A stretch of 64,000 bases of DNA from Elusimicrobiota bacterium (lineage in GTDB: Bacteria > Elusimicrobiota > Elusimicrobia > UBA1565 > UBA9628): the NCBI GenBank assembly GCA_027451985.1, contig DAIDHS010000001.1, forward strand, positions 97,932-161,931, given 5' to 3'. Of this stretch, positions 1 to 64,000 are shown one piece after another; within the stretch, counting starts at the first letter, position 1, and each line of letters starts with the position of its first letter. The position numbers and the translations under genes are program-made. The notes under the pieces were generated by a model. The model did no database searches. It was not told where the DNA came from and saw only the letters and a list, made by a program, of their open reading frames with translations.

Positions 1-748
1 CGGTCGAGATGCCCAAGCCGCGCCTTTGGCCGCGCGTGTAGGATGCCAGCCCGCGGTGCCGGCCAAGGGTCCGTCCTTGCATGTTTTTGATGGGACCCGG
101 CGCCAAGGCCGCGGCCGACTCGCCGACTCGGCCGGCGATGAATTTTCGGTAATCGCGGCCTGGGACGAAGCAGATTTCCTGGCTTTCCGGCTTGTCTGCG
201 GTTTTAAGCTTAAGCTTGCGGGCCTTCGCGCGCACGGCGCTTTTGCTCATGTCCCCCAGCGGGAATCTGGTCTTGGCAAGGTCGTCTCCCTCCAAAGCGT
301 AGAGGAAGTAGCTCTGATCTTTCTCTCGGTCCTCCGCCATGAAAAGCCGTCCGCCTGATGTTTTGGCGTAGTGGCCGGTGGCCAGGCAATCGGCGCCCCA
401 GGCGCGAGCTAGGGCCATGAGATGCCCGAATTTGACGCTCTTGTTGCATTCGACGCAGGGGTTGGGCGTCCGCTGATTCAAGTATGCCTCGATGAACGGC
501 TTGATGACCTTGTCCTCGAAGAGGTCCGCCATGTTGAGCGTGTAGTGAGCCAGGCCCAGCGATTCGCAGACCCGCTTGGCGTCGTCGATGTCGGCCGGCG
601 AGCCGCAGCATCCGAAGCCCGAGGGGCTGCCCGGCATGATTTTCAGCGTGACGCCGACGGTGCGCCAACCCTCCTCGGCCATGAGGGCGGCGGCGACGGA
701 ACTGTCGACCCCTCCGCTCATGGCGACGAGCGCCGTCTTGGCGCTCAT
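1..748 (-). CDS. mnmA: tRNA-specific 2-thiouridylase MnmA; N-terminal ~249 aa present, 3' end of gene outside window
   Basis: This frame runs off the window edge and so is not in the ORF track. Minus-strand translation from the ATG at 748 reads MSAKTALVAMSGGVDSSVAAALMAEEGWRTVGVTLKIMPG...CVECNKSVKFGHLMALARAWGADCLATGHYAK. That is the PP-loop SGGxDSS motif plus the MnmA/TrmU core. The ATG overlaps the iscS stop (ATGA), and iscS-mnmA adjacency is a conserved pairing. Confidence 0.85.
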   Translation of the reverse strand, partial: MSAKTALVAMSGGVDSSVAAALMAEEGWRTVGVTLKIMPGSPSGFGCCGSPADIDDAKRVCESLGLAHYTLNMADLFEDKVIKPFIEAYLNQRTPNPCVECNKSVKFGHLMALARAWGADCLATGHYAKTSGGRLFMAEDREKDQSYFLYALEGDDLAKTRFPLGDMSKSAVRAKARKLKLKTADKPESQEICFVPGRDYRKFIAGRVGESAAALAPGPIKNMQGRTLGRHRGLASYTRGQRRGLGIST

Positions 749-1923
749 CGGGCAGCGGGAACTTGCCGAAGTTTTTCCACGGCGCCGGGCAGGGCCTCCG
801 CCAGCCGTCGGACATCTTCGTCGTTCGTGGCGTAACCGAAGGATATCCGCAAAGAGCCTTGCGCCAACTCCGGCTCCATTCCCATCGCGATGAGCACGTG
901 GGAGGGCTGCGGAGAGCCCGTGGAGCAGGCGGGTCCGCTTGAGACGCAAATGCCGGCCAAGTCAAGCGCGATGACCAGTGCGTGGCCGTCGACGCCAGGA
1001 AAACTCAGATGGAGGCAGGTCGAAAGCCTGTTGGCGGGGTGCCCGTTAAGGCGGCAGTCCGGTATTCGGGCGGCGGTTTCCGCGAGCAGCCTGCGAAAAG
1101 ACTCGTAGCGCTGCTGTTTTTTTGCGTCCCCTAAGTCTTTGAGCGCGAGTTCGCACGCGGCGCCCAGTCCAACGATGAAGGGCACGTTTTCGGTTCCGCC
1201 GCGGCGATTTTTTTCCTGGTGGCCCGCGATCAAGGGCGAAAGCCGGACACCTCGCTTTACATAGAGTGCTCCGATTCCCTTGGGCGCTCCGATTTTGTGT
1301 CCGGAAATGGACAGCAGATCGGCCCCCATTTTCTGCACGTCCAGGGGGATTTTCCCGGCGGATTGGACCGCATCGGTATGAAAAAGAATTTCCTTTTCGC
1401 GGCAGAGCGCGGCGATGCCCTCCACGGGCTCGATGGTTCCGACTTCATTGTTGGCATGCATGACGGAAACGACGGCGGTCTCCGGGGTGAGGAGGCCTTC
1501 AAACTGTTCGGGGGCCACATAACCGTATTCATCGGCTTTGGCGAGCGCGCGGTCAAAGCCGCGCATTTTGAGCTGGACCAAAGTCATGCGCACCGCGTCG
1601 TGCTCTATGGGCGTGGATACAACGCGCGGCTTGGTGCGTCCGTAACTCTCCTCCCATTTGGACCAGGCGGCTCCAGAAATGGCCAGGGTGTCCGATTCGG
1701 ACCCCGAGGAAGTGAAGACGATTTCCTGCGGGTCCTTCGCGTTTACAAGCGCCGCGACCTGCTCACGCGCCCGTTCCACGGCCTTGCGCGCCCGCTGGCC
1801 AAGGAAGTATGGGCTACCGGGATTGCCGTAGTGCTCGCGGAAATACGGAAGCATGGCGTCCAGAACTTCCGGACGAATCGGAGTCGTGGCGTTGTAATCG
1901 AGGTAGGTAGCGTCGCGCGTCAT
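745..1923 (-). CDS. iscS: cysteine desulfurase, class V aminotransferase (IscS/NifS type)
   Basis: 392 aa. Contains the PLP-lysine motif SGHKIGAPKGIGALYVKRG and the active-site Cys loop SSGPACSTGSPQPSHVLIAMG. N-terminus MTRDATYLDYNATTPIRPEVLDAM is typical of IscS. Confidence 0.9.
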   Translation of the reverse strand: MTRDATYLDYNATTPIRPEVLDAMLPYFREHYGNPGSPYFLGQRARKAVERAREQVAALVNAKDPQEIVFTSSGSESDTLAISGAAWSKWEESYGRTKPRVVSTPIEHDAVRMTLVQLKMRGFDRALAKADEYGYVAPEQFEGLLTPETAVVSVMHANNEVGTIEPVEGIAALCREKEILFHTDAVQSAGKIPLDVQKMGADLLSISGHKIGAPKGIGALYVKRGVRLSPLIAGHQEKNRRGGTENVPFIVGLGAACELALKDLGDAKKQQRYESFRRLLAETAARIPDCRLNGHPANRLSTCLHLSFPGVDGHALVIALDLAGICVSSGPACSTGSPQPSHVLIAMGMEPELAQGSLRISFGYATNDEDVRRLAEALPGAVEKLRQVPAAR

Positions 1924-2669
1924 GGACCGAAACCGAACCCTTTGAATAGATCCTGATCCCCGCTGTTGCTTTGGTTCTGCGTTGAAGCGGCGGGTTTCGC
2001 GGGCAGCGGGGGGGCGGAGCCGGGCAGTCCGCCCATTTTTGGAGGCAGGCCGCTTAAGGCCGGAGCCACGATGGTTTTTTGGATTCCCTGGACGTAGATG
2101 AGCTGCCCTTTCTTGTAGTCATAGTAGAGGTGGAACTGGGATTCCTTGACCTGCGGCTCATAGGCCTTCCCCAGATTCGTTTTTTCCTGCTGCCAACCGG
2201 GATTGAAGATCAAGCGCCCGCGCACATCCACGATGTCGTTAATGATAGGGAGCACGAAGCGGATGCGGTAGAAGCCGTTGGTGTCGCTGACGCCCGGATC
2301 GAAGGACGTGGTGGCGTTGTTTCCGCTGCCGCCGCCGATGGATTCCCCGAAAAGCTCGTCCTCCGGATTGGTAGTTTCACCGGAGGAGGCGACCGCGCGC
2401 ACGATGACTCCCTGGATGGGACTGCCGGAATAGTCGGTAATCTGTCCTTTAATGTAGCCGTCTAAAAACCTGGTTTTTTGGGGGATGGAGAAAAATAGGA
2501 AGTCGTTTTCGCCGGTGATTTGCTCGGTGATGGACAGGTCGGTGACGCTGCCGTCCGCGAAGTCCTGCACGACGATTTTCTGGTTGGCGGCTCCGCAGGC
2601 GGCCAGCGCGGACAGGCAGGCCAGCGCCGCCCAGAGGCGGACCGTTTTTCGCATGGGATATTTTACCAT
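1920..2669 (-). CDS. hypothetical lipoprotein; signal peptide with LAAC lipobox, possible true start at M6
   Basis: 249 aa. N-terminus MRKTVRLWAALACLSALAACGA has an n-h-c signal with lipobox. No recognisable catalytic motif. 4-nt overlap with iscS and 4-nt gap to motB imply co-transcription with the motor genes. Confidence 0.5.
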   Translation of the reverse strand: MVKYPMRKTVRLWAALACLSALAACGAANQKIVVQDFADGSVTDLSITEQITGENDFLFFSIPQKTRFLDGYIKGQITDYSGSPIQGVIVRAVASSGETTNPEDELFGESIGGGSGNNATTSFDPGVSDTNGFYRIRFVLPIINDIVDVRGRLIFNPGWQQEKTNLGKAYEPQVKESQFHLYYDYKKGQLIYVQGIQKTIVAPALSGLPPKMGGLPGSAPPLPAKPAASTQNQSNSGDQDLFKGFGFGP

Positions 2670-2672
2670 GGG

Positions 2673-3428
2673 CTAGGGGGAGGCCGCCTGGGGAAGTTGA
2701 GCTCCCGCAGGGGTTGCCGCCGGCGCGCCGGACTGGGCGGCGGGAGCCGAAGCTGGGGTCGCGGCCGTATTGGCCGCTTGCGGCGGAACGGGAGGAGGCA
2801 GCGGCGCCGCCTCTCCGCTCTTGACTAGAAAAACGACCCGCCGGTTCATGGCTTTGTGCGCGGGCGTGTCGTTGGGTACGACGGGGCGGTACTGGCCGTA
2901 TCCAATGGCGCCCATGTGCTGGGGAGGAAATCCATATTGGTCGACGAGCAGCCGCAGCACGCTGGTGGCGCGGGAAGTGGAGAGTTCCCAGTTGGAATCG
3001 TAATACTCGTTATGGATGGGCTGGTTGTCCGTATAGCCTTCTACGAGGATGTCGTGGTGGGCGGCCAAGCCCTTAAGCGTTGGGGCGATCTTGGCGAGCA
3101 GGGCCTGCATCTGGGCGGTTGTGTCCGCGGAGCCGCTCTTGAAGAACGCGACTTGGCCCTGCTCGTCCAGAGTGATTTTGAGGCCGTCCTTGTCAATGGA
3201 GACCGAGCCGTGCATCTTGTCCTGCTGCATCATCTTCTTAAGCTTTTGCGCCGCGCCGACGATGTTCTTGTTGAGGGCCGCCGACAGGGCGTAGAGAATG
3301 ATGAAGAAGCACACCAGCTCGGTCATGAGATCGGCGTAGTTGACGAGCCAAGGAGGCGCCGCGTGGCCGATCTGCGAGACGCGCGGGTCGGTCTCCTCGA
3401 TGAATCCGCGGGGGGCCTTGAGCGGCAT
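2673..3428 (-). CDS. motB: MotB-type stator protein with OmpA-like peptidoglycan-binding domain
   Basis: 251 aa. The N-terminal TM carries the conserved channel Asp (WLVNYADLMTELVCFFIILYAL). C-terminal OmpA-like region EGYTDNQPIHNEYYDSNWELSTSRATSVLRLL...NRRVVFLV, followed by a Pro/Ala-rich tail. Confidence 0.8.
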   Translation of the reverse strand: MPLKAPRGFIEETDPRVSQIGHAAPPWLVNYADLMTELVCFFIILYALSAALNKNIVGAAQKLKKMMQQDKMHGSVSIDKDGLKITLDEQGQVAFFKSGSADTTAQMQALLAKIAPTLKGLAAHHDILVEGYTDNQPIHNEYYDSNWELSTSRATSVLRLLVDQYGFPPQHMGAIGYGQYRPVVPNDTPAHKAMNRRVVFLVKSGEAAPLPPPVPPQAANTAATPASAPAAQSGAPAATPAGAQLPQAASP

Positions 3429-3441
3429 AGCGGAGCTCGCC

Positions 3442-4242
3442 TCAGGTCCCCGGAGCCGCCGGAGTCGTCGGGTTCTTGACCATTATTCTCTTCGAAGGCT
3501 CGAGGTAGGCCTTGAGGTTGGTTTCCACGACGGAGGGCGTCGCGCCGCTCTGCAGCAGAAGGACGCCGCGGATGATGATTTCCTTAATAAGCAGCTCTTC
3601 CTCCGAGCGCCGGCGCAGCTTGCCGCCCATGGGCAAGAAAATGAGGTAGCCCGCGCCCAAGCCGAAGAAGGCCGAGGCCAGGGCCAGGGCCATGCGCCGC
3701 GGCACAGCGGTGACGTCCGAGATGGTCGAGAGCATCATGATCATGCCGAGAACCGTGCCGATGATGCCGAAGGCCGGGGCGTAGATGCCCATGGCGTTGA
3801 AGATTTCCTGTCCGACTTTGTGGCGTTCGCGGATGAACCCCAGTTCGGTTTCCAGCATGTTGCTGATGAACTCCTGGTCCGCGCCGTCGACGACGAGTTG
3901 GATGCCGCGGCGCATGAAGTCGTTCGGAATGTTTTTAATGTCGGCCTGCAGGGACAAAAAGCCCTCTTTCTTGGCTTTTTGGGACAAGGTGACGAAGATG
4001 GTCACGATGTTGGAGGTGTCTTCGCCACTGGAGAAAAGAACCTTGCGCAGGATTTTCCCTAGCCCGACGACTTGTCCCAACGGATAGTTGACCAAGGTGG
4101 CGCAGAAAGTGCCGCCCATGACGACCAGAAGCGCCTCCATGTTGGCGAAGGGCCGAAATCCCGCCATGCCTTCGCTGTGATAGATTGTCGCGACGGCCAT
4201 CGCGAAGAACGCTAGAATTCCCATGATTGTGGCTATGTCCAT
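3442..4242 (-). CDS. motA: MotA-type stator/ion-channel protein (MotA/TolQ/ExbB family)
   Basis: 266 aa with two hydrophobic helices at the N-terminus and two near the C-terminus (GIIGTVLGMIMMLSTI ... ALASAFFGLGAGYLIFLP). Cytoplasmic loop between them. MotA topology and length. Confidence 0.8.
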   Translation of the reverse strand: MDIATIMGILAFFAMAVATIYHSEGMAGFRPFANMEALLVVMGGTFCATLVNYPLGQVVGLGKILRKVLFSSGEDTSNIVTIFVTLSQKAKKEGFLSLQADIKNIPNDFMRRGIQLVVDGADQEFISNMLETELGFIRERHKVGQEIFNAMGIYAPAFGIIGTVLGMIMMLSTISDVTAVPRRMALALASAFFGLGAGYLIFLPMGGKLRRRSEEELLIKEIIIRGVLLLQSGATPSVVETNLKAYLEPSKRIMVKNPTTPAAPGT

Positions 4243-4290
4243 AAGCGCGCTCTGCGGCCTCCTATTGGATTAAACTGGAATTTCGGGGAC

Positions 4291-4521
4291 TCACGGCGAT
4301 TTCCGCTCGAAGCCCTGAATGGGATTGACGACCTTGCCTTGCGCGTTGACCGCTTGCCTATATTCAAGCACTTTTTTCGTGATCTCCTCCGCGCTTTCGC
4401 GCACGAGGTAGCGGTTGCCGGTGGCCAGGCACACGACGGTTTCCTGGCCTATTTCCAGCGCCTCGATGATTTCCGCGTTGATGACCACGGCGGTCCCGTT
4501 GAGCTTGTGCAGCGTGATCAT
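4291..4521 (-). CDS. flbD: flagellar FlbD-like protein; likely true start is M11 of the track ORF
   Basis: The track ORF is 4291..4551. The internal start MITLHKLNGTAVVINAEIIEALEIGQETVVCLATGNRYLVRESAEEITKKV matches the FlbD consensus MIxLTxLNG...FxLNAELIE. Its ATG (4521..4519) overlaps the TGA of the upstream coiled-coil gene. Confidence 0.65.
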   Translation of the reverse strand: MITLHKLNGTAVVINAEIIEALEIGQETVVCLATGNRYLVRESAEEITKKVLEYRQAVNAQGKVVNPIQGFERKSP

Positions 4522-5948
4522 GAAGCGGGGGGATCGGAGGATTGGCGGCATTCCTCAAGTTTGCGGGCCAAGTCCTGGTTTTCCTTGAGCCGGAAAGCGG
4601 CGACATGGCTTTCCTTCGCGAGCTCGCCCCGGAGGGTCTCCAGGGTGATTTCGAGGTTCTTGATTTGGGCCGCTTGAGCGGAGCAGACGCGCTCAAGGCT
4701 CTCTGTTTTTACAGCGAGCTCGTCTTTTTCTCTTTCTGCGCCCGCCAGTCGGCGCTCGAAATCCCTGGCCAGGACCTGTGCAGCATCCAGGGATTCCTGG
4801 CGGGACTTAAGGGCTTTTTGCAGGGTCATTCTTTGCTGTCCAAGCCCGCGCAATGCTTCACGTTCGTGTTCGGCGAGGCGGGAGACATTCTCCAATTTTG
4901 TCTTCAGCGATTGCAACTCCGCCGTTTTCTTGGCCAGATGGGACTTGAGCATCGCCGTCTGGCGCTCCAGAGCCGCGCACACGCCTTTGAATTTCTGCAC
5001 CGCAGCGTAATACTGCTCGGCCGTTTCCCGATATTTGGACACTTCGGCGAGAGCCTCGGCTTTGACGCGCCGGTTCTCGTTCTCGTACTCTTGGCGCGCC
5101 CGGGAGAACTCGCGCTCTAGGCGCTGCTTCAAATCATCCACTTGTGCTTTGGCGGCGGCAAGCTCGAAGCGCATGACCGCCGCTTCCTTATCCTTTTCGG
5201 CCAGGGCCTGCGCTGTCCCTTGCGACTTGGACTGCTCTTCGCGCATGTCCGATAGCCGGCTTTCCAGCCATTTTTTCTCCGCTAGGGCCCGGGAAAGCTC
5301 GGCATCGGCGCCCTTGAGCTTCTCACACAGGGAGCGCAGATTCCTGTTTTCCTCATCTTTGGCCAGCACGACTTTCTGCCACTGGGCCTTTTCCTCCAGG
5401 TTGCGGCGCTCCATTTCCTGAAGACGGGACGCGAAATGGGCTTCGAATTCCTTTTCCTGGAATTCCTTGGACTGCATCTGGTTCTTAAGCGTGGCGACCC
5501 AGGTCTCCCGCTCCTGAGCCATCCTTTTTTCCATTTCCTGAATTTTCGCCTCGAGCTTCAACCGGACTTCCTCTTGCTCCTGGGTCCGGCGCTCCCGGCG
5601 CATGCGCTCCTGCAGATCCTGAAGCGAGGCTTCGACCTTGGCCGCGGTCGCGGATTCCTGCTCGTTTTTTAGGCTGGCGCGGAGAACCTTTTCGCGCTCC
5701 TCCTGGAGGCGCTTCTCGAGTTCGGCGACTTTCTTCTCGTAGTCGTCGCCGTCGCTTCTCGGGGATTGGAGGGCGGCTCCGGCGGGCGCGAAAGTCGCGG
5801 GCGCGGGAGGAGCCCCGAACGAGGGCAGGGGCGGCGGTCCGGAGCGACCCGGATTGGGCGGGAACCCTCCGGGCAGGGGCGGCGCCTGGCGGCCTCCCGG
5901 CAAGGGGGGGGGAATCGGCGGCTTCTTGGAAAACAAATCGTCGGCCAT
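4518..5948 (-). CDS. hypothetical coiled-coil protein with N-terminal polyproline (PPLPGG) repeats
   Basis: 476 aa. N-terminus MADDLFSKKPPIPPPLPGGRQAPPLPGGFPPNPGRSGPPPLPSFGAPPAPA. The remaining ~400 aa are charged heptad-rich sequence (E/K/R/Q/L). AGGAG RBS 8 nt upstream of the ATG. Confidence 0.6.
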   Translation of the reverse strand: MADDLFSKKPPIPPPLPGGRQAPPLPGGFPPNPGRSGPPPLPSFGAPPAPATFAPAGAALQSPRSDGDDYEKKVAELEKRLQEEREKVLRASLKNEQESATAAKVEASLQDLQERMRRERRTQEQEEVRLKLEAKIQEMEKRMAQERETWVATLKNQMQSKEFQEKEFEAHFASRLQEMERRNLEEKAQWQKVVLAKDEENRNLRSLCEKLKGADAELSRALAEKKWLESRLSDMREEQSKSQGTAQALAEKDKEAAVMRFELAAAKAQVDDLKQRLEREFSRARQEYENENRRVKAEALAEVSKYRETAEQYYAAVQKFKGVCAALERQTAMLKSHLAKKTAELQSLKTKLENVSRLAEHEREALRGLGQQRMTLQKALKSRQESLDAAQVLARDFERRLAGAEREKDELAVKTESLERVCSAQAAQIKNLEITLETLRGELAKESHVAAFRLKENQDLARKLEECRQSSDPPAS

Positions 5949-5959
5949 GGAACTTTCTC

Positions 5960-7957
5960 CTATCCTTTAATTTGCGCCTTGAAGCTTTCCACCCACTGCT
6001 GGATTTGCGGATCGGGGTGGGCTTCCAGCATTTTTTCATACTGGGCCAAGGCTTCGGGCGTGCGGCCCAACTGGTATAAAGCTGAGCCGAGGTATTGGCG
6101 GGCTTGCCATAGGTTTGGATCCAGACTTATGGCGTACTCCAAGTAAGGGATGCTTTGGTCGAATTGACCGGCATCATGAAAGGAGACGCCGGCGCTCAGG
6201 TAGTTTTGCGCCTGCGCCGGATCGGCGGGAGGCTGCGCCTCGCTTCCACCCGGCAAAGCTGCGGGCTCGTTTTTGTGCTTGGCGGCGGCAAAGCGCTGTT
6301 GGCGCTTGTTCTGGGCCGAGAGCTCCTCCTGCATGCCTTCGACGAGGTCGTAGCCGCCTGCCTCCTTGTTTCGAACGGCGATTTTGCCCTCTTTTTCAAG
6401 AACCTTGACCGTGTCGATGATTTTCGCCCGCTCTTCCTCGATTTGCGCGGGGGTGATGTTCTGCGAGTACTCCATCGATTCCTTGAGCAGCGCTGCAGCG
6501 CCCGCCGACATGTTGTTAAAGAACTTGTTGAGGACTTCGGGCGGGGCGTTTTGCAAGGCCTTGGCCATGCCCTCGGGCTTGAGCTCGCGGATGATGAGCT
6601 GCATCTCCCGATCGGGGAAATTGGCGGTGTCCTCGAAGACCAGGAGGTGCTTGCGGACATGCTCGTAGACCATGGGTTTTTCATTCTTGAGGTAGTTGAG
6701 AATGTTGTTGCGGGTCGCGGTGTCCGCCTCATCGATCATGGTGATGAGGCGCTCCAAACCGCCCACGACGAAGTCCACGTTCTCCTTCACGTCCGCGTCG
6801 ATGGCGACCACCTGCTCGCGGGTGACTTGGCGGACCGTCAGGGCCTCCATGGCGACGCGGGCCTGGAATTCGACGGGCAAGGACGTCAAAAGCTGGCGCG
6901 CGTAGTCCGGGCGCAGATAGCTGGCCACGACCGCCACTACCCAGGGCTCCTCTTTGCGCAGGAGGAACATGTAGGCCAGGCGCTTGATGTTCTCCTCATT
7001 GATATAAGCGAAAGGCTCGAATTTTTTCATGGACTCATCCTCCTCGGGCGGCGGGGGCGGGGGCTCCGGCGGCTTTCTTTGGAGGGTGATGTCCAGCTTG
7101 CCCTCCTCGGTCAGTTCGTCGTCGCCTTCGCCTTCGTCTTCGTCCGGCTGCTCGATCTTCGATTCGACGTTCACCTCGGCGGCCGGGCGCTCGCGCATCG
7201 CGCGGATGTACTGGCTCATGAAGCGCCAGAGCGGGCCGAAGAGGAACATCAGGAAAAGCAGAATGAGAATGGCGTAGAGAAGCGGCAGGTAAACCCACGG
7301 GTGCTTCAAGTCTTCGCGCCAATCCGTTTTGGCGTGATTGAAAGGCGTGGGCTGGAAAAAAACCTGATTGGGGGCAAGGTTGTACTGGGACATGGCGTCG
7401 ACGATGCGGCTGCGCACCAAATCCTGCTGGGCTTTGTCCTTGAGCACGCTCTGATCGTGGATGACCGTCACGGACATGCGTTTGAAGACCAGGTTCTCGG
7501 AGAAGTCTTCCTGTTGCATCCCTTTTTGCTCCTGGGCCTGCTGGGCGCTGGCTGCCGAAGGAGCCTGCGGAATTTGGGAAATGGTCTCGGGCTGGGGGAT
7601 GCCGGGGAGGACGAACTGGGTCTTGGTCTGCCCGGTTTTTTGCCCGCTGTTTTTTTCCTTGTATTTCTCGGCCAAGCCCATGCCTTTGCGGTTGGTTTCC
7701 TCGTTTTGGACTTTCAGCTGCATGCCCACGTCCACGAAGGCCATGGCCTCGCCCTTGCCGAGAATGGGGTCGAGAATTTCCTGATCGATTTTCTTTTCCG
7801 AGTCCTGTTTGATTCGATTTTGCTCCATCAGAAGGCCCAAATCGGGCGCTTGAATGACTGCGCCAGCGCGCGAAATGGCGGCGAGGACGGCCGCGCAAAG
7901 TAAAAACGCGGCGGCCCAGGCGCGTTGTCGTGGCTTCTGATGCGATTTTGGTGTCAT
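5960..7957 (-). CDS. chimeric membrane protein: FliF/SctJ-type ring-building motif + TM + FliG-like rotor domain + C-terminal TPR
   Basis: 665 aa. Residues ~150-235, KRMSVTVIHDQSVLKDKAQQDLVRSRIVDAMSQYNLAPNQVFFQ, resemble the FliF RBM (xSVTVxL...QxxAVxxLVxxAVxGL...V). A TM segment follows (PLLYAILILLFLMFLFGPLW), then an acidic/Pro-rich linker (PPEPPPPPPEEDE). Residues ~320-530, EENIKRLAYMFLLRKEEPWVVAVVASYLRPDYARQLLTSLPVEFQARV...GGLERLITMIDEADTATRNNILNYL...FNNMSAGAAALLKESMEYSQNITPAQIEEERAKIIDTVKVLEKEGKI, match FliG middle and C-terminal (ARM) domains. Residues 545-665 are TPR-like. Confidence 0.6.
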   Translation of the reverse strand: MTPKSHQKPRQRAWAAAFLLCAAVLAAISRAGAVIQAPDLGLLMEQNRIKQDSEKKIDQEILDPILGKGEAMAFVDVGMQLKVQNEETNRKGMGLAEKYKEKNSGQKTGQTKTQFVLPGIPQPETISQIPQAPSAASAQQAQEQKGMQQEDFSENLVFKRMSVTVIHDQSVLKDKAQQDLVRSRIVDAMSQYNLAPNQVFFQPTPFNHAKTDWREDLKHPWVYLPLLYAILILLFLMFLFGPLWRFMSQYIRAMRERPAAEVNVESKIEQPDEDEGEGDDELTEEGKLDITLQRKPPEPPPPPPEEDESMKKFEPFAYINEENIKRLAYMFLLRKEEPWVVAVVASYLRPDYARQLLTSLPVEFQARVAMEALTVRQVTREQVVAIDADVKENVDFVVGGLERLITMIDEADTATRNNILNYLKNEKPMVYEHVRKHLLVFEDTANFPDREMQLIIRELKPEGMAKALQNAPPEVLNKFFNNMSAGAAALLKESMEYSQNITPAQIEEERAKIIDTVKVLEKEGKIAVRNKEAGGYDLVEGMQEELSAQNKRQQRFAAAKHKNEPAALPGGSEAQPPADPAQAQNYLSAGVSFHDAGQFDQSIPYLEYAISLDPNLWQARQYLGSALYQLGRTPEALAQYEKMLEAHPDPQIQQWVESFKAQIKG

Positions 7958-8004
7958 GAACGTTTCGTGGGAATGTTAAAGGGAATTCATTACATTTTCA
8001 AGTC

Positions 8005-9627
8005 TCAAGGGCCCTGATTGGAGCCCTGGTTTACGCTGCCCAGGAAATTCTTGATCGTTTCGTTGGTTGGATCGATGGCCAGGGCTTTCTGCCACACGGC
8101 CGTGGCCTTGTCCTTTTGGTCCATCATGTAGAAGGCGCTGCCCATGATCTCGAGCGCCGTCACGTTGTTGGGCTCGATGTCCAGAATGTCCTGCGTTCGG
8201 CGCAGAGCCTGATCGTATTTTCCGTTGTACATGGACTGCCGCGCGTCATAAATCTTCTCCTCGACCCAGGTGAGTTGTTCGGGGCCGATGGGCTTGCGGG
8301 TGATGTCCTTGACGCCCGCCTCCTTCTCGACCATGTTGAGAAGGGCCAGGAGCCGATCATCCTTGGAATTCTTGTTGTAAGCGTAGCGCAGATCGTTGAC
8401 CGATTCTTGGAGATCCCGCCCGTCGACATAAGCGGCCACGCCCTTGCGAATGAAGGTCTGGTAGTCCTGTCCGCCCTCGGCCGAAGGGATGTAGGTCGTC
8501 ACGGCCATCAGGCGCGAGAGCATGGCCTCGACCTGCCTATTGCCCGGCTGAACGTCTAGGGCCTGGTTGAAGCGCTGCGAAGCGAGGGTAAAATCTCCTT
8601 CCTGGAAAGCTTGGAAGCCTGCTTTAAGCAAGGCTTGAACTTGTTCGTTGGATTTCTCGCCGCGGGCTTGGCCGAAGCGGAACGTCGCCGAAATGCGGGT
8701 CGTGGTGCCCAGATCGGACGAGAGGCCTTCGCCGAGATCGAGGCCGATGGAGTGAAAATCCAGGCCGAAGCCGAAGTCTGTCTCTTGGAGGCTGGGCAGG
8801 CCGCGCAGTCCGAAACGCGCCGCGAACCAGCGCGTCACCCAGAACTCGCCGCCGAAGCGGGCGTCGAATGCTCCGACGATGGGGCGGTAGACGTCAAAGT
8901 CCATCACCAGTCTGTCGCGAAAGAGGTAGAGGGAATTCCCCAGAATGACGGTGACGGGCAGATGGTCTTGGGTGTCTCCGCTGGTCCTTGAGAACGCGTT
9001 CTGTAGTCCCAGAGCCAAGTGATAGGGCCCCATCAGCTTCAAGGCTCCCAGATTGATGGTCTCGGAGGTGTCGGAGGAGCCGTCCAAGGCGCGAGTGATC
9101 TGCTGGACCGTCGCGCCGAAGGCCATTGACTTGGTGATGTATTTGCCCCAGCCGATGGAGATGGCCCGATCTTGTTCGCTGAAGCTTCCTCCGGTTGTGA
9201 TTTGGGTAGGCTCGCCCGTCGTGGGATCGAAGACGGCGCTGACTTGCTGGAAATTGCTGGAGGTTAATTGCGTGAGGCTCAGATCCAGGGTGCTGCTGCC
9301 CTTGAGCGGCTGCGCGTAGCTCAAGAAATCGAGGTTGGTCTGGTAGAAAAGGGTCGATTCCATGGCGGTGAATTCCTTGCGCTGGATTTGGGCTAGTCCG
9401 GCGGGATTCCAGTTAACCGCTGAGGCGTCGTCCGAGATGCCGTAGTACGCGCCGCCCATGGCTAGGGCGCGCGCGCCGACGCCGTAAGTGAGAAATTCCC
9501 CGGGCTGTCCTCCGGATTGGGCACGTGCGCGCAAGGGAGCGAAGATAAAAAAAACTGCTGCGGGCAAGCCCGCTGCCGCGAAGCGCCGCCGTCTTGGGGG
9601 CATGCCCCAAGGTCTCGTTTTGGCCAT
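8005..9627 (-). CDS. outer-membrane beta-barrel protein (FadL/PorV-like N-terminus) with C-terminal TPR repeats
   Basis: 540 aa. Signal peptide AAGLPAAVFFIFAPLRARAQ, possibly starting at internal M9. The motif YGVGARALAMGGAYYGISDDASAVNWNPAGL is typical of FadL/OMPP1/PorV-type barrels. Alternating beta-strand-like sequence runs to ~aa 330. The C-terminal 200 aa are TPR-like (ALLKAGFQAFQEGDFTLASQRFNQALDVQPGN...). Confidence 0.55.
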   Translation of the reverse strand: MAKTRPWGMPPRRRRFAAAGLPAAVFFIFAPLRARAQSGGQPGEFLTYGVGARALAMGGAYYGISDDASAVNWNPAGLAQIQRKEFTAMESTLFYQTNLDFLSYAQPLKGSSTLDLSLTQLTSSNFQQVSAVFDPTTGEPTQITTGGSFSEQDRAISIGWGKYITKSMAFGATVQQITRALDGSSDTSETINLGALKLMGPYHLALGLQNAFSRTSGDTQDHLPVTVILGNSLYLFRDRLVMDFDVYRPIVGAFDARFGGEFWVTRWFAARFGLRGLPSLQETDFGFGLDFHSIGLDLGEGLSSDLGTTTRISATFRFGQARGEKSNEQVQALLKAGFQAFQEGDFTLASQRFNQALDVQPGNRQVEAMLSRLMAVTTYIPSAEGGQDYQTFIRKGVAAYVDGRDLQESVNDLRYAYNKNSKDDRLLALLNMVEKEAGVKDITRKPIGPEQLTWVEEKIYDARQSMYNGKYDQALRRTQDILDIEPNNVTALEIMGSAFYMMDQKDKATAVWQKALAIDPTNETIKNFLGSVNQGSNQGP

Positions 9628-9795
9628 TATATCTTCGGCAACCAGACGCTCCCCCAGGGAGTCGTGGCTTTGCGCCCCTGCCTTGCGGCAGGTTTGCCTT
9701 TATCGCCTAACCCGCCCTGAACGTCCGCCGCGGCCTTGATCGCAACCCCTCGATCGTAACGGCGGAAACTGGCCGGATTAGGATGCAACATGGCA

Positions 9796-9823
9796 AGTAT
9801 AACAGAAAGACTTGACTTGTCAA
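9796..9823 (-). promoter_or_regulatory. sigma70-like promoter TTGACA-N16-TATACT reading toward the OM-barrel/motor gene string
   Basis: Minus-strand reading ttgacaagtcaagtctttctgttatact. It lies inside a near-palindrome cttgacttgtcaag, ~160 nt upstream of the 9627 start codon. Confidence 0.5.
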
Positions 9824-9896
9824 GGGGGTTGGGCGTTTTTCTTCTATGGTTCATGCGGGTCCGAGTTAAAATAAAGTTAAAAGTAGCTTTTGGATA

Positions 9897-9925
9897 TTGA
9901 CAAAAGATTAAGCGGGGGCTAAACT
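9897..9925 (+). promoter_or_regulatory. sigma70-like promoter TTGACA-N17-TAAACT
   Basis: ttgacaaaagattaagcgggggctaaact, 30 nt upstream of the ATG at 9955. Confidence 0.5.
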
Positions 9926-9954
9926 GCCGGTGTAAGCCGATTGAGGCTCATGAC

Positions 9955-11583
9955 ATGAAAAAACGCCTTTGGAAGCCGCCCCAGCCGTCGGATACTTCCG
10001 CGGCCGTCGATATCCCTGAGCTTAAGGAAAAGGAAAAAAAGAAGAAAGGGGCGCCCTTTTGGATGGGCGCCGGGCAGTCCACCGAGGCCATCTACGGCTC
10101 TCTGGAGAGCATTCCCGGCGTGGAGGCCTCGCAGGCGGCGGCCAGTGCCGCTGTTCGCGCGGCGGCTTCGGCGCTTGAGGCTGACACAATGGGGGAGGCC
10201 GTTTCAGCCGTCGCCGGGGCCTCCTCGGACGCGGCTGGCGGATTTCTTGCCCGATTCGCAGATTCCTTGGTTTCTTACTGGCCTGAAAGTTTAATCGGCA
10301 AGGTGGCTGCCGCAGGAATGCTGCTTATTACGGCGGGGGCGCTGACCAGCGGCGCCGCCTTGTTCGCAAAAGCCGCCGCCACTGGTGTCCCTATGGCGGG
10401 GTTGGGTGGCATCGTCAGCTCCCTTCATTATATGAAGCCGCCGTCCAAGAGTCTCCTGTACGCGGCGGCAGCGGCTCGGAATATGCCATCGGCGGCCCAG
10501 AGCGGCGTTGCGAAGGCGGAAGATGCCATCGCGGCCGGAGGATTTACCGGGCAGGTTGCGCCGGGAGCGCCCGTGGGACAAAAAGGCAATCTTCAGGGCC
10601 CGCCGACGCTTGGCGGATCCCCTTGGGGCAGGCAGAATTCTTTCGACGGTTCAGCGGCCGGAGAAGGCTCTCTCTCAGGTGCTGCGCCTCCAAGCGCAGG
10701 CGGAAAAAATGGAAAACTGAGCGGCGCTTTTCAGCAGAGCGTCGATGGCAAGGGCGTCGGCGGCGCTCTCAAGGTCGCGGCCAACACGGGGAGCCCATTT
10801 GCGAGGCTAGGCCGCTTCGGCAGTGGATCGAGCCAATCCCTGGGGCTTTTACGCAGCATGAAAACCTATATCCCGGGCATGACCAGCGGCAACTCGAACC
10901 CCGGCGAAATTCCCGCCCAGTTGGCTGCGGAGCAGTTCGATCATTCGAATTTGATCGGGGCGAGCGCTCCATCCGCTCCTTCCATCGGCAACGGCACGCC
11001 GGACCTGCTGACTTCGCCCAACGCAGGAGGCGGCAGCGGCGGCGGTTCGGGTGGGAGCAATAACTCCTGCGCACAGGACGGCATGGTCTGGAACGGCAGC
11101 GGCTGCACGGCTCCGAGCGCGCCGCCGGGGCAGAACTCATCGCCATGGCAGTCGGCGATGAGTTCTGCGAACATGCTTCTGCCTATTGCGGCCGGACTGA
11201 TGATTATGGCGGCGATTTTGACTAATATCCCGTTTGGATGGGGGAAGCCTGCCGCGTACGTGCTTGCCATCTTGGCCGCCGTGCTGGGAGGCGTCGTTCT
11301 TCTGCAGGGAACAGGCATGATTGGGGGCGGCCAGAAAACCGGCGGTGGGACGCTGGTGACCGCTGGCATACTGACCGTGGCCGGTGCCTGGGCCGCCTTC
11401 GGCGGCAGCTTTAGCGCCGGGCCGGAACTCTTACCCACCGTTATCGGTGCGATCGCCGGGGTCATGTCCTCGATGATGCAATCCTTTACCCCGCCACCAC
11501 CACCGCAGACACCGCCCACGAACGGATCCGGATCGTCGGGGAGCGGCTCCTCCTCCGGAACCTCGAACGGAACCGGCGGCTAA
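9955..11583 (+). CDS. hypothetical Gly/Ala/Ser-rich membrane protein; C-terminal TM helices
   Basis: 542 aa. Low-complexity G/A/S-rich body. C-terminal hydrophobic helices (MLLPIAAGLMIMAAILTNIPFGWGKPAAYVLAILAAVLGGVVLL; LVTAGILTVAGAWAAF), followed by a PPPPQTPP tail. A TTGACA-N17-TAAACT promoter lies 30 nt upstream. Confidence 0.5.
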   Translation: MKKRLWKPPQPSDTSAAVDIPELKEKEKKKKGAPFWMGAGQSTEAIYGSLESIPGVEASQAAASAAVRAAASALEADTMGEAVSAVAGASSDAAGGFLARFADSLVSYWPESLIGKVAAAGMLLITAGALTSGAALFAKAAATGVPMAGLGGIVSSLHYMKPPSKSLLYAAAAARNMPSAAQSGVAKAEDAIAAGGFTGQVAPGAPVGQKGNLQGPPTLGGSPWGRQNSFDGSAAGEGSLSGAAPPSAGGKNGKLSGAFQQSVDGKGVGGALKVAANTGSPFARLGRFGSGSSQSLGLLRSMKTYIPGMTSGNSNPGEIPAQLAAEQFDHSNLIGASAPSAPSIGNGTPDLLTSPNAGGGSGGGSGGSNNSCAQDGMVWNGSGCTAPSAPPGQNSSPWQSAMSSANMLLPIAAGLMIMAAILTNIPFGWGKPAAYVLAILAAVLGGVVLLQGTGMIGGGQKTGGGTLVTAGILTVAGAWAAFGGSFSAGPELLPTVIGAIAGVMSSMMQSFTPPPPPQTPPTNGSGSSGSGSSSGTSNGTGG

Positions 11584-11667
11584 AATTCCCGCGACGATCA
11601 ATCTTGCGAGAGCATTTCCGGTGTCCACCCCCCAAAATTGAAATTTGGTAAAAAAAGACGGTTTCTC

Positions 11668-11696
11668 TTGACAATGCCTCGGGGCCGCATTAAACT
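11668..11696 (+). promoter_or_regulatory. sigma70-like promoter TTGACA-N17-TAAACT (same hexamers as the promoter at 9897)
   Basis: ttgacaatgcctcggggccgcattaaact, 16 nt upstream of the ATG at 11712. Confidence 0.5.
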
Positions 11697-11711
11697 ACTA
11701 CCAGCATTGAT

Positions 11712-12803
11712 ATGAACTCCAAAACGCCGTTCTTCAAAGGCCGGAGTTCCGGCGGCATTTCCTCCGCTTTTCGCAAGAAAGAGACGATTGCGGCCGCGGG
11801 TATTTTTGCGGCGGCGGCCCTGGTTGCGGCTTTCCTTTTAAGCGGAAAGGAATTTTCGGTTCCCCGGATTTTTTCCGGTTCCGTCGCGGCCGCTCCGAAC
11901 GCGAATCTTCCAGTAAGCGCCCAGGCGCGCGGCGTTCCGCAGTTGCCGCAGGCTGCGTCGCCGGCCAATCCAGAGTCCCTGGCCTTGGGCGGTTATTACC
12001 CGGGAGACGCGGTCGTGCGCCGTTGGCGCGGCGATTTGGGGGGCGAAACGGTGACGGGCTTTATCGATCCCAAGCAGGCTGGCCGGCGGCGGCCATTGGT
12101 TCCTTTACCTCTTCCGGCCGCGTCGGGCCCTTCGGCCGTGGCGCCGGACTCGGTGGCCGAGGCAGTGAGCGGAACCAGCGTCCCACGTGCGTCGCGGGCT
12201 GCCGTTAAAAGGAGGCTTCGTGGCCAGGGATTCCGCCGCTACAGGATGCATCATATCGCGCTCTGCAGCGGCGCCGAGTGCGCTCTCCGAAGATTATCCG
12301 ACATCCGGATTTTGACCGCCGATCACTCTCCGTGTCTCGCGGTAAAGGGCTGCGTCGCTGAAAACGCGGTCGCCGATGAGAATGCGGTGTATGACGGTTC
12401 ATCCGCCGCGCCGAGCGCCGGGCCTTCCGCCTTGAATCAGTCGGCGCCCAAAATCAGTCCGGCCGCGCAGGCCGGCTTGGGCGGGCAAAGCGACGCGGCC
12501 GCCGCGGCGCAGGCGCAGCGCCTTTCGGAGGACGCCAAGCGTTGCGCCGCCGCAAATACGCTGTACTTCGGGACGCCGGAAAAGCCGGGCCCGCAGGTTC
12601 TAGCGCGGCAGGATTTATCCTTGGCATATAAAAACCTGGAGAGTTCCGGATGCCTTTCCGCGAACGGCGCTCTTTGCGCCGCGTCGCGCGAGAAAGCGGG
12701 CGAACTTTGCCGGCAATTCGACGCGGTGCGGCTGGCCCATTACGAGGCGTGCCCCATCGATCAGCGGCTGGGGCCCTACGAACCCGCGCAGTGCGTGCTT
12801 TAG
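11712..12803 (+). CDS. hypothetical membrane-anchored Cys-rich protein
   Basis: 363 aa. N-terminal TM (IAAAGIFAAAALVAAFLL). C-terminal half holds multiple Cys (ALCSGAECALRRL...HSPCLAVKGCVAEN...CAAANTLYF...SSGCLSANGALCAAS...CRQFD...YEACPIDQ...AQCVL), consistent with an extracytoplasmic disulfide-rich domain. An identical TTGACA-N17-TAAACT promoter lies upstream. Confidence 0.5.
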   Translation: MNSKTPFFKGRSSGGISSAFRKKETIAAAGIFAAAALVAAFLLSGKEFSVPRIFSGSVAAAPNANLPVSAQARGVPQLPQAASPANPESLALGGYYPGDAVVRRWRGDLGGETVTGFIDPKQAGRRRPLVPLPLPAASGPSAVAPDSVAEAVSGTSVPRASRAAVKRRLRGQGFRRYRMHHIALCSGAECALRRLSDIRILTADHSPCLAVKGCVAENAVADENAVYDGSSAAPSAGPSALNQSAPKISPAAQAGLGGQSDAAAAAQAQRLSEDAKRCAAANTLYFGTPEKPGPQVLARQDLSLAYKNLESSGCLSANGALCAASREKAGELCRQFDAVRLAHYEACPIDQRLGPYEPAQCVL

Positions 12804-12812
12804 GAGAATATT

Positions 12813-15398
12813 ATGGCCGATGAAAATTCGAATTTGAACAAGAACGGGGACAAGAAGGACGACAAGAAAGACGCCCTTCCTCCCACGCTCAAGGACTTCC
12901 AGAAAACCCGCATCAAATTGCAGGGCTCGGGTCCGCGCACGCTTCTAGAACGCATGAAGTCGTTCCGCAAAAAAGATTTGATGTTCATCCTTTCGGGTTT
13001 GGGGGTCCTGGTGGCGGCGCCTTTGGCCGAGCATTTGATGATGGGCTCGCAGCCCAACAGCGGCTTTCATCAGGGTTGGGATTTTAAGAACGGTTTGGGC
13101 GGCTTTGGCGGCGGCGGTTCGCCCTACGAGCCCGGCATCAACGGCTTGGCTCCGGGCCAGGCCGCCGGCGGCAACGGCGACATCATCACGCCCTTCAACG
13201 CCCGCGATCCCGCATCGCTCATTTTGAGCCCAGACGCTTCGGCCCAGCCGCCCGTGGGCTCCTCGAACGCGCCTTCATCCGACAGTGGCGGCCAGGACAA
13301 CGGCCAAGCGCCGTGGAAGAACGTGCTGGCCCAGGCCGGCGGCAACGCCGCGAACGCGGCGAGCCAAAGCGCCGGCCTGCCCACCGCGCCTCCCGCCTTG
13401 GGCGACGGCATTTTCAGCGCGCACGGTCCCGCGAACAGCACTTCGGCCTCTTACACGCCGCCCCCGATTTCGGCGGCCAACGTTCCCAATAGGGCGGCGG
13501 GCAACGACTCTTTGTCGCAGGTGCACGGCAACGGCGTCAGCGGCGCCTCGCCTTACGGCTTGACCAACGGCGGTTCCGCGGAGGGCTTGAAGAGCGCGGC
13601 CAACCAAGCCGGCGCTTATTTCAACCGGCCGACCTCGGCCGCGGGAAATTTGGAGAAGGCCGCCGCCGTCAACACGCCGACCGGCGGTTCGGGCAGCGCG
13701 GGCTCCGGCATGGGCGGGTCCCAGCAAGATAAGAATTCCGGCCAGGACTCGAACAAGAACAGCAAGTCCGCCGGAGAATCGCTGGCGGAGAAAGCCGCCG
13801 AGCAGAACCAGCAGCACGCCATCGATTTGTATTGGAAGAAGCTTGAAGAGCAGCAGATGGCGCCCATTAAGCTGCAGGAAGATATTCAGAAGACCATCGT
13901 CGAGACTCCGATTAAGGCCATCATGGATGAGGTCGGCAAGCAAATGGCTGCTGAGGTTAAGAAACAGTTTGCGGGCGCAGATACCGAATATACATGTACC
14001 AACGTCCCGGCTGAAATCGCAAAACAGATTCCGAACGGAATCTTCTATAACTGTGGTACTTCTGAAGCGAATAGTTTTTATTGCGTAAGCACTGATGACA
14101 ATTCGACGCTTATTGAACAAGATCCTACAGGTGCTGAAAAAGGTGGACCAAGCAGTAAGCCTACAGGCGCTACTTGCTCTGCATTGCCTTCTAAGGCTCC
14201 GCCTGATGGTGGTGGCGGACCTAACGGCGCTGGCAGCGGCCAGGCGGTCAACTTGATTGGAAACAAGAGCGCGGAAGCTGTCGATGCGGGCGCCTCGGCC
14301 ATCCTGGTTAATTTGGACAAGCTTTGCAACGCGGCTTCGGCTAATGAACAGGCGGTTCATCATATGTTTTCCGGCAACACAAGCATGCCGTTCGCTCATG
14401 ACGCAGGGAAAATCTATAATTCTACTTCAAAGACCGGTCCTGCGCATGATGTCGCCAAGGCTGTATATGAGCTGAGCGGAGACGCCTCCGAGGCCTGCGG
14501 TGTCAGTGGCGATGGTCATGACACGGCCATGGGACAAATTGGCGCTGCCAATACGAGCCTGAAGGCGGCTCGGTTTGACTTCCAGAGGGTTGCGGATAAT
14601 GATGGCGCAGCTTCGGATATCGCCGTCAAAATATTGTGTGGAGATTCCCAATCCTGCCAGCTTTCTCAAGTGGCAAAAGATGCCGCAGCCGGGAATGCCC
14701 AGGCAGTTCAGAATTATTGGAAGCCTATCCCGCAGCAGCTTCAACAAAACACTAAAAATGTGGATGGCAGCCTGACACAGGCCCAGGCTGCTCTGAAAAA
14801 AGGAGAGAAGGATATGGAAGCCGCAAACGCGGCCTTATCTAAAGCCGATAAAAAGATTGCGGACAATACAAACAATGGACCAGCTGCCGCTGAACAGATA
14901 AGCACCCTTATTAATGGAGATGGGGCCGGTTCCCCGTTTGCCAATTTTAAAGGAACGGTAGATAAGATTCAATCCAGTTACCCGCAATTGGTCGCGGCAG
15001 CTCAGAATCAGTCGGCCTCCTATCATGCTTTTGCCCAAACATACGCCCAACTACAGCCACCAGCACAAGCGGTTGTGAACGAAACTCAGCAGTCGTTGAC
15101 TCAACCGGCGCCTAATCCGCCGGCAGATCTTTCGTTAATAATGAAAAATCAATATTCTTTTGTTACACTCATGAATACAGATACTGCAACAAACGTGATA
15201 TCTAAGACGTTGAAATCTATAAGTAATTTTTGTCAAGAAGAATGGAACACCCAGGAAACTGTTGCTAAGGCGGAGTCGAATTTTGCGACTCAAGTGGCTA
15301 AGGCTCCTTTGGCGCCTGCACAAGGCGGCCAGAACGCGACTCCTAGCGCGAGCGATGCCCTGACTCGTCTTGGTGGGGCGTCCGCGTCAGCGCAATAA
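12813..15398 (+). CDS. hypothetical large membrane-anchored low-complexity surface protein
   Basis: 861 aa. AGGAG RBS. Single TM near the N-terminus (LMFILSGLGVLVAAPLA). Long G/A/S/N/Q-rich extracytoplasmic region with scattered Cys. The 3' ~1.5 kb of the gene has clearly lower GC than the rest of the window. Confidence 0.55.
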   Translation: MADENSNLNKNGDKKDDKKDALPPTLKDFQKTRIKLQGSGPRTLLERMKSFRKKDLMFILSGLGVLVAAPLAEHLMMGSQPNSGFHQGWDFKNGLGGFGGGGSPYEPGINGLAPGQAAGGNGDIITPFNARDPASLILSPDASAQPPVGSSNAPSSDSGGQDNGQAPWKNVLAQAGGNAANAASQSAGLPTAPPALGDGIFSAHGPANSTSASYTPPPISAANVPNRAAGNDSLSQVHGNGVSGASPYGLTNGGSAEGLKSAANQAGAYFNRPTSAAGNLEKAAAVNTPTGGSGSAGSGMGGSQQDKNSGQDSNKNSKSAGESLAEKAAEQNQQHAIDLYWKKLEEQQMAPIKLQEDIQKTIVETPIKAIMDEVGKQMAAEVKKQFAGADTEYTCTNVPAEIAKQIPNGIFYNCGTSEANSFYCVSTDDNSTLIEQDPTGAEKGGPSSKPTGATCSALPSKAPPDGGGGPNGAGSGQAVNLIGNKSAEAVDAGASAILVNLDKLCNAASANEQAVHHMFSGNTSMPFAHDAGKIYNSTSKTGPAHDVAKAVYELSGDASEACGVSGDGHDTAMGQIGAANTSLKAARFDFQRVADNDGAASDIAVKILCGDSQSCQLSQVAKDAAAGNAQAVQNYWKPIPQQLQQNTKNVDGSLTQAQAALKKGEKDMEAANAALSKADKKIADNTNNGPAAAEQISTLINGDGAGSPFANFKGTVDKIQSSYPQLVAAAQNQSASYHAFAQTYAQLQPPAQAVVNETQQSLTQPAPNPPADLSLIMKNQYSFVTLMNTDTATNVISKTLKSISNFCQEEWNTQETVAKAESNFATQVAKAPLAPAQGGQNATPSASDALTRLGGASASAQ

Positions 15399-15481
15399 TG
15401 TTTTTATTTCCAGGTTGCCGCCTTTTGCGCGGAGAGTCTCTTGGTGTGTGGACAAAAAACGGAACTCCTGCTATTCTTTTT

Positions 15482-15533
15482 GGGCCTAAAGTCCTATTGA
15501 CAGCTAGGCCCTTTGGGTCTGGCGAAATAGGAC
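15482..15533 (+). promoter_or_regulatory. nested inverted repeats (GGGCCTA/TAGGCCC and GTCCTATT/AATAGGAC) enclosing a TTGACA hexamer, upstream of the secreted-protein gene
   Basis: gggcctaaagtcctattgacagctaggccctttgggtctggcgaaataggac. The 8-mer arm is shared with the hairpin at 18278. Confidence 0.4.
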
Positions 15534-15554
15534 CGATGGGTTTACAACAGTAAT

Positions 15555-18173
15555 ATGAAGCGAACAGCGACGGCGGCCCTGGCGGCGGCGATTTTTGCTG
15601 GCCTTTCCGGCGTGGCGCTCGCGCATGAAGACGCGCCCAAAAATCCTGAAAGTTCCCAAGGGACGCTGGAGACCGTGGTCGTCTCCGCTCCGTCCTATTG
15701 CGAGGAGGAAGGCGACGCGGCGGCCGCTAAAATGGCCGCTGGGAATATTTTCCTCAGGGACGTGCTCAAGCAGGGCATGCCTACCCAGTTCCCTCCCGGG
15801 GTGTCCGATTGTCTGGACCAATGGTTCGACGTTTCGTCCCGTTCGGCCGCGGATTTGAAGGTGGAGTGCGAGATGCTCTATTCGCCCAGGGGATCGATGC
15901 AGATGAGATCCGAAGCGGTGCGCTATGGGAAGGCGCATCATCTTACCGCAAAGACGCCTTTGGGTGCGCCGACACCGCAGGACTCCACGGCGCCGCTCCC
16001 GACCTTGGGTTGCGGTAAGATTGACGGGTTTTTGTCGGATTTGGAAAGCGAAGCGAAGAGGTTGGCGCCGAAGATTCTCGCGCAGCAGGCTGCGGAGGCC
16101 AGAAAGCAGGAAAAAGCGGAAGAGCAAATTCCAAACGCATTCTCTATCAAGAAATCTCCCGGCAGTGTGAACGCGGCTGGCGCGGACTCTGTCACACCAA
16201 TTAAGGCCTCAATGTCCTCTTTGGCCGATACCACATCCTATGTGATGGTTCCTGAACAAGACGCCGGCGACATGTATCTCGCCGGCGCGGAAAAAGAGAC
16301 GGTCTGCCTTCCGCCCGCTCAAGGCGGCAAATGCTGGAAGCTGGCTCTAAAGGTTGTCTCCAGCGTCGGAGCCGCGGACCAGGCCGGCGTCGGCAAGGTG
16401 GGAGATAATTACATCGCCGTGGTGGACTACACCAACCCGGAGCATATCACTCAGGTGACTTTCCCCGATGTAGTTTGCAATCCCGCGGGTTCTTCGCCGT
16501 GCAATAGTTTTGATTTATCGGGCGAAGGGAAAAAATACAAATTCAGCCTGGGCCGCGACGACGACGGAGGCCTCACGATTTTCCGCGCCGATTCAGGGCC
16601 GGCGACCAGACCGCCCAAGAAGAAAGGGTTCTGGGGCGGTATTGAGAACTTGTTCAATGACGTCAAGTACGATGTCGCCAGCATGCTCCATGGCACCACG
16701 CTGACGCCGGTGGCCTACACCTCAACAGCGCAGCTCTACATGGATCGCAACGACGAGATTCAAAACCGCCCCACCGCCCAAGTGACGCTTGGCGGGCAGA
16801 AATTCAACATCATCAGCCAGGGCGGACCGCGCGGATGCCTGCTCTTTTTTGCCGTGGGCGCCGACGGCGGCCCCATGACGACCAACGACGGAGAGTATCC
16901 GGGATACAAGCCGAACATGATGGCGTGCGTCAATCAGGCCGAACCCGATGGCGTGCCCCAGATGATTTCCGGTCCGCAGTGCCTGGGCAGCTTTCCGCAC
17001 GGCGACCAAAGGGATACATATTCCATTCAGTGGCTGCCGCATTCTGCGGGAGGGATAGGGAGCGATTATAAGATCAACAAGATCCCGGAAGGCACCGGCG
17101 CATGCGCGCCGCCGGATCCCGCAGGATCCAAGCCTGACAAGCCGTCGGGTCCCGCGAGCAATCCCGGAACCAATCCGACGCCGGCTTCGAACAACCAATG
17201 CCAGTCCGGAGAGGTGCTTCAGGGCAAGACCGGCAAATGCTGCCCTTCCGGCGAGCAGCTGAGCGCGGATGAAAAACAATGCGTTACGCCGGATTCCGGA
17301 CAAAACCAGTGCGAATATAATTTGAACGGCGAAAACGCCTCTGGCAACGCAAAAATGAAGGTTCGGGATTTGGGCGATGGCTATGCTCTTTATCTTGGAA
17401 CCTATGATGCGGGGCAAGGCACAAAACTGTATCAATCGTATGTTTGCGATGAGAGCCGTATGATACAAGTCCCGGGAGTGGTTTCCGGGAATGTTCAATC
17501 CAAGAACGGCGAGATCAGCATTACGGCGTACAATCTCGGATATGACGGCAGTGTTTCACCCAAAGATTTTGCGGACATGACCCCTTTCCCAGCCGCTAGT
17601 GACGTGGCCAAGAAAGGCTTTCCTGAGGATTTTGTGAAACTCAAGGATGGTCACGACTTGGAGTTCTCGAAGTATAATCAAGGGTCAAATGCACAGATGT
17701 CAAAAGCACAGATTTACAATCTCCCCGAGGACGACTTCGGAACTTCGGCGCCTAAAAAAGCGCTGCTGTCGCAAAATGTAGCGAGTTCGATCGTAGCCAT
17801 CGATCCGCTCAGGAACGAAGTTTCCGAGATCGATGTTTATCCGCGCGGGGGCAGCGTTACGGCGGCGGTCCGAAACGCCATCAATAATCAGCTTCAAAAT
17901 ATGGATAAAGATCAGGCAGCCGCCCTTCAAAACGATAAAAATGGAGTTTTGAAGGATAGTTTGGGATTGCTTCCCTCGGATGCGTCCGTGGAGATTCATT
18001 TCGTATCGGGGCAGAACGCGTCCCAGGCGACTGGTTGCAGCCCGGCCGTAACCGCTTCCTATAGTGCCAAGGGCAAGACTGTGAGCAAGACCCTTGTGGA
18101 TTACCAGTTCGGCAAGCCTGCCGTGACGCTGTCTCCGTTTATGGCGCGTTGCGAGCCGAAATCGAAGCCGTAG
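15555..18173 (+). CDS. hypothetical secreted Cys-rich protein
   Basis: 872 aa. Cleavable signal peptide MKRTATAALAAAIFAGLSGVALA. Many Cys pairs (CCPSGEQLSADEKQCVTPDSGQNQCEYNL; GKCWKLALKV; VVCNPAGSSPCNSF). No enzymatic motif recognised. Confidence 0.55.
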   Translation: MKRTATAALAAAIFAGLSGVALAHEDAPKNPESSQGTLETVVVSAPSYCEEEGDAAAAKMAAGNIFLRDVLKQGMPTQFPPGVSDCLDQWFDVSSRSAADLKVECEMLYSPRGSMQMRSEAVRYGKAHHLTAKTPLGAPTPQDSTAPLPTLGCGKIDGFLSDLESEAKRLAPKILAQQAAEARKQEKAEEQIPNAFSIKKSPGSVNAAGADSVTPIKASMSSLADTTSYVMVPEQDAGDMYLAGAEKETVCLPPAQGGKCWKLALKVVSSVGAADQAGVGKVGDNYIAVVDYTNPEHITQVTFPDVVCNPAGSSPCNSFDLSGEGKKYKFSLGRDDDGGLTIFRADSGPATRPPKKKGFWGGIENLFNDVKYDVASMLHGTTLTPVAYTSTAQLYMDRNDEIQNRPTAQVTLGGQKFNIISQGGPRGCLLFFAVGADGGPMTTNDGEYPGYKPNMMACVNQAEPDGVPQMISGPQCLGSFPHGDQRDTYSIQWLPHSAGGIGSDYKINKIPEGTGACAPPDPAGSKPDKPSGPASNPGTNPTPASNNQCQSGEVLQGKTGKCCPSGEQLSADEKQCVTPDSGQNQCEYNLNGENASGNAKMKVRDLGDGYALYLGTYDAGQGTKLYQSYVCDESRMIQVPGVVSGNVQSKNGEISITAYNLGYDGSVSPKDFADMTPFPAASDVAKKGFPEDFVKLKDGHDLEFSKYNQGSNAQMSKAQIYNLPEDDFGTSAPKKALLSQNVASSIVAIDPLRNEVSEIDVYPRGGSVTAAVRNAINNQLQNMDKDQAAALQNDKNGVLKDSLGLLPSDASVEIHFVSGQNASQATGCSPAVTASYSAKGKTVSKTLVDYQFGKPAVTLSPFMARCEPKSKP

Positions 18174-18277
18174 GCGCGGATACAAAACTTCCGGCTTTCC
18201 GCTAAATACTCCATAATTTCCCTTGAAATTTGTTCTTTTAGGGGTTATATACGAAACGTGATTTTGCAAGCAGGAGA

Positions 18278-18305
18278 AATAGGACTAAGGTCCTATTTTT
18301 TATTT
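18278..18305 (+). terminator. hairpin AATAGGAC-taag-GTCCTATT followed by TTTTATTT: intrinsic-terminator-like, or operator, between the 872-aa gene and the giant gene
   Basis: 8-bp perfect stem, 4-nt loop, U-tract, plus strand. Sits 105 nt after the upstream stop and 49 nt before the giant-gene ATG. Confidence 0.45.
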
Positions 18306-18353
18306 AGGCCCTTAGGCACTGGCTCGTCGGGTTCTTAGAGATACACTGATACT

Positions 18354-21300
18354 ATGGCGTCAAAATTCTTGGCGGCAGCGCTGGCCTTTTTGACCGCGCT
18401 TTTCCCCGGCCTCCAGGTCGTCTGCGCGCAGGCGATGAGCGCGGTCGAAATTCCCGCCCAAGGGAATATCAACCCGCAGAACATCTCCAGCCTGAATCTC
18501 TCGCTGAATCAAATCAACGACTTGATTCATTTGATCCAGTCGAACGAAGCGCAGAGCGCGGGTTCTCCGTTCGGTGCGAACCTGTCCCAAGAAGATTTCA
18601 ACCAGATGCTCCAGTACCTGGAGCAGCTTAAAGCATACTATGGCCACTCCGGACGGACGATGCCTCGGGCCGTGGCGCAACGGGTCCAGACGCTGATGCA
18701 GGATATCAAGAGCGGCAAGGTGGATCCGGGCATCGCGTTCGCCAATTTCTACGCGGGCACCGCGCCGGCGGTGGAAGCCGTCCAGACCGGGGACATCACC
18801 GAGAAGCCAAGTTATCCCAATGCCCGTGAAACCGACATCGTGCGCAAGGATTCCGTCACCGGGAAGGTGGTCTCTTATTTACGGAGCATCCAGGAAGACG
18901 CCGTGGTCCGTCTGGTCATCAGCAGCTTGCCCGATGCCTCAGCGCCTGGAGGCAAGGCGGTTGACATCATCGCGTTCGTGGGGCAGGAAGGCGCGGCCCA
19001 GGTCCAGCACCCGCTTTATAGCCGGGGCATGGAGATTTTGCTTAAGGCCCTGGTTAAGCTGTATTACCAGCAGCCCGATTTGCAGGCAAAAATTGACAAG
19101 GCCTCCGGCGCGGCCAAGGCCAAGCTCCAGGCCTTGTTGGCGGCGAACCGAAAAACCTTCCCTCCGGAAATTAATTCCTACCTTCATCATCTGGGGCAAA
19201 TCGAGAGCGAGAGCGGCGGATTGGCCGGCCACGACTGGACCGACGCGGACTATCAGGAATATGAGAAGGTCGCCCAGATCGCCCAGGACTTTTACGCCAA
19301 AAAAGAAGGAACCGGCCTGGAAAAGCGGGCGCTGGCCATCTTCACCAGCTACATCGCCATGGCGACGAACAGCAACCCCGTGCAGGAGAAAGACGGGCTG
19401 CAGGAAGGAGGGCTTGATGCCGAGCCCATGGCCCAACTGCAGAAGGCGCTGACCAGCTTTGAAAAGGGCCAACTATCCGGCTATAAAACCATCTTGTCCT
19501 GGCTCCACGACACGCGCATCAATTATGCGGATTGGCCGGCTCAGATCAGCCAGCAGGCCGCTGAAATCGTGGCCGACTTGGGATACGCTTCCTCCGACGC
19601 TGGCCAGGCCTTCGCGCACACGACAGGCTCCATGCAGAAAGGGAAAGCCGCGCAATTGGACCGGCAGGAGCACGAAGCCGCGTTGGCGGCCCGCAACGGC
19701 TGGCTGAACCTGTCCAACCTCCAAATCCTGTCGTTCCAGATGAAGATGTTGGCGATTGCCGTTGCCAAGCTCAAGTACGGTGACATGCGCGGGCACGTGG
19801 GGATTCAGGGCGATAAGAAAATGCAGGATGAGGCCGATCGCCTGATAAAGACGCTCGAGCAATACCTGATGCAAATCGAGGAATGCGTCAAGCAGTCGCG
19901 GGATAATTTAATGAGGCAGGCTATTGCCGGTTTTTACCTCGATTTGCAGAATGCGCAGATGAGCTATCTCTATGGCGGCGCCCTGCGCAATCAGGTTTTG
20001 GACATGGCGGCCAAGCTCGAGGAGATGGAGAGCCTCTATCTGTCCCAGCAGTTTGACAAGAAAATGACCGGCCTGCGCTCCGCTGATGAAAGTTCCGCCA
20101 TGGCCGGCAACGCTTACAAAGAATTCCTGGCGCATCTTCCCCCGGATGTCGTTCCGTTGGTCAAGTCCATGGATGCCTTGCAGGCCGAGCTGAAATCCAT
20201 CGCGGGCCTCAATGATTCAAAAGCGATCCGCCAAGCTCTCTGGCCTGTGTGGAAGCAATTCGCCGCCATTGCGGAAAAGCTGGGCTATCGGGGAATCCCG
20301 GATGAAGACACGGTGGACAAGGACTCCAAGGCTTTGTCGCTCAAACAGGCTAAGCTCATGCAGGCGGCGCAGCAATTCGCCATCCACTTGAACATGTTCG
20401 ATACGGCCAACCAGTACAACTTGATTCTTCTGCAAAACGCCAGTTCCCAGCGGCTGCCGGGCGTCAGCGATCATTGGTACAGCAAGTTGCCGCAGCGGGC
20501 GGAGGGAGCGGTGATTTCCGGCGGCGCCAAAGCCATCAACGGGGTGACCAACGCCGGCATTTGGCTCCTGAACAGGCTTCCCGGGGTTAATATCTCCTAC
20601 AAGCACATCCATGCCAGCTATGATTCATTGACGGACGCGGGCGTTGAGCACGATGGAACGCTGGTGACCGGTATGCTGCGCGGGGTGGGCGACAGTGTTT
20701 CCTGGAATTCCACGCTTTTCCACAACTTCATGATCCGCAAAGACTTGCGCGCCAAGATGCTTGATCAGCTTCGCGCGGGCGATTTCACTGGCGCGGAGCA
20801 GACTTGGGTCGACATAGACCCAAGCGGCGCGGCGCAAGCGTGGGACATGCACATCCGCGAGAAGGCTCCGGACGACAATCTTTACAATCTGGATATTGGA
20901 AAATTCGTGGCTCACGCTCCGGACGACAGGTTGATGGTGGAATCGGGGGGCGCCATGCAGGATTTGGGCATGATGCTCAAGCCCATCATCATGGCCTACC
21001 AGCTGACTTCGGCGGCCATTGATACGGTCGTCATGACGGTCGTCACGCTCGGTTTCGGCGCCGCAGTCGGCACGACATTGCGCGCCGTGGGCGGCGCGGG
21101 GGTGGCAATCGCCCGGGGGCTGGGCATGACCGCGGACGCGGCGGACGTGGCCGAAGGTCTTGGGGATGCCGCCAGAGCCGGGGAATTGGCCTCGGATGCC
21201 GCCGACGCGGCTGATGTCGGTGCTAACCTTGGGCAAGATGCTAAAGATATCGGAACGATCCGCCGGATTGCGTCTTCGACCATCGGATTTATAGGCAAGC

Positions 21301-24300
21301 ACTTGGAATCTTGGGGAACGGGCATGCGCAACGTGGTCGGATTGTCCGACGTTTCCCAAGGCGCGTCCAAGGCCGTCGTGCTGCGGCAGATGATCCAGTC
21401 GTCCGCGAAATTTACCGTGGGCAACGCGGTCATGATGTCCGGCGTTTCCGCGGGCATTTCAGGCGTTGACTATCTGCGCCATCCGGAGACGTCGAACGCT
21501 CAAAACTTCTGGGACGCGTCGCTTGAAGGCGCTATCGGAGGACTGTCCTTCGGCGCGCGCTCCGGCCCTCTGTTCTTGCTCATGCCGCAGGCTTCGGCAT
21601 TCGGCGCCGGGACCATGGGCAAGGCCGTTCGCGGCTTGGCTGATTCTCCCGGGCCTCTCAATGGATTGGTCCGCCTTGGGGCGAAGCTAATTCCTGGAGC
21701 CGCCGACACGGAGATTGGGGGCGCTTTGATAGATAAAGGCTTGTGGGGGTCCATCGGGACTTTGGGCGATTCTCCGCTTTTAGAGCAACTCGCGCGGACC
21801 TCGGCGCACTTCGGAGCGATGGTCGACGGCGCCTTGAAATACATGACCGCCAATTCGATTGCGGAGAATGCCGCGCAATTCGCGGCTTACGAGCGAGATG
21901 CCCACAAGACGCTTGGCGCGGCGGAGAAAAAACAGTTGGCGGACGAGGGATCGAGCCAACGCACTTACGCTTTACGGTCGGCTTTATCTGCGGGAGACGC
22001 TGCGGGACAAGCCAGTTGGTTCCTGATTCCCCAGAATCAAATGGGCAGCGCGAAGGATCGGGAACAAGGGATTACGCATGCCGGGGCGCTCAGCGAGATG
22101 CTTCATCAGGATCGCGGCCTTGATATCGAGATGGCGACCAAAGACCAAACGCTCTATGTTGATAAGCCGTGGCTCCAGCAATCCTGGAGAGAGCGGGCTC
22201 GCGGCCTGGGGAATTTTCTTTTCTCAAGCGAGCATAAGGCGACCGCGCCGCGCATGGAGCTAAAAGTAAGCGAGGCGGATCGGGAAGCGGCCGCTGTTGA
22301 GAGGATGAAGGATTTCAGCGGCGCGGATCTTTTGGCGGTCACGGAGGCGCCCAGGGATGAGGTGCGCGGGAAAGTCCTCGGGCTTTCCGATCTGAAAGGA
22401 ATGCTGGGCGGGGAATACGACGGTGCGCCCGAGGCGCCGCAGCCGGCAGGGAATGTCGTGGATATCTCCCAGGAACGCACTAGGCGCGGCACGAAGCAGA
22501 AAGCCAAAAAAATCGAAGCTGAGAGCGCGAGGACTTACGAAAATCTGCCTCAGCGGGATAAATTGGACGCTCAGAGCGTGCGCATGAGCGATGAAATTCA
22601 GGAGGCGGCTCGTTCCCAGCTCAAGAAGTGGCTTAAGAATAACCCGGATGAAATTGCGAAGATTCGGACGGCTGTGGAAGCGGAGAAAAACGGGAAATCC
22701 GGGAAATACATGATGCCTGATGGCAAAGGAGGAGAAATCGCCGTGCGCGGCGAGCCTTTGAAGAAGCTCGCGAATTTGGCGGCGCTGCAGGAAATTGCCT
22801 CCGGAGCCCAGCCCCGCACGGCGGCGGAAAAAACGAAGGCTTACTGGGAGCGCGTCAAGGATTCTTTAAGCGGCAAACCTATTAAGGACGGTTATCAAGT
22901 CCTGGTTTCCGATCTGCGCGGGGAGATCCACGGCGATACGGCGAAGGAAATCATCGATTCGACCCAGCAGGCGCTTCAGAACAGAATTGATTTAAGAAAG
23001 TCGCAAGGCAAGGAGAATAAGACGTGGGCGCTGGAGCAGGTCCGCTCGACCATAGAGTCGGATGCCTACATAGATTACGTCAACCGCAAGATGGCCGAGG
23101 ACATATCCGCTTACCGGAAAGGGAATCTTTCCGATGCGCAGCTCGACGCGGACGTTAAGCTATTCCGGGACGTTTGGGAGGAAGGCGTCTTCGGCAAGCG
23201 GTTTAAGAAGAGCGCGGACCAGAAAGGTAACGCGGTGTGGGATATCCCACCCGAATACCAATTCAAAGACGCTCACGGTCATCTCGTGACCAGTTTCAGG
23301 GATTTCCAAGCCGCCTCCATCGAATCGGTTATCAAGGATTTAGCGGCGGGACGCAATAAAATTTTCCGCCTTCTGGAAACGGGCGGCGGAAAGACTCTTT
23401 TAAGCTTCACCCTGCTAAGCCTTTTTAACACCATGGCGCAAATGAAGGGCCGCGAGGGCGCCATTTACGCGACGTCCAACGCGAACTTGGTCGCGCAGGC
23501 CAATGAGGCCTACCGGGCGTTTTTTAAGGGCCGCGAGGCGCCGTTCAAGATCGAAACCTATGAGCAGGTCATGCTGGATCAGGCGCTGGCCCAAGCCCAT
23601 GGGCGGCTGAGCCCTTACCAGACGCATTATGTCATCAACGACGAGTACGATCAATTGGGCACGCAGACGGCTCTGTCATTGGGTAGTCCCAACGGTCGAT
23701 TGAGCTTCCCATCCATCGATCCAATTCAGGCGGCCATGCGGGAAGGAGCCTTGGAGGCGCGCGGCACACTGCACGACGAGTTCGGCGGAAAGGATTTGGA
23801 TGAAAAATCCATTGCTGAGCTGCAAAGGGAAAATCCAGCTTTTGCGGCGAAGATGGACGCGTTGAGCGCGCACACGGCCAGCAATATTCAGGAAGCCATC
23901 CGCCGAGTGAACTCGAAGGCGTTTAAAGCGCAGGTGCTGGATATCCACTCTGAGCTTTACCGAAAAGCGCAGGCGAAAGGGCAGATTCCAGAGTTTTCGT
24001 CCGTCGCAGAGTATGAGGCATATTTCCATATGACGCCGGAGCAGGTTTACGGCACGATGCAGAGGGAAGTTAAGCACGCTTTCGGCGAATACGCGTTGCC
24101 CGGCTGGGTGCAGACCGCTTTCCATTGGGCGCACCTTGATCTTCCCATGCCTGAAGCTCTGCAGAAGGCGACAAAGAGCCGGACTTTTATGGCCGGGTTG
24201 CCGCTTGACGCGTTCGTTAAGGTCGGGGTGATTGAGCGGCAATTCGGCAGTCTGCAAGATTGGATCAAGGATAACCTTGAGGGCGCCTATATCGTGGGTT

Positions 24301-25736
24301 CTTTCAGCCCGGAGAAACTCTCTGCGATCTATGCCCGCGGCGAAGAGGTCGACCCGAGCCATCCGGAAGAATTGCACCAGTACCACGCGGACGTGCCCAT
24401 GGCGAACTTGGACACCAAATACCGCGGCGCGCTCCAGCTGATTGAGAACAAACCCCTGGAACTCAAGTACGACAATATGGCTGTCGTTGACTTCGCGGCG
24501 TTGAATGCGGCTGCGCGCGAAGGCGGCGGCGTGGTGGTGGCTTTGTCGGGAACTCTCCCTGGGCCGGAAAGACGCTTTTTGAGCAAGCAGGGTTGGAAGG
24601 TCTCGGGAGAGGGCAGCGCCCCGGCGCAGGTTGAATACAAAGCCGTCGAGCCCGGCATGGCTGACAGTGTACTGGCGAAAGACGTTGCTCAGGACGCCAA
24701 GATTAACGGCGCCGGGAAAGAGAAGGTTCTGCATATCGTTTTCCTGCCCAACAAGGCTCAGCAAAGAGCCTTTGAAGCGAAGCTTGAGCAGGCCGGCGTT
24801 CCCGCCTCCCGGCGTTCCGTGGTGGTAACGCCCGACTCCAATTTGCAGGAAAATGAAAGACTGATGTATCAGGTGCGGGACGCTAAGAACTTGAAGGCTT
24901 TGAGCAAGGGCGACGTTGACGTGGCCATGATCGTTGGACGATCGGGCATTCGCGGGCTGGACATCGATTTCGGGGCCTACGCTGGCGGGCGCATTGAGTT
25001 CGACATCATCGATCCTCAGGATTTGTCCATGACCGATCTTATTCAGCTCGTCGGACGAGCGGCCGAGGGACGCCTGCCTAAGAATACCAGCGGCAAGCCC
25101 TCCATCTCGGTTAGCTTCCACGGGATCGTGGACAGCAAGGATTTGCCGGAGTCGCTGAGGAAAATTGAGGGTACGCCGGAATTCAAGGCCGAGTTTGAAA
25201 AATATGTTCAGCAGGCGCAGAAAAACGCGGAAGAGGCGGCTCTGAAATCCTCCGGAATTTATGATTACAAAGCGCCGCAACTTCCCAAGTTTTTACGGTT
25301 CATGCAGAAAAAAGCGCCGAAGCCTTCAATTCGCGTGCCGAGCGGAACGGGTGTGGGTGGAGGTCAAACACAGGTAGTCGTGCCGCAAGGCAGCTCTGTT
25401 GAACCGATGGCAAAGCGAGTCAAGGACGAGGAAGAACGACCGCTGTGGTCTTCCTCTCCAAACGTGACGTGGCAGGAGAATGCCCGGCGATATTGGAATA
25501 GCCACCGCAGCAAGTTCCCGGAATATAAGAATTGGCGCGAGTACGTCAAGGGAGCGAACGAGTTCGTCAATCGGCCGCCACTGGGTACCCTGGCTAAAAC
25601 CCAGCCTAACGGCGATGTCGTTCTTTATAACCCTCAGACCAACACCTTCGTCATTCGCACCGCCGATGGGGTTCCGCGAGCGATGTTCAAACCTAAGGCT
25701 GGTATGAAATACGCGGCTAAGTACCTCGGCCAATAG
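18354..25736 (+). CDS. giant 2460-aa protein with signal peptide, central hydrophobic segment, embedded SecA-like DEAD-motor ATPase and a distinct ~110-aa C-terminal module
   Basis: Signal peptide MASKFLAAALAFLTALFPGLQVVCAQA. Hydrophobic segment AIDTVVMTVVTLGFGAAVGTTL at ~aa 880. The motor region (nt ~23260-25090) has Walker A FRLLETGGGKTLLSFTLLSLFN...ATSNANLVAQANEAY (SecA: [22 protein letters not shown]...TVNDYLAQRDAE), the DEAD-equivalent HYVINDEYDQLGTQTALSLGSPNG (SecA: [22 protein letters not shown]), motif III VVALSGTL, motif V MIVGRSGIRGLDI (SecA: ATNMAGRGTDI) and motif VI LIQLVGRAAEGRLP (SecA: NQLRGRSGRQGD). C-terminal module ...WNSHRSKFPEYKNWREYVKGANEFVNRPPLGTLAKTQPNGDVVLYNPQTNTFVIRTADGVPRAMFKPKAGMKYAAKYLGQ. 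Confidence 0.7.
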   Translation: MASKFLAAALAFLTALFPGLQVVCAQAMSAVEIPAQGNINPQNISSLNLSLNQINDLIHLIQSNEAQSAGSPFGANLSQEDFNQMLQYLEQLKAYYGHSGRTMPRAVAQRVQTLMQDIKSGKVDPGIAFANFYAGTAPAVEAVQTGDITEKPSYPNARETDIVRKDSVTGKVVSYLRSIQEDAVVRLVISSLPDASAPGGKAVDIIAFVGQEGAAQVQHPLYSRGMEILLKALVKLYYQQPDLQAKIDKASGAAKAKLQALLAANRKTFPPEINSYLHHLGQIESESGGLAGHDWTDADYQEYEKVAQIAQDFYAKKEGTGLEKRALAIFTSYIAMATNSNPVQEKDGLQEGGLDAEPMAQLQKALTSFEKGQLSGYKTILSWLHDTRINYADWPAQISQQAAEIVADLGYASSDAGQAFAHTTGSMQKGKAAQLDRQEHEAALAARNGWLNLSNLQILSFQMKMLAIAVAKLKYGDMRGHVGIQGDKKMQDEADRLIKTLEQYLMQIEECVKQSRDNLMRQAIAGFYLDLQNAQMSYLYGGALRNQVLDMAAKLEEMESLYLSQQFDKKMTGLRSADESSAMAGNAYKEFLAHLPPDVVPLVKSMDALQAELKSIAGLNDSKAIRQALWPVWKQFAAIAEKLGYRGIPDEDTVDKDSKALSLKQAKLMQAAQQFAIHLNMFDTANQYNLILLQNASSQRLPGVSDHWYSKLPQRAEGAVISGGAKAINGVTNAGIWLLNRLPGVNISYKHIHASYDSLTDAGVEHDGTLVTGMLRGVGDSVSWNSTLFHNFMIRKDLRAKMLDQLRAGDFTGAEQTWVDIDPSGAAQAWDMHIREKAPDDNLYNLDIGKFVAHAPDDRLMVESGGAMQDLGMMLKPIIMAYQLTSAAIDTVVMTVVTLGFGAAVGTTLRAVGGAGVAIARGLGMTADAADVAEGLGDAARAGELASDAADAADVGANLGQDAKDIGTIRRIASSTIGFIGKHLESWGTGMRNVVGLSDVSQGASKAVVLRQMIQSSAKFTVGNAVMMSGVSAGISGVDYLRHPETSNAQNFWDASLEGAIGGLSFGARSGPLFLLMPQASAFGAGTMGKAVRGLADSPGPLNGLVRLGAKLIPGAADTEIGGALIDKGLWGSIGTLGDSPLLEQLARTSAHFGAMVDGALKYMTANSIAENAAQFAAYERDAHKTLGAAEKKQLADEGSSQRTYALRSALSAGDAAGQASWFLIPQNQMGSAKDREQGITHAGALSEMLHQDRGLDIEMATKDQTLYVDKPWLQQSWRERARGLGNFLFSSEHKATAPRMELKVSEADREAAAVERMKDFSGADLLAVTEAPRDEVRGKVLGLSDLKGMLGGEYDGAPEAPQPAGNVVDISQERTRRGTKQKAKKIEAESARTYENLPQRDKLDAQSVRMSDEIQEAARSQLKKWLKNNPDEIAKIRTAVEAEKNGKSGKYMMPDGKGGEIAVRGEPLKKLANLAALQEIASGAQPRTAAEKTKAYWERVKDSLSGKPIKDGYQVLVSDLRGEIHGDTAKEIIDSTQQALQNRIDLRKSQGKENKTWALEQVRSTIESDAYIDYVNRKMAEDISAYRKGNLSDAQLDADVKLFRDVWEEGVFGKRFKKSADQKGNAVWDIPPEYQFKDAHGHLVTSFRDFQAASIESVIKDLAAGRNKIFRLLETGGGKTLLSFTLLSLFNTMAQMKGREGAIYATSNANLVAQANEAYRAFFKGREAPFKIETYEQVMLDQALAQAHGRLSPYQTHYVINDEYDQLGTQTALSLGSPNGRLSFPSIDPIQAAMREGALEARGTLHDEFGGKDLDEKSIAELQRENPAFAAKMDALSAHTASNIQEAIRRVNSKAFKAQVLDIHSELYRKAQAKGQIPEFSSVAEYEAYFHMTPEQVYGTMQREVKHAFGEYALPGWVQTAFHWAHLDLPMPEALQKATKSRTFMAGLPLDAFVKVGVIERQFGSLQDWIKDNLEGAYIVGSFSPEKLSAIYARGEEVDPSHPEELHQYHADVPMANLDTKYRGALQLIENKPLELKYDNMAVVDFAALNAAAREGGGVVVALSGTLPGPERRFLSKQGWKVSGEGSAPAQVEYKAVEPGMADSVLAKDVAQDAKINGAGKEKVLHIVFLPNKAQQRAFEAKLEQAGVPASRRSVVVTPDSNLQENERLMYQVRDAKNLKALSKGDVDVAMIVGRSGIRGLDIDFGAYAGGRIEFDIIDPQDLSMTDLIQLVGRAAEGRLPKNTSGKPSISVSFHGIVDSKDLPESLRKIEGTPEFKAEFEKYVQQAQKNAEEAALKSSGIYDYKAPQLPKFLRFMQKKAPKPSIRVPSGTGVGGGQTQVVVPQGSSVEPMAKRVKDEEERPLWSSSPNVTWQENARRYWNSHRSKFPEYKNWREYVKGANEFVNRPPLGTLAKTQPNGDVVLYNPQTNTFVIRTADGVPRAMFKPKAGMKYAAKYLGQ

Positions 25737-25787
25737 AGAGGCAGAGTCGCTGCCCTGCCTCAACTGTCGAAAAATATTTGGGAAGCC

Positions 25788-25816
25788 TTGAAAATTCAGC
25801 AAACGCCCGCCATAAT
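25788..25816 (+). promoter_or_regulatory. sigma70-like promoter TTGAAA-N17-CATAAT upstream of the 5277-aa gene
   Basis: ttgaaaattcagcaaacgcccgccataat. The -10 ends 8 nt before the ATG at 25825, which would make that start leaderless. Preceded by a weak hairpin ggcagagtcgctgcc after the upstream stop. Confidence 0.45.
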
Positions 25817-25824
25817 ATCCCGTC

Positions 25825-28800
25825 ATGCGAGGGGAATTCCGTATGGGACTAAAGGCCTGGGGAACCCTGGGCCTTTTTAATCCACCTCGGGGGGCCATTA
25901 GACTCTCTTCAGGGCAACCGCTGACCAGTATTCTATTCACATACGCGCGCATGAAAAAGGTTCTTTATAAGCTGACGGCCGTCGTGGTGACGGGAGCGCT
26001 GTTGCTCCTGACTCCGGGCATTTCCTGCTATCAAGTTCTCGCGCAGGATGTCAGCGCCGAGAGCGAGCAGAGCCAGACTCCGGTCAACATGAACTTGGGC
26101 GGGCAACTGGAAACTGTCCCGCTTGAGCAGATGGCGGTTAATCCCGCCGCAGGCGGCCTTTACCAGCTTCCCGACATTCACGTCCCGCCGTCCGAAACCC
26201 TTCCGGTTGGCGCTTCAGCAGTAAAATCCGCGGCTCAATCCGTTTCCGCGTCGGCACAGGCCGCTTCCATTCGGGCGCAATCGGTGCCCGCTGTGGAGGG
26301 TGCGCAAACCGCCGCGGCGGCTCTGCCTGAGACGCCCGCTGCCGCGGCCCTCTCTAATGGCGCCGCGTCCGTTACTCAAGGGCGCGTCGGGACCAGACAG
26401 AGATATTCCCGCGCCGCGGCTTTGTCCGCCGCTCAGGATGGGAGGCAGGCAGTTCGCCTCGGGTCTTTGGGCTGGCTTCGGAGCACCGCCGGCAAGGTGC
26501 GTAGCTGGATTAAACCCGGCGCTTCGGCCGCGAACCTCAAATTTGAGTCCAACAAGTCTTTCGACGCGGCCTACGGGAAATCGGCGGCCGTTCCGTCTGC
26601 AGGAAAATCGGAATCTTTGAGACCCGGCCGCAAGGGGCGAATCGCAAGAACCCTGGGACTTGCCGGGGCCATCGCCGTGCCCGCTGCCGCGGCCGCCATT
26701 CCGCTGCCGGCGAAGGCTGCAGCCGTCGTACACGCCGCGGCCCATTCCGGCCTCATTCATAGCGTCGGGCTGACGTTCCACGCGATTTTGACGGCCATTG
26801 GCCCCGCCGGCATCCATGCCATTTACCTCAGTATGAATGTCTTGGCCGCCGGGTTGGCCTTGCCCGAAGTCCTGCGGACGTTCCGACGCGGCAGCGCGCA
26901 TCAGGTTCCCATGGGCGAGTTGACCATGGCCGTGGTCGGCTCCGCCATCTTCGGACTCATCATCGGCCCGATGAAAGGCTATTGGGGCTGGGCCGCGCAG
27001 AATAACTATGGCGGCTTGTCCATGCTGGCCGTTCTTCCCATCGGCTGGATTTTAGGCCGCGGGGGCGTCAAAATTTTCGGCAAGCGCTTCTGGGGTCCCA
27101 TCCCGGAGCCGCAAAAAACGGAGAATCCCTCCGCGGAAAAACCGGGGCTGCTCAGGCGCATATGGAACGGCTTCAAAGATCCCGCGGTTTTGAGAACCAT
27201 CGCGGCGGCGGCGCTCATCGGAGTTGCGGCCGTTGGGTTCACCCAATTGGCCGCCGCCGTTGGCCCGGCAATTTTCCCGCCGCTCTTGAATTTCGTCGCT
27301 TCCTTGTTCCCGACTACGGCTTCGGGCATGGGTCTTTTGACGGCAGCGGTGCTTTCGGTCCCCGGCTACATCGCGCTCAAGTGGCTGCGCGGGCTTTTGA
27401 AGAGCCCGGTGTCATGGAAAAAGAAGGCGCTGCTGGGACTGCCGCTTCTGGCCGCTTTCCCGGCGATGGCCTTCTGGCTTTGGCCGATGGCCAGCGCCGG
27501 GGCCTTGCCCATGACGGCGGACAAGCTCGTTTCACTCCTGAGCGGCTTGGGCGGGGGGCTCTTCGTCTTCTTGTTCGCTCCCGAGGTCATCCGGGCGTTG
27601 ATTGTGGGTGAGGATTCCTCCAAGCACTTCAACTGGCGAACGTCGCTTATTTTCTCGGTGGCAAGCTTGGGATTCCTGATTTATTGGGGCAACCAGTATT
27701 TCGTCAACCCCGCGTCGATGGGCGTGGCCATGTCCAACATGATCCAAAACGCCATCGGGGGGCTCTTCTCGACCATCAGCTTCTTGCTGGCTTGGAAGCA
27801 CAGAAACCATAAGGTGGCGTCGGCTGCGGAGGAGAACGGTAATGCCGCCCGCGTCGCTGCGGCCGGGGAGGCCGAAAAAATCTCAAATCCCGGACAGGCG
27901 CCTCCGGATCGCTCGCCGCCCGGAGAAAGTCCGGGCGCGCCTAAAACCGAGGGCGAAAACCTCTCGCCCCACGTTTACGAAAACATCTTCGGTTTTAGAG
28001 GAATCAAGGGCCGTTCCTACGCATCCGCCGACAGCAAACTCCAGCCTCTCACCTCTCGCTCCACATCATCCCAGATCGTCGATCGAATTTCCTTTCAATT
28101 TAATATCTCTCGTGACAAAGTATTACTTATAGCATCTCGGCAAGGGATTTCGGAGGCGGCTCCGGCTGCCAGGTGGTTGGCGGTCTACGAGCGGCTCCAG
28201 AAGTCCAACTACGAGCGGTTCAAGGAGTTGGATCACGCCAAGAACGCCGGCCATGGTCTTTTTGGCGAGGCGATCCGGAAAGCCTGGGCTCGGCTGCGGG
28301 GCAAGGCGGCGCCGGACACGGCAGGGTTCCGCAGACTCGCCAACAAGACCTATGCGCCCGGCGCCAAGGGAGTGCTCCAGCGCGCGGCCGGAGTCCATCG
28401 CCTCGTAATCGGCTTCTGGATCGGCTTTGTCTACGAGTGTTTCGACTCCTTCATCCTGGGCTACTTCCGGCAGGCGATAAGCTTCCATTTCCGCCACCGG
28501 AACGAGGACTTCCTAGGCATCGCCGCTGGGCGACAAGACGAACAGGCTGGCGCCTTGTCCGAAAACGCCCTGGCCGCCGCCATCGCCGGCGTCCAGGGCC
28601 GGGGCTTGACCGCGATGGAGCGTTTCAACGCGACGGCCGTGGGGCACGCCGTGTCCGGGGCGGTCATCCGGCCGTTCGTCCACCCCCTGCTGACGTTCCT
28701 GCGCCGCCGTTTAGTCATGGCTCTCCTAAGCGCCGTCGCCATGGGGTTTTTGGGCGCCGCCGCGCCAGCCATGCCGTTTCTGTCCATTTCAGTTTTGACC

Positions 28801-31800
28801 GTTCCGTTTTTAGGGCCGCTCATTTTGCACGCGTCGCATTTCTTCTTGTTCTCGGTTGCCTCGATTCCTGGGGTAGGCCATTTCTTGCTTCCCGTCGTGA
28901 CCAAGGCGGTCAACGCCTTACTCAAGGACTTGGTGCTGGGCCCCATGCTCAACACCTACGTGCTCTCGTTCCTGATGGCGCTCACGCGGCGCCCCGTTCG
29001 GCAGTGGTTGCCCGCGCTTAAGAGCGGTTCGTTCTGGTGGGAGAGTCTAAAGACGTACTTTGGCATGATGACCATCGGCGCCGAAATCGCCGGATGCTTG
29101 AGCTATTTCGCCGGCATCGACAGCGCCATTGACTCCCACGGCTTTTATCAGCTCATCGGCAAGCACATCCATAGCCATTTCCACCTATTCCACGCGCTGG
29201 GCTCGGCGGTGGAAAGCCCCAAGGGCCAAAGCCTCATTCCCTTCGGAGGCGCCATCACCTGGGGCAACGCCCTGCTCTACCACTTCCAAAACGCCATTCA
29301 CTTCAACATTTCCAACTGGATCGCGGTCCACCTTAATCCCGCGGCGCTGGCTCAGGGGGGAGCCCACCGCGCTTTCGAGATGGGGATTTCCAATCCCCTC
29401 CAGAGGGACTTCCAGTTCAATGCCAAGGACTACTTGGCTTCACCGAAGCAGGCTAAGGCGCGCCTCAAGCAGATGGACTCCAACGCGAGCTTCTCCGAAC
29501 TGAGAAAGGAACTGGCCGCTGCCAAAGCCCGGGAACAGGCGCTAAGCTCCGCGGAGGGCCAAGCACAGGACCAGATTCTAAAACTCAAAAAACAACGCCG
29601 GCCGATTACGCCTCAGGAAAAGGCAGAGTACCAGGCGCTATTGAAACAGCTTCAACGTCAGCGGGAAAACGTCTACGCCCAGAATAAGCTCGCGGAAATG
29701 CGCGACTTGAAGGGGCGCAACCCGAAGAGCGACCTTCTCCTGAAATTAACGGCGCTGAAAAAGCAATACGCCGGCCGGCTCAACCCCAAGCCGACGGACA
29801 AGACGGACTACTGGCACGATCTTGGAGTCAAGGAGTCGCAATACGCATCGATGGCCGCCCGGCTCTCGCAGATTGTCCAACCGGCCGGTGGGAATCCGCC
29901 GGACCCAAATGGCGCGGCGCGTTCTTCGGCAGCCAGCGGGGCCGCGTTGGCGGCTGTCAGTGCCGATGCCAGCAAAGACCTTGACGCCATTAAAAGTTCG
30001 ATTCAAAAAATAAACACCAAGCGGGAGGCTTTAAAGGGCGAACTTCTGCGCAAACAGGCCCTTGAGAAGCTCATGGACGCGGAAGCCCGCCTGCGCCAAA
30101 TCGCGCTGGACCAGCGCCGGGACGGCAAGGCGATGCAGGGTTTTCATCAGAGCCTCTCGCAGTTGGACTCGGTCATGGGACTGGCGCTGTCCCAGAACGA
30201 GCTCAACGCCGCCTTGAAGGCCATCAACCAGATGCAGACGCTCATCGGCAACAAGGACGCGACCATCAACCAATCCATCAGCCAAGATCAGGCCAACCTC
30301 CAACAGATTCAAAATCTGCTTAATCAGGAGCAGCAACAGTGGCAGCAGCAGGTCACCCAGCAGGTCAATTCGGACAACCAGGCGCAGAGTGACATGAAGT
30401 CGACCCAGGGAGAAGTCGTCAGCGTCATCTCGTCAGTCCAGACGTTCAGCCAGAGCGAGAAGAACCTCATCGCGAACATCAACACTACGGACGGTGGCGC
30501 CAGCGGCAACGCGCTGACTGAGTACGCCCGCCGCCTTGCGCTCATCCAAAACGGAACCATCGCGCAGTGGGAAAATTCGGGCGGCAATCCCAACGTGACC
30601 TTCACGATGAGCCAGCTAAACGGCTACCTCCAGCAGATTTCCGCGGGCATTCAAGAGGCCCAGAACGGCCTGCAGACGCTTGAGAAGGCTCCGCAAAATT
30701 TCGCGGAAACGGCCATTCTGGAGGTACCAGGGCCGGCGGTCAATGTGCCGCCTAATCCAAGTAAGGCGGATATTCTAAACATCTTGTCCCAGCGCCAAAC
30801 GTATTGGCAGAACGAGCTCAATAGCTACGAGAGCCTGCAGACCACCATCCGGGAAATGGGCGATCCGAACAACCACGCCATGACGCAGAACGTGTTCGGC
30901 GATTCGGAGCCGCAGTCCCTGCCGGTTTGGAAGAGCCAGGAGCAGGGTGTCCTGACCCAGGATCAGACCCAGATCGGCAAGGATACCCAGCAGATGGATC
31001 AAATGGCCGCCGCCGTCAACGCGGCGTTCGGATCCCATCTTCCCATGCTTTCCGGCCAGTCGCTGACCCAACTGCAGAGCGAGGTGCAGAACTACGCGAA
31101 CGATTTGACCGCCCTCAAGATGCCCTCCGGGACGGATCCCAAAACCGTGGAAGCCAAGATGAACTTGATCAACTTGGCATATCTGGTTTCGGACTTGGGC
31201 AACCAGGTCATCAACGCGAGCGTCGCTCAGCAGACGATCACCACCATCGACGGCGCCATGTCCACGACGCTGCCCCAGGCGGCGCAGGGCATCGATGCCA
31301 TCGTGCAGATGGTCAAGAACATCCTGGCGGACGAGCAGATGGACGTGGCCTACGTCAACGGCGACCAGGAGACGCAGCAGCAGGTTTTTACCCGGAAGGA
31401 AAACCTGCTGCAGAACGAGATTCTGCCGTCCCTGCAGCAAGCGCAGAGCATGCTGCAAAATGATCTAATTCCCTTCCAGCAGCAGACGATCGCGTCCTAT
31501 CAGCAAAGCAACTCCACCACGGGCTATTACTACCTATACACGACCAAGCAGTCGTTCCTGACGCAAATCGAGAGCCTCTATAACACCACCATGCCGTGGT
31601 CCATCGAGACGTTCGGGGGGGTGTCGGGAGACAAGGCGGGTTCCCTGCAGGACGTCGCCGCGTGGAAGACCCAGCTGCAGGGCTATTTGACGGGCTACAA
31701 GGACAGCAGCGGCGTCGAGCAGCAGGGCCTTGAGCAGGCTCTACAGGAAGCCAACGACCGCATGACCACGAACTTCAAGGGCAATTCCCAGGACCCTGCG

Positions 31801-34800
31801 ACGGAAACGGTCTACGGCGAGGTGCAGCCCTACAGTCTGCCTGACAAAATCACAAAGTATACGGCGGAAATGCAGACCCGCGTTAGTCAGCTCAATCAGA
31901 ACGACGTGAAGATCAATCAGATGCTGGAGGAGATTAAGACCCTTTCCAACGGACAATACGACTTGACGCAGTATCTGTTGCCGACCGGAGTGGGGACAGA
32001 TGCCGCGAGCGTCGCCAAGATTCAGGCCCTGATCAACGCGAACACCCTGCCTAGCCTGGGATCGGCCCTGCAGCAGGTCGCCAACGAAGCGCTGGCGGCT
32101 TCCGGGAGCACCAACATCAACATCGGCGGCGGCAACGGCAGCGTGCTCTCCGGCACCCAGCCGTCTCCCACCATTTCGAACGACCAGAAAATCGCCCTTT
32201 TGGCATCGCAAATCGGCCCCTTGCTGGCGCCGGCGAGTCAGAGCGTCACCAACCCGTCGGCGGGGGACACCACGGACGCGGTCGCGCGCTACATGTACTC
32301 GAACAGCGTCATCCAGGCCGCCCAGAACGGCGAGCAGTTCATCAATTCCACCGTCTATCCCTTCGTCCACCAGGGCATCCAGACCATCAACGACGCCGTC
32401 AACGACGCGAACAACCGCATCGCCTACATCAACTCGGGCGGAACGAGCATGACTCCGCAGCAGATCTACGATCAGGAGCTGAAGATTTTCAACGAACTCG
32501 GAGGCTTCCTGGATCAGGCGCAGAATTTCTTCGGGCAAAAGAGTAGCTTTGATTCGCAGTCCTTCAGCACGATTTCGAGCATCCTCAACTACTACCAGTC
32601 CTTGGAGACCATCGACCAGTCCGGCATCACCGCGGCCCAAGGCCAGTTGCAGGCGGACCAGACCATTTCCCAGGCGCTGCAGGCGGAGCAGACCAAGCTC
32701 CAGGGCCAGCTGAGTGAAATAAACGGCTGGCTGTCTCAGCTTAACGATCCGCACGACAGCGCCCTGCGGCGCACCAGCGACGCGATTTCCGCGATCATGG
32801 ACCAGACCCGGCAGGTTTTGGAGCAGAACATCAAATTCAAGGACCTGCAGAGCCAGCTGCGCGATTCCGATCAAATCATCCAATCCCAAACGCGCGAGCT
32901 TGAGGTTAAGCAGAAGAATCTGCAGTCTCTGATCGACGATTATGAAAAGAAGGCCGAGGGTCAGCCCTTGCCGCCGGCCGTTGCCCAGCAGGTGAAGGAC
33001 CTTAAGTTCGGGCAGGGTATGTGGGAGCAGGGCGGCCCCGACGGCAGCTATGTGGTCGTTCCTAAGTCCAAGTACCCTTCCTTCGTGCGGGCTCTCCTTA
33101 AAACTATCGCGCCGCAGGATTCCAACGACGCCATCGAGCAGATCGCCCAAAACCTCATCAGCAACCCCCAGAGCCTGATGAGTCTCATCCCAGGATCCCA
33201 AGTCATGAACTTCGGGAACTCCGCTGACGGCTTTTATATGGTCTACCAGACCAACTTGTCCATTCCAAACGGCGTTTCCACGGGCAATTCGGTCACTCTG
33301 GGCAACGTCGCCAGGATTTTCGGCAATAACATAAGCGTCGAGGGTTACCAGTTCGAAAGTCCGCCGGAAAGCCCATCGGGCGGCGCCAGCAACGCGCCGT
33401 GGGGGGACAAGGGCGTGGGCGTGCAGGTCGAGTCTCTGCAGGGCAAGAATTGGGTCAACTACCTGAACATCGACCTGCACCGCTTTGGCTTGAGCGTCCC
33501 GAACAACGACACCATGGCCGCGCAGGTCCAGCAGGACCGCATTCTTGTTTTCGACGACTATGCCATGATGGCCCTCAACGGCAAGCTCTACATCGGCTTG
33601 GCAGGTTTCGGAGACGGAGCGATTCATGACCCCAGCGGCAATCCCTACTACTATGGCGGCAATTTCAAGACCGCGATTCAAATGACTCCCGTCATTAGCT
33701 TGACGGCCCAGCAACAGGAGCTCTTTGCCAACGATCCGAGAAGCTTTCTTGAGAACGTGAACCTTGATTTTACGGGCAACGACCCCAGCTTGAATCAGAA
33801 CTTCGCCATCGCCGCGCAGGGAGACAGTAAGTCCTTTTCGCGCACCAAGCTGGGCACCAGCATAGACGTGGCCCAATGGCTCGCAGGCAATAAACAGAAG
33901 AGTTCGGACGCCTTTACGCTTGACCTGTATTATGACCGAATCCATGGGACGGACGACATCTCTCAGAATGCTTTGGGGGCCTCCGTCATAAAAGGATTTA
34001 CTCTCTACCGCGATAACGGCAAACCCTGGCTCAACATCACCAACAACGCTAGCGGCGAAGCCGGGCAGAAATACGACATGGCCTCGGATGACCTGACCAT
34101 CAACCTGCCCAACGGAATCGTCTTGAGCGGCAACGGACAGATTATGGGTTCCGAACGCGCCTACTACGGGCAGATTGCGAAAAAAATGACCGATACCAGC
34201 CAAATTCAGCTGGGCTACGGTTCGCCGGTCATTGGGATGAACAACCGGCTCAATCTGACGTTCGACTCGTCCTTCAGCCTGCGGCAGATTTGGGAAACGG
34301 TCAGCCGGCAGGCGGCCGATGATCTTCAGGGCGGGCAGGCTCTTAAGCCTTTCAAGAGATCCCTGGCGGATTTCCTCTCGGCCAACTCGGGCGACACGGC
34401 CGCCGCCGAACTTAAAAAAGTCTTCGATCATTACGCGGCCCAGGAACTCGTCGATTCGGACGCCATCGGAGATTTGTCCAAGCAAATCGGGGATTTGCAG
34501 AAAGCCGGTGCTTTCATGGATAACACGAAGGTGCAGTCCGTGTTGGGATTTACCAGCGGCGCCGTGTCCAATGACCCGACGGAGTTGGCCGTCGGCGGCG
34601 GGCCTGTGGTCGGCACGGAAACGACGATGACCATCTCCCGGACGCAAAAGGCGCTCATCGCGGACAAGACGGCGACCTTAATCCGGGACGGTCTGCAGCT
34701 TCAAGACACCATGGTGGGCGCCGCGCAGAAGTTTCAGGGCGCGGTCAAAGACGTGATTGAGGCTGAGGGCTCGCTGCGCATCGCGCAGGCCGCCGAGGCC

Positions 34801-37800
34801 CGCCTGCCCGCCGGCCCGCAGCGCGACGAGGCCCTGGTTCAAGCCGATCGGGCCCAGGCGCGACTCAATGAGGCGATCATCCGCTTCAACGTCATGACCG
34901 GCCGGCCTCCTGGCGCCCAATTTCCCTTGCAGGACCTCAGCGGCGCGACGCTTGAGGACTTGATGGCGCAACTAAAGCAGACCATCACCATGCCGGCTGG
35001 GCTGGCCAGGGTCCTGCACCAGGTCGATCCGCAGAAACTGCAGGCTCGCGTGGGCTCCAATCCCTTCAACATCCTGGATAAAATTCCGTGGGTCGAACGG
35101 ATGACTTTGGGTGTCGGCACCCAGCTTCAAGACAGCATGTCGAGCCAGCTTTTGGGCGCCGGCGGATCGGTCACGCTTCCCATCTACGACCCGACCTCTA
35201 AGGCGAAGAACCATGCCTATCGGCTTGAGAACAAGGCGGCCTTGGCGGAAATTTCCCAGGTCTATGAGGATCACGCGCGAGCTGTGGAAAAGGAGCTTTT
35301 TGAAAGCGGCTTGGCTGGCGACCAAAGCAAAACTCTGGGACCGGAACTGACGCAGGCTTCCAATAATTTAAATGAAGTGTCTGCGGCGTACCGCAACGGG
35401 CTGGCCGGGCCGGCGGAGCTTCAAAAGGCGTACCAGACCTGGATGTGGTATTACGACGCCTACAACGAAGCTCTGGCGACGAAGACTTTGGCCGACGCCT
35501 CCGCGTCTTTAGCGGGGAATTTCTTGTCGCCCGGCCAAGGCTGGAAGGGCGCGGCGGGTCTCATGGGGCCGGATTCTCCGCCGCTGGATTTGACCTCCCT
35601 GCCCCAGGCCGCGTCTTTGGCGGCCGCCCATTCCGGGTCTCTGGAGGAAATGGCGGCACGGGAGCAGGCGGCCCAGGCCATGACTCAGGCTGCAAGCCAC
35701 CGGATTCAGAAGGCCTCGCTCGACTTGTCTGTGGGAGGCAATCTCGTGGCCAGCGGAACGGGGTGGATCCCCAGCATCGGCATGACGGGTTTCCCGGTCA
35801 TGCCGATTTTCAACTTCAAGTTCGAACCTTCGGACTTGCGGGACTTGGACCAAGCCCAACACAAGGCCGAATCCAAATATTATGCCGCGATCAAGGGCAA
35901 GTTGCAGGCGGACTTGGCCTTTGAAATTTATCAAAACGTTCTTACTTACGAGACGTCGATTTCGGAATTGACGCAGTTAAACGACGTCGTCATCCCTCAG
36001 TTCGCAAAGGAGGCGCAGACCGCTTCCGCCGGTCCTGCCGAGGCCGCGGCCCGGCATCGGCTGGACCAAGCGAAGCTTGAGCGCGACGGCGTTTTGTACG
36101 CCGGAGCCCAGGCGCTGGCTTCGGTTAACATGCTTTTGGGTCGGAGCCCTTCCTCCCCTCTGCGTATCGACATTTCCCCGAAGACGGCGACCTTCGATCT
36201 CCAGAAACAATATAAAGCAGAGTCACCCGCGCAGATTCAAGATAAGGTCCTCGGGGCTCAGGTTCGGATCGCACGGACGGCCGAGACCATCACGGACCGG
36301 GGAGAGAAAATCCAGGAGTTGAGCACCGAGCCTGTGTCTCTCGTTGTGCGAGCCGCCGGGCGCTTGCTCCGGACGCTTAGCGGCAACGGCTTGGGTGACC
36401 CCGATTTAAAGCAACAGGCGTTGCTCGAAGACCTCAAAGCCCAGCGGGCGCTGGAGTCTTTCCGGAAAAACGTGCCGGTTGAGCGGGCTCAATTGGAGCA
36501 GCGGCTCGCGGTCGTGACAGACGCCATCTCGAGAACTTCTCCAGAAGGCTCATCCGCCGTCCAATTTATCGATCTCCAGTCTCAAAAAATGCTTCTGCAG
36601 GCCCAGTTGGCGAGTTTGCAAGGCATCGGCACGGAGGCTCCGATAGGCCAAGCCGCTCCTGGATCCGGCGCGCCGTCCGCGATGCCCGATAATTTCGCGG
36701 ACTTGCGCAACCGCCTCGAAACGGCGGAGCAGGGCGTGACGGCGCCGCCAGACGTTCAAGGTGCCGGCTTGGCCAATCCTCAAGTATCCAAGGCGCAACC
36801 CGAGTCCTTTACCCGCTTTTACTATTTGCGCCAGACTTTAGGCAAAACCCAGGTCCACCAGGGCTACTTGGAAAGCTGGCTCGAGGCCAGGCTGCGTTTC
36901 AGCGGCACGTCGCCCAGAGAGCTTCTCCGCCTTGAAAAGCTCCGGGAAGACGAGGAGGATCAGGACTATATGGCCGCGCAGTCCGCGGCCGCAGCCAAAG
37001 GCGACATCCTGGCGGCCGACTTCGCGGCCAAAGTGCAGACTTTCCGCTACATGAAAAAACACATCGGCGCCAAAGACCAGCGCCAAACGGACGAGGCGCT
37101 CACAAGCATACGCCACGCGCTCAAATCCGACGCGGTGCAGATCGCCGCGCTTCTGGGCCTGCCATTGGATGCGGCGGGTAAAGCGGGCGCGACGGACGAA
37201 ACGATGAAGGCATTGATGGCGCTGGTGCCCGAACAAACGGAAAATGCCCAGGCTGTCGGCCAAGATCTTATCAATCGATTGAACGATCAGAGCTTTGCGC
37301 ACATCGAGCAGATGCTGTTCAACGGCCAGGCCCCGATTCCCGGGACTAATTCCGCCGCGGCTTTGAGCGACATACGGACCGACATTCTGCTTAAGCACAT
37401 GGCCTCCTCAAACATCACTCCGGTCGCGGCTTTCGGCGTCTTTCGCGGCCAGCCGGTTGAGGGACTTTTCCTCAAGACCCCTGATCCGACGACCATCGAG
37501 GCGGGGCTTGAGAGCGTGCTTTCCAAGGACATGCTGGCCAAACTCAAGGCTAGCGGAGAACTGCAGGACCTCACCCTCCATTTGAGCCAGCTCATGCAGG
37601 CCGTGCATGACGACGCGCAGACGTTGGAGAGCCAGCGGCGGCTCATTCAGTCCGCCCAGGCGCAGTACGAGAATCTGCTCGCCCTGGGAACCCCGCAGGC
37701 CTCCGCGGAACTGCAGGCCGCCCAGCACGAACTTATCCAGGCTTGGCTCGACTTCAACAACCAGGCGGCGAAATCTAAGTCCGATGTCGTCGAGCTCTCC

Positions 37801-40800
37801 GGTGAAATCCAAGCGTTGGGTTATTCTCCAAGCCAAGAGGGGACTCTCCCTTCCTCCGACATAAGTCTCGAAGCGCAGCCCGCGCGCGAACTTTCTCGGG
37901 GCATGATGGCGTACTGGGCCGAGCGAACGGCGGCTTCAGATTTCGCGGCTCAAGAGCAGAATATCTTGGACGGATTTGGCCCATTGCTTTCTCAGGATTT
38001 CAAGGAGCGATTGGCCTCGGACATTCAATCTTGGAGCCAAGCCCGCGCCGAGGCTCGGCGTCTGCGCGCGGGCGATCTCCCAGCCGTTAAGAAAGACGCG
38101 CTTTTGGTTCAAAACGATGCGACGGGCAAGCAGGAGGCCGTGGAACAGGACTTGGCCGCCTTGGTCGACGCTTTGTCCTCGGCCGGGAACTCTTCCGCGG
38201 CGGCGTCCGGCGACCTGAAGCAGTTGCTGGTCTTCTTGCAGAATGATATGGATGTCCAAGCCAACGCCACGAAGGATCAGCGCCTAAAATACAACAAGAG
38301 CGTCGAGGAACTGCGCAAGACGTATTGGGACTCGCTGCGCCCCGGCTTGCCGCCCAAGGTCGCCGGAGCGTTCACGCGGCTCGAAGACCTGCAGCATAGT
38401 CTGCGCGGAGATTGGCAGAGCCTGCTCGATAGCTATATGGAGAACGGCTCCGGCACGGAGCCGTTCATCATGAAGGACGTTCAGCTGGATGCCTATCTTA
38501 AGGACCAGCACGCCTTCAACCAGGAGATCGTGGCTCTGCTGAAGTCCGACGAAGTGCGGAAGGATCCGGCCGCTCTGGAAGGCCTTGAGTCGCTCTACGA
38601 CGTGCGCACGGCCCTGGACCAGGAGATTGCGGTCGCCCGCTACGGCCGCGGCATGGCGGCCTTGGACGCGCTCATTGAGCTCGATCAGGTGCGTCTTGAC
38701 GCGGCGCGCGGGGAGAACAAGGGGCCGGATGCGATTGCGGCGGCGGTTCAAAGCCTGCAAACCCTCGAAGACATGAAGCAACGCTGGCTCAAAGGGCAGG
38801 ACTCGCTCCAGCCCGTCTACGCCGTGGTCCCCATTCAGAGCGACGGCCAGGACATGAACGTGGTGACGGAATGGCTGACCCAGAAGGAGATCGACGCCCG
38901 CCAAGCGGACGGGCAAGATGAGCCGCTTAAGCATGGCGGGACCATCACCGAGGAGGGCGGCAAGTACTATCTTAACTCCGCGGGGGGAGGGCGATTCCTT
39001 ATTCGCTCAGGAGTGGACCAACTCCAGAGTGGCGTGGACGCCGCGCAAGCAGCGCTGGATCAGAACCAGAGCGTCATCGATTTGGGCTTTAAAGCCGATT
39101 TCGTGTCCGATAAGTTTATCGATGGCAGGCCTGTGAGCCAGTACTCGGTGCAACAAGTCTTCGGCTTGGTGCCGCCTCCCAAGGCTGACGTCGGGTCCCC
39201 GCCGCCTGAACAGCCCCTGTTCCTGTTCTATCAAGTTTCTGGCGCGCCGAGCCTGGGAACGGGGGAAAACGCCGACGCCTTCAGTCGCCTCTTGCCCGAG
39301 GCCATCGCTTTGACGGAAAGCCCGAAGGATTACGCGGTTTACGTCTACACTGGGCCGGAGAAGCTTTCTTATGACAATTTCCCGACGCTCCAGAGCCTTA
39401 AGGATTCCCCGGAATACAAGGACGTGCAGAAGCTGACCCTGACGCCGACGGGTGCCTCCGACGCCTCGATGCTGGCCCGCGGCAGGGGCCTGATCTCGCT
39501 GCGCAAAGGGTGGATCGCGCTCAAGCTCAATAGCTATGGCTTTGCGCTGGACGGCCAGAATCTCGTGAAGGTGTACCAGAGCCGCGATGAGTTCGACGCC
39601 TCGCAAGAGCGGCTGGAGAACGCCAAAGACAATCTTGCCGAGGCCCAGGCGGCTCTTAAACGAGACAGGGCGATCAAAGATGCGGAAAAAAATAAATTCG
39701 ATTCCATTGAGGCCGAGTACAATACTCAACTCGCGAAGTATCAAAAGGCGCTGAACTCCCGGAAACAGCAGTTGGAGAAAATGGCCTTAGGCGATTTGTC
39801 CCAAAAGCCCGGCGAACCCGACGCTTTTTATAAAGTCCGCGTGGAAAGCAAGGTTGACTTCCTCATCAAGGGCGACGCGAAATACCGGGCCATCATGAAA
39901 AATCTTGCTCCCTACGCAAAGAAATTCGATGCTGAGAAGCTCAAGAACGACGCGGCCCAGGCCCAGGCTGATGACGACCAGAAAGCCGTGGACAAGGCCA
40001 GTGCTGTTTTGGCCGACGCGCAGAAATGGAGCTTATACAGGACGGACAATCTCTCGCTGGAATTGGCCGGAGATGGGACGCTCGTGGCCGTCAAGGCGTC
40101 CCCGGCTTACGGTGGAAATTTGCTGAATGAAACTTTGGCCGACGAAGGTCAGAGCGTCCCCGCGAACCCCGTTCTTGTTAATGGGGCCCTTTACGCCGTC
40201 GTTCTAGATGGCGCAGGCCGCGTGGTCAAGACATTCCAAACTTCGGATGCGGTGGAGAAGGCGGCCAAGACTTGGACGATGGAAAGCGTGAGTATGAACC
40301 CGAATGGCGCCGCAGTGGAAAGCGGCGGACGAATCATGACTAACTATCGTCTGGATTATTATGAGGACCCAGCCACCAAGCTGCCAGTTGAGCTCAGCGA
40401 GCGCTACGTGCGCGATCGGGTCGAGCACGACAAACGCAGCCTCTTCTACCGCGAACATTGGGGCTTGATGCCGCAGAATTGGTTCAGCTTGGTCATGAAC
40501 GTGCCGGATCAGATCGTCGGGACTCCCATCGAACTAGCCGGACGGGATCCGAACCAGCAGCATTATCTGGGGCGCGTCAATATGAACCACAGCGAGGGCG
40601 GGGAGACGCAGCATCACGGATTTTTCCGCAACGCCCTGGGTTTCGTGGACGTGCTCGACCTGTTGCCGGACCCGGTGAAGATTTACAACGACCCCAGCCA
40701 GTTCCCCGCGCAATCCCGAATTAGTTCCCCAGTCATGCCGGGCCAGGACATCTACTCGAAGTCCCTGCGCAATCCTAAAGACGGAGAGAACGTCCATTTC

Positions 40801-41658
40801 GGCGCCAAGGCCGTGGCCCAGGGCTTGCAGTACTCTCTTGAGGATTTAACCGACGCCCAGCAACAGACGCTGAGCTATTTCCGGGGCGGCTACGAAGATT
40901 TGATCATCAGCCGCATGCGAGGGCGTGATGGGACGTATGAGGAATCCCAAAGGACGGCCCGCAGCGGCGGCGGTGCCATTGCGAGCAAGCTCGAGGATCA
41001 GGGCACCCGAGACGAGGCTTACGATCCGCTTGCGGCGGCGGACGCCCGTTCTGCCATGCATGGAGTTACGGAGACGGCCAGCCCTGATAATGTCTTGACC
41101 GAACGAGTGGAACGGCGCGTGAAAATTCAGCTTGGGGCCAAGCAGTATAATCAGGCGGCTGATGGGTTTAAGGCCTATTCCAAGGATATAAATGGTGCGA
41201 TTAGCAAAGAGAAAAAAGAGCGAGAGGGGCTTGCAGGATCTTTAAGCGCTGAGCAGGCGGCTTTAGAAAATGCTTTAGCCGCCAGGAATGACGCGCAATC
41301 GAGCCTGGATAAGACATGGTCCAAGTACCACGCGCTGGAATTGCGCATGGGGGCGGAAAAAGCTTTGGAGCAGGGAATTGTCTTGTGGCAGAAGCGCGCT
41401 AATGATTTGGCGGCGCAGTTCAAGACGGCGCAGGCTCAAGCCGACACCATGAGGAACCAGCTTCAGCAAGCCGCTGGCCTCGCCGCCGCGAGCCGCACCT
41501 CGTCCCGGCAGGCCGCCGCGACTTCGTTCCCGTCTCCGGCGCAGCCAAAGACGCCGATTTGGCCGTGGATCTTTTTCTTGGGCGGACTCGTCAGCCTTTT
41601 GGCGGCGGCGTGGGAAGCACTGCGCCATAGAATATTACGCGCCAAGCGTATTGACTAA
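25825..41658 (+). CDS. giant 5277-aa protein: N-terminal polytopic membrane domain, ~4000-aa Gln-rich helical region with a central beta-rich island, and a C-terminal TM anchor; alternative start at 25951 places the signal peptide at the N-terminus
   Basis: One uninterrupted frame of 15.8 kb. From M43 (nt 25951) the sequence is MKKVLYKLTAVVVTGALLLLTPGISCYQVLAQD. More than 15 hydrophobic helices lie in aa ~270-1150. The following ~4 kb of protein is Q/A/L/N-rich helical low complexity (QEQQQWQQQVTQQVNSDNQAQ ...). A beta-strand-like block sits at nt ~33200-34300 (GNSVTLGNVARIFGNNISVEGYQFE...TLDLYYDRIHG...TFDSSFSLRQIW). The C-terminus PIWPWIFFLGGLVSLLAAAWEALRHRILRAKRID is a tail anchor. Confidence 0.7.
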   Translation: MRGEFRMGLKAWGTLGLFNPPRGAIRLSSGQPLTSILFTYARMKKVLYKLTAVVVTGALLLLTPGISCYQVLAQDVSAESEQSQTPVNMNLGGQLETVPLEQMAVNPAAGGLYQLPDIHVPPSETLPVGASAVKSAAQSVSASAQAASIRAQSVPAVEGAQTAAAALPETPAAAALSNGAASVTQGRVGTRQRYSRAAALSAAQDGRQAVRLGSLGWLRSTAGKVRSWIKPGASAANLKFESNKSFDAAYGKSAAVPSAGKSESLRPGRKGRIARTLGLAGAIAVPAAAAAIPLPAKAAAVVHAAAHSGLIHSVGLTFHAILTAIGPAGIHAIYLSMNVLAAGLALPEVLRTFRRGSAHQVPMGELTMAVVGSAIFGLIIGPMKGYWGWAAQNNYGGLSMLAVLPIGWILGRGGVKIFGKRFWGPIPEPQKTENPSAEKPGLLRRIWNGFKDPAVLRTIAAAALIGVAAVGFTQLAAAVGPAIFPPLLNFVASLFPTTASGMGLLTAAVLSVPGYIALKWLRGLLKSPVSWKKKALLGLPLLAAFPAMAFWLWPMASAGALPMTADKLVSLLSGLGGGLFVFLFAPEVIRALIVGEDSSKHFNWRTSLIFSVASLGFLIYWGNQYFVNPASMGVAMSNMIQNAIGGLFSTISFLLAWKHRNHKVASAAEENGNAARVAAAGEAEKISNPGQAPPDRSPPGESPGAPKTEGENLSPHVYENIFGFRGIKGRSYASADSKLQPLTSRSTSSQIVDRISFQFNISRDKVLLIASRQGISEAAPAARWLAVYERLQKSNYERFKELDHAKNAGHGLFGEAIRKAWARLRGKAAPDTAGFRRLANKTYAPGAKGVLQRAAGVHRLVIGFWIGFVYECFDSFILGYFRQAISFHFRHRNEDFLGIAAGRQDEQAGALSENALAAAIAGVQGRGLTAMERFNATAVGHAVSGAVIRPFVHPLLTFLRRRLVMALLSAVAMGFLGAAAPAMPFLSISVLTVPFLGPLILHASHFFLFSVASIPGVGHFLLPVVTKAVNALLKDLVLGPMLNTYVLSFLMALTRRPVRQWLPALKSGSFWWESLKTYFGMMTIGAEIAGCLSYFAGIDSAIDSHGFYQLIGKHIHSHFHLFHALGSAVESPKGQSLIPFGGAITWGNALLYHFQNAIHFNISNWIAVHLNPAALAQGGAHRAFEMGISNPLQRDFQFNAKDYLASPKQAKARLKQMDSNASFSELRKELAAAKAREQALSSAEGQAQDQILKLKKQRRPITPQEKAEYQALLKQLQRQRENVYAQNKLAEMRDLKGRNPKSDLLLKLTALKKQYAGRLNPKPTDKTDYWHDLGVKESQYASMAARLSQIVQPAGGNPPDPNGAARSSAASGAALAAVSADASKDLDAIKSSIQKINTKREALKGELLRKQALEKLMDAEARLRQIALDQRRDGKAMQGFHQSLSQLDSVMGLALSQNELNAALKAINQMQTLIGNKDATINQSISQDQANLQQIQNLLNQEQQQWQQQVTQQVNSDNQAQSDMKSTQGEVVSVISSVQTFSQSEKNLIANINTTDGGASGNALTEYARRLALIQNGTIAQWENSGGNPNVTFTMSQLNGYLQQISAGIQEAQNGLQTLEKAPQNFAETAILEVPGPAVNVPPNPSKADILNILSQRQTYWQNELNSYESLQTTIREMGDPNNHAMTQNVFGDSEPQSLPVWKSQEQGVLTQDQTQIGKDTQQMDQMAAAVNAAFGSHLPMLSGQSLTQLQSEVQNYANDLTALKMPSGTDPKTVEAKMNLINLAYLVSDLGNQVINASVAQQTITTIDGAMSTTLPQAAQGIDAIVQMVKNILADEQMDVAYVNGDQETQQQVFTRKENLLQNEILPSLQQAQSMLQNDLIPFQQQTIASYQQSNSTTGYYYLYTTKQSFLTQIESLYNTTMPWSIETFGGVSGDKAGSLQDVAAWKTQLQGYLTGYKDSSGVEQQGLEQALQEANDRMTTNFKGNSQDPATETVYGEVQPYSLPDKITKYTAEMQTRVSQLNQNDVKINQMLEEIKTLSNGQYDLTQYLLPTGVGTDAASVAKIQALINANTLPSLGSALQQVANEALAASGSTNINIGGGNGSVLSGTQPSPTISNDQKIALLASQIGPLLAPASQSVTNPSAGDTTDAVARYMYSNSVIQAAQNGEQFINSTVYPFVHQGIQTINDAVNDANNRIAYINSGGTSMTPQQIYDQELKIFNELGGFLDQAQNFFGQKSSFDSQSFSTISSILNYYQSLETIDQSGITAAQGQLQADQTISQALQAEQTKLQGQLSEINGWLSQLNDPHDSALRRTSDAISAIMDQTRQVLEQNIKFKDLQSQLRDSDQIIQSQTRELEVKQKNLQSLIDDYEKKAEGQPLPPAVAQQVKDLKFGQGMWEQGGPDGSYVVVPKSKYPSFVRALLKTIAPQDSNDAIEQIAQNLISNPQSLMSLIPGSQVMNFGNSADGFYMVYQTNLSIPNGVSTGNSVTLGNVARIFGNNISVEGYQFESPPESPSGGASNAPWGDKGVGVQVESLQGKNWVNYLNIDLHRFGLSVPNNDTMAAQVQQDRILVFDDYAMMALNGKLYIGLAGFGDGAIHDPSGNPYYYGGNFKTAIQMTPVISLTAQQQELFANDPRSFLENVNLDFTGNDPSLNQNFAIAAQGDSKSFSRTKLGTSIDVAQWLAGNKQKSSDAFTLDLYYDRIHGTDDISQNALGASVIKGFTLYRDNGKPWLNITNNASGEAGQKYDMASDDLTINLPNGIVLSGNGQIMGSERAYYGQIAKKMTDTSQIQLGYGSPVIGMNNRLNLTFDSSFSLRQIWETVSRQAADDLQGGQALKPFKRSLADFLSANSGDTAAAELKKVFDHYAAQELVDSDAIGDLSKQIGDLQKAGAFMDNTKVQSVLGFTSGAVSNDPTELAVGGGPVVGTETTMTISRTQKALIADKTATLIRDGLQLQDTMVGAAQKFQGAVKDVIEAEGSLRIAQAAEARLPAGPQRDEALVQADRAQARLNEAIIRFNVMTGRPPGAQFPLQDLSGATLEDLMAQLKQTITMPAGLARVLHQVDPQKLQARVGSNPFNILDKIPWVERMTLGVGTQLQDSMSSQLLGAGGSVTLPIYDPTSKAKNHAYRLENKAALAEISQVYEDHARAVEKELFESGLAGDQSKTLGPELTQASNNLNEVSAAYRNGLAGPAELQKAYQTWMWYYDAYNEALATKTLADASASLAGNFLSPGQGWKGAAGLMGPDSPPLDLTSLPQAASLAAAHSGSLEEMAAREQAAQAMTQAASHRIQKASLDLSVGGNLVASGTGWIPSIGMTGFPVMPIFNFKFEPSDLRDLDQAQHKAESKYYAAIKGKLQADLAFEIYQNVLTYETSISELTQLNDVVIPQFAKEAQTASAGPAEAAARHRLDQAKLERDGVLYAGAQALASVNMLLGRSPSSPLRIDISPKTATFDLQKQYKAESPAQIQDKVLGAQVRIARTAETITDRGEKIQELSTEPVSLVVRAAGRLLRTLSGNGLGDPDLKQQALLEDLKAQRALESFRKNVPVERAQLEQRLAVVTDAISRTSPEGSSAVQFIDLQSQKMLLQAQLASLQGIGTEAPIGQAAPGSGAPSAMPDNFADLRNRLETAEQGVTAPPDVQGAGLANPQVSKAQPESFTRFYYLRQTLGKTQVHQGYLESWLEARLRFSGTSPRELLRLEKLREDEEDQDYMAAQSAAAAKGDILAADFAAKVQTFRYMKKHIGAKDQRQTDEALTSIRHALKSDAVQIAALLGLPLDAAGKAGATDETMKALMALVPEQTENAQAVGQDLINRLNDQSFAHIEQMLFNGQAPIPGTNSAAALSDIRTDILLKHMASSNITPVAAFGVFRGQPVEGLFLKTPDPTTIEAGLESVLSKDMLAKLKASGELQDLTLHLSQLMQAVHDDAQTLESQRRLIQSAQAQYENLLALGTPQASAELQAAQHELIQAWLDFNNQAAKSKSDVVELSGEIQALGYSPSQEGTLPSSDISLEAQPARELSRGMMAYWAERTAASDFAAQEQNILDGFGPLLSQDFKERLASDIQSWSQARAEARRLRAGDLPAVKKDALLVQNDATGKQEAVEQDLAALVDALSSAGNSSAAASGDLKQLLVFLQNDMDVQANATKDQRLKYNKSVEELRKTYWDSLRPGLPPKVAGAFTRLEDLQHSLRGDWQSLLDSYMENGSGTEPFIMKDVQLDAYLKDQHAFNQEIVALLKSDEVRKDPAALEGLESLYDVRTALDQEIAVARYGRGMAALDALIELDQVRLDAARGENKGPDAIAAAVQSLQTLEDMKQRWLKGQDSLQPVYAVVPIQSDGQDMNVVTEWLTQKEIDARQADGQDEPLKHGGTITEEGGKYYLNSAGGGRFLIRSGVDQLQSGVDAAQAALDQNQSVIDLGFKADFVSDKFIDGRPVSQYSVQQVFGLVPPPKADVGSPPPEQPLFLFYQVSGAPSLGTGENADAFSRLLPEAIALTESPKDYAVYVYTGPEKLSYDNFPTLQSLKDSPEYKDVQKLTLTPTGASDASMLARGRGLISLRKGWIALKLNSYGFALDGQNLVKVYQSRDEFDASQERLENAKDNLAEAQAALKRDRAIKDAEKNKFDSIEAEYNTQLAKYQKALNSRKQQLEKMALGDLSQKPGEPDAFYKVRVESKVDFLIKGDAKYRAIMKNLAPYAKKFDAEKLKNDAAQAQADDDQKAVDKASAVLADAQKWSLYRTDNLSLELAGDGTLVAVKASPAYGGNLLNETLADEGQSVPANPVLVNGALYAVVLDGAGRVVKTFQTSDAVEKAAKTWTMESVSMNPNGAAVESGGRIMTNYRLDYYEDPATKLPVELSERYVRDRVEHDKRSLFYREHWGLMPQNWFSLVMNVPDQIVGTPIELAGRDPNQQHYLGRVNMNHSEGGETQHHGFFRNALGFVDVLDLLPDPVKIYNDPSQFPAQSRISSPVMPGQDIYSKSLRNPKDGENVHFGAKAVAQGLQYSLEDLTDAQQQTLSYFRGGYEDLIISRMRGRDGTYEESQRTARSGGGAIASKLEDQGTRDEAYDPLAAADARSAMHGVTETASPDNVLTERVERRVKIQLGAKQYNQAADGFKAYSKDINGAISKEKKEREGLAGSLSAEQAALENALAARNDAQSSLDKTWSKYHALELRMGAEKALEQGIVLWQKRANDLAAQFKTAQAQADTMRNQLQQAAGLAAASRTSSRQAAATSFPSPAQPKTPIWPWIFFLGGLVSLLAAAWEALRHRILRAKRID

Positions 41659-41694
41659 AGCCGCAACTTCCACTATCCTTAAGTGGATTAAGCC

Positions 41695-43866
41695 ATGTCA
41701 TGGCTTCGTTCGGGCATTTTCCGCCGTTTCCTGCTGGTCATGGGAGCTTTGTCCCTGCTTCCCGTGGCCTTGCTTGGCTATCACCTTGTTAATTTGAGCC
41801 GCGTCGGCATCCAGAATTCCGTCCTGGAACTGCAGACCAAGCTCGCCGAAAAACTGTCCCAGCAGGTGGACGATTACTTCAACGCCGCCAATTCCAACAT
41901 CTCATTCGCCTTATCGGCCTTGAACGGCAGCATGCCCTGGAGCGACAAGCAGACTCTTCTGGAAAACCTGGTCGAAACCAACGCCGGAATCCAGAAGATC
42001 TCGATGCTTAATCCGCAGGGCCGGGAAATCGTCAAGATCTGCGGGCCGTCACTGCCCTGCGGCAAGAATCTCGCGTCTTATGCCGACGATAAAGGCTTCG
42101 TGAAGTTCCGTAAGAGGGGTTTGAGGACCGTCTCGTTGCTTGCGGACAAGGGCATGCCCGCCTTGTGCTTCTATATTCCTTTGAACAAAAGCATCGTCGC
42201 GCGGATTCTCATGTCCCTGGAGGTTCTCGCCACGCGCATTACCTCGGAAACCGTCAACGGTACGGGTTTCGCGGTGATGGTCGACTCCAAGGGCAATCCG
42301 CTTTTCTACCCTGCCGGCCGACTCTCCAAGTCGGACGTGGAGTCCTTCCATGCCTGGCCCATTGTGATCGACGCCCTTCAGGCGACCAGCGTCGGCTCCA
42401 GCGAGTTCAGCGACGCCGCCGGAGTTAAATATGTCGGCGCCTACGCCCCGGTGGCTTCCATCGGTGGGGCCGTCATCATTCTCCAGCCCTGGCGCGACGC
42501 CTACGCCTCCGCCATCCGCATGAAGCAGGACGCCATGAGCGCAGTGGCGCTGGTCCTCGTCTTCTGTCTCATAGCGGCCTTTTTCCTCGCGCGGCGGCTA
42601 ACCCAGCCGCTTTTGACGCTGACCCGGGCCGCTGAAGCTGTTTCATCGGGGGATTTCCAGACCAAGGTCACGGTCGGCACCAAGGACGAATTGCAGGAAC
42701 TGGCCGAGACCTTCAACACGATGATCGAAAAGCTCAGGCACTACTCCGATCTGCAGGTCGACCGGCTCATCGCCGAGGAAGGCAAGAGAAACGCCCTGCT
42801 CTTCTCTATTGACGAGGCAATTTTGATGCTGGATCAAGACGGGCGCGTTCTGCTGGCCAACCGCCGCGTCTTCGAGCTTTTCGGACTCGCTCAAGACGCC
42901 CCGATCGAAGGGAAGACCCTGACGGAGGCGTTTCCGGAGTCTCCCCTGCGCGACGCGGTCGTCGCGGCGGCTCAGAAGCCTCGCGCTGATTTCTTCAAGG
43001 ACTTGAACCTGTCCACAAAAAACAAGCACAGCTCTTTGCGCGTGGGGGCCCAGCCGGTGGTGAGCCCTCAAGGGCAGTCCCATCTGGGCGTCATCGTGGC
43101 CATCCGCGACATCACGCTGGAAAAAGAGCTTGACAAGATGAAGGAGGAATTCCTCCACAGCATCACGCACGATCTGCGCAACCCCCTGGGCTCGGCAATT
43201 GGCTTCCTGGATCTTTTGCTTAAGGGGACTGCGGGCGTTTTGACCCCGCCGCAGGCCAATATGGTATCGTCGGTGAAGCGCTCCTCAAGCCGCCTGATGG
43301 GCATGGTCAACAACATTCTGGATATCGCCAAGATGGAAGCGGGCAAGATCCGGCTCCAGTTGAAGCCGATTTCGCTCGCGGGCATCGCGAGCCGCTCCAT
43401 CGCGACGTTGGAGTCATTGGCCCTCAATAAGCGCATCCGCGTTGAATTGGCGGCGGCCGAAGAATACACTGCAGATGTCGATGGAGATCTGCTGGAGCGG
43501 GTCTTTACCAATCTTCTCGGAAACGCGATTAAATATACCCCGGAGGGGGGGAATATCGTCATCTCCATCAAGGATGACGGCGCTTCCTTCACCTGCTGCG
43601 TCGCGGACAGCGGCGAGGGAATTCCATCCGAGTATCTGGGGCGCATTTTCACCAAATTCGAGCAGGTGACTGGGCAGAGAAAGGGCGGCACCGGGCTTGG
43701 TTTGACTATCTCCAAGTTTTTCGTCGAAGCCCATCGCGGAAAAATCTGGGTCGAATCGGAGGTGGGCAAAGGCGCGCGCTTTTACTTCACGATTCCCAAA
43801 GGCTTGGCCCTGGATGCGGAGGGAAACGTCATCGCCGAGGCGTCCCGGACGGAGAGCGTCTCATGA
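41695..43866 (+). CDS. sensor histidine kinase (TM - periplasmic sensor - HAMP - PAS - HisKA - HATPase_c)
   Basis: 723 aa. N-terminal TM and ~250-aa extracytoplasmic domain, then a second TM. HAMP LTQPLLTLTRAAEAVSSGDFQTKVTVGTKDELQELAETFNTMIEKLR. H-box EEFLHSITHDLRNPLGS. G-boxes NLLGNAIKYTPEGG and GTGLGLTISKFFVEAHRGKIWVESEVGKGARFYFTIP. Confidence 0.9.
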   Translation: MSWLRSGIFRRFLLVMGALSLLPVALLGYHLVNLSRVGIQNSVLELQTKLAEKLSQQVDDYFNAANSNISFALSALNGSMPWSDKQTLLENLVETNAGIQKISMLNPQGREIVKICGPSLPCGKNLASYADDKGFVKFRKRGLRTVSLLADKGMPALCFYIPLNKSIVARILMSLEVLATRITSETVNGTGFAVMVDSKGNPLFYPAGRLSKSDVESFHAWPIVIDALQATSVGSSEFSDAAGVKYVGAYAPVASIGGAVIILQPWRDAYASAIRMKQDAMSAVALVLVFCLIAAFFLARRLTQPLLTLTRAAEAVSSGDFQTKVTVGTKDELQELAETFNTMIEKLRHYSDLQVDRLIAEEGKRNALLFSIDEAILMLDQDGRVLLANRRVFELFGLAQDAPIEGKTLTEAFPESPLRDAVVAAAQKPRADFFKDLNLSTKNKHSSLRVGAQPVVSPQGQSHLGVIVAIRDITLEKELDKMKEEFLHSITHDLRNPLGSAIGFLDLLLKGTAGVLTPPQANMVSSVKRSSSRLMGMVNNILDIAKMEAGKIRLQLKPISLAGIASRSIATLESLALNKRIRVELAAAEEYTADVDGDLLERVFTNLLGNAIKYTPEGGNIVISIKDDGASFTCCVADSGEGIPSEYLGRIFTKFEQVTGQRKGGTGLGLTISKFFVEAHRGKIWVESEVGKGARFYFTIPKGLALDAEGNVIAEASRTESVS

Positions 43867-45272
43867 CGGCCCTGCGGCGCGGCGCAGGGCGTACGGCGCA
43901 GGGCGCACTTGTCTGCTGTTTGCTATTGTGGCTGGGCGTCGCGGCATCCGGCAGGGAAATCTTTCAGAAAGTCGTCGTGCGCCCGGGAGACACACTGTGG
44001 GGCATCGCGCAGACGTATCTCAAGAATCCCCAAAAATGGAATGAGATCCTTAAATATAACACGCTGCCTTCCCAAGATCCCACGGCGGCTCTTCCTGGAA
44101 TGGTTCTGCGCGTGCCGGTCAATCTGATCAAAGAGAGCCTGCAGGCAGCCTACCTCGTGCAGAAGGAGAACACCGTTTATTTTAGGCGCCGCGACACTGC
44201 CGGCTGGAAATCGGCGTCGCTTCATCTGAACTTGTATCAAGGAGATTCCCTGCGCACGCTGGATAACGCGAGCGCGCGCGTGAAGTTCCTGAGCGGAGGG
44301 AACTTGGCCATGAACGCCAATTCAATGGCGATCATCCAACCGCCCAAAGCCGGCTACGACGTCAACCTAGAGCGGGGCAGCGTTTTCGTTGGGCACGCCA
44401 CGGTGGTCACAGCTTCGGCGCGCATCGAGCCAAAGACCAAGGATACGCAGTACATGGCCAAGGTCGGCGAGGACTTGAGCACCATCGTCGAGGTTTATCG
44501 CGGCCGCGCCGCGGTTTCGGCCCAAGGCCAGACCGTGGACGTCAACGCCGGCATGGCCAGCGTGGTTCCCAAGGGTTTGGCGCCCAATCTGCCTCAAAAA
44601 ATAGCCGATTTTTCCGCTCTTCAGGACCAAGCCGCGGCGTTGAACGGGATTTCCAGATCCGTCAAAGTCGCGGGGGCGTTCCCGTCGTCTCTGGGCGAAG
44701 GCGCCCTGCCGGGAAAAGCGGCGCTCCGGGACGCGTCTTCCGGCATTGCGCGGGAAGTGTCGTCACTGGAAATCGGCGTGCCCGTTTCCGGTTATCGCGT
44801 CCAAGCCTCGCGTTCGCCCGCTTTCGATAGGCTGGTGTTCAATAGGGTTTTTAACTCAGATGAGAAATTCGATCCGTCTTCGGCGAACTTGCCTCCGGGT
44901 ATTTATTGGTGGCGCATCGCCCTCATCGACTTGCTCGGCACGCAGGAAGATTTTTCATCGCCAAAGCGCTACGTCATCGGCGGGGGAGAGTCGTCCCAGC
45001 AGATCGATCCGTCCGCTCTGATGCTTTTGATCCATCCGCAAGACGGCGAAAATGTTTTTTCACCGGAATACCGCGTTTCCGGACGCCTCAAATCGTCTCA
45101 GGCGTCCGTTTCGGTGAACGGCCGCCCGGCGCGCCAGGATGAGGAAGGCAATTTTTTCGCCGATATCCGCCTGAAGGCAGGCGACAACAAGGTAGCCGTG
45201 ACGGTCCAGGATGCTTCCGGGCAGAGCGCTACGGTCGTTAGAACCGTGCGCTACTCGCCGGGCGGCGAGTAA
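43863..45272 (+). CDS. LysM-domain protein with FecR-like domain
   Basis: 469 aa. Signal/TM ALVCCLLLWLGVAASG. LysM KVVVRPGDTLWGIAQTYLKNPQKWNEILKYN. The following region (SARVKFLSGGNLAMNANSMAIIQPP...ERGSVFVGHAT) resembles a FecR sensor domain. ATGA overlap with the kinase gene stop. Confidence 0.65.
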   Translation: MTALRRGAGRTAQGALVCCLLLWLGVAASGREIFQKVVVRPGDTLWGIAQTYLKNPQKWNEILKYNTLPSQDPTAALPGMVLRVPVNLIKESLQAAYLVQKENTVYFRRRDTAGWKSASLHLNLYQGDSLRTLDNASARVKFLSGGNLAMNANSMAIIQPPKAGYDVNLERGSVFVGHATVVTASARIEPKTKDTQYMAKVGEDLSTIVEVYRGRAAVSAQGQTVDVNAGMASVVPKGLAPNLPQKIADFSALQDQAAALNGISRSVKVAGAFPSSLGEGALPGKAALRDASSGIAREVSSLEIGVPVSGYRVQASRSPAFDRLVFNRVFNSDEKFDPSSANLPPGIYWWRIALIDLLGTQEDFSSPKRYVIGGGESSQQIDPSALMLLIHPQDGENVFSPEYRVSGRLKSSQASVSVNGRPARQDEEGNFFADIRLKAGDNKVAVTVQDASGQSATVVRTVRYSPGGE

Positions 45273-45273
45273 A

Positions 45274-47082
45274 TCAGTTTCCGGCGCCCAACGATCTTTG
45301 ACCGGAGGGCGCCCGCAACGCTCCCAGGCGCTGCAGAAGGGGGCTGGCGAAAAAGGCCTGCTGATCGTCCACGGGGGCCAGAATCGAAAGAATGGCGCTG
45401 GAATCGGGATTCGACCACAACGGCGGCGGCTCCTGATCGGACTGCGCCTGGGAAGCCATTGCGGCCGCGATATAACCCCACCGTCGCGGATCCCCCGGCA
45501 TGAGGTACTGCGGCACGGACACCGTGAGGGTGGACGTTGCCGAGTCGGCTTCGACCTCCATTTGGGTGAGCAATTGGGGCGGACCGTCGATGGAAGAGCG
45601 GTAAAGGAAGGCCTCTTTCGAGTCGAGGCTGAGGGCATATTCCCACGCGTCGGCCACTTTCGTGTAGGCGTTGCGGCCCGGCAAAAGCTTGGTGGCGCCC
45701 GCGCCAGCGATGTGGTTGATGTCGATGTAGGTGTCGAGTACCAAACGTGAGAAGGGCTGGTCGGCCGCCGCCGCCGAATCGACGTCGGTTTCCATCGTGT
45801 ACGCGAAATCAACGGAAGCGGTGCTCCAGGACACTTTCAAGTTGGAAATCCCCCAGGGAGACGGAGCGGCGGCGGCAACGGCGGGGCCTGTGCTGACGGG
45901 GGCGTAGCTGATGGATTGCGGGGGATTCTCAAACTCAATGGAGGAGGGGCCTTGAACGGCGGTCACGTCCGCGGACAGCCCCTGGGGCAGCCCCCCCGCG
46001 GTCAGCGCGTCGGTGCTCGATATTTGGACCAAGGGATAGTACAAATCGCTCGGGCTCGGCTCGTCGATCTCCCGGTAGAGGGTCCTAAGGCTGGCGCGGA
46101 ACTCCGCGTCCGCCTTCAACGCCTCTGCTGGCCGGGTCGAGCCGATAAGCCGGAAAAAGCGGCTTGCTTGGCTCTTGTGGAGTTGCCCGGTCGCTTCCTC
46201 AAGCGATCTTAAATCGGCGGATCCGGAGTTTTGGTACTGCTCAAGATCAAGGGCCGCCTTGGCGTAGAGGGCCCAGGCGGCCTGGCTAGGGCCGGAGGAG
46301 TCCCACAAGCTGTAGTCTCCGGCCCACGTCGGCCACTGGGAGATCGCGGATGAGGAGATGAGCGAAATTTGATGCCGGGCGACTGCCTCGGCGACGGTGG
46401 ACCAGGATTCCCGGAAACCTGAGGCCGCCGCCTGACGCAGGATGTCCAGCATGCTTCCCGGGGGAACCAGGCCGTCCCCTTCATCAACGACTACGGGACC
46501 TCGTTCGGAAAAAGCGAACGGCAAATTGAATTGCGAGAGATCGTTGGGGGAGAGAGGGTAGAAGGGCACGAGGACCACGCCGGAATATTGGGCCCACGTT
46601 CCGGTCGGGGGAAGATACGCTCCGGTCGCGACCCAGCCTAAGGACATGGACTTGAACGCGGGAAAGAGGTCGGGAGAGACGGCTCCGCCTCCCGGGACGT
46701 AGCCCGCCGGGATGGCGCCCAAGGCGCTCTGGAGCTTTTCGTGCGTTAAAGACAGGAGATCCAAGGGATCTTGGGGGCGGGGCGCCTGCGCGTTATCCGC
46801 GATGAGGGGCAGGATGGGATCTCCATCTATCCTGGCCGCGATTTCGACTTCTCCGCTTTGAATGAGAGGCTGCAGGACGGCGAGCGCCGCAGGCGTGAGC
46901 TGGTCGGGGGAAACGGCTACGGTCAGGCTCGGAGACCCGGTCGCCGCGAGGTCCGTGGAAAGCTCGCTCCAGTTTGCAAAATCAGCCGCAGGAATCCACA
47001 AAACGGGAGTATGGGCGTTCGCCGCGCGGCAAGGCGTGGCGGAGGCGAGAAAAAGAGCGAACACCGCGGCGAGGGAGTTCAT
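45274..47082 (-). CDS. hypothetical secreted protein, possibly glycan-active; family not recognised
   Basis: 602 aa. Signal peptide MNSLAAVFALFLASATPCRAANA. 4-nt overlap with the upstream CBM48 gene suggests a two-gene operon linked to alpha-glucan binding. No catalytic motif could be assigned by eye. Confidence 0.45.
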   Translation of the reverse strand: MNSLAAVFALFLASATPCRAANAHTPVLWIPAADFANWSELSTDLAATGSPSLTVAVSPDQLTPAALAVLQPLIQSGEVEIAARIDGDPILPLIADNAQAPRPQDPLDLLSLTHEKLQSALGAIPAGYVPGGGAVSPDLFPAFKSMSLGWVATGAYLPPTGTWAQYSGVVLVPFYPLSPNDLSQFNLPFAFSERGPVVVDEGDGLVPPGSMLDILRQAAASGFRESWSTVAEAVARHQISLISSSAISQWPTWAGDYSLWDSSGPSQAAWALYAKAALDLEQYQNSGSADLRSLEEATGQLHKSQASRFFRLIGSTRPAEALKADAEFRASLRTLYREIDEPSPSDLYYPLVQISSTDALTAGGLPQGLSADVTAVQGPSSIEFENPPQSISYAPVSTGPAVAAAAPSPWGISNLKVSWSTASVDFAYTMETDVDSAAAADQPFSRLVLDTYIDINHIAGAGATKLLPGRNAYTKVADAWEYALSLDSKEAFLYRSSIDGPPQLLTQMEVEADSATSTLTVSVPQYLMPGDPRRWGYIAAAMASQAQSDQEPPPLWSNPDSSAILSILAPVDDQQAFFASPLLQRLGALRAPSGQRSLGAGN

Positions 47083-47543
47083 TTGACGATTTTGAGCGAG
47101 GTCCGGCGTCCGTCGGTTTCCTCACTCCTGACGTTGTTGGGATCCATCATGGGCTTCCCATCGACCAGAAAGAGATAGTGATACCGGCCGGCAGGAAGTG
47201 CCAAGCTAGCCTCCCACCAGCCGTGGGCTTTGAGATTCAAGATGAAGGTCCCGCCTTTCCAAGCATTGAACTCTCCAATGACCGCCACGGATTTGGCCTT
47301 GGGCGCGTGCAACCGGAAGGTTACGAACTTGATTTTTGGCAGTCGCCGCCCCCCCTTGGAGCGGCGGGTCTCATCGTGGCGGAAGGTGGAGGGGGCTGTC
47401 TGGTGCAATGTCGCCGGTTCGAGACCGCTTAAGAACTTTCTGTAGCCAAGGACGGATTTGAGAAGGAAGGTGGAGGGCACCACGAGGAGAGCAAAGCCCA
47501 AAATGAGGCTCCCCCAAAAAAACCATTTGCCCCGGTCCGTCAT
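47079..47543 (-). CDS. membrane-anchored CBM48 (glycogen-binding, AMPK-beta/isoamylase-N-like) domain protein
   Basis: 154 aa. N-terminal TM WFFWGSLILGFALLVVP. Domain VTFRLHAPKAKSVAVIGEFNAWKGGTFILNLKAHGWWEASLALPAGRYHYLFLVDGKPMMDPNN matches the CBM48/E-set glycogen-binding fold signature (VxFxx..A..V.V.G.FN.W......M.....G.W...L.L..G.Y.YKF.VDG.W..DP.N). Confidence 0.6.
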   Translation of the reverse strand: MTDRGKWFFWGSLILGFALLVVPSTFLLKSVLGYRKFLSGLEPATLHQTAPSTFRHDETRRSKGGRRLPKIKFVTFRLHAPKAKSVAVIGEFNAWKGGTFILNLKAHGWWEASLALPAGRYHYLFLVDGKPMMDPNNVRSEETDGRRTSLKIVK

Positions 47544-47547
47544 TGTA

Positions 47548-47576
47548 TTGAGGATATCATTTTTTAATTATAGAAT
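47548..47576 (+). promoter_or_regulatory. sigma70-like promoter TTGAGG-N17-TAGAAT for gdhA (predicts leaderless or near-leaderless mRNA)
   Basis: ttgaggatatcattttttaattatagaat. The -10 ends 6 nt before the gdhA ATG at 47583. No SD is present. Confidence 0.45.
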
Positions 47577-47582
47577 CGGCTT

Positions 47583-48911
47583 ATGGAAACCAAAACGTCG
47601 GCCAAGTCTGCGCAACGATCTTCCCAAGTCCGGATTTCAAGGTCCCCAGCGGCGGCTTTGGAGTCTTCAGAGTCCAACCCCTGGCTGCAAGCCATGGAGC
47701 AGTTGAACCGTGCCGGAGCCAAGATGAAGATGGAGGAGAACATCTTGGAACGCCTCCGCCACTGCAAGCGGATCCTGACCGTTTCCGTGCCCGTCACCAT
47801 GGACGACGGCACGCTCAAGGTTTTTGAAGGCTACCGCATTCAGCACAACCTCGATCGCGGACCGGCCAAGGGCGGCATCCGCTACCATCCCCAGGTTTCT
47901 TTGGACGAGGTTAAAGCCTTGTCGTTTTGGATGACCATGAAATGCGCCGTGGTGAACCTGCCCTACGGTGGCGCCAAAGGCGGCGTCATCTGCGATCCGA
48001 GCAAGATGAGCATCGGGGAAATCGAGCGGCTGACGCGCCGCTATACCTCGGAGATTTCCATCATTATCGGTCCCGACAAGGACATCCCGGCGCCGGACGT
48101 CAACACTAACGAGCAGATTATGAGCTGGGTCATGGACACTTACTCCATGACCATCGGCTACTCCTGCCCCGGCGTCGTGACCGGCAAGCCCATTGACGTC
48201 GGCGGTTCCTTGGGCCGGCGTGAGGCCACCGGCCGCGGCGTTTTCTACGTCACTCGCGAGCTGGCCGACGTCAAGGGTTTCGACTTGACGAAATCCACGG
48301 TCGCCATCCAGGGCTTCGGCAACGTCGGCTCCAACGCCGCCAAGGTGTTCTACGAGCACGGAAGCAAGGTGGTCGGCGTTTCTGATGTGACCGGGGGCGT
48401 CTGGGATCCCAAAGGCCTGCCCATTCCGGAAATCATCGACTACGTCGCGCGGCAAGGTTCTTTGGCGGGGTATCCCGGAGGAAAGCGCATTCCCGGAAAC
48501 GAGTTCGTGGAAGTGCCTTGCGACATCCTTGTTCCCGCGGCCATGGAGAACCAGATTACTCACGAGAACGCCGGGCGCGTCAAGGCCAAATATATCGTCG
48601 AGGGCGCCAACGGCCCTACGACGAACGCCGCGGATCGCATCTTGAACGAGCGGGGCGTTGTGGTCGTTCCGGACATTCTGGCTAACGCTGGCGGCGTGAC
48701 CGTAAGCTACTTCGAGTGGGTCCAGGATATTCAGGCCTACTTCTGGAGCGAGAAGGACATCAACGCGCGGCTTCAGGAGATCATGGTGAGGGCCTTTCGT
48801 GATGTGTGGGACATGGCCCAAAAGGAGAAGGTGGACCTGCGCTTGGCGGCCTTTATGGTCGGCTTAAACCGCCTGGCCAAGGCCGTGCGCTTGCGCGGAC
48901 GGTTCCCCTGA
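47583..48911 (+). CDS. gdhA: glutamate dehydrogenase (Glu/Leu/Phe/Val dehydrogenase family)
   Basis: 442 aa. KGGIRYHPQVSLDEVKALSFWMTMKCAVVNLPYGGAKGGV is the catalytic Lys-containing GDH signature. C-terminal Rossmann fold GFGNVGSNAAKVFYEHGSKVVGVSD. Confidence 0.9.
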   Translation: METKTSAKSAQRSSQVRISRSPAAALESSESNPWLQAMEQLNRAGAKMKMEENILERLRHCKRILTVSVPVTMDDGTLKVFEGYRIQHNLDRGPAKGGIRYHPQVSLDEVKALSFWMTMKCAVVNLPYGGAKGGVICDPSKMSIGEIERLTRRYTSEISIIIGPDKDIPAPDVNTNEQIMSWVMDTYSMTIGYSCPGVVTGKPIDVGGSLGRREATGRGVFYVTRELADVKGFDLTKSTVAIQGFGNVGSNAAKVFYEHGSKVVGVSDVTGGVWDPKGLPIPEIIDYVARQGSLAGYPGGKRIPGNEFVEVPCDILVPAAMENQITHENAGRVKAKYIVEGANGPTTNAADRILNERGVVVVPDILANAGGVTVSYFEWVQDIQAYFWSEKDINARLQEIMVRAFRDVWDMAQKEKVDLRLAAFMVGLNRLAKAVRLRGRFP

Positions 48912-48933
48912 TCTTTTCCGGGCTTCGGTCCGG

Positions 48934-50774
48934 TTGTCCGTGAGGATTCTCGCCGCGCCCAATGCCTTCAAGGGCAGTTTGTCCGCTTTGGAGGCTGCGC
49001 GTGCCTTCAAGGTCGGCATTTTAAGCGCGTTGCCCGGATCGAAGGTGGAATTCCTTCCCATTTCTGACGGCGGCGACGGTTTGATGGAGTCACTGCTTTG
49101 GTCCGAAGGCGGCCGGAGAGTCCGAGTTGAGGTCAGCGGCCCGATGGGCGAGAGGCGGCAGGCCGCTTTCGGGGTGCTTCCCGGCGGCGCCGCCGTCGTG
49201 GAGATGGCCAAAGCCTCCGGGTTGGCCCTGGTGCCGCCGCGGCGCCGCAACCCTCTTTTGGCGACCTCCAGGGGCACGGGGGATCTGATCGCGGCGGTCC
49301 TGCGCCGCGGCTCACGGACCGTCATTCTCGGCATGGGCGGCAGCGCCAGTTCCGATGGGGGCGCGGGCATGGCGCAGGCCTTGGGCGCGCGGCTTCTGGA
49401 CGCGAGAGGCCGGGAACTTGGTTCGGGCGCGAAGCATCTGAGAAGCCTAGCCGCCATAGACATGGGCGGTTTTTTGAAGGCTGCTGGGGCGGCCAAAGTC
49501 ATCGCCGTCTCCGACGTTGAAAATCCTCTGCTCGGCGTCCGCGGATCGGCCCGGGTGTTCGGGCCGCAAAAAGGGGCGACGCCGGAAATGGTGAAAATTT
49601 TGGAGGAGGCGCTGGGCCGCTACGCGGAGGTCGTTAAGAAAGACTTGGGCGTCAACGTGGCGAAGATACCCGGCAGCGGCGCGGCCGGCGGCTTGGGGGC
49701 GGGGCTTATCGCTTTTCTGGGGGCTGAGATTGTGCCCGGCGCGAGGTGGGTCCTGGCGCGCTGCGGGGCGGATAAAGCCCTGGGGCGCGCCGACGCCCTG
49801 ATGACCGGAGAGGGACGGCTGGACGAGACCAGCTTCTACGGAAAAGCTCCCGTCGAGATTGCGCGCATGGCCGCGGCGCGGGGAATCCCCAGCGTCTTTG
49901 TTTGCGGGCAAGTCGCGGAGGGAGCGCGCCGCCGCTTGCGTCCGCTGGGCGTTCGGGCCGCCGTCGGGTTTTCCGACGCGGGCGCGTCCGCGTCGAACTC
50001 CCTGTCCCGTGCGAAGTCGTGGGCGGCCAAGGCCGCCGCGATGGCCGCGCGCGGCCTGGCTCCGGTCTTCGCCCTGTGTTTTTTGGCGGCCGCGGCGCGG
50101 GCGTCCCAGCCGCCGTCTCTGTCTCGCGCCGACTGGCTTTATTTCCACAGGAACAAGAAGGGCAACCTGGACGAATGCTTATCTGATTTGAACGCCCTTT
50201 TGAAGGCCAACCCCAAGGACGCCGGTGCCCTGTGGCGCGAAGGACGCGCCATGGTTCGCACGGGAGAATCCTTGGAGGTTCGGAAAGATAAAATCGCGGA
50301 GTTTCGCGCTGCTGTCGGAGCGATTAAAGAGTCCGTGGCGTTGGACTCAGCCGACGCCGACGCGCATTTTTGGCTGGGTGTCGCGATGGGCCGCTTGGGG
50401 CAGTCCCAGGGTATTCTTCACTCCCTATTTCTCATTAAGCCTTTGCGCCGGGAAATGCGGACGGTACTTGCCATCGATCCTAGCTACAGCGGAGCTTACC
50501 GGGTTTTGGGGGAAATGTATCTTCAGATTCCGGGTTTCGCGGGCGGAAGCGTCTCCAAAGGGATAGCGGATCTCAAAAAGTCCGTGCGGCTTGCTCCCGA
50601 TGCGACGAGCAATTACGTGGCGCTGGCTCAGGCGTACGAATCCGACGGCCAAAAGGCTAAAGCCGTGGACGTGCTTCAACAAGTACTCAAGGTCTCGAAT
50701 CCCGCCGATCCGGCCGAAGCTCTGGACGACATGAAGCAGGCTCGGGGCATGCTGGGAAAGCTGGGCGCCGCGCC

Positions 50775-50778
<4 letters not shown>
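48934..50778 (+). CDS. glxK: glycerate kinase domain (aa 1-~375) fused in frame to a signal-peptide-like segment and a ~220-aa TPR-like domain
   Basis: N-terminus MSVRILAAPNAFKGSLSALEAARAF...ISDGGDGL is the classical glycerate-kinase-family start. After ...AKSWAAKAAAMAARGLAPVFALCFLAAAARASQPP the frame continues into TPR-like helices (DAHFWLGVAMGRLGQ...YVALAQAYESDGQKAKAVDVLQQVLKV). Confidence 0.7.
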
Positions 50779-55184
<4,406 letters not shown>

Positions 55185-55188
<4 letters not shown>

Positions 55189-56414
55189 GGCAGCGCCTCC
55201 TCCGTCAGCCAGTGGCCGAGCTTGTTCTTTTTCGTCTTGAGGTAGGCGGCGTTGTGCTTATTTGCGGGCATCTCGATGGGAACGCGTCCGGCCACTTTGA
55301 GCCCGTAGCCCTCGATACCCACGATCTTGCGCGGGTTGTTGGTCATGATTTTGATGGAGCTCAGGCCCAGGTCCGCGAGAATCTGAGCGCCGATGCCGTA
55401 CTCGCGCAGGTCGGGCTTGAAGCCCAGCGCCAAGTTGGCCTCGACGGTGTCCAGGCCCTTGTCCTGGAGGCCGTAGGCCTTGAGCTTGTTCAGGAGCCCG
55501 ATGCCGCGGCCCTCCTGGTGAAGGTAGAGCAAAACGCCTCGACCGGCCTTGGCGATCTGCCGCATGGCCGCGGCGAGCTGCTCTCCGCAGTCGCAGCGCA
55601 TGGAGAACAGCGTGTCTCCGGTCAGGCAGGAACTGTGCACGCGCACCAGAACGTTGCGGGCTTCGGCGACAAAGCCTTTGACCAGGACAAGATGCTGCTT
55701 TTGCGTAAGGGTCTCCTCATAAAGATGCACGATGAATTCACCGAAGCGCGTGGGCAGCTTTGCGGTGGCCATGCGCCGGATGAGGCGGTCCTTGGCGCGG
55801 CGGTACTCGATGAGATCCTTGATGGTGACGAGCTTGAGTTTGTGCTTTCTTGCAAAGCGCGAGAGGTGCGTCAGGCGCGCCATGCTGCCGTCGGCGTTAA
55901 GAATTTCGCAAATGACGCCGGCGGGATAGAGTCCGGCCAGCCGCGCCAGGTCCATGGCCGCCTCCGTGTGCCCCGCGCGCACGAGCACTCCGCCGTTTTT
56001 CCCGCGCAGGGGGAAAATGTGGCCGGGACGGATGAGATCCTCGGGCTTGGTGCGAGGATTAAGCAGGGCCTCGATGGTGCGCGCGCGGTCCTTGGCAGAG
56101 ATGCCGGTGGTCGTGCCCCTCTTGGCGTCCACGGAGACGGAAAACGCGGTGTCGCGGCCGGGGCTGGGAAGCGTGCTGCGCCCGGGCTCGACCATGGGGC
56201 GGATATCCAGGGCGTCCAGGCGCTCGCCCGTCATGGGCACGCAGATGAGGCCGCGCCCGTGCTGGGCCATGAAATTGACGGCCTGCTCGGTGCATTTCTC
56301 GGCCGCGATGACGAGATCTCCCTCGTTCTCCCTTTCAGGATCATCGATGACCACGATCATGCGGCCCCGGCGGATGTCCTTGATGGCGTCTTCGATGCGG
56401 TCGAACCGTGTCAT
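55185..56414 (-). CDS. ribBA: bifunctional 3,4-dihydroxy-2-butanone-4-phosphate synthase / GTP cyclohydrolase II
   Basis: 409 aa. DHBP synthase signature MIVVIDDPERENEGDLVIAAEK in the N-terminal half. GTP cyclohydrolase II zinc-site cysteines (VRVHSSCLTGDTLFSMRCDCG) in the C-terminal half. Confidence 0.9.
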
Positions 56415-56488
56415 GTCAGTGAACGATTTTTAGCCAGATGATTCTATCACATTCATTCCCGTAATGGCCGCCAGACCGGCCTTTTAGG

Positions 56489-56536
56489 TAGAATCCCTCC
56501 GCGCCGTCCGATAAGGGCGGGACAGGAGGGATTCTA
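56489..56536 (+). promoter_or_regulatory. 12-bp perfect inverted repeat TAGAATCCCTCC-N24-GGAGGGATTCTA overlapping the RBS and start codon of the small ORF; upstream GC hairpin plus T-tract at 56466-56488
   Basis: tagaatccctccgcgccgtccgataagggcgggacaggagggattctATG. The spacer has partial internal complementarity. ggccgccagaccggcc followed by ttttagg sits just upstream. Confidence 0.45.
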
Positions 56537-56832
56537 TGGCCGCCAATTCGCCGTGGTCGTGTTCGTTTTGCCAATCCGCCATCAGTTGGGATCAGCTCTT
56601 CACCTTCACCAAGGCGGGGGCGGCCCACATGGAGTGCTTCCGCAAGGACGCCCTGGGGCGCGGCAAAAGCCGGGAGGTCCTGGATATTCTTGAGTCCGAA
56701 CTCAAGATTCTGGTAGCCTACAAGAACGCGGCTAAAGCCGCGCCGGAAGGGGAACTTAAAACCCTCCTGGAGGCCAACGGCAAAGACGCCGAAAAGCACG
56801 CGGCCGTGCTGACCAAACATCTGGCCGCCTAA
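56536..56832 (+). CDS. hypothetical small protein with putative CxxC...HxxC zinc ribbon
   Basis: 98 aa. SCSFCQSAISWDQLF...AAHMECF. The C-terminal 50 aa are helical, K/A/E-rich. Preceded by a structured leader with a 12-bp perfect inverted repeat that covers the AGGAGG RBS and start codon. Confidence 0.4.
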   Translation: MAANSPWSCSFCQSAISWDQLFTFTKAGAAHMECFRKDALGRGKSREVLDILESELKILVAYKNAAKAAPEGELKTLLEANGKDAEKHAAVLTKHLAA

Positions 56833-56856
56833 GGCTTTCCGGAACGTCAGTCCGCA

Positions 56857-56885
56857 TGGAAAGCTCCAAGCGATCATGGTAGAAT
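56857..56885 (+). promoter_or_regulatory. sigma70-like promoter TGGAAA-N17-TAGAAT for tatA
   Basis: tggaaagctccaagcgatcatggtagaat, with a GAGGT RBS 36 nt downstream. Confidence 0.4.
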
Positions 56886-56921
56886 AATAAAGAGCCTCAA
56901 GGCTCAGGACGAGGTAAATAT

Positions 56922-57167
56922 ATGGGCGATATCAGCTTCGGCGAAATCATAGTTATTTTGGTGGTGGGCTTAATCCTTTTCGGCCCCAATAAAATCCCCG
57001 AGTTCGCGCGCCAGTGCGGACGGGCCGTCAATATGTTCAAGAAGGGGCTTAAAGAAGGCTTCGACGATGAGAGCAAGTCCGTTTCTCAGTCCGAGAAGAC
57101 CGATAAGGCTGAAAAGGCCGAAGGGAAGGAACAGGCCCCCGACACGAAAAGCCTGCCGCACCAGTAA
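56922..57167 (+). CDS. tatA: twin-arginine translocase TatA/E-type subunit
   Basis: 81 aa. MGDISFGEIIVILVVGLILFGPNKIPEFARQCGRAVNMFKKG gives the TatA TM, hinge FGP and amphipathic helix. GAGGT RBS. TGGAAA-N17-TAGAAT promoter upstream. Confidence 0.8.
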   Translation: MGDISFGEIIVILVVGLILFGPNKIPEFARQCGRAVNMFKKGLKEGFDDESKSVSQSEKTDKAEKAEGKEQAPDTKSLPHQ

Positions 57168-57182
57168 CGTCGGCTTTCCTGC

Positions 57183-57578
57183 ATGAGATCCGGCGCGGCG
57201 GTTGTTTTTACCGCCGGTTGCTTCAACCGCCTCCACCCGGCTCATGTGCTCATGCTTGAAGCCGCCAGATCTTACGGCAAGCGCCTGGTGGTCGTCCTGG
57301 CCCACGACAGCCATAACTGCAAACCCAACGCCGTACCCGCCAAGACGCGTTTGACGCGGCTTAAAAGTTTGGGCGTGGCCGACGCCGTCCTCGTGGGCCG
57401 GCCGGACAGCTTCGTGCGTTCGCTACGGCGGGTGAAGCCGGACGTCTTGGCCTTGGGCCACGATCAACGCCTGCCCGACCAGGACACGGCTCGGGAAATC
57501 CGCAAAATGAAAATCAGGGTGGTGGTCCTGCCGTGGTTCCCGGGTAAGGAGAAGACTCTTGAGTTTGCTGGTCGATAA
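57183..57578 (+). CDS. cytidylyltransferase-superfamily nucleotidyltransferase, RibL-like putative FMN adenylyltransferase
   Basis: 131 aa. VVFTAGCFNRLHPAHVLMLEAARSYGKRLVVVLAHDS ... KPDVLALGHDQ parallels the archaeal RibL pattern VVTAGTFDILHPGHYEIL...ELIVIVARDE ... KPDIIVLGPDQ. Lies between tatA and tatC and next to the rib genes. Confidence 0.45.
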   Translation: MRSGAAVVFTAGCFNRLHPAHVLMLEAARSYGKRLVVVLAHDSHNCKPNAVPAKTRLTRLKSLGVADAVLVGRPDSFVRSLRRVKPDVLALGHDQRLPDQDTAREIRKMKIRVVVLPWFPGKEKTLEFAGR

Positions 57579-58278
57579 AATCGCGCAGTCCGAATCGGTG
57601 TCGGATCTGCCCATGCCCTTCTCCGAGCACTTGAACGAACTGCGCCACCGCCTCATCAATATCGTCCTCATCCTCGCGACAGGCGCCGTGCTGGTGTTTT
57701 ATTTCTCCAACCGCATCCTCGACTACTTGGCCCGTCCAGTCGGAACGCTGGTGTTTATTTCCCCGCTGGAGGCCTTCCATTCCCGCATCGAGGTCGCCTT
57801 GGCGGGTGGGCTTGTACTCACCATGCCGCTCCTGCTCCGACAGATCTGGCTTTTTTTAGCGCCGGCCTTGAGCGTCGAGTGGCGCAAAACGGTGCTGCGC
57901 ATGCTTCCGCTGTCCTATTTCTTGTTCGCCGCAGGCGCGTCGCTCGGTTTTTTCGTGGTCATCCCCGCGACCTTGAAGTTCCTGCTCGCCTTTGGTACCC
58001 AAAGCGTCAAGCCCATGATGGCGCTGGGCGCCTATCTGGGCTTCGTGGTCAAGATGACCCTGGTCTTCGGCGCGGTGTTCCAGATGCCGCTTGTTTTTTA
58101 CGCGCTCAATCGGGCGGGCATTGTCGAGCGGGAGTCATTTGCGGGCTATCGCAAGGGCGTCTATTTCCTGTGTTTCGTGGCTGGAGCGTTCCTGAGCCCC
58201 GATGTATTCGCCCAATTCTGCATCGCGATTCCCTCCATCCTGCTCTTCGAGATTACGCTCCTGGCGATGCGGCGCTAG
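57559..58278 (+). CDS. tatC: twin-arginine translocase TatC subunit
   Basis: 239 aa. N-terminal FSEHLNELRHRLINIVLILATGAVLVFYF (the TatC HLxELRxRL motif). Six predicted TM helices. Confidence 0.85.
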   Translation: MSLLVDKIAQSESVSDLPMPFSEHLNELRHRLINIVLILATGAVLVFYFSNRILDYLARPVGTLVFISPLEAFHSRIEVALAGGLVLTMPLLLRQIWLFLAPALSVEWRKTVLRMLPLSYFLFAAGASLGFFVVIPATLKFLLAFGTQSVKPMMALGAYLGFVVKMTLVFGAVFQMPLVFYALNRAGIVERESFAGYRKGVYFLCFVAGAFLSPDVFAQFCIAIPSILLFEITLLAMRR

Positions 58279-58294
58279 GCTGCCCGCGCGACTC

Positions 58295-59533
58295 ATGCCA
58301 GAGACGGCTTCCGGCTTAAGGCGCTGGGATCGTCTCTACATTTTTCTGGCCGCGACCTATCTGGCGGAGGGCTTCTCCGGTGTGGCCTACGAACCGATTT
58401 CCTACCTGCTCAAGAACGATCTCCACCTCTCGGCCGGCCAGAGCGCGACGTTCGTGTGGTGGATGACCTTCCCGTTTCTGATCAAGCCGCTCTTCGGTTT
58501 TTTGAGCGACTTGATTCCAGTTGGACGCCTTCGCCGCAAGCCGCAGATTATGATCGCTGCGGGCGCGGCCGCGGCAGCGTGGGTGGCGCTTGCCCGCATG
58601 AGGCATTACGACTACGGCCTCGTCCTGTCGCTTCTCATTCTCGTTAATGTCGGCATGTGCTCGTCGGATGTGGTCTGCGAGGCGGTGATGGTGGAGCAGG
58701 GACAGAAGGATAAGGCGACGGGCGCCTATCAGGCCGTCAAAGTGGGGGCGCTCTACGCGGCCTTGGTCGCGACCGGAATCGGAGGAGGCTGGCTCTACGT
58801 CCACGTTCCTTTGCGCTTCATCTTCGGGCTGACCGCGCTTTTCCCGCTGATGATTTTCACCTCAGCAGCTTTTTCACGCGAGCGGGATTTCCGCGCCAGA
58901 GGAGCCGCGCGTCTCGCCATCCTAAAGCCCTTCTTCAAAGACCGCCGGTTCTGGGTCCTCGGCGTGGTCCTTTTTCTCTGGAGCTTCTACCCGTTTTTGG
59001 GCACGGCCCAGTTCTACTATCAAAACGACGTCCTGAAGTTCGGACCGGTGTTCATCGGATTTCTGACCACGCTCTCCGGCGTTTTGGGGGTCGCCGCGGC
59101 GGCTTTTTACGCGCGCGTCGCGGGCCGGGTGTGGAGCACGCGGTCCTTGGTCAAGGGCGCCGTCTTGTTCGGGTGTCCATTGAGCCTTTTGTTCGCTTTC
59201 TACGTGGGGCCGGCTTCGGCCATAGCCGTGACCGTGATCTGGGGTCTGGCCGGGGTTTTTTTCCGTCTCTCGCTGATGGACCTAGCTGCCCAGGTCTGCC
59301 CGCCTTACGCGGAGGCGACGGCCTTCGCGATCTTCATGGCCGCGTTCGATTTGGCCGAAGCCGGCTCGAACGCGGTCGGAGGCAAGCTCTACGATTGGCT
59401 GCGCGTTGAGTTCGCGTGGTCTTCGCACCCGGCCTACGCGGCGGTTCTGGGGCTGTGCGCCATCGGGGCGTGCTGCACGCTGTCGTGCTGGTGGCTCCTG
59501 CCGTATTTGGATTCCGACGCCGCGGCGGCGTAA
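58295..59533 (+). CDS. MFS-type transporter (track ORF start 58202 is likely an artefact; ATG at 58295 follows the tatC stop)
   Basis: ~412 aa from MPETASGLRRWDRLYIFLAATYLAEGFSGV. Twelve predicted hydrophobic helices. Early-loop motif GFLSDLIPVGRLRRKP is a D-R/K-x-G-R-R/K-like MFS signature. Confidence 0.65.
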   Translation: MPETASGLRRWDRLYIFLAATYLAEGFSGVAYEPISYLLKNDLHLSAGQSATFVWWMTFPFLIKPLFGFLSDLIPVGRLRRKPQIMIAAGAAAAAWVALARMRHYDYGLVLSLLILVNVGMCSSDVVCEAVMVEQGQKDKATGAYQAVKVGALYAALVATGIGGGWLYVHVPLRFIFGLTALFPLMIFTSAAFSRERDFRARGAARLAILKPFFKDRRFWVLGVVLFLWSFYPFLGTAQFYYQNDVLKFGPVFIGFLTTLSGVLGVAAAAFYARVAGRVWSTRSLVKGAVLFGCPLSLLFAFYVGPASAIAVTVIWGLAGVFFRLSLMDLAAQVCPPYAEATAFAIFMAAFDLAEAGSNAVGGKLYDWLRVEFAWSSHPAYAAVLGLCAIGACCTLSCWWLLPYLDSDAAAA

Positions 59534-59543
59534 AAGAAGCGCC

Positions 59544-61028
59544 CTAGCGGGCGAGCATCTTTTTGTAGGCGTTGAGGAGGATGCCCGTGGCGGAAGGCCC
59601 GATGGAATTGGTCTCCTCATAGTGATCTCCGGGCAGGCGCGGCAGCATCAGCCGCGTATTGGAAATCTTAAAGTCGTAGTTGGGCACGATGTAGCCGATT
59701 TCGTCGTTGGCCAAGCCCACGATGAGGCCGACCCGCGCGTGAAGTTCCTGGCGCAGATAGGGTCCCTTGGGCGCCTCGGCCAGATCGGGCGGGTTGGGGT
59801 TGTTGGGCTTGATCAGTGGGTGGCCGAAGCGGTAGCGGCCATGGTAGCCGCCGATGGCCAGTTCAGGGAAGAGTTCACCCGGCACACCCAGGATTTTAAC
59901 GGGCCCAAGCTTCACGAGGGCGATTTCCGTCTTGACGCGCGGCTCTTTGGCCTTGGGGAGCGGGAAAAACAGCAGTTGCTTGATGGGAATCCAATATTTC
60001 ATCCACCAAGGAAGCGGCTGGCCGTCCCTGCCGAAAATGCGGTGCCCGTAGGTGAGATGAGGGAGAAGAAGAAGGTAGCGCGAGTTCTCCACGGGAATCA
60101 TCAAAGTGCGGCTGGAGAAGGAAACGGACGCGGGCGTGATGGGCTTGGCCTTGTCGATGATGCGCAGGGCGTCGTCGGCGACCGTGGTCCCCACGCGGTT
60201 CATCTCCTTGATTTCCTGCGTCGGGCCGCCTTTGCGATCGACGTCCGGGGTTAAAAGTCCGCCGATGACGCCGCTTTGAAACACGCAGGCGCCGCCGGTC
60301 TTGCTCTCAACGGTGCGGCATAGGACGCCCGGGTAGTCGGCCGAAACTTCGTAGTTATCGTCCCACATGACCTCGGGATGGCAGGACCAGCGCACCAGGG
60401 TTCCGATGATCTTGGACGGCTGGGCCAAACTGCGGAACTGCAGGACATCCAATTCCGGATCGATGACGACGGGATCTCGGCTGTCGCGGCAAAGCCCCCG
60501 TGGGTTGACGTCGGTCTCGGCGGCGTAGAAGCGCGCGGGCTTGAGCTGCGTGTCCAGTGTTTTGACCAAATCCGCCACCGCGGCGATGACGCGGTGCATG
60601 TAGGGCTGGTTGACACCGGAGACGCCTGGGAAGCGCCCCCAGAGTCCCAAGGAGTCCGGAGTCGAATGGGAATGGGTGGCGGAGACGAACATATAACGGT
60701 CGGGTCCGGTCCAGCCGGCGTCGTGGCGCATGTCCAGGATGTCGCGACGGTAGAGGCCGATGGTATCGACGGCCACCAGCGCCACGGTCTTGTGGCCGTC
60801 CGAAACCAGCAGGGCGCGCGCGTAAAGATGACTTTGGATTCCTGTCGGCTTGCGGCCCGTGGCGCCAAAGCCGGCGAGCCAGACCGTTTCTTGGGCTAAG
60901 TTAGGCGTGATGTCCGTTTTGCCTGCGGCGACGAGCCAAACCGGGCGGGAAGCCGCCGCGGCGCCTGAAGCCAGCAGAAAGAAAGAAATGACGGACAATG
61001 GCAACGCAGCGTTAAATCGGTTTTTCAT
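59544..61028 (-). CDS. secreted neutral/alkaline ceramidase-family hydrolase (N-terminal domain)
   Basis: 494 aa. Signal peptide MKNRFNAALPLSVISFFLLASGAAAA. GKTDITPNLAQETVWLAGFG...HLYARALLVSDGHKTVALVAVDTIGLY resembles the neutral ceramidase GKADITG...MGY...RAFV core. HSHSTPD is metal-site-like. Confidence 0.5.
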   Translation of the reverse strand: MKNRFNAALPLSVISFFLLASGAAAASRPVWLVAAGKTDITPNLAQETVWLAGFGATGRKPTGIQSHLYARALLVSDGHKTVALVAVDTIGLYRRDILDMRHDAGWTGPDRYMFVSATHSHSTPDSLGLWGRFPGVSGVNQPYMHRVIAAVADLVKTLDTQLKPARFYAAETDVNPRGLCRDSRDPVVIDPELDVLQFRSLAQPSKIIGTLVRWSCHPEVMWDDNYEVSADYPGVLCRTVESKTGGACVFQSGVIGGLLTPDVDRKGGPTQEIKEMNRVGTTVADDALRIIDKAKPITPASVSFSSRTLMIPVENSRYLLLLPHLTYGHRIFGRDGQPLPWWMKYWIPIKQLLFFPLPKAKEPRVKTEIALVKLGPVKILGVPGELFPELAIGGYHGRYRFGHPLIKPNNPNPPDLAEAPKGPYLRQELHARVGLIVGLANDEIGYIVPNYDFKISNTRLMLPRLPGDHYEETNSIGPSATGILLNAYKKMLAR

Positions 61029-62638
61029 GAGGCTTGTCCCGTTGCCGCCGGCGCGGCCTCCAAAGCTTTGAGCGCGTCTTCGCGCATAAGTACGGTGTCG
61101 CGGGCGACGGCGGAGGTATTCGGATAGTCCAGAGTGCAGTGCAGCCCGCGGCTTTCCTTGCGCCGCATGGCGGAAACGACGACCGCGGCCGCGATTTCGG
61201 CCAAGTTGCGCAACTCGATGAGATCGGGCGTCAAGATGAAATCCCAGTAGTAGCGGTCGATTTCCTGCTTCAAGAGCCGCAATCGTCCCAAGGCGCGCTC
61301 AAGGCGCTTGTCCGTGCGCACGATGCCGACGTAGTTCCACATAAGCCGGCGGATCTCATCCCAGTTGTGGCTGATCATCACGGCCTCGTCCATGGGCTCG
61401 GCCCGGCCGGGGTTCCAGGCTGGCGGCTCGTAGGCTGAAAGCTCGGGTTTGCGGCCGCGCTCCTTGAGTTTGAGGAACACCCGATGGGCGAAGACGCAGC
61501 CTTCGAGCAAAGAGTTGGAGGCGAGACGATTGGCGCCGTGAAGCCCGGTGCAGGACGTCTCGCCCAAAGCGAAAAGACCGGGAATGCCCGTCTGCGCCCA
61601 CTCATCCACGCGCACGCCGCCGCAGAAGTAGTGCGCCGCGGGGACCACGGGGATGGGCTCCTTGGCCATGTCGATGCCAAGGGAGGAAAGCCGCTCGTAG
61701 ATGTGGGGAAAGCGCGAGGACAGGTACTCCCGGGGCTTGTGGGTCATGTCCAAATAGACGCAGTCGTCTCCCGTGCGCTTCATCTCGGCGTCGATGGCGC
61801 GGGCCACGATGTCCCGCGGGGCGAGTTCGCCTTGGGCGGAGTATTTCTTCATGAAGGCCGTGCCGTCCGAAAGTATGAGGCGCCCGCCCTCGCCGCGCAG
61901 CGCTTCGGAGAGCAGAAACGAGCGCGCCTTGGGGTGGTGGAGGCAGGTGGGGTGGAACTGCACGAACTCCATGTTGGAAAGCGCGGCGCCGGCCCTAAAA
62001 GCCATGGCCATGCCGTCGCCGGTGGCGATGTCGGGGTTGGTGGTGTAGAGGTAGACCTTGCCCGCTCCGCCCGAGGCCAGGACCACGGCCGAGGCCGTGA
62101 AGGCCTGGATGCGCGAGGTCTTGCGGTCCATGACGTAGGCGCCGCGGCAGCGGCCCTGCCCGTCTTGGATGAGATTGACCGCGATGTGGTTCTCGAAGAA
62201 TCGGATGTTTTTGTGCCCTCGACAGCTGGCCAGCACGGCGCGCTCGATCTCCCGGCCGGTCAGGTCGCCGCAATGCAGAATGCGGCGGTGCGAATGCCCG
62301 CCCTCGAGGCCCAAGTCGATGGCGGCGCCCTTTTTGGAGAAGCTTACGCCGATGTCCTGAAGCTCTCGGATGCGCTCCGGCGCTTCGGAGACGGTCAGCC
62401 GCACGATTTTTTCGTCGCAAAGGCCCGCGCCCGAGACGAGCGTGTCGCGCACGTGGCTCTCGAAGCTGTCCGTGGCCGCGGTCACCGCGGCGATGCCGCC
62501 CTGGGCGTAGTTGGTGTTGGACTCCGCGGCTTCCTTTTTGGTGACGATGGTGACGCTTCCAAGTTCGGCGAGCTTGAGCGCGCTTAAGAGCCCCGCGATG
62601 CCGCTGCCGACTACGAGGTAATCGGATTGTTGGCTCAT
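61025..62638 (-). CDS. nadB: L-aspartate oxidase (FAD-dependent; succinate dehydrogenase/fumarate reductase flavoprotein superfamily)
   Basis: 537 aa. DYLVVGSGIAGLLSALKLAELGSVTIVTKKEAAESNTNYAQGGIAAV is the FAD dinucleotide-binding fold. Length and RHSLMG-type active-site regions fit NadB better than SdhA. Confidence 0.75.
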   Translation of the reverse strand: MSQQSDYLVVGSGIAGLLSALKLAELGSVTIVTKKEAAESNTNYAQGGIAAVTAATDSFESHVRDTLVSGAGLCDEKIVRLTVSEAPERIRELQDIGVSFSKKGAAIDLGLEGGHSHRRILHCGDLTGREIERAVLASCRGHKNIRFFENHIAVNLIQDGQGRCRGAYVMDRKTSRIQAFTASAVVLASGGAGKVYLYTTNPDIATGDGMAMAFRAGAALSNMEFVQFHPTCLHHPKARSFLLSEALRGEGGRLILSDGTAFMKKYSAQGELAPRDIVARAIDAEMKRTGDDCVYLDMTHKPREYLSSRFPHIYERLSSLGIDMAKEPIPVVPAAHYFCGGVRVDEWAQTGIPGLFALGETSCTGLHGANRLASNSLLEGCVFAHRVFLKLKERGRKPELSAYEPPAWNPGRAEPMDEAVMISHNWDEIRRLMWNYVGIVRTDKRLERALGRLRLLKQEIDRYYWDFILTPDLIELRNLAEIAAAVVVSAMRRKESRGLHCTLDYPNTSAVARDTVLMREDALKALEAAPAATGQAS

Positions 62639-62682
62639 TTCCTTGCCTTCCCAAGGCGGGAATGATAAATTTTAACATATTT

Positions 62683-63201
62683 ATGATCCGCAGCTTTGAA
62701 AACCGCGCCCCTCGCGTCCATAAGAGCGCCTTTGTCCACGACGCCGCCGAGATCATCGGCGACGTGGTCGTGAGCGAAAAGGCGTCGGTTTGGCCGATGG
62801 CCGTCTTGCGCGGCGACGTGGGCAGCGTCCGCATTGGAGCGGAGAGCAACATTCAGGATGGCGCGGTCGTGCACTGCCGCAAGGAGCATCCGACCCGGCT
62901 GGGGCGCGGGGTGACGGTCGGCCACGGCGCCGTGGTTCACGGCGCGCGCGTGGGGGATTTTTGCCTCATCGGCATGGGCGCGGTCGTCATGGAGGCCGAA
63001 ATCGGGCGCGAATGCCTCGTCGCCGCGGGCGCGGTGGTCACGCCGGGGACTAAAATTCCGCCGCGCAGCCTGGTCCTGGGCTTGCCCGCCAAGGTGGCGC
63101 GCCGCCTCTCACCGGCGGAGCTTAAATCCCTGCGCCAAAGCGCCACGACCTACGTGGCCCTGGCGCGCCGGCACCGCGACACTTCGCATGTCCAGTTTTG
63201 A
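62683..63201 (+). CDS. gamma-carbonic-anhydrase-family left-handed beta-helix protein (YrdA/PaaY-like)
   Basis: Start MIRSFENRAPRVHKSAFVHDAAEIIGDVVV. Hexapeptide repeats VGHGAVVHGARVGDFCLIGMGAVVMEAEIGRECLVAAGAVV, with His residues positioned as in gamma-CA zinc ligands. Confidence 0.7.
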   Translation: MIRSFENRAPRVHKSAFVHDAAEIIGDVVVSEKASVWPMAVLRGDVGSVRIGAESNIQDGAVVHCRKEHPTRLGRGVTVGHGAVVHGARVGDFCLIGMGAVVMEAEIGRECLVAAGAVVTPGTKIPPRSLVLGLPAKVARRLSPAELKSLRQSATTYVALARRHRDTSHVQF

Positions 63202-63976
63202 GGCGGGGGCGGCCGGATTCGTCCTGGGCGCCGCCTGCGGAGCGGCCGGGGCCGCCGCCCTGGCGCTGGCCAACCGCCGCCGGCTGGGGCGCTTCCTGTC
63301 CTTCGCCGCGCACGAAATCAACACGCCATTGACCGCGGTCAACATGACCATCCTCAATTTCATCTCCGGCGCCTTGGGCCCCGTGGAGAAAACGCAGGAA
63401 CCGTGGCTCAAGATGCTGCGCGAGCAGGCCGAGCGTCTGGCCCTCATCGTGGGCGATTTGCGCGACTTCATCCACCTGCGGCTGCGCGACGGCCTCTCCA
63501 TGCATTCCGAAAGCGTCGATTTGACGCCGGTTCTGGAGGCCGCCGTTGAATCGGTGTCCTGGGGCTTCTCCCAGGCCGGGGTCGCCGTCCGCACCCGGGT
63601 GGATGCGGGGCTTCCCAAGGTCCTGGCCGACGCGGACAGGCTCCAGCGCGTCTTTGTGGATATTCTCTATCACTGCCGGAAGTTCCGTGATTCGGGGGGC
63701 ATCGATGTGGCCGCCGAGGCCGGGCTGGACGGGCGCATCCGCGTCGCCTTCGCATATGCGGGCGTGAAGTCCTCGGCGCGGGAGAGCGCCCTCGCGCTTG
63801 ATCTCTACTATCCGGCGCGCGTGCGCAAGGATCAGCTTTTAACTGCGACGGGCTTGGGACTGGGCGTTTTGAGGCTTTTCCTGCGCGAGCAGGGCGGGGA
63901 TTTGTCGGTGTCGAATCAGCCTGACGGCCGCTCCGTTATTACGGCGGACCTGTCGGCGGCAGGCGGGGGGAGATAA
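63188..63976 (+). CDS. compact sensor histidine kinase (TM + HisKA + HATPase_c)
   Basis: 262 aa. TM GFVLGAACGAAGAAALALA. H-box FAAHEINTPLTAVNM. G2 box TGLGLGVLRLFLREQGGDLSV. Confidence 0.75.
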   Translation: MSSFEAGAAGFVLGAACGAAGAAALALANRRRLGRFLSFAAHEINTPLTAVNMTILNFISGALGPVEKTQEPWLKMLREQAERLALIVGDLRDFIHLRLRDGLSMHSESVDLTPVLEAAVESVSWGFSQAGVAVRTRVDAGLPKVLADADRLQRVFVDILYHCRKFRDSGGIDVAAEAGLDGRIRVAFAYAGVKSSARESALALDLYYPARVRKDQLLTATGLGLGVLRLFLREQGGDLSVSNQPDGRSVITADLSAAGGGR

Positions 63977-64000
63977 ATGGCGGCGAAAATACTGATCGTG
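63977..64000 (+). CDS. start of a probable response-regulator gene (only 8 codons in window)
   Basis: The ATG follows the kinase stop directly. MAAKILIV is a typical receiver-domain N-terminus. Too short to confirm. Confidence 0.25.

Follow-up and report, generated by a model that had tools for sequence, protein, structure and literature searches.

The window analysed here, a 64,000-nucleotide stretch of Elusimicrobiota DNA, carries a string of genes that most plausibly (probability about 0.6) encodes a non-flagellar machine, conserved across free-living Elusimicrobiota, whose basis is the core that generates torque in the flagellar motor. Seven core genes probably specify a rotor-stator machine coupled to the outer membrane, and the module probably powers some surface machine other than a flagellum; its rotation and the apparatus driven by it are what we infer from the proteins encoded. 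The genes and features of the locus are as follows:

1-748, minus strand: mnmA, truncated by the window edge (tRNA_Me_trans, 3e-65)
745-1923, minus strand: cysteine desulfurase (Aminotran_5, 6.5e-82, and NifS/IscS models)
1920-2669, minus strand: lipoprotein gene (lipobox LAAC)
2673-3428, minus strand: MotB gene (MotB_plug, 1.3e-11; OmpA, 1.6e-15)
3442-4242, minus strand: MotA gene (MotA_ExbB, 5.9e-26)
4291-4521, minus strand: FlbD gene, FlbD/SwrD family, 76 aa (PF06289, 4.8e-19)
4518-5948, minus strand: Pro-rich coiled-coil gene, 476 aa (no Pfam, PDB or PADLOC match)
5960-7957, minus strand: fusion protein (rotor candidate), 665 aa (FliG_M, 7.9e-10; FliG_C, 4.1e-24; TPR)
5999..6223, minus strand: C-terminal TPR of the rotor candidate, placed in the cytoplasm by topology (TPR_19, TPR_2, TPR_16 and TPR_1, ~1e-8)
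6344..7018, minus strand: FliG_M and FliG_C of the rotor candidate, aa 314-538, with Gly-Gly hinge and torque helix (phmmer)
7283..7864, minus strand: periplasmic domain of the rotor candidate, FliF MS-ring RBM3 and beta-collar fold, aa 32-225
8005-9627, minus strand: outer-membrane barrel and TPR gene (NCBIfam PorV/PorQ family, 1.4e-21; TPR Pfam)
9796..9823, minus strand: sigma-70-like promoter candidate, a consensus match only (TTGACA-16-TATACT, extended TG, 11/12 matches)

All nine minus-strand ORFs of the original prediction are present within positions 1-9627, and the ATGA overlaps it described (iscS with mnmA, the lipoprotein gene with iscS, the coiled-coil gene with flbD) are real; the remaining gaps measure 3, 13, 48, 11 and 47 nt and not 4-14 nt as had been stated. 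The FlbD ORF reaches position 4551, with the ATG at 4521 as the start that matches its homologues. No terminator-like sites of note were found inside the string, and the promoter candidate lies approximately 170 nt upstream of its first gene, which encodes the barrel.

The rotor candidate is arranged as an N-terminal transmembrane/signal helix, a periplasmic domain resembling the RBM3/collar region of FliF, a transmembrane helix, an acidic and poly-Pro linker, FliG_M, FliG_C and TPR. The sequence predicts a FliF-like topology, in which a basic N-terminus and a first helix precede ~190 periplasmic residues, and a second helix and a basic stretch follow them. For the periplasmic domain AF2 gave a model of moderate quality (pLDDT 69), and one third of the domain is predicted to be disordered; within it a loop of ~60 residues, likewise predicted to be disordered, possesses invariant G92, G94, Y99 and L117-P118-G119. 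Searches with phmmer showed homology of the protein to FliG of T. maritima (1lkv, 1.5e-31; 3ajc, 8e-32). FliG_N, RBM1 and RBM2 are absent from it, the FliF-like ring domain being fused directly in the place of FliG_N. In FliF, RBM1 and RBM2 hold and seat the export gate. Using residues that we take to correspond to the E. coli FliG numbering (R281, D288, D289, R297 and the EHPQ motif), the torque helix has Gly at the R281-equivalent in 81 of 83 fusion proteins, Glu at the D288-equivalent in all 83, Ser, Ile or Ala in place of D289, and Thr or Ser in place of R297. Four of the five classical charges are lost and one acidic residue is invariant. The FliM-binding motif EHPQ reads (E/D)(E/D)PW in 80 of the 83. 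Homologues of the fusion protein number 367, and all of those that are named belong to Elusimicrobia and share its length and architecture, with the C-terminal TPR conserved in the family. Identity across species-level genomes ranges from 42 to 98%, and the protein thus appears to be kept under selection.

By its sequence, the stator is of flagellar type. MotA matches MotA of C. sporogenes (6ysf, 9e-49) and PomA (3e-44) in the PDB, and its NCBIfam matches are all flagellar (MotP, PomA and MotA; 201-211 bits, below equivalog cutoffs). MotB (6ysf_A, 7.5e-30) combines a transmembrane Asp and a plug with an OmpA-like domain for peptidoglycan binding and a tail rich in Pro and Ala. The earlier observation that MotB keeps its channel Asp and OmpA domain was confirmed (D33, in YADLMTE; OmpA, 1.6e-15), and the Asp is conserved in 65 of 66 proteins. 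The MotA positions aligned to R88/K89 and E96 of PomA, which we take to be equivalent to R90 and E98 of E. coli MotA, are occupied by a conserved Lys-Lys (K-K/R in 65/66) and by Gln (57/66), respectively. The Lys-Lys stands opposite the invariant acidic residue of the FliG helix, and the other classical charge pair is replaced in both partners (R281-equivalent Gly in FliG, E98-equivalent Gln in MotA). This paired replacement fits co-evolution of FliG and MotA as partners; given the four lost FliG charges and the predominance of Gln at the E98-equivalent, the interface could also be non-functional or otherwise used. The order flbD-motA-motB is one that also occurs in spirochaete flagellar operons.

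Comparison with the flagellar motor core shows that the module shares with it the MotA/MotB pair with plug, channel Asp and OmpA-like anchor, the placement of FlbD directly before motA, the FliG_M, Gly-Gly hinge and FliG_C series, and the RBM3/collar fold and membrane topology of FliF. It differs in joining the FliF and FliG parts in one polypeptide with an added TPR and no RBM1, RBM2 or FliG_N, in the altered EHPQ motif and the single torque-helix charge retained, and in its partners (PorV-like barrel, coiled-coil protein, novel lipoprotein); furthermore, neither the window nor the annotated loci yielded genes for an export apparatus, FliM/N, rod, hook or filament. A FliF-FliG fusion has been described in Chlamydiaceae (bioRxiv 10.1101/023564, Bergeron): it is ~330 aa in length, contains RBM2 and one RBM-like unit, resembles FliG in a FliG_M-like region only, and has been considered in the context of chlamydial type III secretion, no stator link being described there. 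Compared by architecture, both proteins fuse a truncated FliF, whose periplasmic region is reduced and lies between two membrane helices, to a FliG-like cytoplasmic domain, and the hosts of neither are thought to be flagellated, whereas the protein described here possesses RBM3/collar, FliG_M and FliG_C with the torque helix, a TPR and an operon with MotAB and FlbD. SpoIIIAG, which forms the ring of the Firmicutes sporulation channel, differs in having neither a FliG part nor a stator.

The outer-membrane protein consists of an N-terminal signal peptide, a barrel (~aa 40-320) and a C-terminal TPR domain (Pfam matches at aa 466-532), which would be periplasmic. With the NCBIfam model PorV_fam it scores 77.4 bits against a cutoff of 90, while its orthologues in relatives L005 and L006 exceed this cutoff (125 and 105 bits, respectively), and a profile of seven barrels matched only PorV in the PDB (6h3i_F, E 2.9e-5). 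In the cytoplasmic coiled-coil protein, an N-terminal poly-proline region containing PPLPG motifs is followed by a conserved helical block (~150 aa) and then by a coiled coil whose length varies, giving proteins of 457-850 aa in close relatives; neither transmembrane helix nor signal peptide was found in it, and E, K, R and Q make up 40% of its residues. The lipoprotein is beta-rich with a conserved C-terminal motif, DLFKGFGFG(P/Q), and belongs to a family confined to Elusimicrobia (221 homologues, no Pfam match); its AF2 model is of low confidence (pLDDT 52.6).

Relatives of the fusion protein are encoded by 140 species-level genomes, and the 80 fetched are all from Elusimicrobiota or unclassified. 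The seven-gene core occurs in the same order in 84 non-duplicate loci (83 relatives and the window), and its recurrence in about 80 species-level genomes shows that the arrangement is not due to chance. Among evaluable loci, the coiled-coil gene was identified in 75/75, flbD in 65/67, motA in 62/63, motB in 59/60, the lipoprotein gene in 50/55 and the barrel gene in approximately 73/74. A Pfam scan of the large ORFs of the window bore out the claim that no further flagellar genes occur in its 64 kb, as none was found beyond the string's own families. None was present within 10 kb of the module in eight Pfam-annotated loci of relatives either; there, as in the window, it is flanked by housekeeping genes or by a giant gene for a surface protein. 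The orthologues in these annotated loci do not, therefore, sit in standard flagellar loci, an outcome which speaks against the alternative of a detached flagellar regulon, and the proposal of a MotAB-type ion-driven motor for a non-flagellar apparatus is supported by the conserved order, the non-flagellar neighbours and the altered rotor protein. It has been described that the structural genes of the flagellum are missing from most Elusimicrobiota, which nevertheless carry motAB, flbD and fliG ('role unclear'), that a few Elusimicrobiota have complete flagellar gene sets, and that the cultured members, which are gut or intracellular symbionts, are non-motile (bioRxiv 10.1101/2022.07.08.499144, section 13); flagellar genes are also described as absent from Elusimicrobia elsewhere (PMC7031533). 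A single mention of these genes, in a preprint, calls them "enigmatic", and the architecture of the module appears to be undescribed so far.

A clue to the output of the machine comes from the relatives. In 25 of 69 evaluable loci, the window not being among them, a giant same-strand gene for a surface protein ends at most a few hundred nucleotides before the barrel gene; its product reaches 13,779 aa in L003, 14,454 aa in L005 and 17,141 aa in L006. The last ~100 aa of this protein are a strongly conserved domain with matches to C-terminal domains (CTDs) of the T9SS type (FlgD_ig, 6.5e-7; PorU C-terminus, 9e-9; PorZ C-terminus; Por_Secre_tail below threshold), and NCBI annotates some members of the family as T9SS type A sorting domain proteins. 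Barrels of the PorV/PorQ kind serve as receptors for such domains and the giant gene lies upstream in many relatives, so the output of the module may involve giant adhesins. No gene with a T9SS-like CTD occurs in the 64 kb of the window and in 35 of the 69 loci the place of the giant gene is taken by a small, divergent and unrelated one; the adhesin link therefore rests on the relatives. In the complete genome CP096137.1, no giant gene adjoins the motor locus, and a CTD protein of ~3,400 aa, annotated as two overlapping ORFs, is encoded elsewhere. Elusimicrobiota lies outside the group known to have T9SS.

A mechanism can be proposed for such a machine. The fusion protein would assemble into an inner-membrane ring of ~30 subunits, in the manner of FliF RBM3 and SpoIIIAG. 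Powered by proton flow, MotA5B2 units with a cell-wall anchor would push the FliG_C ring via a reduced charge pair (Lys-Lys of MotA against Glu of the FliG helix), and this push would turn the ring. The role of the missing FliM/FliN ring may fall to the coiled-coil protein together with the cytoplasmic TPR, while the collar and its conserved loop would transmit movement to the outer-membrane barrel and lipoprotein. More speculatively, the output could be that of a gliding-like or surface-protein-handling device by which giant surface adhesins are moved, anchored or exported.

Use of the motor for the export or surface attachment of proteins with T9SS-like CTDs, with the MotAB-driven ring in the role of GldLM/PorLM in a sorting system, is possible if rather unlikely as the specific function. 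It would account for the PorV/PorQ-family barrel, the giant CTD genes directly upstream in relatives and the CTD protein elsewhere in the complete genome, and T9SS transport is itself energised by a 5:2 ion-driven motor, according to work cited in PMC12204202. The arrangement of a giant CTD-type gene immediately before a PorV/PorQ-kind barrel gene in relatives, together with an inner-membrane motor of the 5:2 type, is shared with Bacteroidota gliding and T9SS (SprB, SprF, PorV/PorQ, GldLM). However, MotAB acting on a FliG/FliF-like ring stands here in place of GldLM, no homologues of SprA/Sov, PorK/N, PorL/M or PorU were seen in the window or the gene-annotated loci, the window has no adhesin gene, and no report of an elusimicrobial T9SS turned up in a literature search. 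This explanation overlaps with that of a non-flagellar machine and differs from it only in the use to which the motor's work is put. That the string is instead an ordinary but split flagellar operon, supplying stator, FlbD and a fused MS-ring/FliG to a normal flagellum encoded elsewhere, is highly improbable. The spirochaete-like gene order, the closeness of MotA and MotB to flagellar stators and the few Elusimicrobiota with complete flagellar sets agree with it, as do Salmonella FliF-FliG fusions that still assemble and rotate flagella (cited in 10.1101/023564). Yet the fusion protein lacks RBM1, RBM2, FliG_N and the EHPQ motif, the constant partners of the module are no known flagellar proteins, no flagellar gene lies in the surroundings that were annotated, and structural flagellar genes are missing from most of the free-living Elusimicrobiota that carry motAB, flbD and fliG (10.1101/2022.07.08.499144; PMC7031533).

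The lost torque-helix charges and the Gln of MotA would be expected of a non-rotating envelope structure, in which a relic ring and a stator-like channel serve as tether, stabiliser or Tol-Pal-like sensor and produce no torque, and the conserved co-transcription with housekeeping genes in many loci and the likeness of the TPR, OmpA-like, lipoprotein and barrel parts to envelope-tethering systems point the same way. It is nevertheless an improbable reading: over 66-83 species there is almost no variation in the channel Asp, the plug or the Lys-Lys/Glu pair, and such constancy is difficult to account for if ion-driven movement against FliG_C has not been kept. Tol-Pal and ExbBD-TonB belong to the same inner-membrane motor superfamily and likewise span the envelope with OmpA-like, TPR and lipoprotein components, but MotA here matches only flagellar stators in NCBIfam and neither TolQ nor ExbB, MotB has a plug, TolA/TonB, TolB and Pal were not found in the string, and Elusimicrobia possess a separate Tol-Pal locus (PMC12204202). 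The likelihood that the string is an accessory system, for defence against phages or otherwise, with a MotAB-like motor as in Zorya is negligible. MotB weakly matches ZorB models (best 2.9e-21), as expected for any MotB/OmpA protein, but MotA is short and of flagellar type without the long ZorA tail, and the fixed chromosomal context beside housekeeping genes across the phylum is unlike that of mobile defence islands. A Zorya-type defence system is effectively refuted by the PADLOC search, which returned no ZorA match and none for the string's other proteins.

The cysteine desulfurase and mnmA genes are probably co-transcribed housekeeping genes and not functional parts of the module. They are translationally coupled to it and also follow it in L001-L004; judged by ORF sizes, the pair lies downstream in many other loci too, L005 being an exception. 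This tight and conserved coupling hints at a constitutive housekeeping role for the non-flagellar machine rather than at a motility organelle.

The module is found on the minus strand, from position 9627 down to the edge of the window, where nine ORFs occur in succession. Their gene families were assigned using Pfam and NCBIfam.

Genes of the module in the window
8005-9627, minus strand: PorV/PorQ-like barrel with a signal peptide and C-terminal TPR, 540 aa
5960-7957, minus strand: fusion protein (rotor candidate), 665 aa
4518-5948, minus strand: coiled-coil protein with a poly-proline N-terminus, 476 aa, no Pfam match
4291-4521, minus strand: FlbD (Pfam/NCBIfam)
3442-4242, minus strand: MotA (Pfam/NCBIfam)
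2673-3428, minus strand: MotB (Pfam/NCBIfam)
1920-2669, minus strand: lipoprotein
745-1923, minus strand: cysteine desulfurase, NifS/IscS-type (Pfam/NCBIfam)
1-748, minus strand: MnmA (Pfam/NCBIfam)

Re-examination of the coordinates upheld the gene string of the original prediction, with its families, its overlaps and its lack of flagellar neighbours. All three reported ATGA overlaps are real; the gaps elsewhere, put at 4-14 nt, were slightly off and measure 3, 13, 48, 11 and 47 nt. A strong promoter-like site is located ~170 nt 5' of the first gene, whereas the string itself holds no terminator that convinces. This site lies inside a 75-aa ORF (9627-9854, minus strand) that abuts the start of the barrel gene and is probably not a gene. 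The remaining large ORFs code for housekeeping enzymes, for sensor kinases and for several sizeable proteins that match no family; across the 64 kb, none of them matched a flagellar family. Genes for type III export, FliM/FliN, rod, hook or filament were found neither among these large ORFs nor among the Pfam-annotated genes that flank the module in eight related loci.

The fusion protein differs from a normal FliF plus FliG. Its residues 314-538 align to the middle and C-terminal domains of Thermotoga FliG (1.5e-31, 1lkv). Ahead of residue 314, the chain starts with basic residues and a hydrophobic helix; some 190 residues then lead to another helix, which a basic stretch follows. This layout, as read from the sequence, is the topology of FliF. 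The ~190 periplasmic residues hold one RBM3/collar-like domain only, fused to FliG, in place of a separate FliF with RBM1, RBM2 and RBM3; the missing RBM1 and RBM2 hold the export gate in flagella. FliG_N, the FliF-binding part of FliG, is also missing, with a covalent FliF-FliG link in place. The FliM-binding motif EHPQ reads EEPW in the window protein and (E/D)(E/D)PW in 80/83 family sequences. Set against a flagellar FliG (N, M and C domains, EHPQR motif and charged torque helix), the M and C domains are present and the full set is not. One of the five classical charges of the torque helix is kept: the equivalents of K264, R281, D289 and R297 are uncharged and that of D288 is Glu, in a putative E. 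coli numbering mapped by way of the Thermotoga alignment.

Residue conservation in MotA, MotB and the FliG helix was counted across 66-83 species. The D288 equivalent is Glu in 83/83 and the R281 equivalent is Gly in 81/83. The Gly-Gly hinge does not vary either, nor does the final Phe of the MFxF motif. On the MotA side, the position aligned with PomA R88/K89 (presumably R90 of E. coli) is K in 65/66 and is followed by K/R in 65/66, and the E98-equivalent position is Gln in 57/66. One charge pair is therefore kept on both proteins and a second is replaced on both, as would be expected if MotA and the FliG part of the fusion protein were still partners, which these residues suggest they are.

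The best solved relatives of MotA in a PDB search were those of Clostridium sporogenes (MotA, 9e-49) and Vibrio (PomA, 3e-44), and its NCBIfam matches were all (7/7) flagellar MotP, PomA or MotA models, with none to TolQ/ExbB. MotB carries a plug (MotB_plug), an OmpA-like peptidoglycan-binding domain and the channel Asp, within YADLMTE, which is conserved in 65/66 family members. The module thus encodes a MotA/MotB stator with the channel Asp, plug and peptidoglycan-binding domain of the flagellar type. These features, together with the lack of a ZorA match in PADLOC, support at the sequence level the earlier statement that the stator looks functional.

Zorya and other defence systems were excluded. 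PADLOC also gave no match for the other string proteins, with only generic ZorB/MotB similarity, and the set of ZorA with a long C-terminal tail, ZorB and ZorC/D/E effectors is not that of the module. Nor does the module correspond to Tol-Pal or ExbBD-TonB, as defined by TolQ/ExbB, plugless TolR/ExbD, TolA/TonB, TolB and Pal; this assignment was rejected because of the flagellar family matches of MotA and the plug of MotB, and because the Elusimicrobia possess a separate Tol-Pal system (PMC12204202). The coiled-coil protein has neither a membrane anchor nor a TonB/TolA C-terminal domain, and PDB sequence searches with it and with FlbD gave no match.

Homologues of the fusion protein number 367, each of ~620-705 aa with the same domains, and all named ones are from Elusimicrobia. 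A search of 1.84 billion proteins with its N-terminal 330 aa gave only 78 representatives, the named ones again from Elusimicrobia save for one on a 4.9-kb contig labelled archaeal. That family member (RLE71917.1, P0205) was deposited as 'Thermoprotei archaeon' and its contig is probably mis-binned. A one-genome-per-species scan identified 140 genomes with a relative of the fusion protein; of 80 loci examined, 74 are labelled Elusimicrobia/Elusimicrobiota and six are unclassified 'bacterium' MAGs. The nearest relative, MAG REEB145, is 98% identical, and the window is accordingly assigned to a member of the Elusimicrobiota.

Gene tables show the same order in five related loci (L001-L005), with variation downstream in L005; in the most divergent locus (L006), flbD, motA and motB are not adjacent. 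Components were counted with one HMM each against six-frame translations of all loci, considering those long enough to judge. The coiled-coil protein was kept in 75/75, FlbD in 65/67, MotA in 62/63, MotB in 59/60, the lipoprotein in 50/55 and the barrel in ~73/74 (three loci re-scored by eye). In annotated loci the module is flanked by genes for pyruvate:ferredoxin oxidoreductase, succinyl-CoA ligase, cysteine desulfurase, MnmA and ribosomal proteins, and flagellar genes are absent there. The desulfurase and MnmA genes (tRNA 2-thiouridine synthesis), which are translationally coupled to the module in the window (1-1923), also lie 3' of the lipoprotein gene in L001-L004 and, judged by ORF size, in many other loci, so that two housekeeping genes show a conserved association with a membrane machine. 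A ~210-aa gene, divergently transcribed, was observed upstream of the barrel gene in 35/69 loci (e.g., on the minus strand, L001:7331-7993, L002:7384-8037 and L004:6855-7478) and is absent from the window. Its product is rich in Pro and Ala, contains one membrane helix and has ANNPxLQQYL as a conserved C-terminal motif.

It has been described in section 13 of a preprint by Uzun et al. (10.1101/2022.07.08.499144) that structural flagellar genes are missing from most free-living Elusimicrobiota, which nevertheless possess motAB, flbD and fliG, whose role is there termed 'unclear' and 'enigmatic', and that only a few genomes of the phylum hold a full flagellar set. The absence of flagellar genes in Elusimicrobia was also noted by Doud et al. 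(PMC7031533). Our literature search found no paper describing the fusion protein or the operon, one paragraph of that preprint being the sole mention identified. That the string is an ordinary flagellar operon which has been split is very unlikely, given a fusion protein without RBM1, RBM2, FliG_N and EHPQ, neighbours that are non-flagellar in the window and in the annotated loci, and the reported lack of structural genes in most free-living Elusimicrobiota. These observations and the gene order fixed across the family favour the non-flagellar motor put forward in the original prediction. The flbD-motA-motB order, taken with the existence of a few flagellated Elusimicrobiota, suggests that the module may have descended from flagellar genes rather than being a pre-flagellar relic.

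The nearest described thing to the module is the core of the flagellar motor, and the nearest protein architecture is the FliF-FliG fusion of Chlamydiaceae (Bergeron, 10.1101/023564). Both fusions consist of a helix, a reduced FliF periplasmic region, a second helix and a FliG-like cytoplasmic domain in one polypeptide. The chlamydial protein is described as ~330 aa with RBM2 and, from FliG, no more than a FliG_M-like region, and no association with a stator is reported for it (10.1101/023564), which sets it apart from the 665-aa protein with RBM3/collar, FliG_M, FliG_C and TPR described here. The gliding/type IX secretion (T9SS) apparatus of Bacteroidota is the closest functional analogy, but its motor is different, and GldL/GldM (PorL/PorM), SprA/Sov, PorK/PorN and PorU gave no Pfam/NCBIfam match in the string or in annotated neighbouring genes. 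As several of the features defining a flagellum and a T9SS were missing, the module was placed with neither; we rate it a flagellar-type rotary motor, repurposed and rebuilt, and see a genuine possibility that the module represents a new type of machine.

Evidence for the outer-membrane side comes from the barrel and from genes upstream of it in relatives. Against the PorV/PorQ-family model (cutoff 90 bits), the window barrel scored 77.4 and its orthologues in L005 and L006 scored 125 and 105. A PDB search with the full barrel protein matched its TPR part alone, and the barrel family profile gave PorV as its only PDB match (2.9e-5). Among 69 loci whose upstream sequence was long enough, 25 have a giant gene on the same strand that ends at most a few hundred nt before the barrel gene, with products of 13,779, 14,454 and 17,141 aa in three loci.

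Giant genes upstream of the barrel gene
L003, 1-7974, same strand as the barrel gene: giant gene
L005, 1-7823, same strand as the barrel gene: giant gene
L006, 1-7241, same strand as the barrel gene: giant gene
22 further loci (e.g. L044, L055, L059, L064-L086), same strand as the barrel gene: giant gene

The giants are homologous to one another, and unrelated to the ~210-aa proteins. At 13,779-17,141 codons, and with internal repeats, they are among the largest bacterial proteins. Their C-terminal end consists of an FN3-like unit (read from the alignment, with PF00041 recorded on some homologues) and then a strongly conserved C-terminal domain (CTD) of ~100 residues, with the consensus YPNPxDxRKGG...VTITIYDLLGY...KGGY...RKIGVIH. 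This domain matches FlgD_ig (6.5e-7) and the C-terminal domains of the T9SS proteins PorU (9e-9) and PorZ; its match to the T9SS type A sorting domain (Por_Secre_tail) was below threshold, and some family members are annotated by NCBI as T9SS type A sorting-domain proteins. In type IX secretion, domains of this sort are bound by PorV and PorQ, which keep PorU and PorZ on the cell surface, and in Flavobacterium sprF, for the barrel partner of a giant adhesin, comes after the adhesin gene sprB. The giant-then-barrel layout therefore suggests that the barrel holds the giant protein.

No CTD-bearing gene was detected by HMM in the window, and the two giant ORFs that the window does contain on its plus strand (2,460 and 5,277 aa) were rejected as homologues of the CTD giants, showing no BLASTP similarity, no CTD and no NCBIfam match. 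In the complete genome CP096137.1 no giant adjoins the motor locus and a CTD protein of ~3,400 aa is encoded elsewhere, so that adjacency is not required.

CTD protein of CP096137.1
L087, 360-10603 (304-315 kb): 3,239-aa ORF overlapping a 200-aa ORF with the CTD

These overlapping ORFs are probably one ~3,400-aa gene split by a frameshift or assembly error. Stand-alone CTD proteins of ~165 aa were also observed in numbers among Elusimicrobiota, for example in L006 (7797-8345), where one separates the giant from the barrel gene.

The analysis shows which parts make up the module, that they keep a fixed order and are confined to one phylum, which fold the periplasmic domain has, and that the channel Asp and one charge pair are conserved. 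Our main reading, with a probability of roughly 0.6, is a rotor-stator machine that is not flagellar and is coupled to the outer membrane. The fusion protein would form a ring, as FliF RBM3 and SpoIIIAG do, which wall-anchored MotA5B2 units may turn. Its cytoplasmic TPR and the coiled-coil protein could substitute for the missing FliM/FliN ring, and the collar and its conserved loop may extend to the barrel's TPR and to the lipoprotein. Speculatively, the work might serve to move, anchor or export giant surface proteins. A rather unlikely alternative is that the module energises secretion, a reading set apart from the main one only by what the torque is used for. A static tether or sensor would fit the lost charges and the housekeeping neighbours but leaves the near-invariant Asp, the plug and the Lys/Glu pair unexplained, and is considered improbable.

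A more specific version of the rotor-stator machine is proposed tentatively, as a possibility we doubt more than we believe. A flagellar-type stator would turn a self-contained FliF-FliG ring, without export gate, rod or filament, passing torque through the periplasm to a PorV-like barrel that holds giant CTD adhesins (up to ~17,000 residues), in a new apparatus for gliding or for propelling or exporting surface proteins. If so, a flagellar rotor-stator module can exist and work without the type III secretion core.

The flagellar motor is a textbook rotary nanomachine, and the FliF/FliG rotor is known almost exclusively from complete flagella built around the type III export apparatus. The module consists of the rotor-stator core alone, with one fused, putative ring protein and outer-membrane partners of a different lineage, and appears to be under selection across a whole, mostly non-flagellated phylum. 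Should it rotate, it would offer structural and biophysical work a natural minimal rotor of one rotor protein and one stator, and would allow a test of the flagellum's modular origin, by asking if the torque module works when the export module is lacking. In that case it may also explain movement or giant-protein handling in uncultured Elusimicrobiota, including magnetosome-bearing ones without flagella. Even without rotation, the routine labels 'flagellar motor switch protein FliG' and 'TPR protein', which wrongly imply flagellar motility, are corrected.

Conserved (P)LPG motifs were observed in three module proteins, within Pro-rich segments predicted to be disordered.

Sites of (P)LPG motifs
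Window 7600-7610 region, minus strand: fusion protein, residues 117-119
Lipoprotein, minus strand, residues ~210-212
Window 5850-5948, minus strand: N-terminus of the coiled-coil protein

TPR domains occur in two module proteins, one on each side of the inner membrane, and may form candidate docking pairs with these motifs. The likeness between the TPRs of the rotor candidate and of the barrel protein is generic only (29% over 52 aa), so that an argument for a shared ligand cannot rest on it.

Divergent from the module, six consecutive ORFs (9955-41658, plus strand) encode proteins of 542, 363, 861, 872, 2,460 and 5,277 aa, for which no Pfam/NCBIfam family was found save a weak ResIII match in the 2,460-aa protein. 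Signal peptides are present in the 872- and 2,460-aa proteins, and the 5,277-aa protein ends in PIWPW, a hydrophobic helix and RHRILRAKR, resembling a C-terminal sorting/anchor signal. ORFs of like sizes and order are located ahead of the module in L008, an 89% relative. Further along, one gene (48934-50778, plus strand) has an unusual architecture, in which a TPR/TAtT-like region is joined to the C-terminal side of a glycerate kinase domain. Three adjoining genes (43863-47543), next to that of a Cache/HAMP/PAS histidine kinase, encode LysM and Glucodextran_B, Glucodextran_C (SLH-like) and CBM48/AMPK1_CBM domains, and their products look like cell-surface or glycan-binding proteins.

Follow-up and report, generated by a model that had tools for sequence, protein, structure and literature searches.

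One gene of an Elusimicrobiota bacterium joins a FliF-type ring-building domain, the middle and C-terminal domains of FliG and a TPR domain in a single 665-residue protein, and it is encoded together with MotA, MotB and FlbD/SwrD. We consider it probable (roughly 70%) that this fusion is a one-polypeptide rotor ring of flagellar type, driven by MotAB and used for something other than a flagellum. Domain homologies, operon structure, conservation and purifying selection were all observed directly; assembly of a ring, its rotation, its partners and its output are inferences from them.

A FliF-FliG-TPR fusion in one reading frame

The reading frame is intact, starts with ATG and spans exactly 5960–7957 of the window, the whole 64,000-nucleotide stretch of DNA that was analysed (Table 1). 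Length and position agree with the earlier note, whose interpretation is upheld with corrections, and the strand is corrected to minus. A frameshift splitting two genes would have undone the proposed architecture. The same single ORF (608–686 aa) recurs in at least 120 database clusters listed and in 80 independent genome loci; it is therefore no assembly artefact, and the survey of databases for other RBM-FliG-TPR proteins shows a real and conserved fusion. Among the same-length homologues listed (at least 120), those with names are all from Elusimicrobiota.

Table 1. Position of the fusion gene, its protein regions and the other cassette features in the window
Feature	Coordinates	Strand	Evidence
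Whole gene, FliF(RBM3)-TM-FliG(MC)-TPR fusion, 665 aa	5960–7957	−	ORF, domain searches, homologues
Residues 1–36, basic N-terminus and hydrophobic stretch; signal peptide or first TM anchor	7850–7957	−	Sequence, predicted helix
Residues 37–208, periplasmic FliF RBM3-like domain	7334–7849	−	Fold search, Pfam, hhalign
Residues 220–256, TM helix equivalent to FliF TM2, basic residues after it	7190–7300	−	Predicted structure, conservation, hhalign
Residues 257–309, acidic and polyproline cytoplasmic linker	7031–7189	−	Sequence; conservation 0.53
Residues 310–400, helix_NM and FliG middle (ARM) domain, ending in Gly-Gly hinge G399 G400	6758–7030	−	Pfam, PDB alignment
Residues 401–530, FliG C-terminal domain with torque helix NMSAGAAALLKESMEY	6368–6757	−	Pfam, PDB matches, per-residue counts
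Residues 579–665, C-terminal TPR, about 2–3 repeats	5963–6223	−	Pfam, PDB matches
Sigma-70-like promoter candidate, TTGACA-16-TATACT, with TG	9796–9823	−	11/12 matches; consensus match only
First gene, outer-membrane PorV/FadL-like beta-barrel (about 84–318) with C-terminal periplasmic TPR-like domain (322–536), 540 aa	8005–9627	−	
Third gene, acidic N-terminus, PPPLP polyproline repeats and long coiled coil, 476 aa	4518–5948	−	SMC-like coiled-coil match only
FlbD/SwrD-family protein, 76 aa from likely start Met11 of an 86-aa ORF	4291–4521	−	Pfam FlbD, E 4.8e-19
MotA/PomA flagellar-type stator A subunit, 266 aa	3442–4242	−	Pfam MotA_ExbB
MotB, plug, TM helix with channel Asp D33 (YADLMT), OmpA-like peptidoglycan-binding domain	2673–3428	−	Pfam MotB_plug 1.3e-11, OmpA 1.6e-15
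Lipoprotein, last conserved gene: invariant lipobox Cys25, beta-sandwich-like domain, Pro-rich tail, C-terminal DDLFKGFGFGQ	1920–2669	−	Alignment

Residues ~37–208 are the RBM3-plus-collar module of FliF. A ring-building motif had been placed at ~150–235; the fold stands, while the domain is larger than first described, and the segment quoted for it (~159–202) is only its beta2-alpha2-beta3 part. The full order is alpha1 (40–66), beta1 (71–87), a collar-type insert (92–149), beta2 (150–167), alpha2 (175–192) and beta3 (199–205). It should be noted that the homology surfaced only through fold search, Pfam scans of single relatives and hhalign; the window protein alone lies below the threshold of PF08345 (YscJ_FliF_C), and the N-terminal alignment used as a profile against PDB sequences gave no match even at E 10. 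The best 18 Foldseek matches are all FliF MS-ring entries. PF08345 is matched by 17 of 23 family members (two of five members tested pass the gathering score across the whole profile) and, at 6.6e-12, by relatives that lack the TPR. A search of 1.84 billion representatives retrieved a true FliF at its RBM3 region, and hhalign against it gave 90% probability (E 1.6e-6) over an alignment that takes in TM2. The proposed relationship to FliF thus passes the profile and structure searches. These matches favour FliF RBM3 over SctJ/PrgK/EscJ and SpoIIIAG.

The earlier claim that a single RBM is retained is likewise borne out, RBM1 and RBM2 being absent: PF01514 (YscJ_FliF, RBM1-RBM2) finds no match in the window protein, its 23 relatives or the TPR-less relatives, and a true FliF taken as control (P0254) matches at 1.2e-43. 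Conservation of the collar insert (0.67) and of TM2 (0.80) is on par with that of the folded domains. Though conserved, residues 92–149 remain unmodelled in the AF2 monomer, as would be expected if they fold only in the oligomer. RBM3 of FliF and the RBM module of SpoIIIAG self-assemble into rings of 30–34 subunits, and the ring of FliF itself counts about 33–34.

The regions around this module are of uneven conservation. Residues 1–36, with a predicted helix at 11–28 and the lowest value of all regions (0.28), may be either a signal peptide, perhaps cleaved, or a first TM helix. The TM helix expected after the RBM is found at 220–256 (pLDDT >90, many invariant residues). To judge from its sequence, the linker that follows stands in for the module formed by the FliF C-terminus and FliG_N. 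FliG_N (PF14842) has no separate match in the protein, its lone one (E 0.0022) overlapping FliG_M at 341–389.

Assignment of residues ~320–530 to the FliG middle and C-terminal domains is firmly supported. Pfam FliG_M (PF14841, residues 332–391, E 7.9e-10) and FliG_C (PF01706, residues 423–527, E 4.1e-24) both score above cut-off, and residues 314–538 align with the Thermotoga maritima FliG_MC crystal sequences 1LKV and 3AJC at E about 1e-31. The Gly-Gly hinge is invariant in the family alignment. Against the FliG model TIGR00207 the protein reaches 100.8 bits (cut-off 226.7), over model positions 112–330 only. The TPR reported at 545–665 is present and starts near residue 579, not 545: several Pfam TPR families match residues 579–653 (E about 1e-8), as do consensus-TPR entries in the PDB. 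The protein sequence shows no TM helix separating the TPR from the FliG domains, from which we infer that the TPR is cytoplasmic.

Torque and switch residues

FliG_C is the surface on which MotA acts. The FliM-binding EHPQR motif (EHPQ..R) is degraded to [E/D][E/D]PW..E, with Glu at the Arg position in 76 of 77 members. The earlier note proposed a check for the conserved FliG charges that contact MotA, and most of them proved not to be conserved. Among the five torque-helix charges (E. coli K264, R281, D288, D289 and R297) only the D288 equivalent, E493, is kept, in 77/77 members; K264 is replaced by Q, R281 by Gly (G486, 75/77), D289 by S or I and R297 by T or S. An acidic face of the torque helix is nevertheless conserved, with an acidic residue at position 496 (E in 69 members, D in the other 8) beside the invariant E493. 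Residues invariant in this family in particular include W339 and, in 75/77 members, G486.

On the stator side, the MotA E98 equivalent, Q99, is Gln in 56/67 and Glu in 11/67 sequences, with a conserved Asp101 two residues further. With four of five FliG charges lost and the E98 equivalent mostly Gln, the interface is remodelled and its function cannot be assumed. We considered reciprocal loss of the MotA E98-FliG R281 salt bridge as proof of co-evolution; this argument is weakened, given that Glu persists in 11/67 sequences and G486 is nearly invariant.

A conserved seven-gene operon

The fusion gene is the second of seven in a tightly packed operon with gaps of 3–48 nt or overlaps. The order is a PorV/FadL-like barrel with TPR, the fusion protein, a polyproline/coiled-coil protein, FlbD/SwrD, MotA, MotB and a lipoprotein. 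About 80 Elusimicrobiota species-level genomes share all seven in this arrangement at 42–98% identity, and dN/dS is 0.016–0.104 for every one of them. The cassette is also present in the complete or near-complete genomes CP096137.1 and CBDIQC010000001.1, and in MAGs of Elusimicrobiales and Elusimicrobiaceae at about 43–46% identity. Throughout the phylum it keeps one position, surrounded by housekeeping genes, and does not lie in variable islands. The tblastn survey behind these counts covered 83 loci and used only the window's own proteins as queries.

Co-encoding with MotA, MotB and FlbD strengthens the earlier idea that the fusion couples to MotA. On sequence grounds, the stator is of the flagellar type and not of the ExbB/TolQ type. 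MotA matches the NCBIfam models MotP, PomA and MotA at 1e-60 to 1e-63, under their equivalog cut-offs, and its best PDB matches are Clostridium sporogenes MotA (8.5e-49) and PomA (3e-44). The equivalents of PomA R88/K89 are present, K91 in 67/67 sequences and K or R at K92 in 67/67, as are both channel prolines (P156 invariant, P204 read off the PDB alignment). The start of FlbD is likely Met11, since the Pfam match begins at residue 11, relatives have 76 aa and an ATGA overlap is formed there with the upstream stop; the gene was found in 71/83 loci. For the third gene (77/83 loci) relatives range from 425 to 947 aa. The lipoprotein, found in 59/83 loci with the others mostly cut by contig ends, gives a weak CarboxypepD_reg match in 24/24 members. 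Structure prediction for the barrel protein was built from database homologues.

Several neighbouring features were set aside. A 75-aa ORF at 9627–9854 was treated as spurious, since the promoter-like site overlaps it and no more than 3 loci have it. Divergently transcribed genes and two giant ORFs (2460 and 5277 aa) were considered as cargo and rejected as parts of the system: they gave no family or T9SS-domain matches, and L005, the closest relative, is the only other locus where they are found with the cassette. TPR-less forms of the fusion protein occur in named Elusimicrobiota genomes, with CHU_C-domain proteins and PorP/SprF-like paralogues within 10 kb; one of them, L091, has no motAB adjoining. 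Stand-alone RBM3-like proteins of ~180 aa have no motor genes nearby.

A proposed rotary machine without a filament

The periplasmic half of the fusion is a homologue of the RBM3/beta-collar module that builds the S-ring of the flagellar MS-ring. The TM helix and a flexible linker of ~50 residues join it directly to the FliG middle and C-terminal domains, a covalent link that makes the non-covalent joint of FliF C-terminus and FliG_N unnecessary. In the mechanism we propose, many copies would form an inner-membrane ring showing a cytoplasmic crown of FliG_C torque helices. MotA5B2-like stators, anchored to peptidoglycan through the OmpA-like domain of MotB and aided by FlbD/SwrD, would then push this crown and turn the ring, powered by flow of protons (or Na+). 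The cytoplasmic TPR and the polyproline/coiled-coil protein may stand in for the FliM/FliN portion of the C-ring, in a stabilising or regulatory role. Work might be passed to the outer membrane via the collar insert, the PorV/FadL-like barrel with its periplasmic TPR and the lipoprotein with its conserved C-terminal peptide. Coupling to the outer membrane is our leading guess for the output, and no cargo or output component has been identified. Only tentatively do we suggest the complete picture, a filament-less rotary machine in which MotAB spins a one-protein ring while collar insert, barrel and lipoprotein transmit work to the cell surface, which could serve the movement or release of surface proteins, for instance, or gliding.

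As in the flagellar FliF-FliG core, an RBM3/beta-collar is followed by TM2 and a flexible linker, FliG ARM domains carry a Gly-Gly hinge and a torque helix, and flbD-motA-motB (PomA/MotP-like) are co-encoded. Unlike that core, the fusion protein lacks RBM1/RBM2 and hence a housing for the type III export gate, and has a covalent link instead of the FliF C-terminal helices and FliG_N; its EHPQR motif and torque charges are altered as described, a C-terminal TPR is added, the vicinity of the cassette is devoid of genes for FliM/N, rod, hook or filament, and the host phylum is reported to be non-flagellated. Variants of that core include engineered and natural FliF-FliG fusions, such as PDB 8Z4D. 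SctJ/PrgK/EscJ of injectisomes and SpoIIIAG of the sporulation channel differ in having no FliG domains and in not being driven by MotAB. GldLM/PorLM with PorV, of Bacteroidota T9SS and gliding, is likewise a proton-driven 5:2-type motor genetically tied to a PorV-family barrel, whereas GldL and GldM are not orthologues of MotA/MotB of the flagellar clade and T9SS has no FliG/FliF-like rotor. T9SS core genes (SprA, GldK/L/M/N) and C-terminal sorting domains were not found in the window, which holds only the PorV-like barrel; CHU_C and PorP-like genes were seen only near the TPR-less relatives in other genomes. Scaffolds such as PflA/PflB, FlcA and MotX/MotY are likewise periplasmic and rich in TPRs, and they act on MotB-type stators or are encoded alongside them, but the periplasmic TPR of the cassette belongs to an outer-membrane barrel protein and a flagellum is lacking. 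Tol-Pal with CpoB resembles the cassette in its MotAB-family motor, OmpA-like peptidoglycan binder, TPR and coiled-coil partners and lipoprotein, and differs from it in that the cassette stator is of flagellar type, the fusion TPR is cytoplasmic and TolA and TolB are missing.

Another explanation, which we regard as improbable yet the most serious of the alternatives, is that the ring is fixed and serves as a docking platform. Rotation of MotA5B2 against FliG_C would then only gate or activate the stator, with work going through the periplasm to the barrel in a Ton/Tol-like manner, for example for energised uptake or outer-membrane maintenance. The first gene of the operon would fit, since the FadL/PorV-type barrel that it encodes carries a TPR domain on the periplasmic side, and periplasmic TPR proteins (PflA/PflB, FlcA, MotX) scaffold stators in several flagellar motors; the FlcA_CTERM match seen here is weak and insignificant (E 0.009). 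Loss of most torque-helix charges and the long, flexible linker between the TM helix and FliG_M could be read in the same way, but the linker after TM2 in canonical FliF is of comparable length. The stator is moreover of the torque-generating flagellar type, not ExbB/TolQ, and FliG_M-GG-FliG_C is kept and strongly conserved along with the RBM3 ring module. Finally, Elusimicrobia have their own, separate Tol-Pal/CpoB system (PMC12204202).

That all recognisable parts (FliF, FliG, MotA, MotB, FlbD) are flagellar could also mean that the fusion is an accessory or alternative rotor part of an ordinary flagellum whose genes lie elsewhere on the chromosome or in the genome at large. We find this hard to sustain. 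In free-living Elusimicrobiota bearing motAB, flbD and fliG, flagellar structural genes are reported to be absent (10.1101/2022.07.08.499144), and we found no other flagellar gene in the 64-kb window or in the ~20-kb flanks of loci with inspected gene calls. RBM1/2, FliG_N and the FliM-binding EHPQR are missing from the protein. Since the phylum is reported to have no flagellar structural genes, and since both RBM1/2, which house the export gate, and the FliM-binding motif are lost, we conclude that this motor does not belong to a flagellum. It should be noted, however, that absence of flagella in the lineage rests on this one preprint and not on a whole-genome scan.

Decay of a lost flagellum, or an artefact fusing two genes, might seem to suit a lineage reported as non-flagellated with degraded FliG motifs, but this can hardly be maintained in view of the low dN/dS in every gene of the cassette, strict synteny across about 80 genomes, a single ORF in independent assemblies and the family-specific invariant residues W339 and G486. 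Just as implausible is a Zorya-type anti-phage system, whose MotAB-like motor would serve to sense perturbation of the envelope. In its favour, MotB matches ZorB models (best E 2.9e-21), but these PADLOC matches are generic for ZorB/MotB and the only ones obtained; the 266-aa MotA has no ZorA match and no long ZorA tail, the six other cassette proteins have no PADLOC match, ZorC/D-like genes are lacking and the fixed housekeeping setting is not that of a variable island.

The suggestion that the architecture is new holds in part. Databases already label the protein as 'FliG C-terminal domain-containing protein' and the preprint mentions fliG, motAB and flbD in passing, whereas the literature searched holds no account of the FliF part or of the operon; a paper on MotAB evolution and Cavalier-Smith 2020 contain nothing relevant.

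Should the filament-less machine tentatively suggested above be real, both FliG and a flagellar-type stator would have their first use outside flagella. A conserved operon under selection, confined in named genomes to one phylum, keeps the ring-forming and torque-receiving modules together with the stator, and would show that the rotor-stator core is able to work as a stand-alone machine. To our knowledge, neither FliG nor flagellar-type MotAB has been described outside the flagellum, and we know of no FliG-like rotor in Tol, Ton, GldLM, AglRQS or Zorya, where 5:2 ion-driven motors serve other purposes. As one polypeptide without FliM/FliN, export gate or rod, the fusion would offer a natural minimal rotor for structural work and single-molecule torque measurements. 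It also bears on the origin or dismantling of the flagellar motor, namely on which of its components can do without the type III export apparatus. For the Elusimicrobiota themselves, including magnetotactic ones, it provides a concrete candidate for the role of their unexplained motAB, flbD and fliG and possibly for their motility.

FliF and FliG modules in one polypeptide

We found homology to FliF RBM3 and to FliG_MC within one polypeptide. The earlier note had read the gene as coding for a single 665-aa protein, and indeed 5960-7957 coincides on the minus strand with a single ORF of 665 codons that starts with ATG, while the plus-strand reading of the same stretch contains many stops. An overlapping plus-strand ORF (6155-7903) was rejected as a gene, being a shadow of the fusion gene in 59% G+C DNA. 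The FliG-like middle and C-terminal domains that had been proposed for residues ~320-530 are borne out by Pfam (FliG_M, 332-391, E 7.9e-10; FliG_C, 423-527, E 4.1e-24), by TIGR00207 (fliG) and by PDB sequences, among which Thermotoga maritima FliG_MC (3AJC, 1LKV, 4FHR) aligns with residues 314-538 at E 1e-29 to 1e-32 and FliG of Aquifex, Helicobacter, Salmonella and Vibrio aligns more weakly. Since the TIGR00207 match is confined to model positions 112-330 of 338 (fusion residues 316-530) and scores 100.8 bits against a cut-off of 226.7, the protein has only the MC part of FliG. FliG_N is missing; its place, between the transmembrane helix equivalent to FliF TM2 and helix_NM, is taken by a linker about 50 residues long that is acidic and contains polyproline. 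In canonical FliF a flexible segment of roughly 50 residues separates TM2 from the FliG-binding helices, so the fusion removes just the non-covalent joint. The TPR domain placed at 545-665 is present within narrower limits, several Pfam TPR families matching 579-653 (E about 1e-8).

Of the two motifs quoted in support of FliG, NNMS..AA..L.E.ME is the FliG_C torque helix and K.LEKEGKI the last FliG_C helix. When 77 family members are aligned with T. maritima FliG, the Gly-Gly hinge (G399, G400) is invariant and the acidic face of the torque helix is kept (K492, E493 in 77/77, Y497, with E at position 496 in 69 members and D in the other 8). The suggested check of the FliG charges that contact MotA found most of them gone: of the five classical charges only the D288 equivalent survives, and the other four are lost (K264 to Q, A or S; R281 to Gly in 75/77; D289 to S or I; R297 to T or S). 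The FliM-binding EHPQR motif has become [E/D][E/D]PW, with Trp339 invariant and Glu at the Arg position in 76/77, and the part serving switching is lost.

For the window protein itself, homology to FliF depends on its family. Its own residues 1-310 matched no Pfam family, and searching the PDB sequences with a profile of the N-terminal family gave no match. With 23 relatives as input, AlphaFold2 predicts for residues 1-262 (mean pLDDT 73.8) a helix (40-66), two long strands (71-87, 150-167), a helix (175-192), a strand (199-205) and the TM helix (220-256), with the collar insert (92-149) unmodelled. The predicted fold is an alpha-beta-beta-alpha-beta ring-building fold with a beta1/beta2 insertion, the same layout as in FliF RBM3 with its beta-collar and in SpoIIIAG, and its 18 best Foldseek matches are all FliF MS-ring or RBM3/collar entries (E 2e-7 to 3e-3). 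PF08345 (YscJ_FliF_C) was matched by 17 of 23 relatives scanned individually, and two of five re-examined exceeded its gathering score, covering profile positions 1-147 and 1-143 of 147. Of 1.84 billion representative proteins searched with a profile, only 147 matched, among them shorter relatives with a strong PF08345 match (6.6e-12) and a bona fide FliF, found via its RBM3 region (231-436); hhalign pairs family residues 35-245 with 231-438 of this FliF, TM2 included (90.1% probability, E 1.6e-6). The ring-building motif of the earlier note is thus real, but extends over about 37-208 and not 150-235. PF01514 (RBM1/RBM2) is absent, by Pfam, from the window protein and from the relatives scanned, and the export-serving part is lost. 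Residues 1-36, the least conserved (0.28), look from their sequence like a signal peptide or first anchor; conservation is 0.67 in the collar insert and unusually high (0.80) in TM2. It should be noted that the predicted structures are monomers (pLDDT 74 and 79).

A conserved operon with a flagellar-type stator

Seven minus-strand genes, which overlap or lie 3-48 nt apart, make up a conserved operon in which the fusion gene comes second and which also encodes a flagellar-type stator and FlbD. FlbD probably starts at Met11 (ATG at 4521), giving 76 aa as in relatives; the ATGA overlap with the upstream stop that this creates suggests translational coupling. A near-consensus sigma-70-type site (9823-9796) lies upstream of the operon. 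A 75-aa ORF (9627-9854, minus strand) is probably not a gene, as the promoter-like site overlaps it and it is detectable in only 3/83 loci. Downstream are a class-V aminotransferase and, in relatives, MnmA, which look like housekeeping genes.

Features of the window and of loci with TPR-less fusions
Feature	Position	Strand	Remarks
Gene 1, barrel-TPR protein	8005-9627	-	540 aa
Gene 2, fusion protein	5960-7957	-	665 aa
Gene 3, coiled-coil protein	4518-5948	-	476 aa; acidic start, PPPLP repeats, long coiled coil
Gene 4, FlbD/SwrD	4291-4551	-	ORF, 86 aa; Pfam 4.8e-19
Gene 5, MotA		-	
Gene 6, MotB		-	
Gene 7, lipoprotein	1920-2669	-	249 aa
Four ORFs	9955-18173		
Giant ORF	18354-25736	+	2460 aa
Giant ORF	25825-41658	+	5277 aa
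Surface or glycan-related cluster (apparent)	41695-47543		
TPR-less fusion locus, L084	10001-13630		
TPR-less fusion locus, L085	9127-13128		
TPR-less fusion locus, L090	10001-14261		
TPR-less fusion locus, L091	4421-5977		
CHU_C protein and following gene, L084	2115-5717		
CHU_C protein and following gene, L085	171-5401		
CHU_C protein and following gene, L090	1331-5146		

The database survey that had been called for found relatives in plenty, with MotA/MotB neighbours in conserved order. A scan of one genome per species gave 117, and the best 80 of these 117 loci all belong to Elusimicrobiota or to unclassified 'bacterium' MAGs (taxonomy as in the titles of database records); among named sequences the family is restricted to Elusimicrobiota. 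By tblastn across 83 loci, gene order is identical in essentially every locus of sufficient length, with identities of 42 to 98%; the barrel-TPR protein was detected in 80, the coiled-coil protein in 77, FlbD in 71, MotA in 69, MotB in 67 and the lipoprotein in 59. The cassette is under strong purifying selection (dN/dS 0.016-0.104 across all seven genes against the closest relative, L005). This and the synteny, together with at least 120 independent clusters, contradict the view of the fusion as a relic or artefact.

The divergently transcribed genes and two consecutive giant ORFs accompany the cassette in L005 only (tblastn, 83 loci). The sole family signal in the first giant ORF is a helicase-type ResIII/type I restriction R-subunit motif (residues 1646-1740), and a weak one; the second has zero Pfam-independent NCBIfam matches, and the four ORFs upstream of them, which share the restriction to L005, are without family matches. 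Beyond lie a dCache-HAMP-PAS histidine kinase and then LysM/glucodextranase-B-like, glucodextranase-C (SLH-like) and CBM48 proteins; these seem to form a cluster concerned with the cell surface or with glycans, and nothing evident links it to the motor cassette.

The cassette MotA (266 aa) is of the flagellar, torque-generating type, as its nearest structures are Clostridium sporogenes MotA (8.5e-49), PomA (3e-44) and Bacillus MotA, and its nearest NCBIfam models MotP, PomA and MotA. All 67 orthologues compared have K91 and the channel proline P156, and position 92 is always K or R; K91/K92 are the counterparts of PomA R88/K89 and of E. coli R90. At the site of PomA E96 / E. coli E98, 56 of them carry Gln and 11 carry Glu, with a conserved Asp101 two residues further on. 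P204 aligns with PomA P199. MotB has a plug, the channel Asp (D33 in YADLMT) and an OmpA-like domain. Since K91/K92 and the torque-helix acids are kept, the pairing of a positive MotA patch with an acidic FliG_C helix is retained, while the second MotA-FliG salt bridge is largely missing on both partners. These residues are compatible with, without proving, a working but simplified interface. SwrD, to whose family the cassette FlbD belongs, boosts flagellar motor power in Bacillus and forms hexameric rings; its binding to MotA is predicted, not shown (PMC13232269).

The lipoprotein has an invariant lipobox Cys, a weak transthyretin-like/CarboxypepD_reg signal (24/24 members), a Pro-rich tail and a near-invariant C-terminus, DDLFKGFGFGQ. 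The window's coiled-coil protein starts with MADDLF, followed by PPPLP repeats. TPR domains usually bind short peptides. It is plausible that the lipoprotein tail docks on the periplasmic TPR of the barrel protein, and the N-terminus of the coiled-coil protein on the cytoplasmic TPR of the rotor, but both pairs are inference only, with no binding data.

TPR-less relatives

The search of representative proteins also returned fusions of 492-572 aa with PF08345, FliG_M and FliG_C and no TPR, again from Elusimicrobiota where the source is named. Their loci run barrel-TPR orthologue (or a Tricorn/PD40/fn3 protein), fusion, MotA, MotB, MotB, without FlbD, coiled-coil protein or lipoprotein; the rotor TPR co-occurs with these three genes, on few loci only. 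L091 has no adjacent motAB and carries two response-regulator-GAF genes.

A protein with a CHU_C domain, the T9SS type-B sorting-domain family, is encoded upstream of the fusion in three of the four loci, at a distance of no more than 10 kb. The next gene is a barrel-TPR paralogue in L084 and L085 (with a weak PorP/SprF signal in L085); in L090 it codes for 499 aa with no family match and is a candidate paralogue only. Such a pairing, here outside Bacteroidota, recalls the way T9SS cargo is paired with PorP/SprF; as two of the three loci are mutually syntenic, it remains a lead and not a result.

Loci L086-L089 encode secreted proteins (P0170, P0181, P0186, P0197, P0213) that stand alone, are about 180 aa long and consist of a signal peptide and an RBM3-like domain akin to the fusion's N-terminal half (E 1e-12 to 1e-7). 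The insert of some carries F(E/R)GFG, recalling LFKGFGFG at the lipoprotein C-terminus. No motor genes lie beside them in these loci; one adjoins a SAF-domain protein.

A possible rotor without a flagellum

We infer that the fusion protein would assemble into a ring, like FliF RBM3 and SpoIIIAG; a collar insert that is conserved yet unmodelled in the monomer and a highly conserved TM2 fit oligomeric packing. Such a ring would display a FliG_C crown and be turned by MotAB; without a FliM-binding motif, CheY-type switching is not expected. The fusion and MotAB could alternatively form a static energiser of the Ton/Tol kind, a less likely reading that remains possible.

Free-living Elusimicrobiota have been reported without flagellar structural genes, yet with motAB, flbD and fliG of unclear role, for which gliding or twitching was speculated (10.1101/2022.07.08.499144). 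The absence of flagella rests on this one preprint, but together with the missing RBM1/2, FliG_N and EHPQR it makes an accessory part of a real flagellum unlikely. Zorya-type defence is without PADLOC support, and a Tol-Pal system exists separately in the phylum.

The output of the proposed rotor is unknown. We rank first a coupling, through collar, barrel-TPR protein and lipoprotein, to an outer-membrane or cell-surface process; second, a barrel-TPR protein that is merely a stator scaffold, with the output elsewhere; and third, a cytoplasmic output via the rotor TPR and coiled-coil pair.

Databases name the family 'FliG C-terminal domain-containing protein' or 'tetratricopeptide repeat protein'. 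In the literature searched, the sole relevant statement is the presence of these genes in a flagellum-less phylum (10.1101/2022.07.08.499144). No account turned up there of how the fusion is built or of its FliF-RBM3 part, nor of the seven-gene operon, the PorV-like partner and the variants that lack the TPR. The modules that make up the fusion protein are already known from flagella; proof that it rotates and has a non-flagellar output would make it a new kind of machine.

Follow-up and report, generated by a model that had tools for sequence, protein, structure and literature searches.

Giant membrane proteins exceeding 30 kaa and carrying divergent SecA_DEAD domains have been described in the Omnitrophota, where the ATPase was proposed to aid the export of the proteins' own extracellular parts and a predatory or attachment role was suggested (West-Roberts et al. 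2023, bioRxiv 10.1101/2023.11.21.568195). The plus-strand locus that we analyzed here, in a 64,000-nucleotide stretch of DNA from an Elusimicrobiota bacterium (the window), resembles them in that it also comes from uncultivated bacteria and encodes very large proteins with N-terminal signal regions, TM segments, long unannotated stretches, and a divergent SecA-type/DEAD ATPase, for which we likewise propose a role in self-export in a predatory or attachment setting. The two differ in that the functions are divided here over two genes (2.5 and 5.3 kaa), Pfam SecA_DEAD was not detected, the neighbors are not type II/IV secretion genes, and a C-terminal CdiA-CT toxin is present. An exhaustive profile search with the ATPase returned proteins of up to 3,434 aa and so revealed no sequence link to the giants of the Omnitrophota.

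With CDI and polymorphic-toxin systems (CdiA-CT/CdiI), the locus shares a large conserved carrier, a fixed junction, and interchangeable C-terminal toxins, one like PDB entry 8ey4_A in the window and PF18451 CdiA_C in the related loci L006 and L008, with a small ORF next to the toxin in relatives. Unlike those systems, it has no TPS domain, FHA repeats, VENN motif, or CdiB transporter, its carrier contains an ATPase and has a Sec signal, and no immunity gene adjoins the toxin in the window. The ATPase of the carrier shares with SecA and SecA2 two RecA-like lobes, an inserted domain, a long helix after the second lobe, and similar Walker A, DExD, SGT, RGxD, and Q..GR motifs.

In Salmonella SPI-4, the MotAB-like proton channel SiiA/SiiB serves the giant adhesin SiiE, which is secreted by a type I system and contains Ig-like repeats, and the stator-like genes lie inside the same operon. 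This is a precedent for the idea, put forward in an earlier note on this DNA, that a MotAB-like channel serves a giant surface protein; here, however, the stator operon is conserved independently and under separate regulation, and the giants carry Sec signals and lack repeats. In most of the free-living Elusimicrobiota that lack flagellar structural genes, motAB, flbD, and fliG have been noted, and the role of this set has been called unclear (Uzun et al. 2022, bioRxiv 10.1101/2022.07.08.499144). These stator-rotor genes correspond to the minus-strand operon in the window, and we add to that report the operon architecture (a PorV-like/TPR gene first, a TM-tethered FliG-like/TPR protein, a coiled-coil protein, and a lipoprotein), a conserved c-di-GMP riboswitch, and a neighboring giant locus that lies outside the operon.

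The explanation that we consider probable, taken as a whole and including giants that deliver a toxin, is that the region consists of two independent modules placed head to head in one narrow Elusimicrobiota clade. Module A is the minus-strand motor-like operon; module B extends from 9897 to 41658, perhaps onward to 45272. Judged by sequence comparison, module B is an undescribed "twin-giant" locus family, so far seen in Elusimicrobiota only; its two giant envelope proteins form a rare and rapidly evolving pair. The eight co-directional plus-strand genes listed in the earlier note are all present, and its view of them as a coherent envelope locus matching no described system holds, with both giants and the 861-aa gene recurring jointly in distant Elusimicrobiota:

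Positions 9955 to 11583, plus strand: ORF 1, 542 aa
Positions 11712 to 12803, plus strand: ORF 2, 363 aa
Positions 12813 to 15398, plus strand: ORF 3, 861 aa
Positions 15555 to 18173, plus strand: ORF 4, 872 aa
Positions 18354 to 25736, plus strand: ORF 5, giant 1, 2460 aa
Positions 23019 to 25313, plus strand: two-lobe RecA-type ATPase region of giant 1, with helical insertion
Positions 25479 to 25718, plus strand: C-terminal CdiA-CT-type toxin domain of giant 1, aa 2376 to 2455 (PDB 8ey4_A, E = 1.6e-22)
Positions 25825 to 41658, plus strand: ORF 6, giant 2, 5277 aa as opened
Positions 25951 to 41658, plus strand: giant 2 from its most likely start, M43, 5235 aa
Positions 41695 to 43866, plus strand: ORF 7, sensor histidine kinase, 723 aa, dCache/HAMP/PAS/HisKA/HATPase_c (Pfam)
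Positions 43863 to 45272, plus strand: ORF 8, exported LysM and Glucodextran_B protein, 469 aa

Giant 1 runs from a signal peptide through an ~850-aa N-domain and a hydrophobic Gly-rich center (~aa 880 to 1230) to an SF2 ATPase and the toxin tip. The ATPase has ResIII/DEAD matches and SF2 motifs (Walker A TGGGKT, DEYD, SGT, RGLD, and Q..GR...GR); its AF2 model has a pLDDT of 80, the top 19 Foldseek matches are all SecA/SecA2, and its modeled fold class is SF2, SecA-like by Foldseek. It is also the best-conserved part of the protein, 87 to 95% identical to L006, with Walker A, DExD, and motif VI intact. A profile search recovered 63 cluster representatives of this ATPase giant family, mostly of 2,000 to 3,400 aa and with signal peptides, and every representative with an organism name belongs to the Elusimicrobiota.

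The body of giant 1 is conserved up to the motif LRF[ML]QKK at ~aa 2320, beyond which the sequences diverge into a variable tip. The tip in the window matches 8ey4_A, an E. coli CdiA-CT structure titled "PT-VENN domain-containing protein" and described as a toxin-immunity complex (PMC13068155). L006 and L008 have PF18451 CdiA_C (3e-20) in place of this tip, and directly after that toxin comes a 138-aa ORF in the position of an immunity gene; this ORF has a weak SitI3 match in precomputed data and no match in our own scan. The tip is absent from giant 1 of L007, and in the window no immunity gene follows the toxin; only 214 nt lie between it and giant 2. Swappable CdiA-CT tips together with a small ORF in the immunity position point to inter-bacterial antagonism, but a recognizable toxin domain was found in none of 18 distant members of the ATPase giant family, so antagonism may be an add-on and not the core role of the module.

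The most likely start of giant 2 is M43 (25951), where both its signal peptide and its homology to L007 begin. It is Q-rich, has ~10 hydrophobic segments within the first ~1,060 ORF residues, a helical/beta-rich body of ~4,200 aa, and a C-terminal TM anchor, and no Pfam or PDB match was found for it; its identity to the second giants of four distant loci (L089 to L092) is 27 to 39%. The 861-aa protein, encoded by a conserved accessory gene of the twin-giant module, has an N-terminal anchor (a single TM at residues 56 to 74) and neither Pfam nor PDB matches, and its N-terminal ~400 aa are 35 to 40% identical to genes that precede the giants in L089, L090, and L091. The 872-aa protein carries a signal peptide and 20 Cys, has no Pfam or PDB match, is 32 to 53% identical to its counterparts in the close clade, and shows weak similarity to a 1118-aa gene of L090. 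No family match was found for the first two proteins, both of which occur in the close clade only: the 542-aa membrane protein is Gly/Ala/Ser-rich (16.8% Gly) with three hydrophobic segments and homologs at 44 to 74% identity, and the 363-aa protein has 10 Cys and a single N-terminal TM anchor.

Under the two-module explanation, giant 1 would enter the Sec pathway, with its hydrophobic center anchoring it in the inner membrane, the ~850-aa N-domain outside, and the ATPase inside. Giant 2 would be anchored in the inner membrane at both ends, its ~4,200-aa body projecting into or through the envelope, and the 861-aa and 872-aa proteins would be exported accessory parts. The ATPase of giant 1 may power export or extension of the giant assembly, which in this clade would deliver the interchangeable C-terminal CdiA-CT-type toxin of giant 1 to neighboring cells and thus act in contact-dependent antagonism or predation. 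A cytoplasmic ATPase would also place the adjoining toxin in the cytoplasm, which leaves the toxin's route out of the cell unexplained. The giants could instead be passive structural surface proteins (adhesins or an envelope scaffold), with accessory genes for their assembly and a toxin tip that is an opportunistic fusion irrelevant to the core role. We regard this as unlikely: it agrees with a long, helical, Q-rich giant 2 anchored at both ends and devoid of an enzymatic domain, with the toxin-free distant ATPase giants, and with the LysM protein and SLH-like/glucodextranase-module proteins that adjoin the locus, but the intact and best-conserved SF2 ATPase argues for an active machine, and the toxin tips are swapped along with the downstream ORF, as in true polymorphic-toxin loci.

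Module A comprises seven genes, which are conserved as an operon down to 36 to 45% identity among 80 metagenome loci and across the Elusimicrobiota:

Positions 8005 to 9627, minus strand: first gene, PorV/PorQ-like outer-membrane barrel and TPR fusion, 540 aa (NCBIfam PorV_fam, TPR)
Positions 5960 to 7957, minus strand: membrane-anchored FliG-like protein, 665 aa (Pfam FliG_C 4.1e-24, FliG_M 7.9e-10, TPR families)
Positions 4518 to 5948, minus strand: coiled-coil protein, 476 aa, Pro-rich N-terminus, composition E/A/L/R/K/Q
Positions 4291 to 4521, minus strand: FlbD-like small protein, 76 aa from an internal Met (homologs carry PF06289 FlbD)
Positions 3442 to 4242, minus strand: MotA stator subunit (Pfam MotA_ExbB 5.9e-26)
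Positions 2673 to 3428, minus strand: MotB with plug and OmpA-like peptidoglycan-binding domain (Pfam MotB_plug 1.3e-11, OmpA 1.6e-15)
Positions 1920 to 2669, minus strand: last conserved gene, lipoprotein-like, 249 aa, lipoprotein-like N-terminal signal

The PorV_fam match (1.4e-21, 77.4 bits) is below the cut-off of 90. The FliG-like protein has a signal/TM segment, a TM at 222 to 240, FliG_M and FliG_C, and a C-terminal TPR; its homologs number 367 matches, and all those with an organism name are Elusimicrobia. The coiled-coil protein has weak SMC-like matches only and a position conserved in relatives, the flbD ORF is conserved among motor-operon loci, motA shows the highest conservation in the operon (56 to 98% identity among loci), and the lipoprotein-like gene lies downstream of motB in most loci (40 to 85% identity).

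Both promoter-like hexamer pairs that the earlier note placed between the modules were found, together with further elements:

Positions 9633 to 9707, minus strand: c-di-GMP-I-GGC riboswitch aptamer, 5' leader of the motor-like operon (Rfam RF03167)
Positions 9796 to 9823, minus strand: promoter-like site TTGACA-16-TATACT of the motor-like operon (11/12 matches)
Positions 9897 to 9925, plus strand: promoter-like site TTGACA-17-TAAACT ahead of ORF 1 (10/12 matches)
Positions 11668 to 11696, plus strand: second TTGACA-17-TAAACT promoter-like site, before the 363-aa gene
Positions 25788 to 25881, plus strand: conserved giant 2 leader, promoter-like TTGAAA-17-CATAAT (25788 to 25816) and then a hairpin with U-run, kept in L006, L007, and L008

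The minus-strand site overlaps the palindrome CTTGACTTGTCAAG at its -35 and is unchanged in L007 and L008, where the plus-strand site is invariant save one base; TTGACA-N17-TAAACT occurs twice in the 64 kb versus 0 expected. The inner promoter-like sites at 11668 to 11696 and 25788 to 25816 mean that the eight genes need not form one transcript. About 75 nt of what had been described as the control region is riboswitch on the minus strand (61.8 bits against a gathering score of 59; E = 2e-12), ending 6 nt before the start codon of the PorV-like gene, and in 11 of 12 other loci, some of them free of the island genes, a riboswitch of the same class precedes the porV-like gene. Transcription of module A (9823 down to 1920, minus strand) would start at a promoter of the module's own and pass through a riboswitch directly adjoining the start codon; we infer the direction of riboswitch control over it. 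The riboswitch, the flbD gene, the extra promoter-like sites, and the toxin domain ending the 2460-aa protein had all been overlooked in the earlier note.

That note had read the motor operon and the 35-kb locus as a single functional island, which the comparative data do not support. Island genes stand upstream of the motor operon in only 3 of the 34 loci that could be evaluated (3 to 8 kb read upstream), all three of them close relatives with a FliG-like protein at least 81% identical, and the halves co-occur in this one narrow clade only, as judged from pattern-based and word-based searches that may miss very distant relatives. In the other 31 loci the operon has unrelated neighbors; elsewhere these include a 220-aa gene and sucCD/POR. 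Conversely, in L089 to L092 a second giant comes after the ATPase giant in every case (called product of 4,162 to 5,724 aa, each running past the end of the locus), the genes before the ATPase giant lack Pfam matches, and no motor operon lies upstream, within 10 kb in L089 to L091 and, in L092, within the 3.5 kb that remain before the contig ends. Giant 2 and the 861-aa protein have homologous counterparts in these loci.

A single apparatus, in which a proton-driven MotAB/FliG-like unit energizes a surface organelle of giants under shared divergent control, therefore seems improbable to us. It would fit the head-to-head placement of the modules in every readable clade case (the window, L001/L007, L008/L010, and L009), the strong conservation of the intergenic region within this clade, palindrome at the minus-strand -35 included, and the SiiAB-SiiE precedent. 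Against it, beyond the unrelated neighbors in 31 of 34 loci and the four of four distant twin-giant loci without a motor operon upstream, the riboswitch governs the minus-strand operon only and is also conserved in loci that lack the island, the island carries its own promoter-like sites, and the gene sets evolve at very different rates, with motor genes 64 to 92% identical between the window and L001 versus only 32 to 64% for island genes. Constant adjacency and conserved divergent promoters nevertheless make a lineage-specific link possible, and the two modules may be functionally or regulatorily coupled within this one lineage.

A mobile or defense island whose helicase-like giant and nuclease/RNase-type toxin act intracellularly (e.g., in abortive infection, or as a "polyvalent protein" of a conjugative element or phage) is the least credible reading and a very improbable one, since the ResIII/DEAD matches, the toxin domain beside a putative immunity ORF, the Y1_Tnp transposase-like genes and toxin-antitoxin pairs in related loci, the lower GC across 14 to 26 kb of the window, and the narrow, patchy distribution are opposed by signal peptides or TM anchors on both giants and the accessory proteins, by a chromosomal location that all clade members share, by the absence of integrase, relaxase, T4SS, and phage genes from the window, and by PADLOC, which was run on eight proteins (giant 1, five proteins of the motor operon, and the 861-aa and 872-aa proteins) and matched only MotB among them, as ZorB-like.

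At the 3' end of the twin-giant locus, related loci end inside giant 2, so the comparison covers genes upstream of the kinase. No response-regulator gene turned up among those ORFs of the window that were scanned with Pfam. The FecR label given to the last protein was not borne out, as that domain was not detected and its matches are LysM, Glucodextran_B, and a weak Cadherin-like one. The 723-aa protein is a histidine kinase as named, and its gene shares the reported ATGA overlap of 4 nt (43863 to 43866) with the LysM gene.

The window comes from a metagenome-assembled genome of the Elusimicrobiota, and the named homologues of its FliG-like protein all belong to the same phylum. An ORF map together with Pfam and NCBIfam scans bore out the gene order described in the earlier note, including the eight plus-strand genes and the properties claimed for them; these begin at 9955 with proteins of 542, 363, 861, 872, 2460 (giant 1, 18354-25736 +), and 5277 aa (giant 2, 25951-41658 + from its likely start at M43) and end with a histidine kinase and a LysM protein. 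Exact database look-ups of the window proteins returned no record. On the minus strand lies a motor operon of seven genes, one of which, encoding a 76-aa FlbD-like protein, had been missed in the earlier gene list:

8005-9627, minus strand: PorV/PorQ-like barrel fused to TPR (Pfam/NCBIfam)
5960-7957, minus strand: FliG_M/FliG_C protein with an N-terminal signal/TM segment, a second TM segment, and C-terminal TPR (Pfam/NCBIfam)
4518-5948, minus strand: coiled-coil protein
4291-4521, minus strand: FlbD-like protein, 76 aa, between the coiled-coil gene and motA; FlbD Pfam match in relatives, and kept throughout the loci
3442-4242, minus strand: MotA, 266 aa
2673-3428, minus strand: MotB
1920-2669, minus strand: lipoprotein-like gene

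The motor operon and the giant locus had been read as a single functional island, and their distribution across related loci speaks against this. Metagenome contigs scanned with an alignment of the FliG-like protein yielded 80 loci, and tblastn comparisons of these metagenome loci found the seven motor-operon genes kept together down to 36-45% identity. Homologs of the plus-strand genes were present in 3 of the 34 loci that could be evaluated, where 3 kb or more could be read upstream of the PorV-like gene, and in all 3 the FliG-like protein was at least 81% identical to that of the window. Elsewhere, unrelated genes occupy the divergent position; in a 3.1-Mb genome, for instance, a 220-aa gene is found there, with sucCD and POR after it. 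Between the window and one related locus (L001), the motor genes are 64-92% identical and the island genes 32-64%. All related loci stop inside giant 2, and the kinase and LysM genes are beyond their span. We also found no motor operon upstream in any of the four distant loci that carry two giants (L089 to L092), where the readable upstream DNA amounted to 10 kb in each of L089-L091 and to 3.5 kb in L092, whose contig ends there. The best-supported reading is that two modules have been juxtaposed in one clade. A role shared by both is no longer the economical explanation; it may still apply, given that both the adjacency of the modules and the sequence between them are preserved in this clade. 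Separating two modules that look like one prevents the spread of an erroneous "motor-driven giant organelle" annotation.

The plus-strand locus has its own relatives. A word-indexed search of 5.8 billion proteins returned only three relatives of the 2460-aa protein, and scanning 185,579 species genomes by pattern gave one locus; an exhaustive profile search, for which the ATPase region was the query, recovered 63 cluster representatives, most of them 2,000-3,400 aa long with an N-terminal signal peptide and a similarly positioned ATPase. All family members with organism names are Elusimicrobiota. In L089-L092, the genes before the ATPase giant encode 330-1,118 aa and match no Pfam family; after it come between one and four small genes that vary (Y1_Tnp-like, TrkA-type channel, ORF6N) and then a second giant with a called product of 4,162 to 5,724 aa, in each case running off the end of the fetched locus. 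Aligned with these second giants, the 5277-aa protein of the window shows 27-39% identity over 1,300-2,700 residues, and the N-terminal half of the 861-aa protein shows 35-40% identity to genes upstream of the giants in the distant loci. On this shared arrangement and homology, the plus-strand locus thus belongs to a conserved twin-giant module that is independent of the motor operon. A conserved two-giant module with an intact ATPase is now defined in a poorly known phylum.

Giant 1 retains the superfamily 2 features of a Walker A GxGKT, a DExD, a motif III, motif VI arginines, and two RecA lobes, its own conserved motifs being TGGGKT, DEYD (DE.D), SGT, RGLD, and Q..GR...GR (Q..GR...R across the family). 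A ResIII match was found in 15 of 29 family members, DEAD and Helicase_C were also matched, and an AlphaFold model of the ATPase built from the 29-sequence alignment reached a pLDDT of 80.3. By these motifs and profile matches, the giant 1 ATPase belongs to superfamily 2. The earlier label "SecA-like" found no counterpart in the profiles: SecA_DEAD, SecA_PP_bind, and SecA_SW had no match among the 29 family members, and SecA appeared in a PDB profile search with the ATPase at an E value of 1.6. PDB searches with a shallow ATPase profile and with the full-length family profile gave nothing useful. The closest published analogy is to the giant proteins of Omnitrophota, in which divergent SecA_DEAD domains are combined with numerous TM segments (10.1101/2023.11.21.568195). 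A protein of that group would be expected to show homology to them, or an HMM-detectable SecA_DEAD domain in more than 10,000 aa; the longest match in the giant 1 family is 3,434 aa, and SecA_DEAD had no match in the family members scanned. No sequence link between giant 1 and the Omnitrophota giants was found in the exhaustive profile search.

Giant 1 ends in a predicted toxin tip. Its last 80 residues match chain A of PDB entry 8ey4, annotated as "PT-VENN domain-containing protein" (E value of 1.6e-22, about half of the residues identical); the entry is described as an E. coli toxin-immunity complex (PMC13068155). An alignment of giant 1 homologs from the closest clade (L006, L007, and L008) shows the body conserved to ...LRF[ML]QKK, at about residue 2320, and unrelated sequence beyond, so that three states occur past the same junction: the tip in the window; a PF18451 CdiA_C tip in L006 and L008 (3e-20 in the L008 homolog), followed by a 138-aa ORF; and no tip in L007. 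The 138-aa ORF has a weak precomputed SitI3 match that was absent from our own scan. In the window, the gap between giant 1 and giant 2 is 214 nt with no ORF longer than 30 aa, which would leave no room for an immunity gene. A fixed body with alternative C-terminal toxin domains is a hallmark of polymorphic toxin carriers, and by its sequence giant 1 of this clade is a putative carrier of this kind. We rejected the broader proposal that the family as a whole is a polymorphic-toxin family, as 18 distant ATPase giants are without toxin domains; the tip is therefore a clade-specific addition. The C-terminal domain shares CdiA-CT toxin homology with CDI systems, but these have an N-terminal TPS domain, FHA repeats, a VENN pre-toxin motif, and a CdiB transporter, for which there is no Pfam match in giant 1 or its neighbors, and the junction motif is LRF[ML]QKK rather than VENN. 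A toxin fusion indicates which end of a protein reaches other cells, and a testable delivery function is therefore suggested for the giants. The swappable CdiA-type toxins in one clade provide the first way into the function of such giant proteins.

These features are consistent with a twin-giant module that would be an envelope-anchored assembly driven by the giant 1 ATPase and that, in this clade, would present or deliver a CdiA-type toxin. We infer both the topology of the module and the route of delivery; the latter faces the difficulty that the toxin would lie in the cytoplasm. A more ambitious joint reading would make the module an undescribed envelope-spanning delivery machine of Elusimicrobiota, with the SecA-like ATPase giant as motor and toxin carrier, its ∼5,000-aa partner as conduit or tether, and, in this clade, wiring through the conserved divergent promoter region to a c-di-GMP-controlled MotAB/FliG-like unit, the whole acting as a contact-dependent killing or predation organelle; we regard this as improbable.

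The signal peptide of giant 2 starts at M43, and about ten hydrophobic segments lie within ORF residues 1 to ∼1,060; the protein also has a body of ∼4,200 aa without repeats (self-BLAST found none) or family matches and a C-terminal TM segment with a basic tail. A 2,000-aa query from it matched a single fragment, and PDB searches with giant 2 and the 861- and 872-aa proteins gave nothing useful. Residues ∼2940-3500 resemble TolC/outer-membrane-factor repeats by eye, but Pfam gave no OEP match at E values up to 1 and a 5-sequence profile matched no TolC-family chain in the PDB; we therefore make no TolC claim. Upstream, a leader of ∼165 nt is conserved, with a promoter-like TTGAAA-17-CATAAT followed by a hairpin and U-run:

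Window, 25788-25881: giant 2 leader elements
L006, ∼12161-12260: giant 2 leader elements
L007, ∼16785-16880: giant 2 leader elements
L008, ∼17784-17880: giant 2 leader elements

The leader matches no Rfam family, and its hairpin and U-run could be a giant 1 terminator or an attenuator. The conserved leader with its promoter-like site is further evidence against the eight genes forming a single simple operon.

The motor operon contains the flagellar motor parts MotA, MotB, FlbD, and the middle and C-terminal domains of FliG, and neither the 64-kb window nor any of the 22-kb related loci has a flagellar structural gene (FliF, FliM/N, rod, hook, or export gate). Flagellar FliG is soluble and ring-forming, whereas the FliG-like protein of the window appears to be membrane-tethered, with a signal/TM segment at residues 17-35 and a TM segment at 222-240 before its FliG_M/C and TPR regions; its proposed partner, the PorV-like barrel, likewise has a C-terminal TPR. 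The presence of motAB, flbD, and fliG in nonflagellated Elusimicrobiota has been noted before, with their role unclear (10.1101/2022.07.08.499144); what is new here is a riboswitch and the operon architecture. Type IX secretion was considered on account of the PorV/PorQ-like barrel, but its PorV_fam score of 77.4 bits is below the NCBIfam cutoff of 90, and no PorK/L/M/N or SprA genes occur in the window. Zorya anti-phage defense was set aside, as PADLOC, run on eight proteins (giant 1, the 861- and 872-aa proteins, and five from the motor operon), made no defense-system assignment and matched MotB alone, as ZorB-like, with no ZorA, ZorC, or ZorD match; the MotA has an ordinary length of 266 aa, and Zorya would need a ZorA with a long tail together with ZorC/D or ZorE.

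The region between the modules had been described as a pair of back-to-back promoters. Both promoter-like sites are real and are unchanged in two relatives, and TTGACA-N17-TAAACT occurs twice in the 64 kb versus 0 expected, its second copy preceding the second island gene; however, the region is not simply a promoter pair, as 9633-9707 (-) is a predicted c-di-GMP-I-GGC riboswitch aptamer (RF03167, 61.8 bits versus a gathering score of 59, E value of 2e-12). The aptamer is in the sense-strand 5' leader and ends 6 nt from the ATG of the first motor-operon gene, which encodes the PorV-like protein. Of 12 further loci from Elusimicrobiota, 11 have a c-di-GMP-I-class riboswitch at the matching position, some of them without the island:

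L001, 8274-8355: riboswitch
L003, 8215-8293: riboswitch
L004, 8204-8280: riboswitch
L031, 8155-8234: riboswitch
L047, 7816-7894: riboswitch
L014, L032, L041, L059, L066, and L010: riboswitch also present

Because it is kept in loci without the island, the leader belongs to the motor operon alone. A predicted c-di-GMP riboswitch before a MotAB/FlbD/FliG-like operon links that operon to the motile-versus-sessile decision and is a testable entry to its role. The GGC variant seen in the window may differ in ligand specificity. In L008 and L010 the riboswitch contains a ∼60-nt insertion. A perfect palindrome, CTTGAC-TT-GTCAAG at ∼9811-9824, shares bases with the minus-strand -35 hexamer; it does not vary in L007 and L008 and is a possible operator.

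At the far end of the plus-strand genes, the kinase has a dCache/HAMP/PAS/HisKA/HATPase architecture, and the check proposed earlier for a cognate response regulator found none among the window ORFs scanned. The FecR domain assigned to the last plus-strand protein was not detected, in contrast to TsaP-like LysM/FecR proteins: it has LysM, Glucodextran_B, and a weak Cadherin-like match, and PDB matches to TsaP span the LysM domain only. This protein (43863-45272 +), with its Glucodextran_B module, faces a convergent secreted 602-aa protein (45274-47082 -) with an SLH-like Glucodextran_C module, next to which lies a CBM48 protein; the LysM and 602-aa proteins possibly form a pair of their own that binds cell wall or glycans.

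The gap between the giants appears to be an insertion hotspot. In the distant loci (L089 18053-20971, L090 17540-18457, L091 18715-20666, and L092 14196-15786), a Y1_Tnp-like (REP-associated transposase-like) gene is a recurrent occupant and a TrkA-type K+ channel gene a frequent one; in the clade of the window, the toxin tip and an immunity-like ORF are found there. At 3885-5190 of L090, insertions among the accessory genes comprise two toxin-antitoxin pairs (BrnT/CopG-like and Phd/PIN) and an AAA_14/DUF4143 gene. Both giant families have similar signal peptides with a hydrophobic core ending in ...L-x-x-P-G... (window 18354-18440 and 25951-26040, giant 1 family members P0125-P0186, and the second giants of L089-L092), which could be a sorting signal common to both or nothing more than an ordinary c-region. 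Finally, GC content is 0.53-0.57 across 14000-26000, a stretch that takes in giant 1, the 872-aa gene, and the 3' part of the 861-aa gene, compared to 0.60-0.66 in the flanks.

Follow-up and report, generated by a model that had tools for sequence, protein, structure and literature searches.

Why does the GC content of two adjacent genes in an Elusimicrobiota genome fall partway through their reading frames? The first-pass annotation of the 64-kb stretch of DNA analyzed here (the window) had pointed to low-GC tracts in these genes, and had taken them to fit recently acquired or recombined C-terminal cassettes of two secreted proteins. Upon recalculation, GC is 0.367 at 14041–14100, 0.361 at 15121–15300, and 0.413 at 17880–18000. 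These tracts do lie within genes whose frames stay open, as 12813–15398 (g861) and 15555–18173 (g872) are both uninterrupted. The mean GC of the window is 0.602, below the ~65% given earlier, and the remaining windows with less than 47% GC are nearly all intergenic. The features of the two genes and of the spacer between them are as follows.

12813–15398, + strand: g861, an open reading frame for an 861-amino acid bitopic membrane protein of a family found only in Elusimicrobiota.
12813–13929, + strand: conserved N-module of g861, delimited by identity and composition (tail, transmembrane segment, Gly/Ala/Ser/Pro-rich linker, and long helix at amino acids 324–386; GC 0.628, GC3 ~0.80).
12978–13043, + strand: single transmembrane segment (amino acids 56–77) after a Lys/Arg-rich cytoplasmic tail; the sole hydrophobic 19-mer peak, with an AF2 helix at 53–77.
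13878–13996: junction zone, in which nucleotide homology to all relatives ends and GC3 drops (blastn ends, nucleotide alignment).
13930–15395, + strand: hypervariable C-module of g861, a putative folded ectodomain, delimited by identity, dS, GC3, and AF2 (GC 0.507, GC3 0.48).
13986–14183, + strand: GC3 trough 1, the deepest (0.25–0.33 in GC3 windows), at a predicted Cys-containing β subdomain (amino acids 392–457) directly past the junction.
15063–15302, + strand: GC3 trough 2 (0.33–0.38; GC 0.36 in GC/GC3 windows), near the 3' end of g861.
15449–15554, + strand: conserved non-coding leader/promoter region between two variable modules (77–83% nucleotide similarity in the related assemblies L001, L005, L008, and L013).
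15449–15477: promoter-like site in the leader.
15555–18173, + strand: g872, an open reading frame for an 872-amino acid, Cys-rich (20 Cys) secreted protein, with a signal peptide (amino acids 1–23) at its hydrophobic N-terminus.
15627–16166, + strand: hypervariable N-module of g872, for which six genomes have no detectable similarity to one another; GC3 is near normal (0.55–0.78).
16167–16994, + strand: conserved core of g872 (amino acids 205–480; GC3 0.57–0.80; 73% identity to the nearest relative).
16995–18170, + strand: variable, phylogenetically incongruent C-module of g872, which holds a low-GC3 tract at 17235–18014 (GC3 0.54).

The drop in GC3 is a step located inside g861 (at 13880–13996) and not at a gene boundary, as had been noted before. 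In 40-codon windows, GC3 is 0.72–0.90 over 12993–13892 (at least 0.78 over 13053–13832) and goes down to 0.25–0.62 over 13953–15392. Overall, GC3 is 0.80 in the 5' part of g861 and ~0.75 in the 24 other genes of the window, as compared with 0.48 over the 3' 57% of g861 (13930–15395, 50.7% GC). The 19 lowest-GC3 60-codon windows all fall within g861 (1838 windows, 27 ORFs). At 500 codons, GC3 is never below 0.654 in the 24 other genes but reaches 0.477 in g861; at 260 codons, it is never below 0.635 in these genes but is 0.542 at 17235–18014 of g872.

Expected values were computed from the encoded amino acids and the codon usage of the window. For 13893–15395 of g861, the observed GC was 0.508 versus 0.603 expected, and the observed GC3 0.477 versus 0.754 expected (z = -14.7). 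For 17235–18014 of g872, GC3 was 0.542 versus 0.739 expected (z = -7.4). The dip thus persists in the sliding-window and codon-usage analysis that the first-pass annotation had proposed. As the amino acids of g861 predict 60% GC, its drop sits at synonymous sites; the dip is mainly one of third codon positions, with an effect that is strong in g861 and modest in g872. The annotation had also held that a composition common to all orthologues and due purely to amino acid bias would speak against its reading. The drop is indeed common to orthologues, but amino acid bias accounts for ~2 of roughly 12 GC points and is refuted as the cause by the codon-usage expectation. It is extremely improbable that the dip reflects Asn/Lys/Thr/Ser-rich composition, a wrong frame, or chimeric metagenome assembly. 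The C-half of g861 is poorer in Gly and Pro than the N-half, and the window does come from a metagenome-assembled genome; however, a 1.5-kb frame stays open at 51% GC and encodes invariant cysteines and a confidently predicted fold, and at least six independent assemblies agree in architecture and junction.

The step in composition coincides with a step in conservation in g861. Blastn alignments to relatives end at 13878 (L003), 13880 (L005), 13926 (L001), 13929 (L014), 13948 (L007), and 13996 (L008), and nucleotide similarity is back at 15448–15481 in all four of the assemblies that reach this point (L001, L005, L008, and L013). The N-module has 84–93% amino acid and 76–88% DNA identity to close relatives, and 31–47% amino acid identity to other family members. 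Among genomes with N-modules 84–94% identical, the C-modules have 22–35% amino acid identity (53% in one pair) and no detectable DNA similarity. Along g861, identity to L001 and L005 is 72–100% (mostly 78–97%) up to amino acid ~360, and 12–50% (mostly 15–38%) past it. GC3 falls over the same codons in the window gene and in all three orthologues compared, and most close relatives have trough 1 at the corresponding position even though the sequences cannot be aligned. A conserved helix (...IDLYWKKLEEQQMAPIKLQE...) precedes the junction, where additional nucleotide-level conservation was absent, synonymous identity there matching that of the rest of the N-half.

Synonymous divergence changes at the same point. 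For the N part, dS is 0.21 between the window and L007 and 0.31 between L001 and L005; for the C part, it is 1.47 in the first pair and saturated in the second, with alignment error inflating the C-part values at ~30% amino acid identity. This jump at the junction suggests that the C alleles are far older than their flanks. The relationships of the C-halves also depart from those of the N-halves. The best C-half match is P0003 (35–36%, 200–219 bits), although P0003 has the most divergent N-half within the close set (66–72%); genomes nearer than P0003 have C-half identities of 26–32%. Several contigs of relatives stop at or inside the variable region (L014 5 nucleotides past the junction, and also L007, L013, and L008), as would be expected if populations are heterogeneous there. 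In the strain-level SNP comparison of L001 and L002, the variable region is identical, and differences occur in motA/motB alone.

Hypervariability and the GC3 drop both recur across the family. There are 52 homologues of g861, and every source name given is Elusimicrobia or Elusimicrobiota. Pairs with 90–96% identical N-halves have 25–67% identical C-halves, and GC3 is higher in the N-half than the C-half in 29 of 33 family loci (mean 0.842 versus 0.705, Wilcoxon p = 1.8e-6). The size of the drop ranges from 0 to 0.33. It is absent in L021, L027, L035, L038, L041, and L055, whose C-halves are equally variable, indicating that hypervariability alone does not force low GC3. A metagenome scan with a single-protein query gave no match; an alignment-based query found relatives.

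These data bear on whether the C-terminal segments were acquired recently from a lower-GC taxon or mobile element and have yet to ameliorate, which we consider unlikely. Such an origin would account for the sharp intragenic step in GC and GC3, the incongruent phylogeny, and the variation in drop size among family members, as expected of a history-dependent process; the same signature in CdiA-CT and Rhs tips is usually read in this way (PMC4725963; PMC7259588). However, no outside donor was detected. When 1.84 billion representative proteins were scanned exhaustively with HMMER, only three relatives of the C-half were returned, all orthologues of g861; word-indexed, viral, phage, and plasmid searches gave no match, which leaves the suggestion that the tracts derive from lower-GC taxa unsupported. 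Six close relatives each carry a different C allele, and every one is GC3-depressed. Genomes of 50% GC likewise have C below N, and across genomes of 50–69% GC, C-half GC3 never exceeds N-half GC3 by more than 0.03, a consistency that random exchange would not produce. No tRNA, integrase, or repeat boundaries were found at the variable tracts. A drop common to orthologues with different alleles, combined with no detectable donor, points to a lasting feature of an ectodomain that recombines and evolves fast. Of the cassette originally proposed, a swapped variable module is thus retained, with in-frame junctions, saturated dS, and incongruence in its favor, and its recent acquisition is not.

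The gene downstream provides a second instance of modular variation. g872 belongs to a very narrow family (4 clusters among 5.8 billion proteins) and is mosaic, with a conserved module between two variable ones and with relationships at odds with the genome phylogeny. No segment is more variable than its N-module, whose GC3 is nevertheless near normal, and the identity of its core is in line with the genome phylogeny. The C-module has 24% identity to the nearest genome (L013) and 48–50% to the more distant L001 and L005. The conserved spacer between g861 and g872 is 156 nucleotides in length, and the leader within it, which had no Rfam match, is a possible homology anchor for recombination. 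A 51-amino acid ORF (15398–15553) was considered as a small immunity-like gene and rejected, as its 5' end is not conserved and the spacer is a conserved non-coding leader.

Divergence in place, by local hypermutation, a diversity-generating mechanism, or strong positive selection, might instead have let AT-biased mutations accumulate with no exchange of modules. We regard this as quite unlikely. Hypervariability is limited to defined segments and is very high even between genomes 88% identical in DNA, and the AT-ward shift agrees with bacterial mutational bias, which is generally reported as AT-ward. Against divergence in place, relationships are incongruent, and dS is saturated beyond what positive selection alone would give. 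The window has no template/variable repeat pair or internal repeat, Pfam scans of g861, g872, and neighboring genes returned no reverse transcriptase family, and the variable region is ~1.5 kb as compared with ~0.1 kb in a DGR. Silent cassettes, a DGR, and invertible segments were each rejected as candidates, with repeats no better than chance-level 16–24-nucleotide matches. Blastn and tblastn of g861 and g872 against the 64-kb window gave self-matches only, with no standalone or orphan C-terminal cassettes. Among family pairs, none was found to share a C allele across differing N backgrounds, and we therefore infer module transfer rather than observe it.

The dips probably mark ancient, recombining hypervariable allelic modules of two adjacent envelope proteins, whose synonymous sites are persistently AT-shifted and not recently imported. 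According to this proposal, g861 would consist of a conserved anchor, a linker, and a long helix carrying a domain of ~490 amino acids with many alleles that are very old and cannot be aligned with one another, and g872 would be a secreted protein with a conserved core between two variable modules. Alleles would be swapped as whole modules by homologous recombination, with junctions in the conserved flanks: where the N-module ends, in the leader between the genes, in the g872 core, and where the following gene begins. Selection on surfaces that are exposed or that interact, either diversifying or frequency-dependent, is the likely driver. Recombination and GC content are positively linked within bacterial genomes (PMC4450053). 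We propose that divergence between the alleles prevents heteroduplex formation and that codon-level constraint on them is weak, such that AT-biased mutation would go unopposed by a GC-favoring force (biased gene conversion and/or selection). GC3 elsewhere in the genome is ~0.75–0.85, and the C-half of g861 (0.48) is near the GC of local intergenic spacers (0.41–0.52). Across nine syntenic genes, GC3 correlates with amino acid conservation (rho 0.53–0.56; 0.40–0.43 without g861 and g872).

It is very unlikely that function set the codons, with AT-ending or rare codons selected in the ectodomain for unstructured mRNA or for slower translation during insertion, export, or disulfide folding. The deepest trough falls at one structural position (the Cys β subdomain just past the long helix) in the majority of close relatives, as such selection could yield. 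However, several family members have no drop (GC3 0.90–0.94 in both halves), the shift spans ~490 codons and is longer than a short pause site, and GC3 follows conservation across the whole cluster.

The ancient-module reading places variation in a predicted ectodomain. The topology of g861 would be N-in, C-out, and all nine of its cysteines are in the C-half. Of the two proteins described earlier as secreted, g872 has a signal peptide, but g861 is a signal-anchored membrane protein. The g861 linker is predicted to be disordered (pLDDT <50 at amino acids 77–254 and 290–323). An alignment-based AF2 model of the C-half has pLDDT of 80–96 for much of amino acids 390–760, as compared with only 38 in a single-sequence model, and C395 and C455 are invariant across 53 sequences. 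The invariant cysteines and the pLDDT argue that the C-half is a real folded domain, predicted to be ~490 amino acids in length, mostly helical, and disulfide-containing. The alignment-based model yielded only generic helical-bundle matches in fold searches. The cell is presumably diderm; the anchor would then lie in its inner membrane, and the variable domain may be periplasmic. Neither whole g861 nor g872, g542, or g363 had a match in Pfam, NCBIfam, PADLOC, PHROG, or PDB sequences.

An intragenic GC3 step visible in raw sequence located the boundaries of hypervariable modules, and cautions that a local drop in GC need not signify recent foreign DNA. The swapped-variable-module pattern is itself familiar; here it occurs in a dark-matter family confined to Elusimicrobiota and lacking Pfam matches. 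Diversifying selection by phage, predators, or competitors probably acts on g861 and g872, which adjoin an unusual motor-like operon and giant ORFs. Specifically, the neighborhood contains two domain-less giant proteins (2460 and 5277 amino acids) and a MotAB-FlbD-FliG/TPR motor-like operon. MotA and MotB are encoded 9 kb upstream of g861 on the opposite strand, a linkage absent in distant family members. A literature search found nothing relevant on an Elusimicrobia FliG/MotA system.

Among known systems, polymorphic toxin loci (Rhs, with its 'GC-rich core + AT-rich core-extension', and CdiA-CT/CdiI) share with g861 a conserved N-terminus, a hypervariable C-terminus, and a sharp in-frame junction. 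In both, GC drops abruptly over the variable part and variability extends to the first part of the gene that follows. Diversity in Rhs and CdiA arises by recombination of C-terminal modules (PMC7259588; PMC4725963; PMC3482391). Unlike these, g861 has no RHS/YD, TPS, FHA, PAAR, LXG, or toxin domain by Pfam, and no VENN or PxxxxDPxGL junction motif in a regex search of the protein. It is followed not by a small immunity gene but by the 156-nucleotide spacer and then g872 with its hypervariable N-module, and the 64 kb contain no orphan cassettes. Its variable part is predicted to be a helical-bundle domain of ~490 amino acids, as compared with toxins of 100–300 amino acids.

Flagellin central domains, S-layer cassettes, and pilin variable regions are divergent, ancient recombining alleles, and their exposed part is often lower in GC than the genome. 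As in these, g861 combines a conserved anchoring or assembly part with a variable, putatively exposed part that has old allele classes; in contrast to these systems, silent-copy or phase-variation machinery was not found. TolA and TonB anchors have a single N-terminal transmembrane segment, a long Pro/Gly/Ala-rich linker that is disordered or extended, and a C-terminal globular domain. g861 resembles them in architecture only, being much larger, with no TonB_C or TolA Pfam match and with a C-terminal domain that is hypervariable instead of conserved. MotA/MotB, of the ExbB/TolQ superfamily, are linked to g861 by position alone, being on the opposite strand and 9 kb away, whereas ExbBD/TolQR partners of a TonB/TolA-type anchor would be expected in one operon with it.

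Lastly, α-helical pore-forming toxins of the ClyA family (ClyA, AhlB/C, NheA, Hbl, and YaxB) were repeatedly among the top structural matches of the g861 C-half model, these matches being generic. As modeled, the C-half may resemble this family in having a long bundle of antiparallel helices and a small β element. It is conceivable, though doubtful, that g861 and g872 are polymorphic, mutually co-evolving parts of an undescribed Elusimicrobiota envelope system, encoded next to the two giant proteins and the motor-like operon, in which a conserved membrane anchor would present swappable helical-bundle heads of ~490 amino acids, possibly ClyA-like and membrane-active. If so, the co-evolving system might have a role in telling self from non-self, in contact-dependent antagonism, or in phage-receptor evasion.

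The depressed GC content lies in two adjacent genes:

12813–15398, plus strand: g861 (861 amino acids), with a conserved N-half (12813–13929) and a hypervariable C-half (13930–15395)
15555–18173, plus strand: g872 (872 amino acids)

The first-pass annotation had put most of the window at ~65% GC, which is too high (mean, 60.2%), but the low-GC stretches it named are real and, as it stated, lie within open frames: GC is 0.367 at 14041–14100 (the string it quoted begins at 14041), 0.361 at 15121–15300, and 0.413 at 17880–18000. The drop is mainly at third codon positions. In 40-codon windows, the GC of these positions (GC3) in g861 is 0.72–0.90 over 12993–13892 (at least 0.78 over 13053–13832) and 0.25–0.62 over 13953–15392. 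The lowest 19 of 1838 60-codon GC3 windows, drawn from 27 ORFs, all belong to g861. Among 24 other genes, no 500-codon window falls below 0.654 GC3, as compared to 0.477 for the g861 C-half, and no 260-codon window falls below 0.635, as compared to 0.542 at 17235–18014 in g872. Expected values were derived from the encoded amino acids and the codon usage of the window itself. At 13893–15395 in g861, GC is 0.508 (0.603 expected) and GC3 0.477 (0.754 expected, z = -14.7); for the g872 tract, the expected GC3 is 0.739 (z = -7.4). The dip is confirmed, strong in g861 and moderate in g872. Amino acid bias accounts for only a small part of it, and the shift in both genes is at synonymous sites. The GC3 of the g861 C-half (0.48) is close to the GC of local spacers (0.41–0.52), and GC3 correlates with conservation across the gene cluster (Spearman rho 0.53–0.56; 0.40–0.43 without g861 and g872).

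The comparison used syntenic loci of three closely related lineages, namely L001/L002, L005/L006, and L003/L004, together with the short contigs L007, L008, L013, and L014. Genes flanking g861 and g872 are 81–98% identical in protein sequence to those of relatives. The identity of g861 to its L001 and L005 counterparts is 72–100% (mostly 78–97%) up to amino acid ~360 and 12–50% (mostly 15–38%) past it, and in the window and every compared orthologue GC3 drops at the same codons as identity does. The GC break and the conservation break thus coincide. Nucleotide alignments by blastn (76–88% identity) end at 13878–13996 in six assemblies, and similarity restarts at 15448–15481, in the spacer 5' of g872, in all four assemblies that reach it. 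By Nei-Gojobori estimates, the N part of g861 has dS 0.21 and dN 0.055 between the window and L007, and the C part dS 1.47 and dN 0.69; between L001 and L005, the values are 0.31 and 0.033 for the N part, and saturated and 0.92 for the C part. By this jump in dS, the C-half alleles are far older than their flanks, which could not result from positive selection acting solely at the amino acid level. Across six close genomes, identity between N-modules is 84–94% (65–71% to the homologue P0003), whereas that between C-modules is 22–35%, with one pair at 53%. The top match of the window's C-half is P0003, from the most distant of the close genomes. Family-wide, pairs with N-halves 90–96% identical have C-halves 25–67% identical.

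g872 is a mosaic of modules. Its N-module (amino acids 25–~200) has no detectable similarity among six genomes, its core (205–480) is 45–79% identical and tracks phylogeny, and its C-module (481–872) shares 24% identity with that of L013, the nearest genome, as compared to 48–50% with L001 and L005. From these comparisons of g861 and g872, both GC-depressed tracts therefore reside in hyperdivergent, phylogenetically incongruent modules between conserved segments.

A non-coding leader of ~106 nucleotides 5' of g872 (15449–15554) is conserved at the nucleotide level in five relatives, with unalignable coding DNA on either side. It has a promoter-like site (TGGACA-N17-TATTCT); its predicted hairpin shows no compensatory changes, and no match was found in Rfam. 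The leader may be a regulatory element and/or a homology anchor between variable modules. Contigs L014 (which stops 5 nucleotides past the junction), L007, L013, and L008 terminate at or inside the variable modules, suggesting assembly breaks from strain heterogeneity at exactly those segments. L001 and L002 are identical over 19.5 kb, variable modules included, and differ at locus positions 1–3067 by 13–16% across motB and motA and by 2–6% in the next two genes; this is the result either of recombination along that tract or of chimerism in an assembly.

g861 has 52 homologues, for which all source names given are Elusimicrobia or Elusimicrobiota, and for g872 a set of 5.8 billion proteins holds just three further clusters. 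Neither these nor the upstream genes g542 and g363 matched Pfam, NCBIfam, PADLOC, PHROGs, or PDB sequences. The g872 product carries a signal peptide and is rich in cysteine (20 residues). g861 begins with a charged tail and a single hydrophobic segment (amino acids 56–77), followed by a Gly/Ala/Ser/Pro-rich region leading to a long helix; all nine of its cysteines are in the C-half. An AF2 model (53-sequence alignment, mean pLDDT 60) predicts a transmembrane helix, disorder at 77–254 and 290–323, a helix at 324–386, a β/Cys subdomain at 392–457, and a helical bundle with pLDDT 80–96 for much of 480–760. Fold searches returned only generic helical-bundle matches, among which ClyA-family pore-forming toxins recurred with nonsignificant scores. 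These matches give no firm support to a ClyA-type toxin, and assignments as a TonB/TolA-type anchor or a DGR target are unsupported. The Gly/Ala/Ser/Pro-rich linker (amino acids 78–323, window 13044–13780) is better conserved than any other part of the family despite its predicted disorder (pLDDT <50), and its conservation, with an invariant motif (GDIITPxNxRDPxSLI), suggests conserved binding motifs rather than a passive spacer.

The first-pass annotation had proposed recently acquired or recombined cassettes. This proposal is supported in part: variable, recombining modules, here in an uncharacterized Elusimicrobiota-specific family, fit the hyperdivergence and incongruence, whereas recent acquisition from a lower-GC taxon is not supported. 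No outside donor was found. The g861 C-half alone had no matches in a word-indexed search of 5.8 billion proteins, and HMMER, run exhaustively against 1.84 billion representatives, returned only P0003, P0005, and P0002, orthologues of g861 itself. Viral contigs, phage genomes, and plasmids gave no matches, and no tRNA, flanking repeat, silent cassette, or template repeat was found in the 64-kb window. The AT shift recurs across orthologues: over 33 family loci (some duplicates; genomes of 50–69% GC), mean GC3 is 0.842 in N-halves versus 0.705 in C-halves (Wilcoxon p = 1.8e-6), with the N-half higher in 29 and the reverse excess never above 0.03. However, the GC3 drop is missing in several lineages with C-halves just as variable, the g872 N-module is hypervariable yet has no clear drop, and no C allele occurs on two backgrounds among the compared family pairs. 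Part of the shift may therefore be history-dependent, with modules imported from AT-richer relatives and later ameliorated.

The best-supported explanation is that the dips mark hypervariable, anciently diverged ectodomain modules. The data show that the breaks coincide, that the shift is synonymous and recurrent, and that donors are lacking; how the modules are exchanged, what selects for their diversity, and why they are AT-shifted are inferred. Each module would be swapped whole through homologous recombination in conserved flanks. The synonymous sites of the modules are persistently AT-shifted, likely because a GC-favoring force that acts elsewhere in the genome, perhaps biased gene conversion and/or selection (compare PMC4450053), is ineffective where alleles cannot form heteroduplex and codon-level constraint is weak.

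The surroundings include the following:

2673–9627, minus strand: divergent operon encoding MotB, MotA, an FlbD-sized ORF in the 4243–4517 gap, a 476-amino acid coiled-coil protein, a 665-amino acid FliG(M/C)-TPR fusion, and a 540-amino acid TPR protein
18354–25736 and 25825–41658, directly 3' of g872: giant ORFs of 2460 and 5277 amino acids
43863–47082: a LysM plus glucodextranase-B-like protein, and a second protein whose binding module is of the glucodextranase C-terminal (SLH-like) type

The operon looks like a motor without obvious flagellar context in the window, and its synteny with the g542–g5277 row is kept in three close relatives. The giant ORFs have no Pfam domain except a weak ResIII-like match in the 2460-amino acid protein, whose L001 and L005 orthologues, unlike the window copy, have a precomputed PF18451 (CdiA_C) match. 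The proteins at 43863–47082 are envelope-associated, flank the giant ORFs, and adjoin a Cache/HAMP/PAS histidine kinase. The giant domain-less ORFs and the MotAB-FlbD-FliG/TPR operon make an unusual setting, one not tied to the finding by evidence. In distant family members (L012, 12682–16511; L011, 13554–16495), the gene is followed by HepT/MNT toxin-antitoxin-like, AAA_14/DUF4143, or transposase genes, which suggests a variable hotspot on its 3' side.

The closest analogues of g861 are polymorphic-toxin loci. Unlike these, g861 has no junction motif or small immunity gene, and trafficking, repeat, and toxin domains were not found, nor were orphan cassettes within 64 kb. g861 cannot be classed as a C-terminal-displacement locus, although it would resemble one in its working. 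What it has in common with polymorphic-toxin loci is architecture and compositional signature: Rhs elements join a GC-rich core to an AT-rich variable extension (PMC7259588), GC falls abruptly to <50% in CdiA-CT/immunity regions (PMC4725963), and the diversity of Rhs and CdiA-CT arises from recombination of C-terminal cassettes (PMC3482391).
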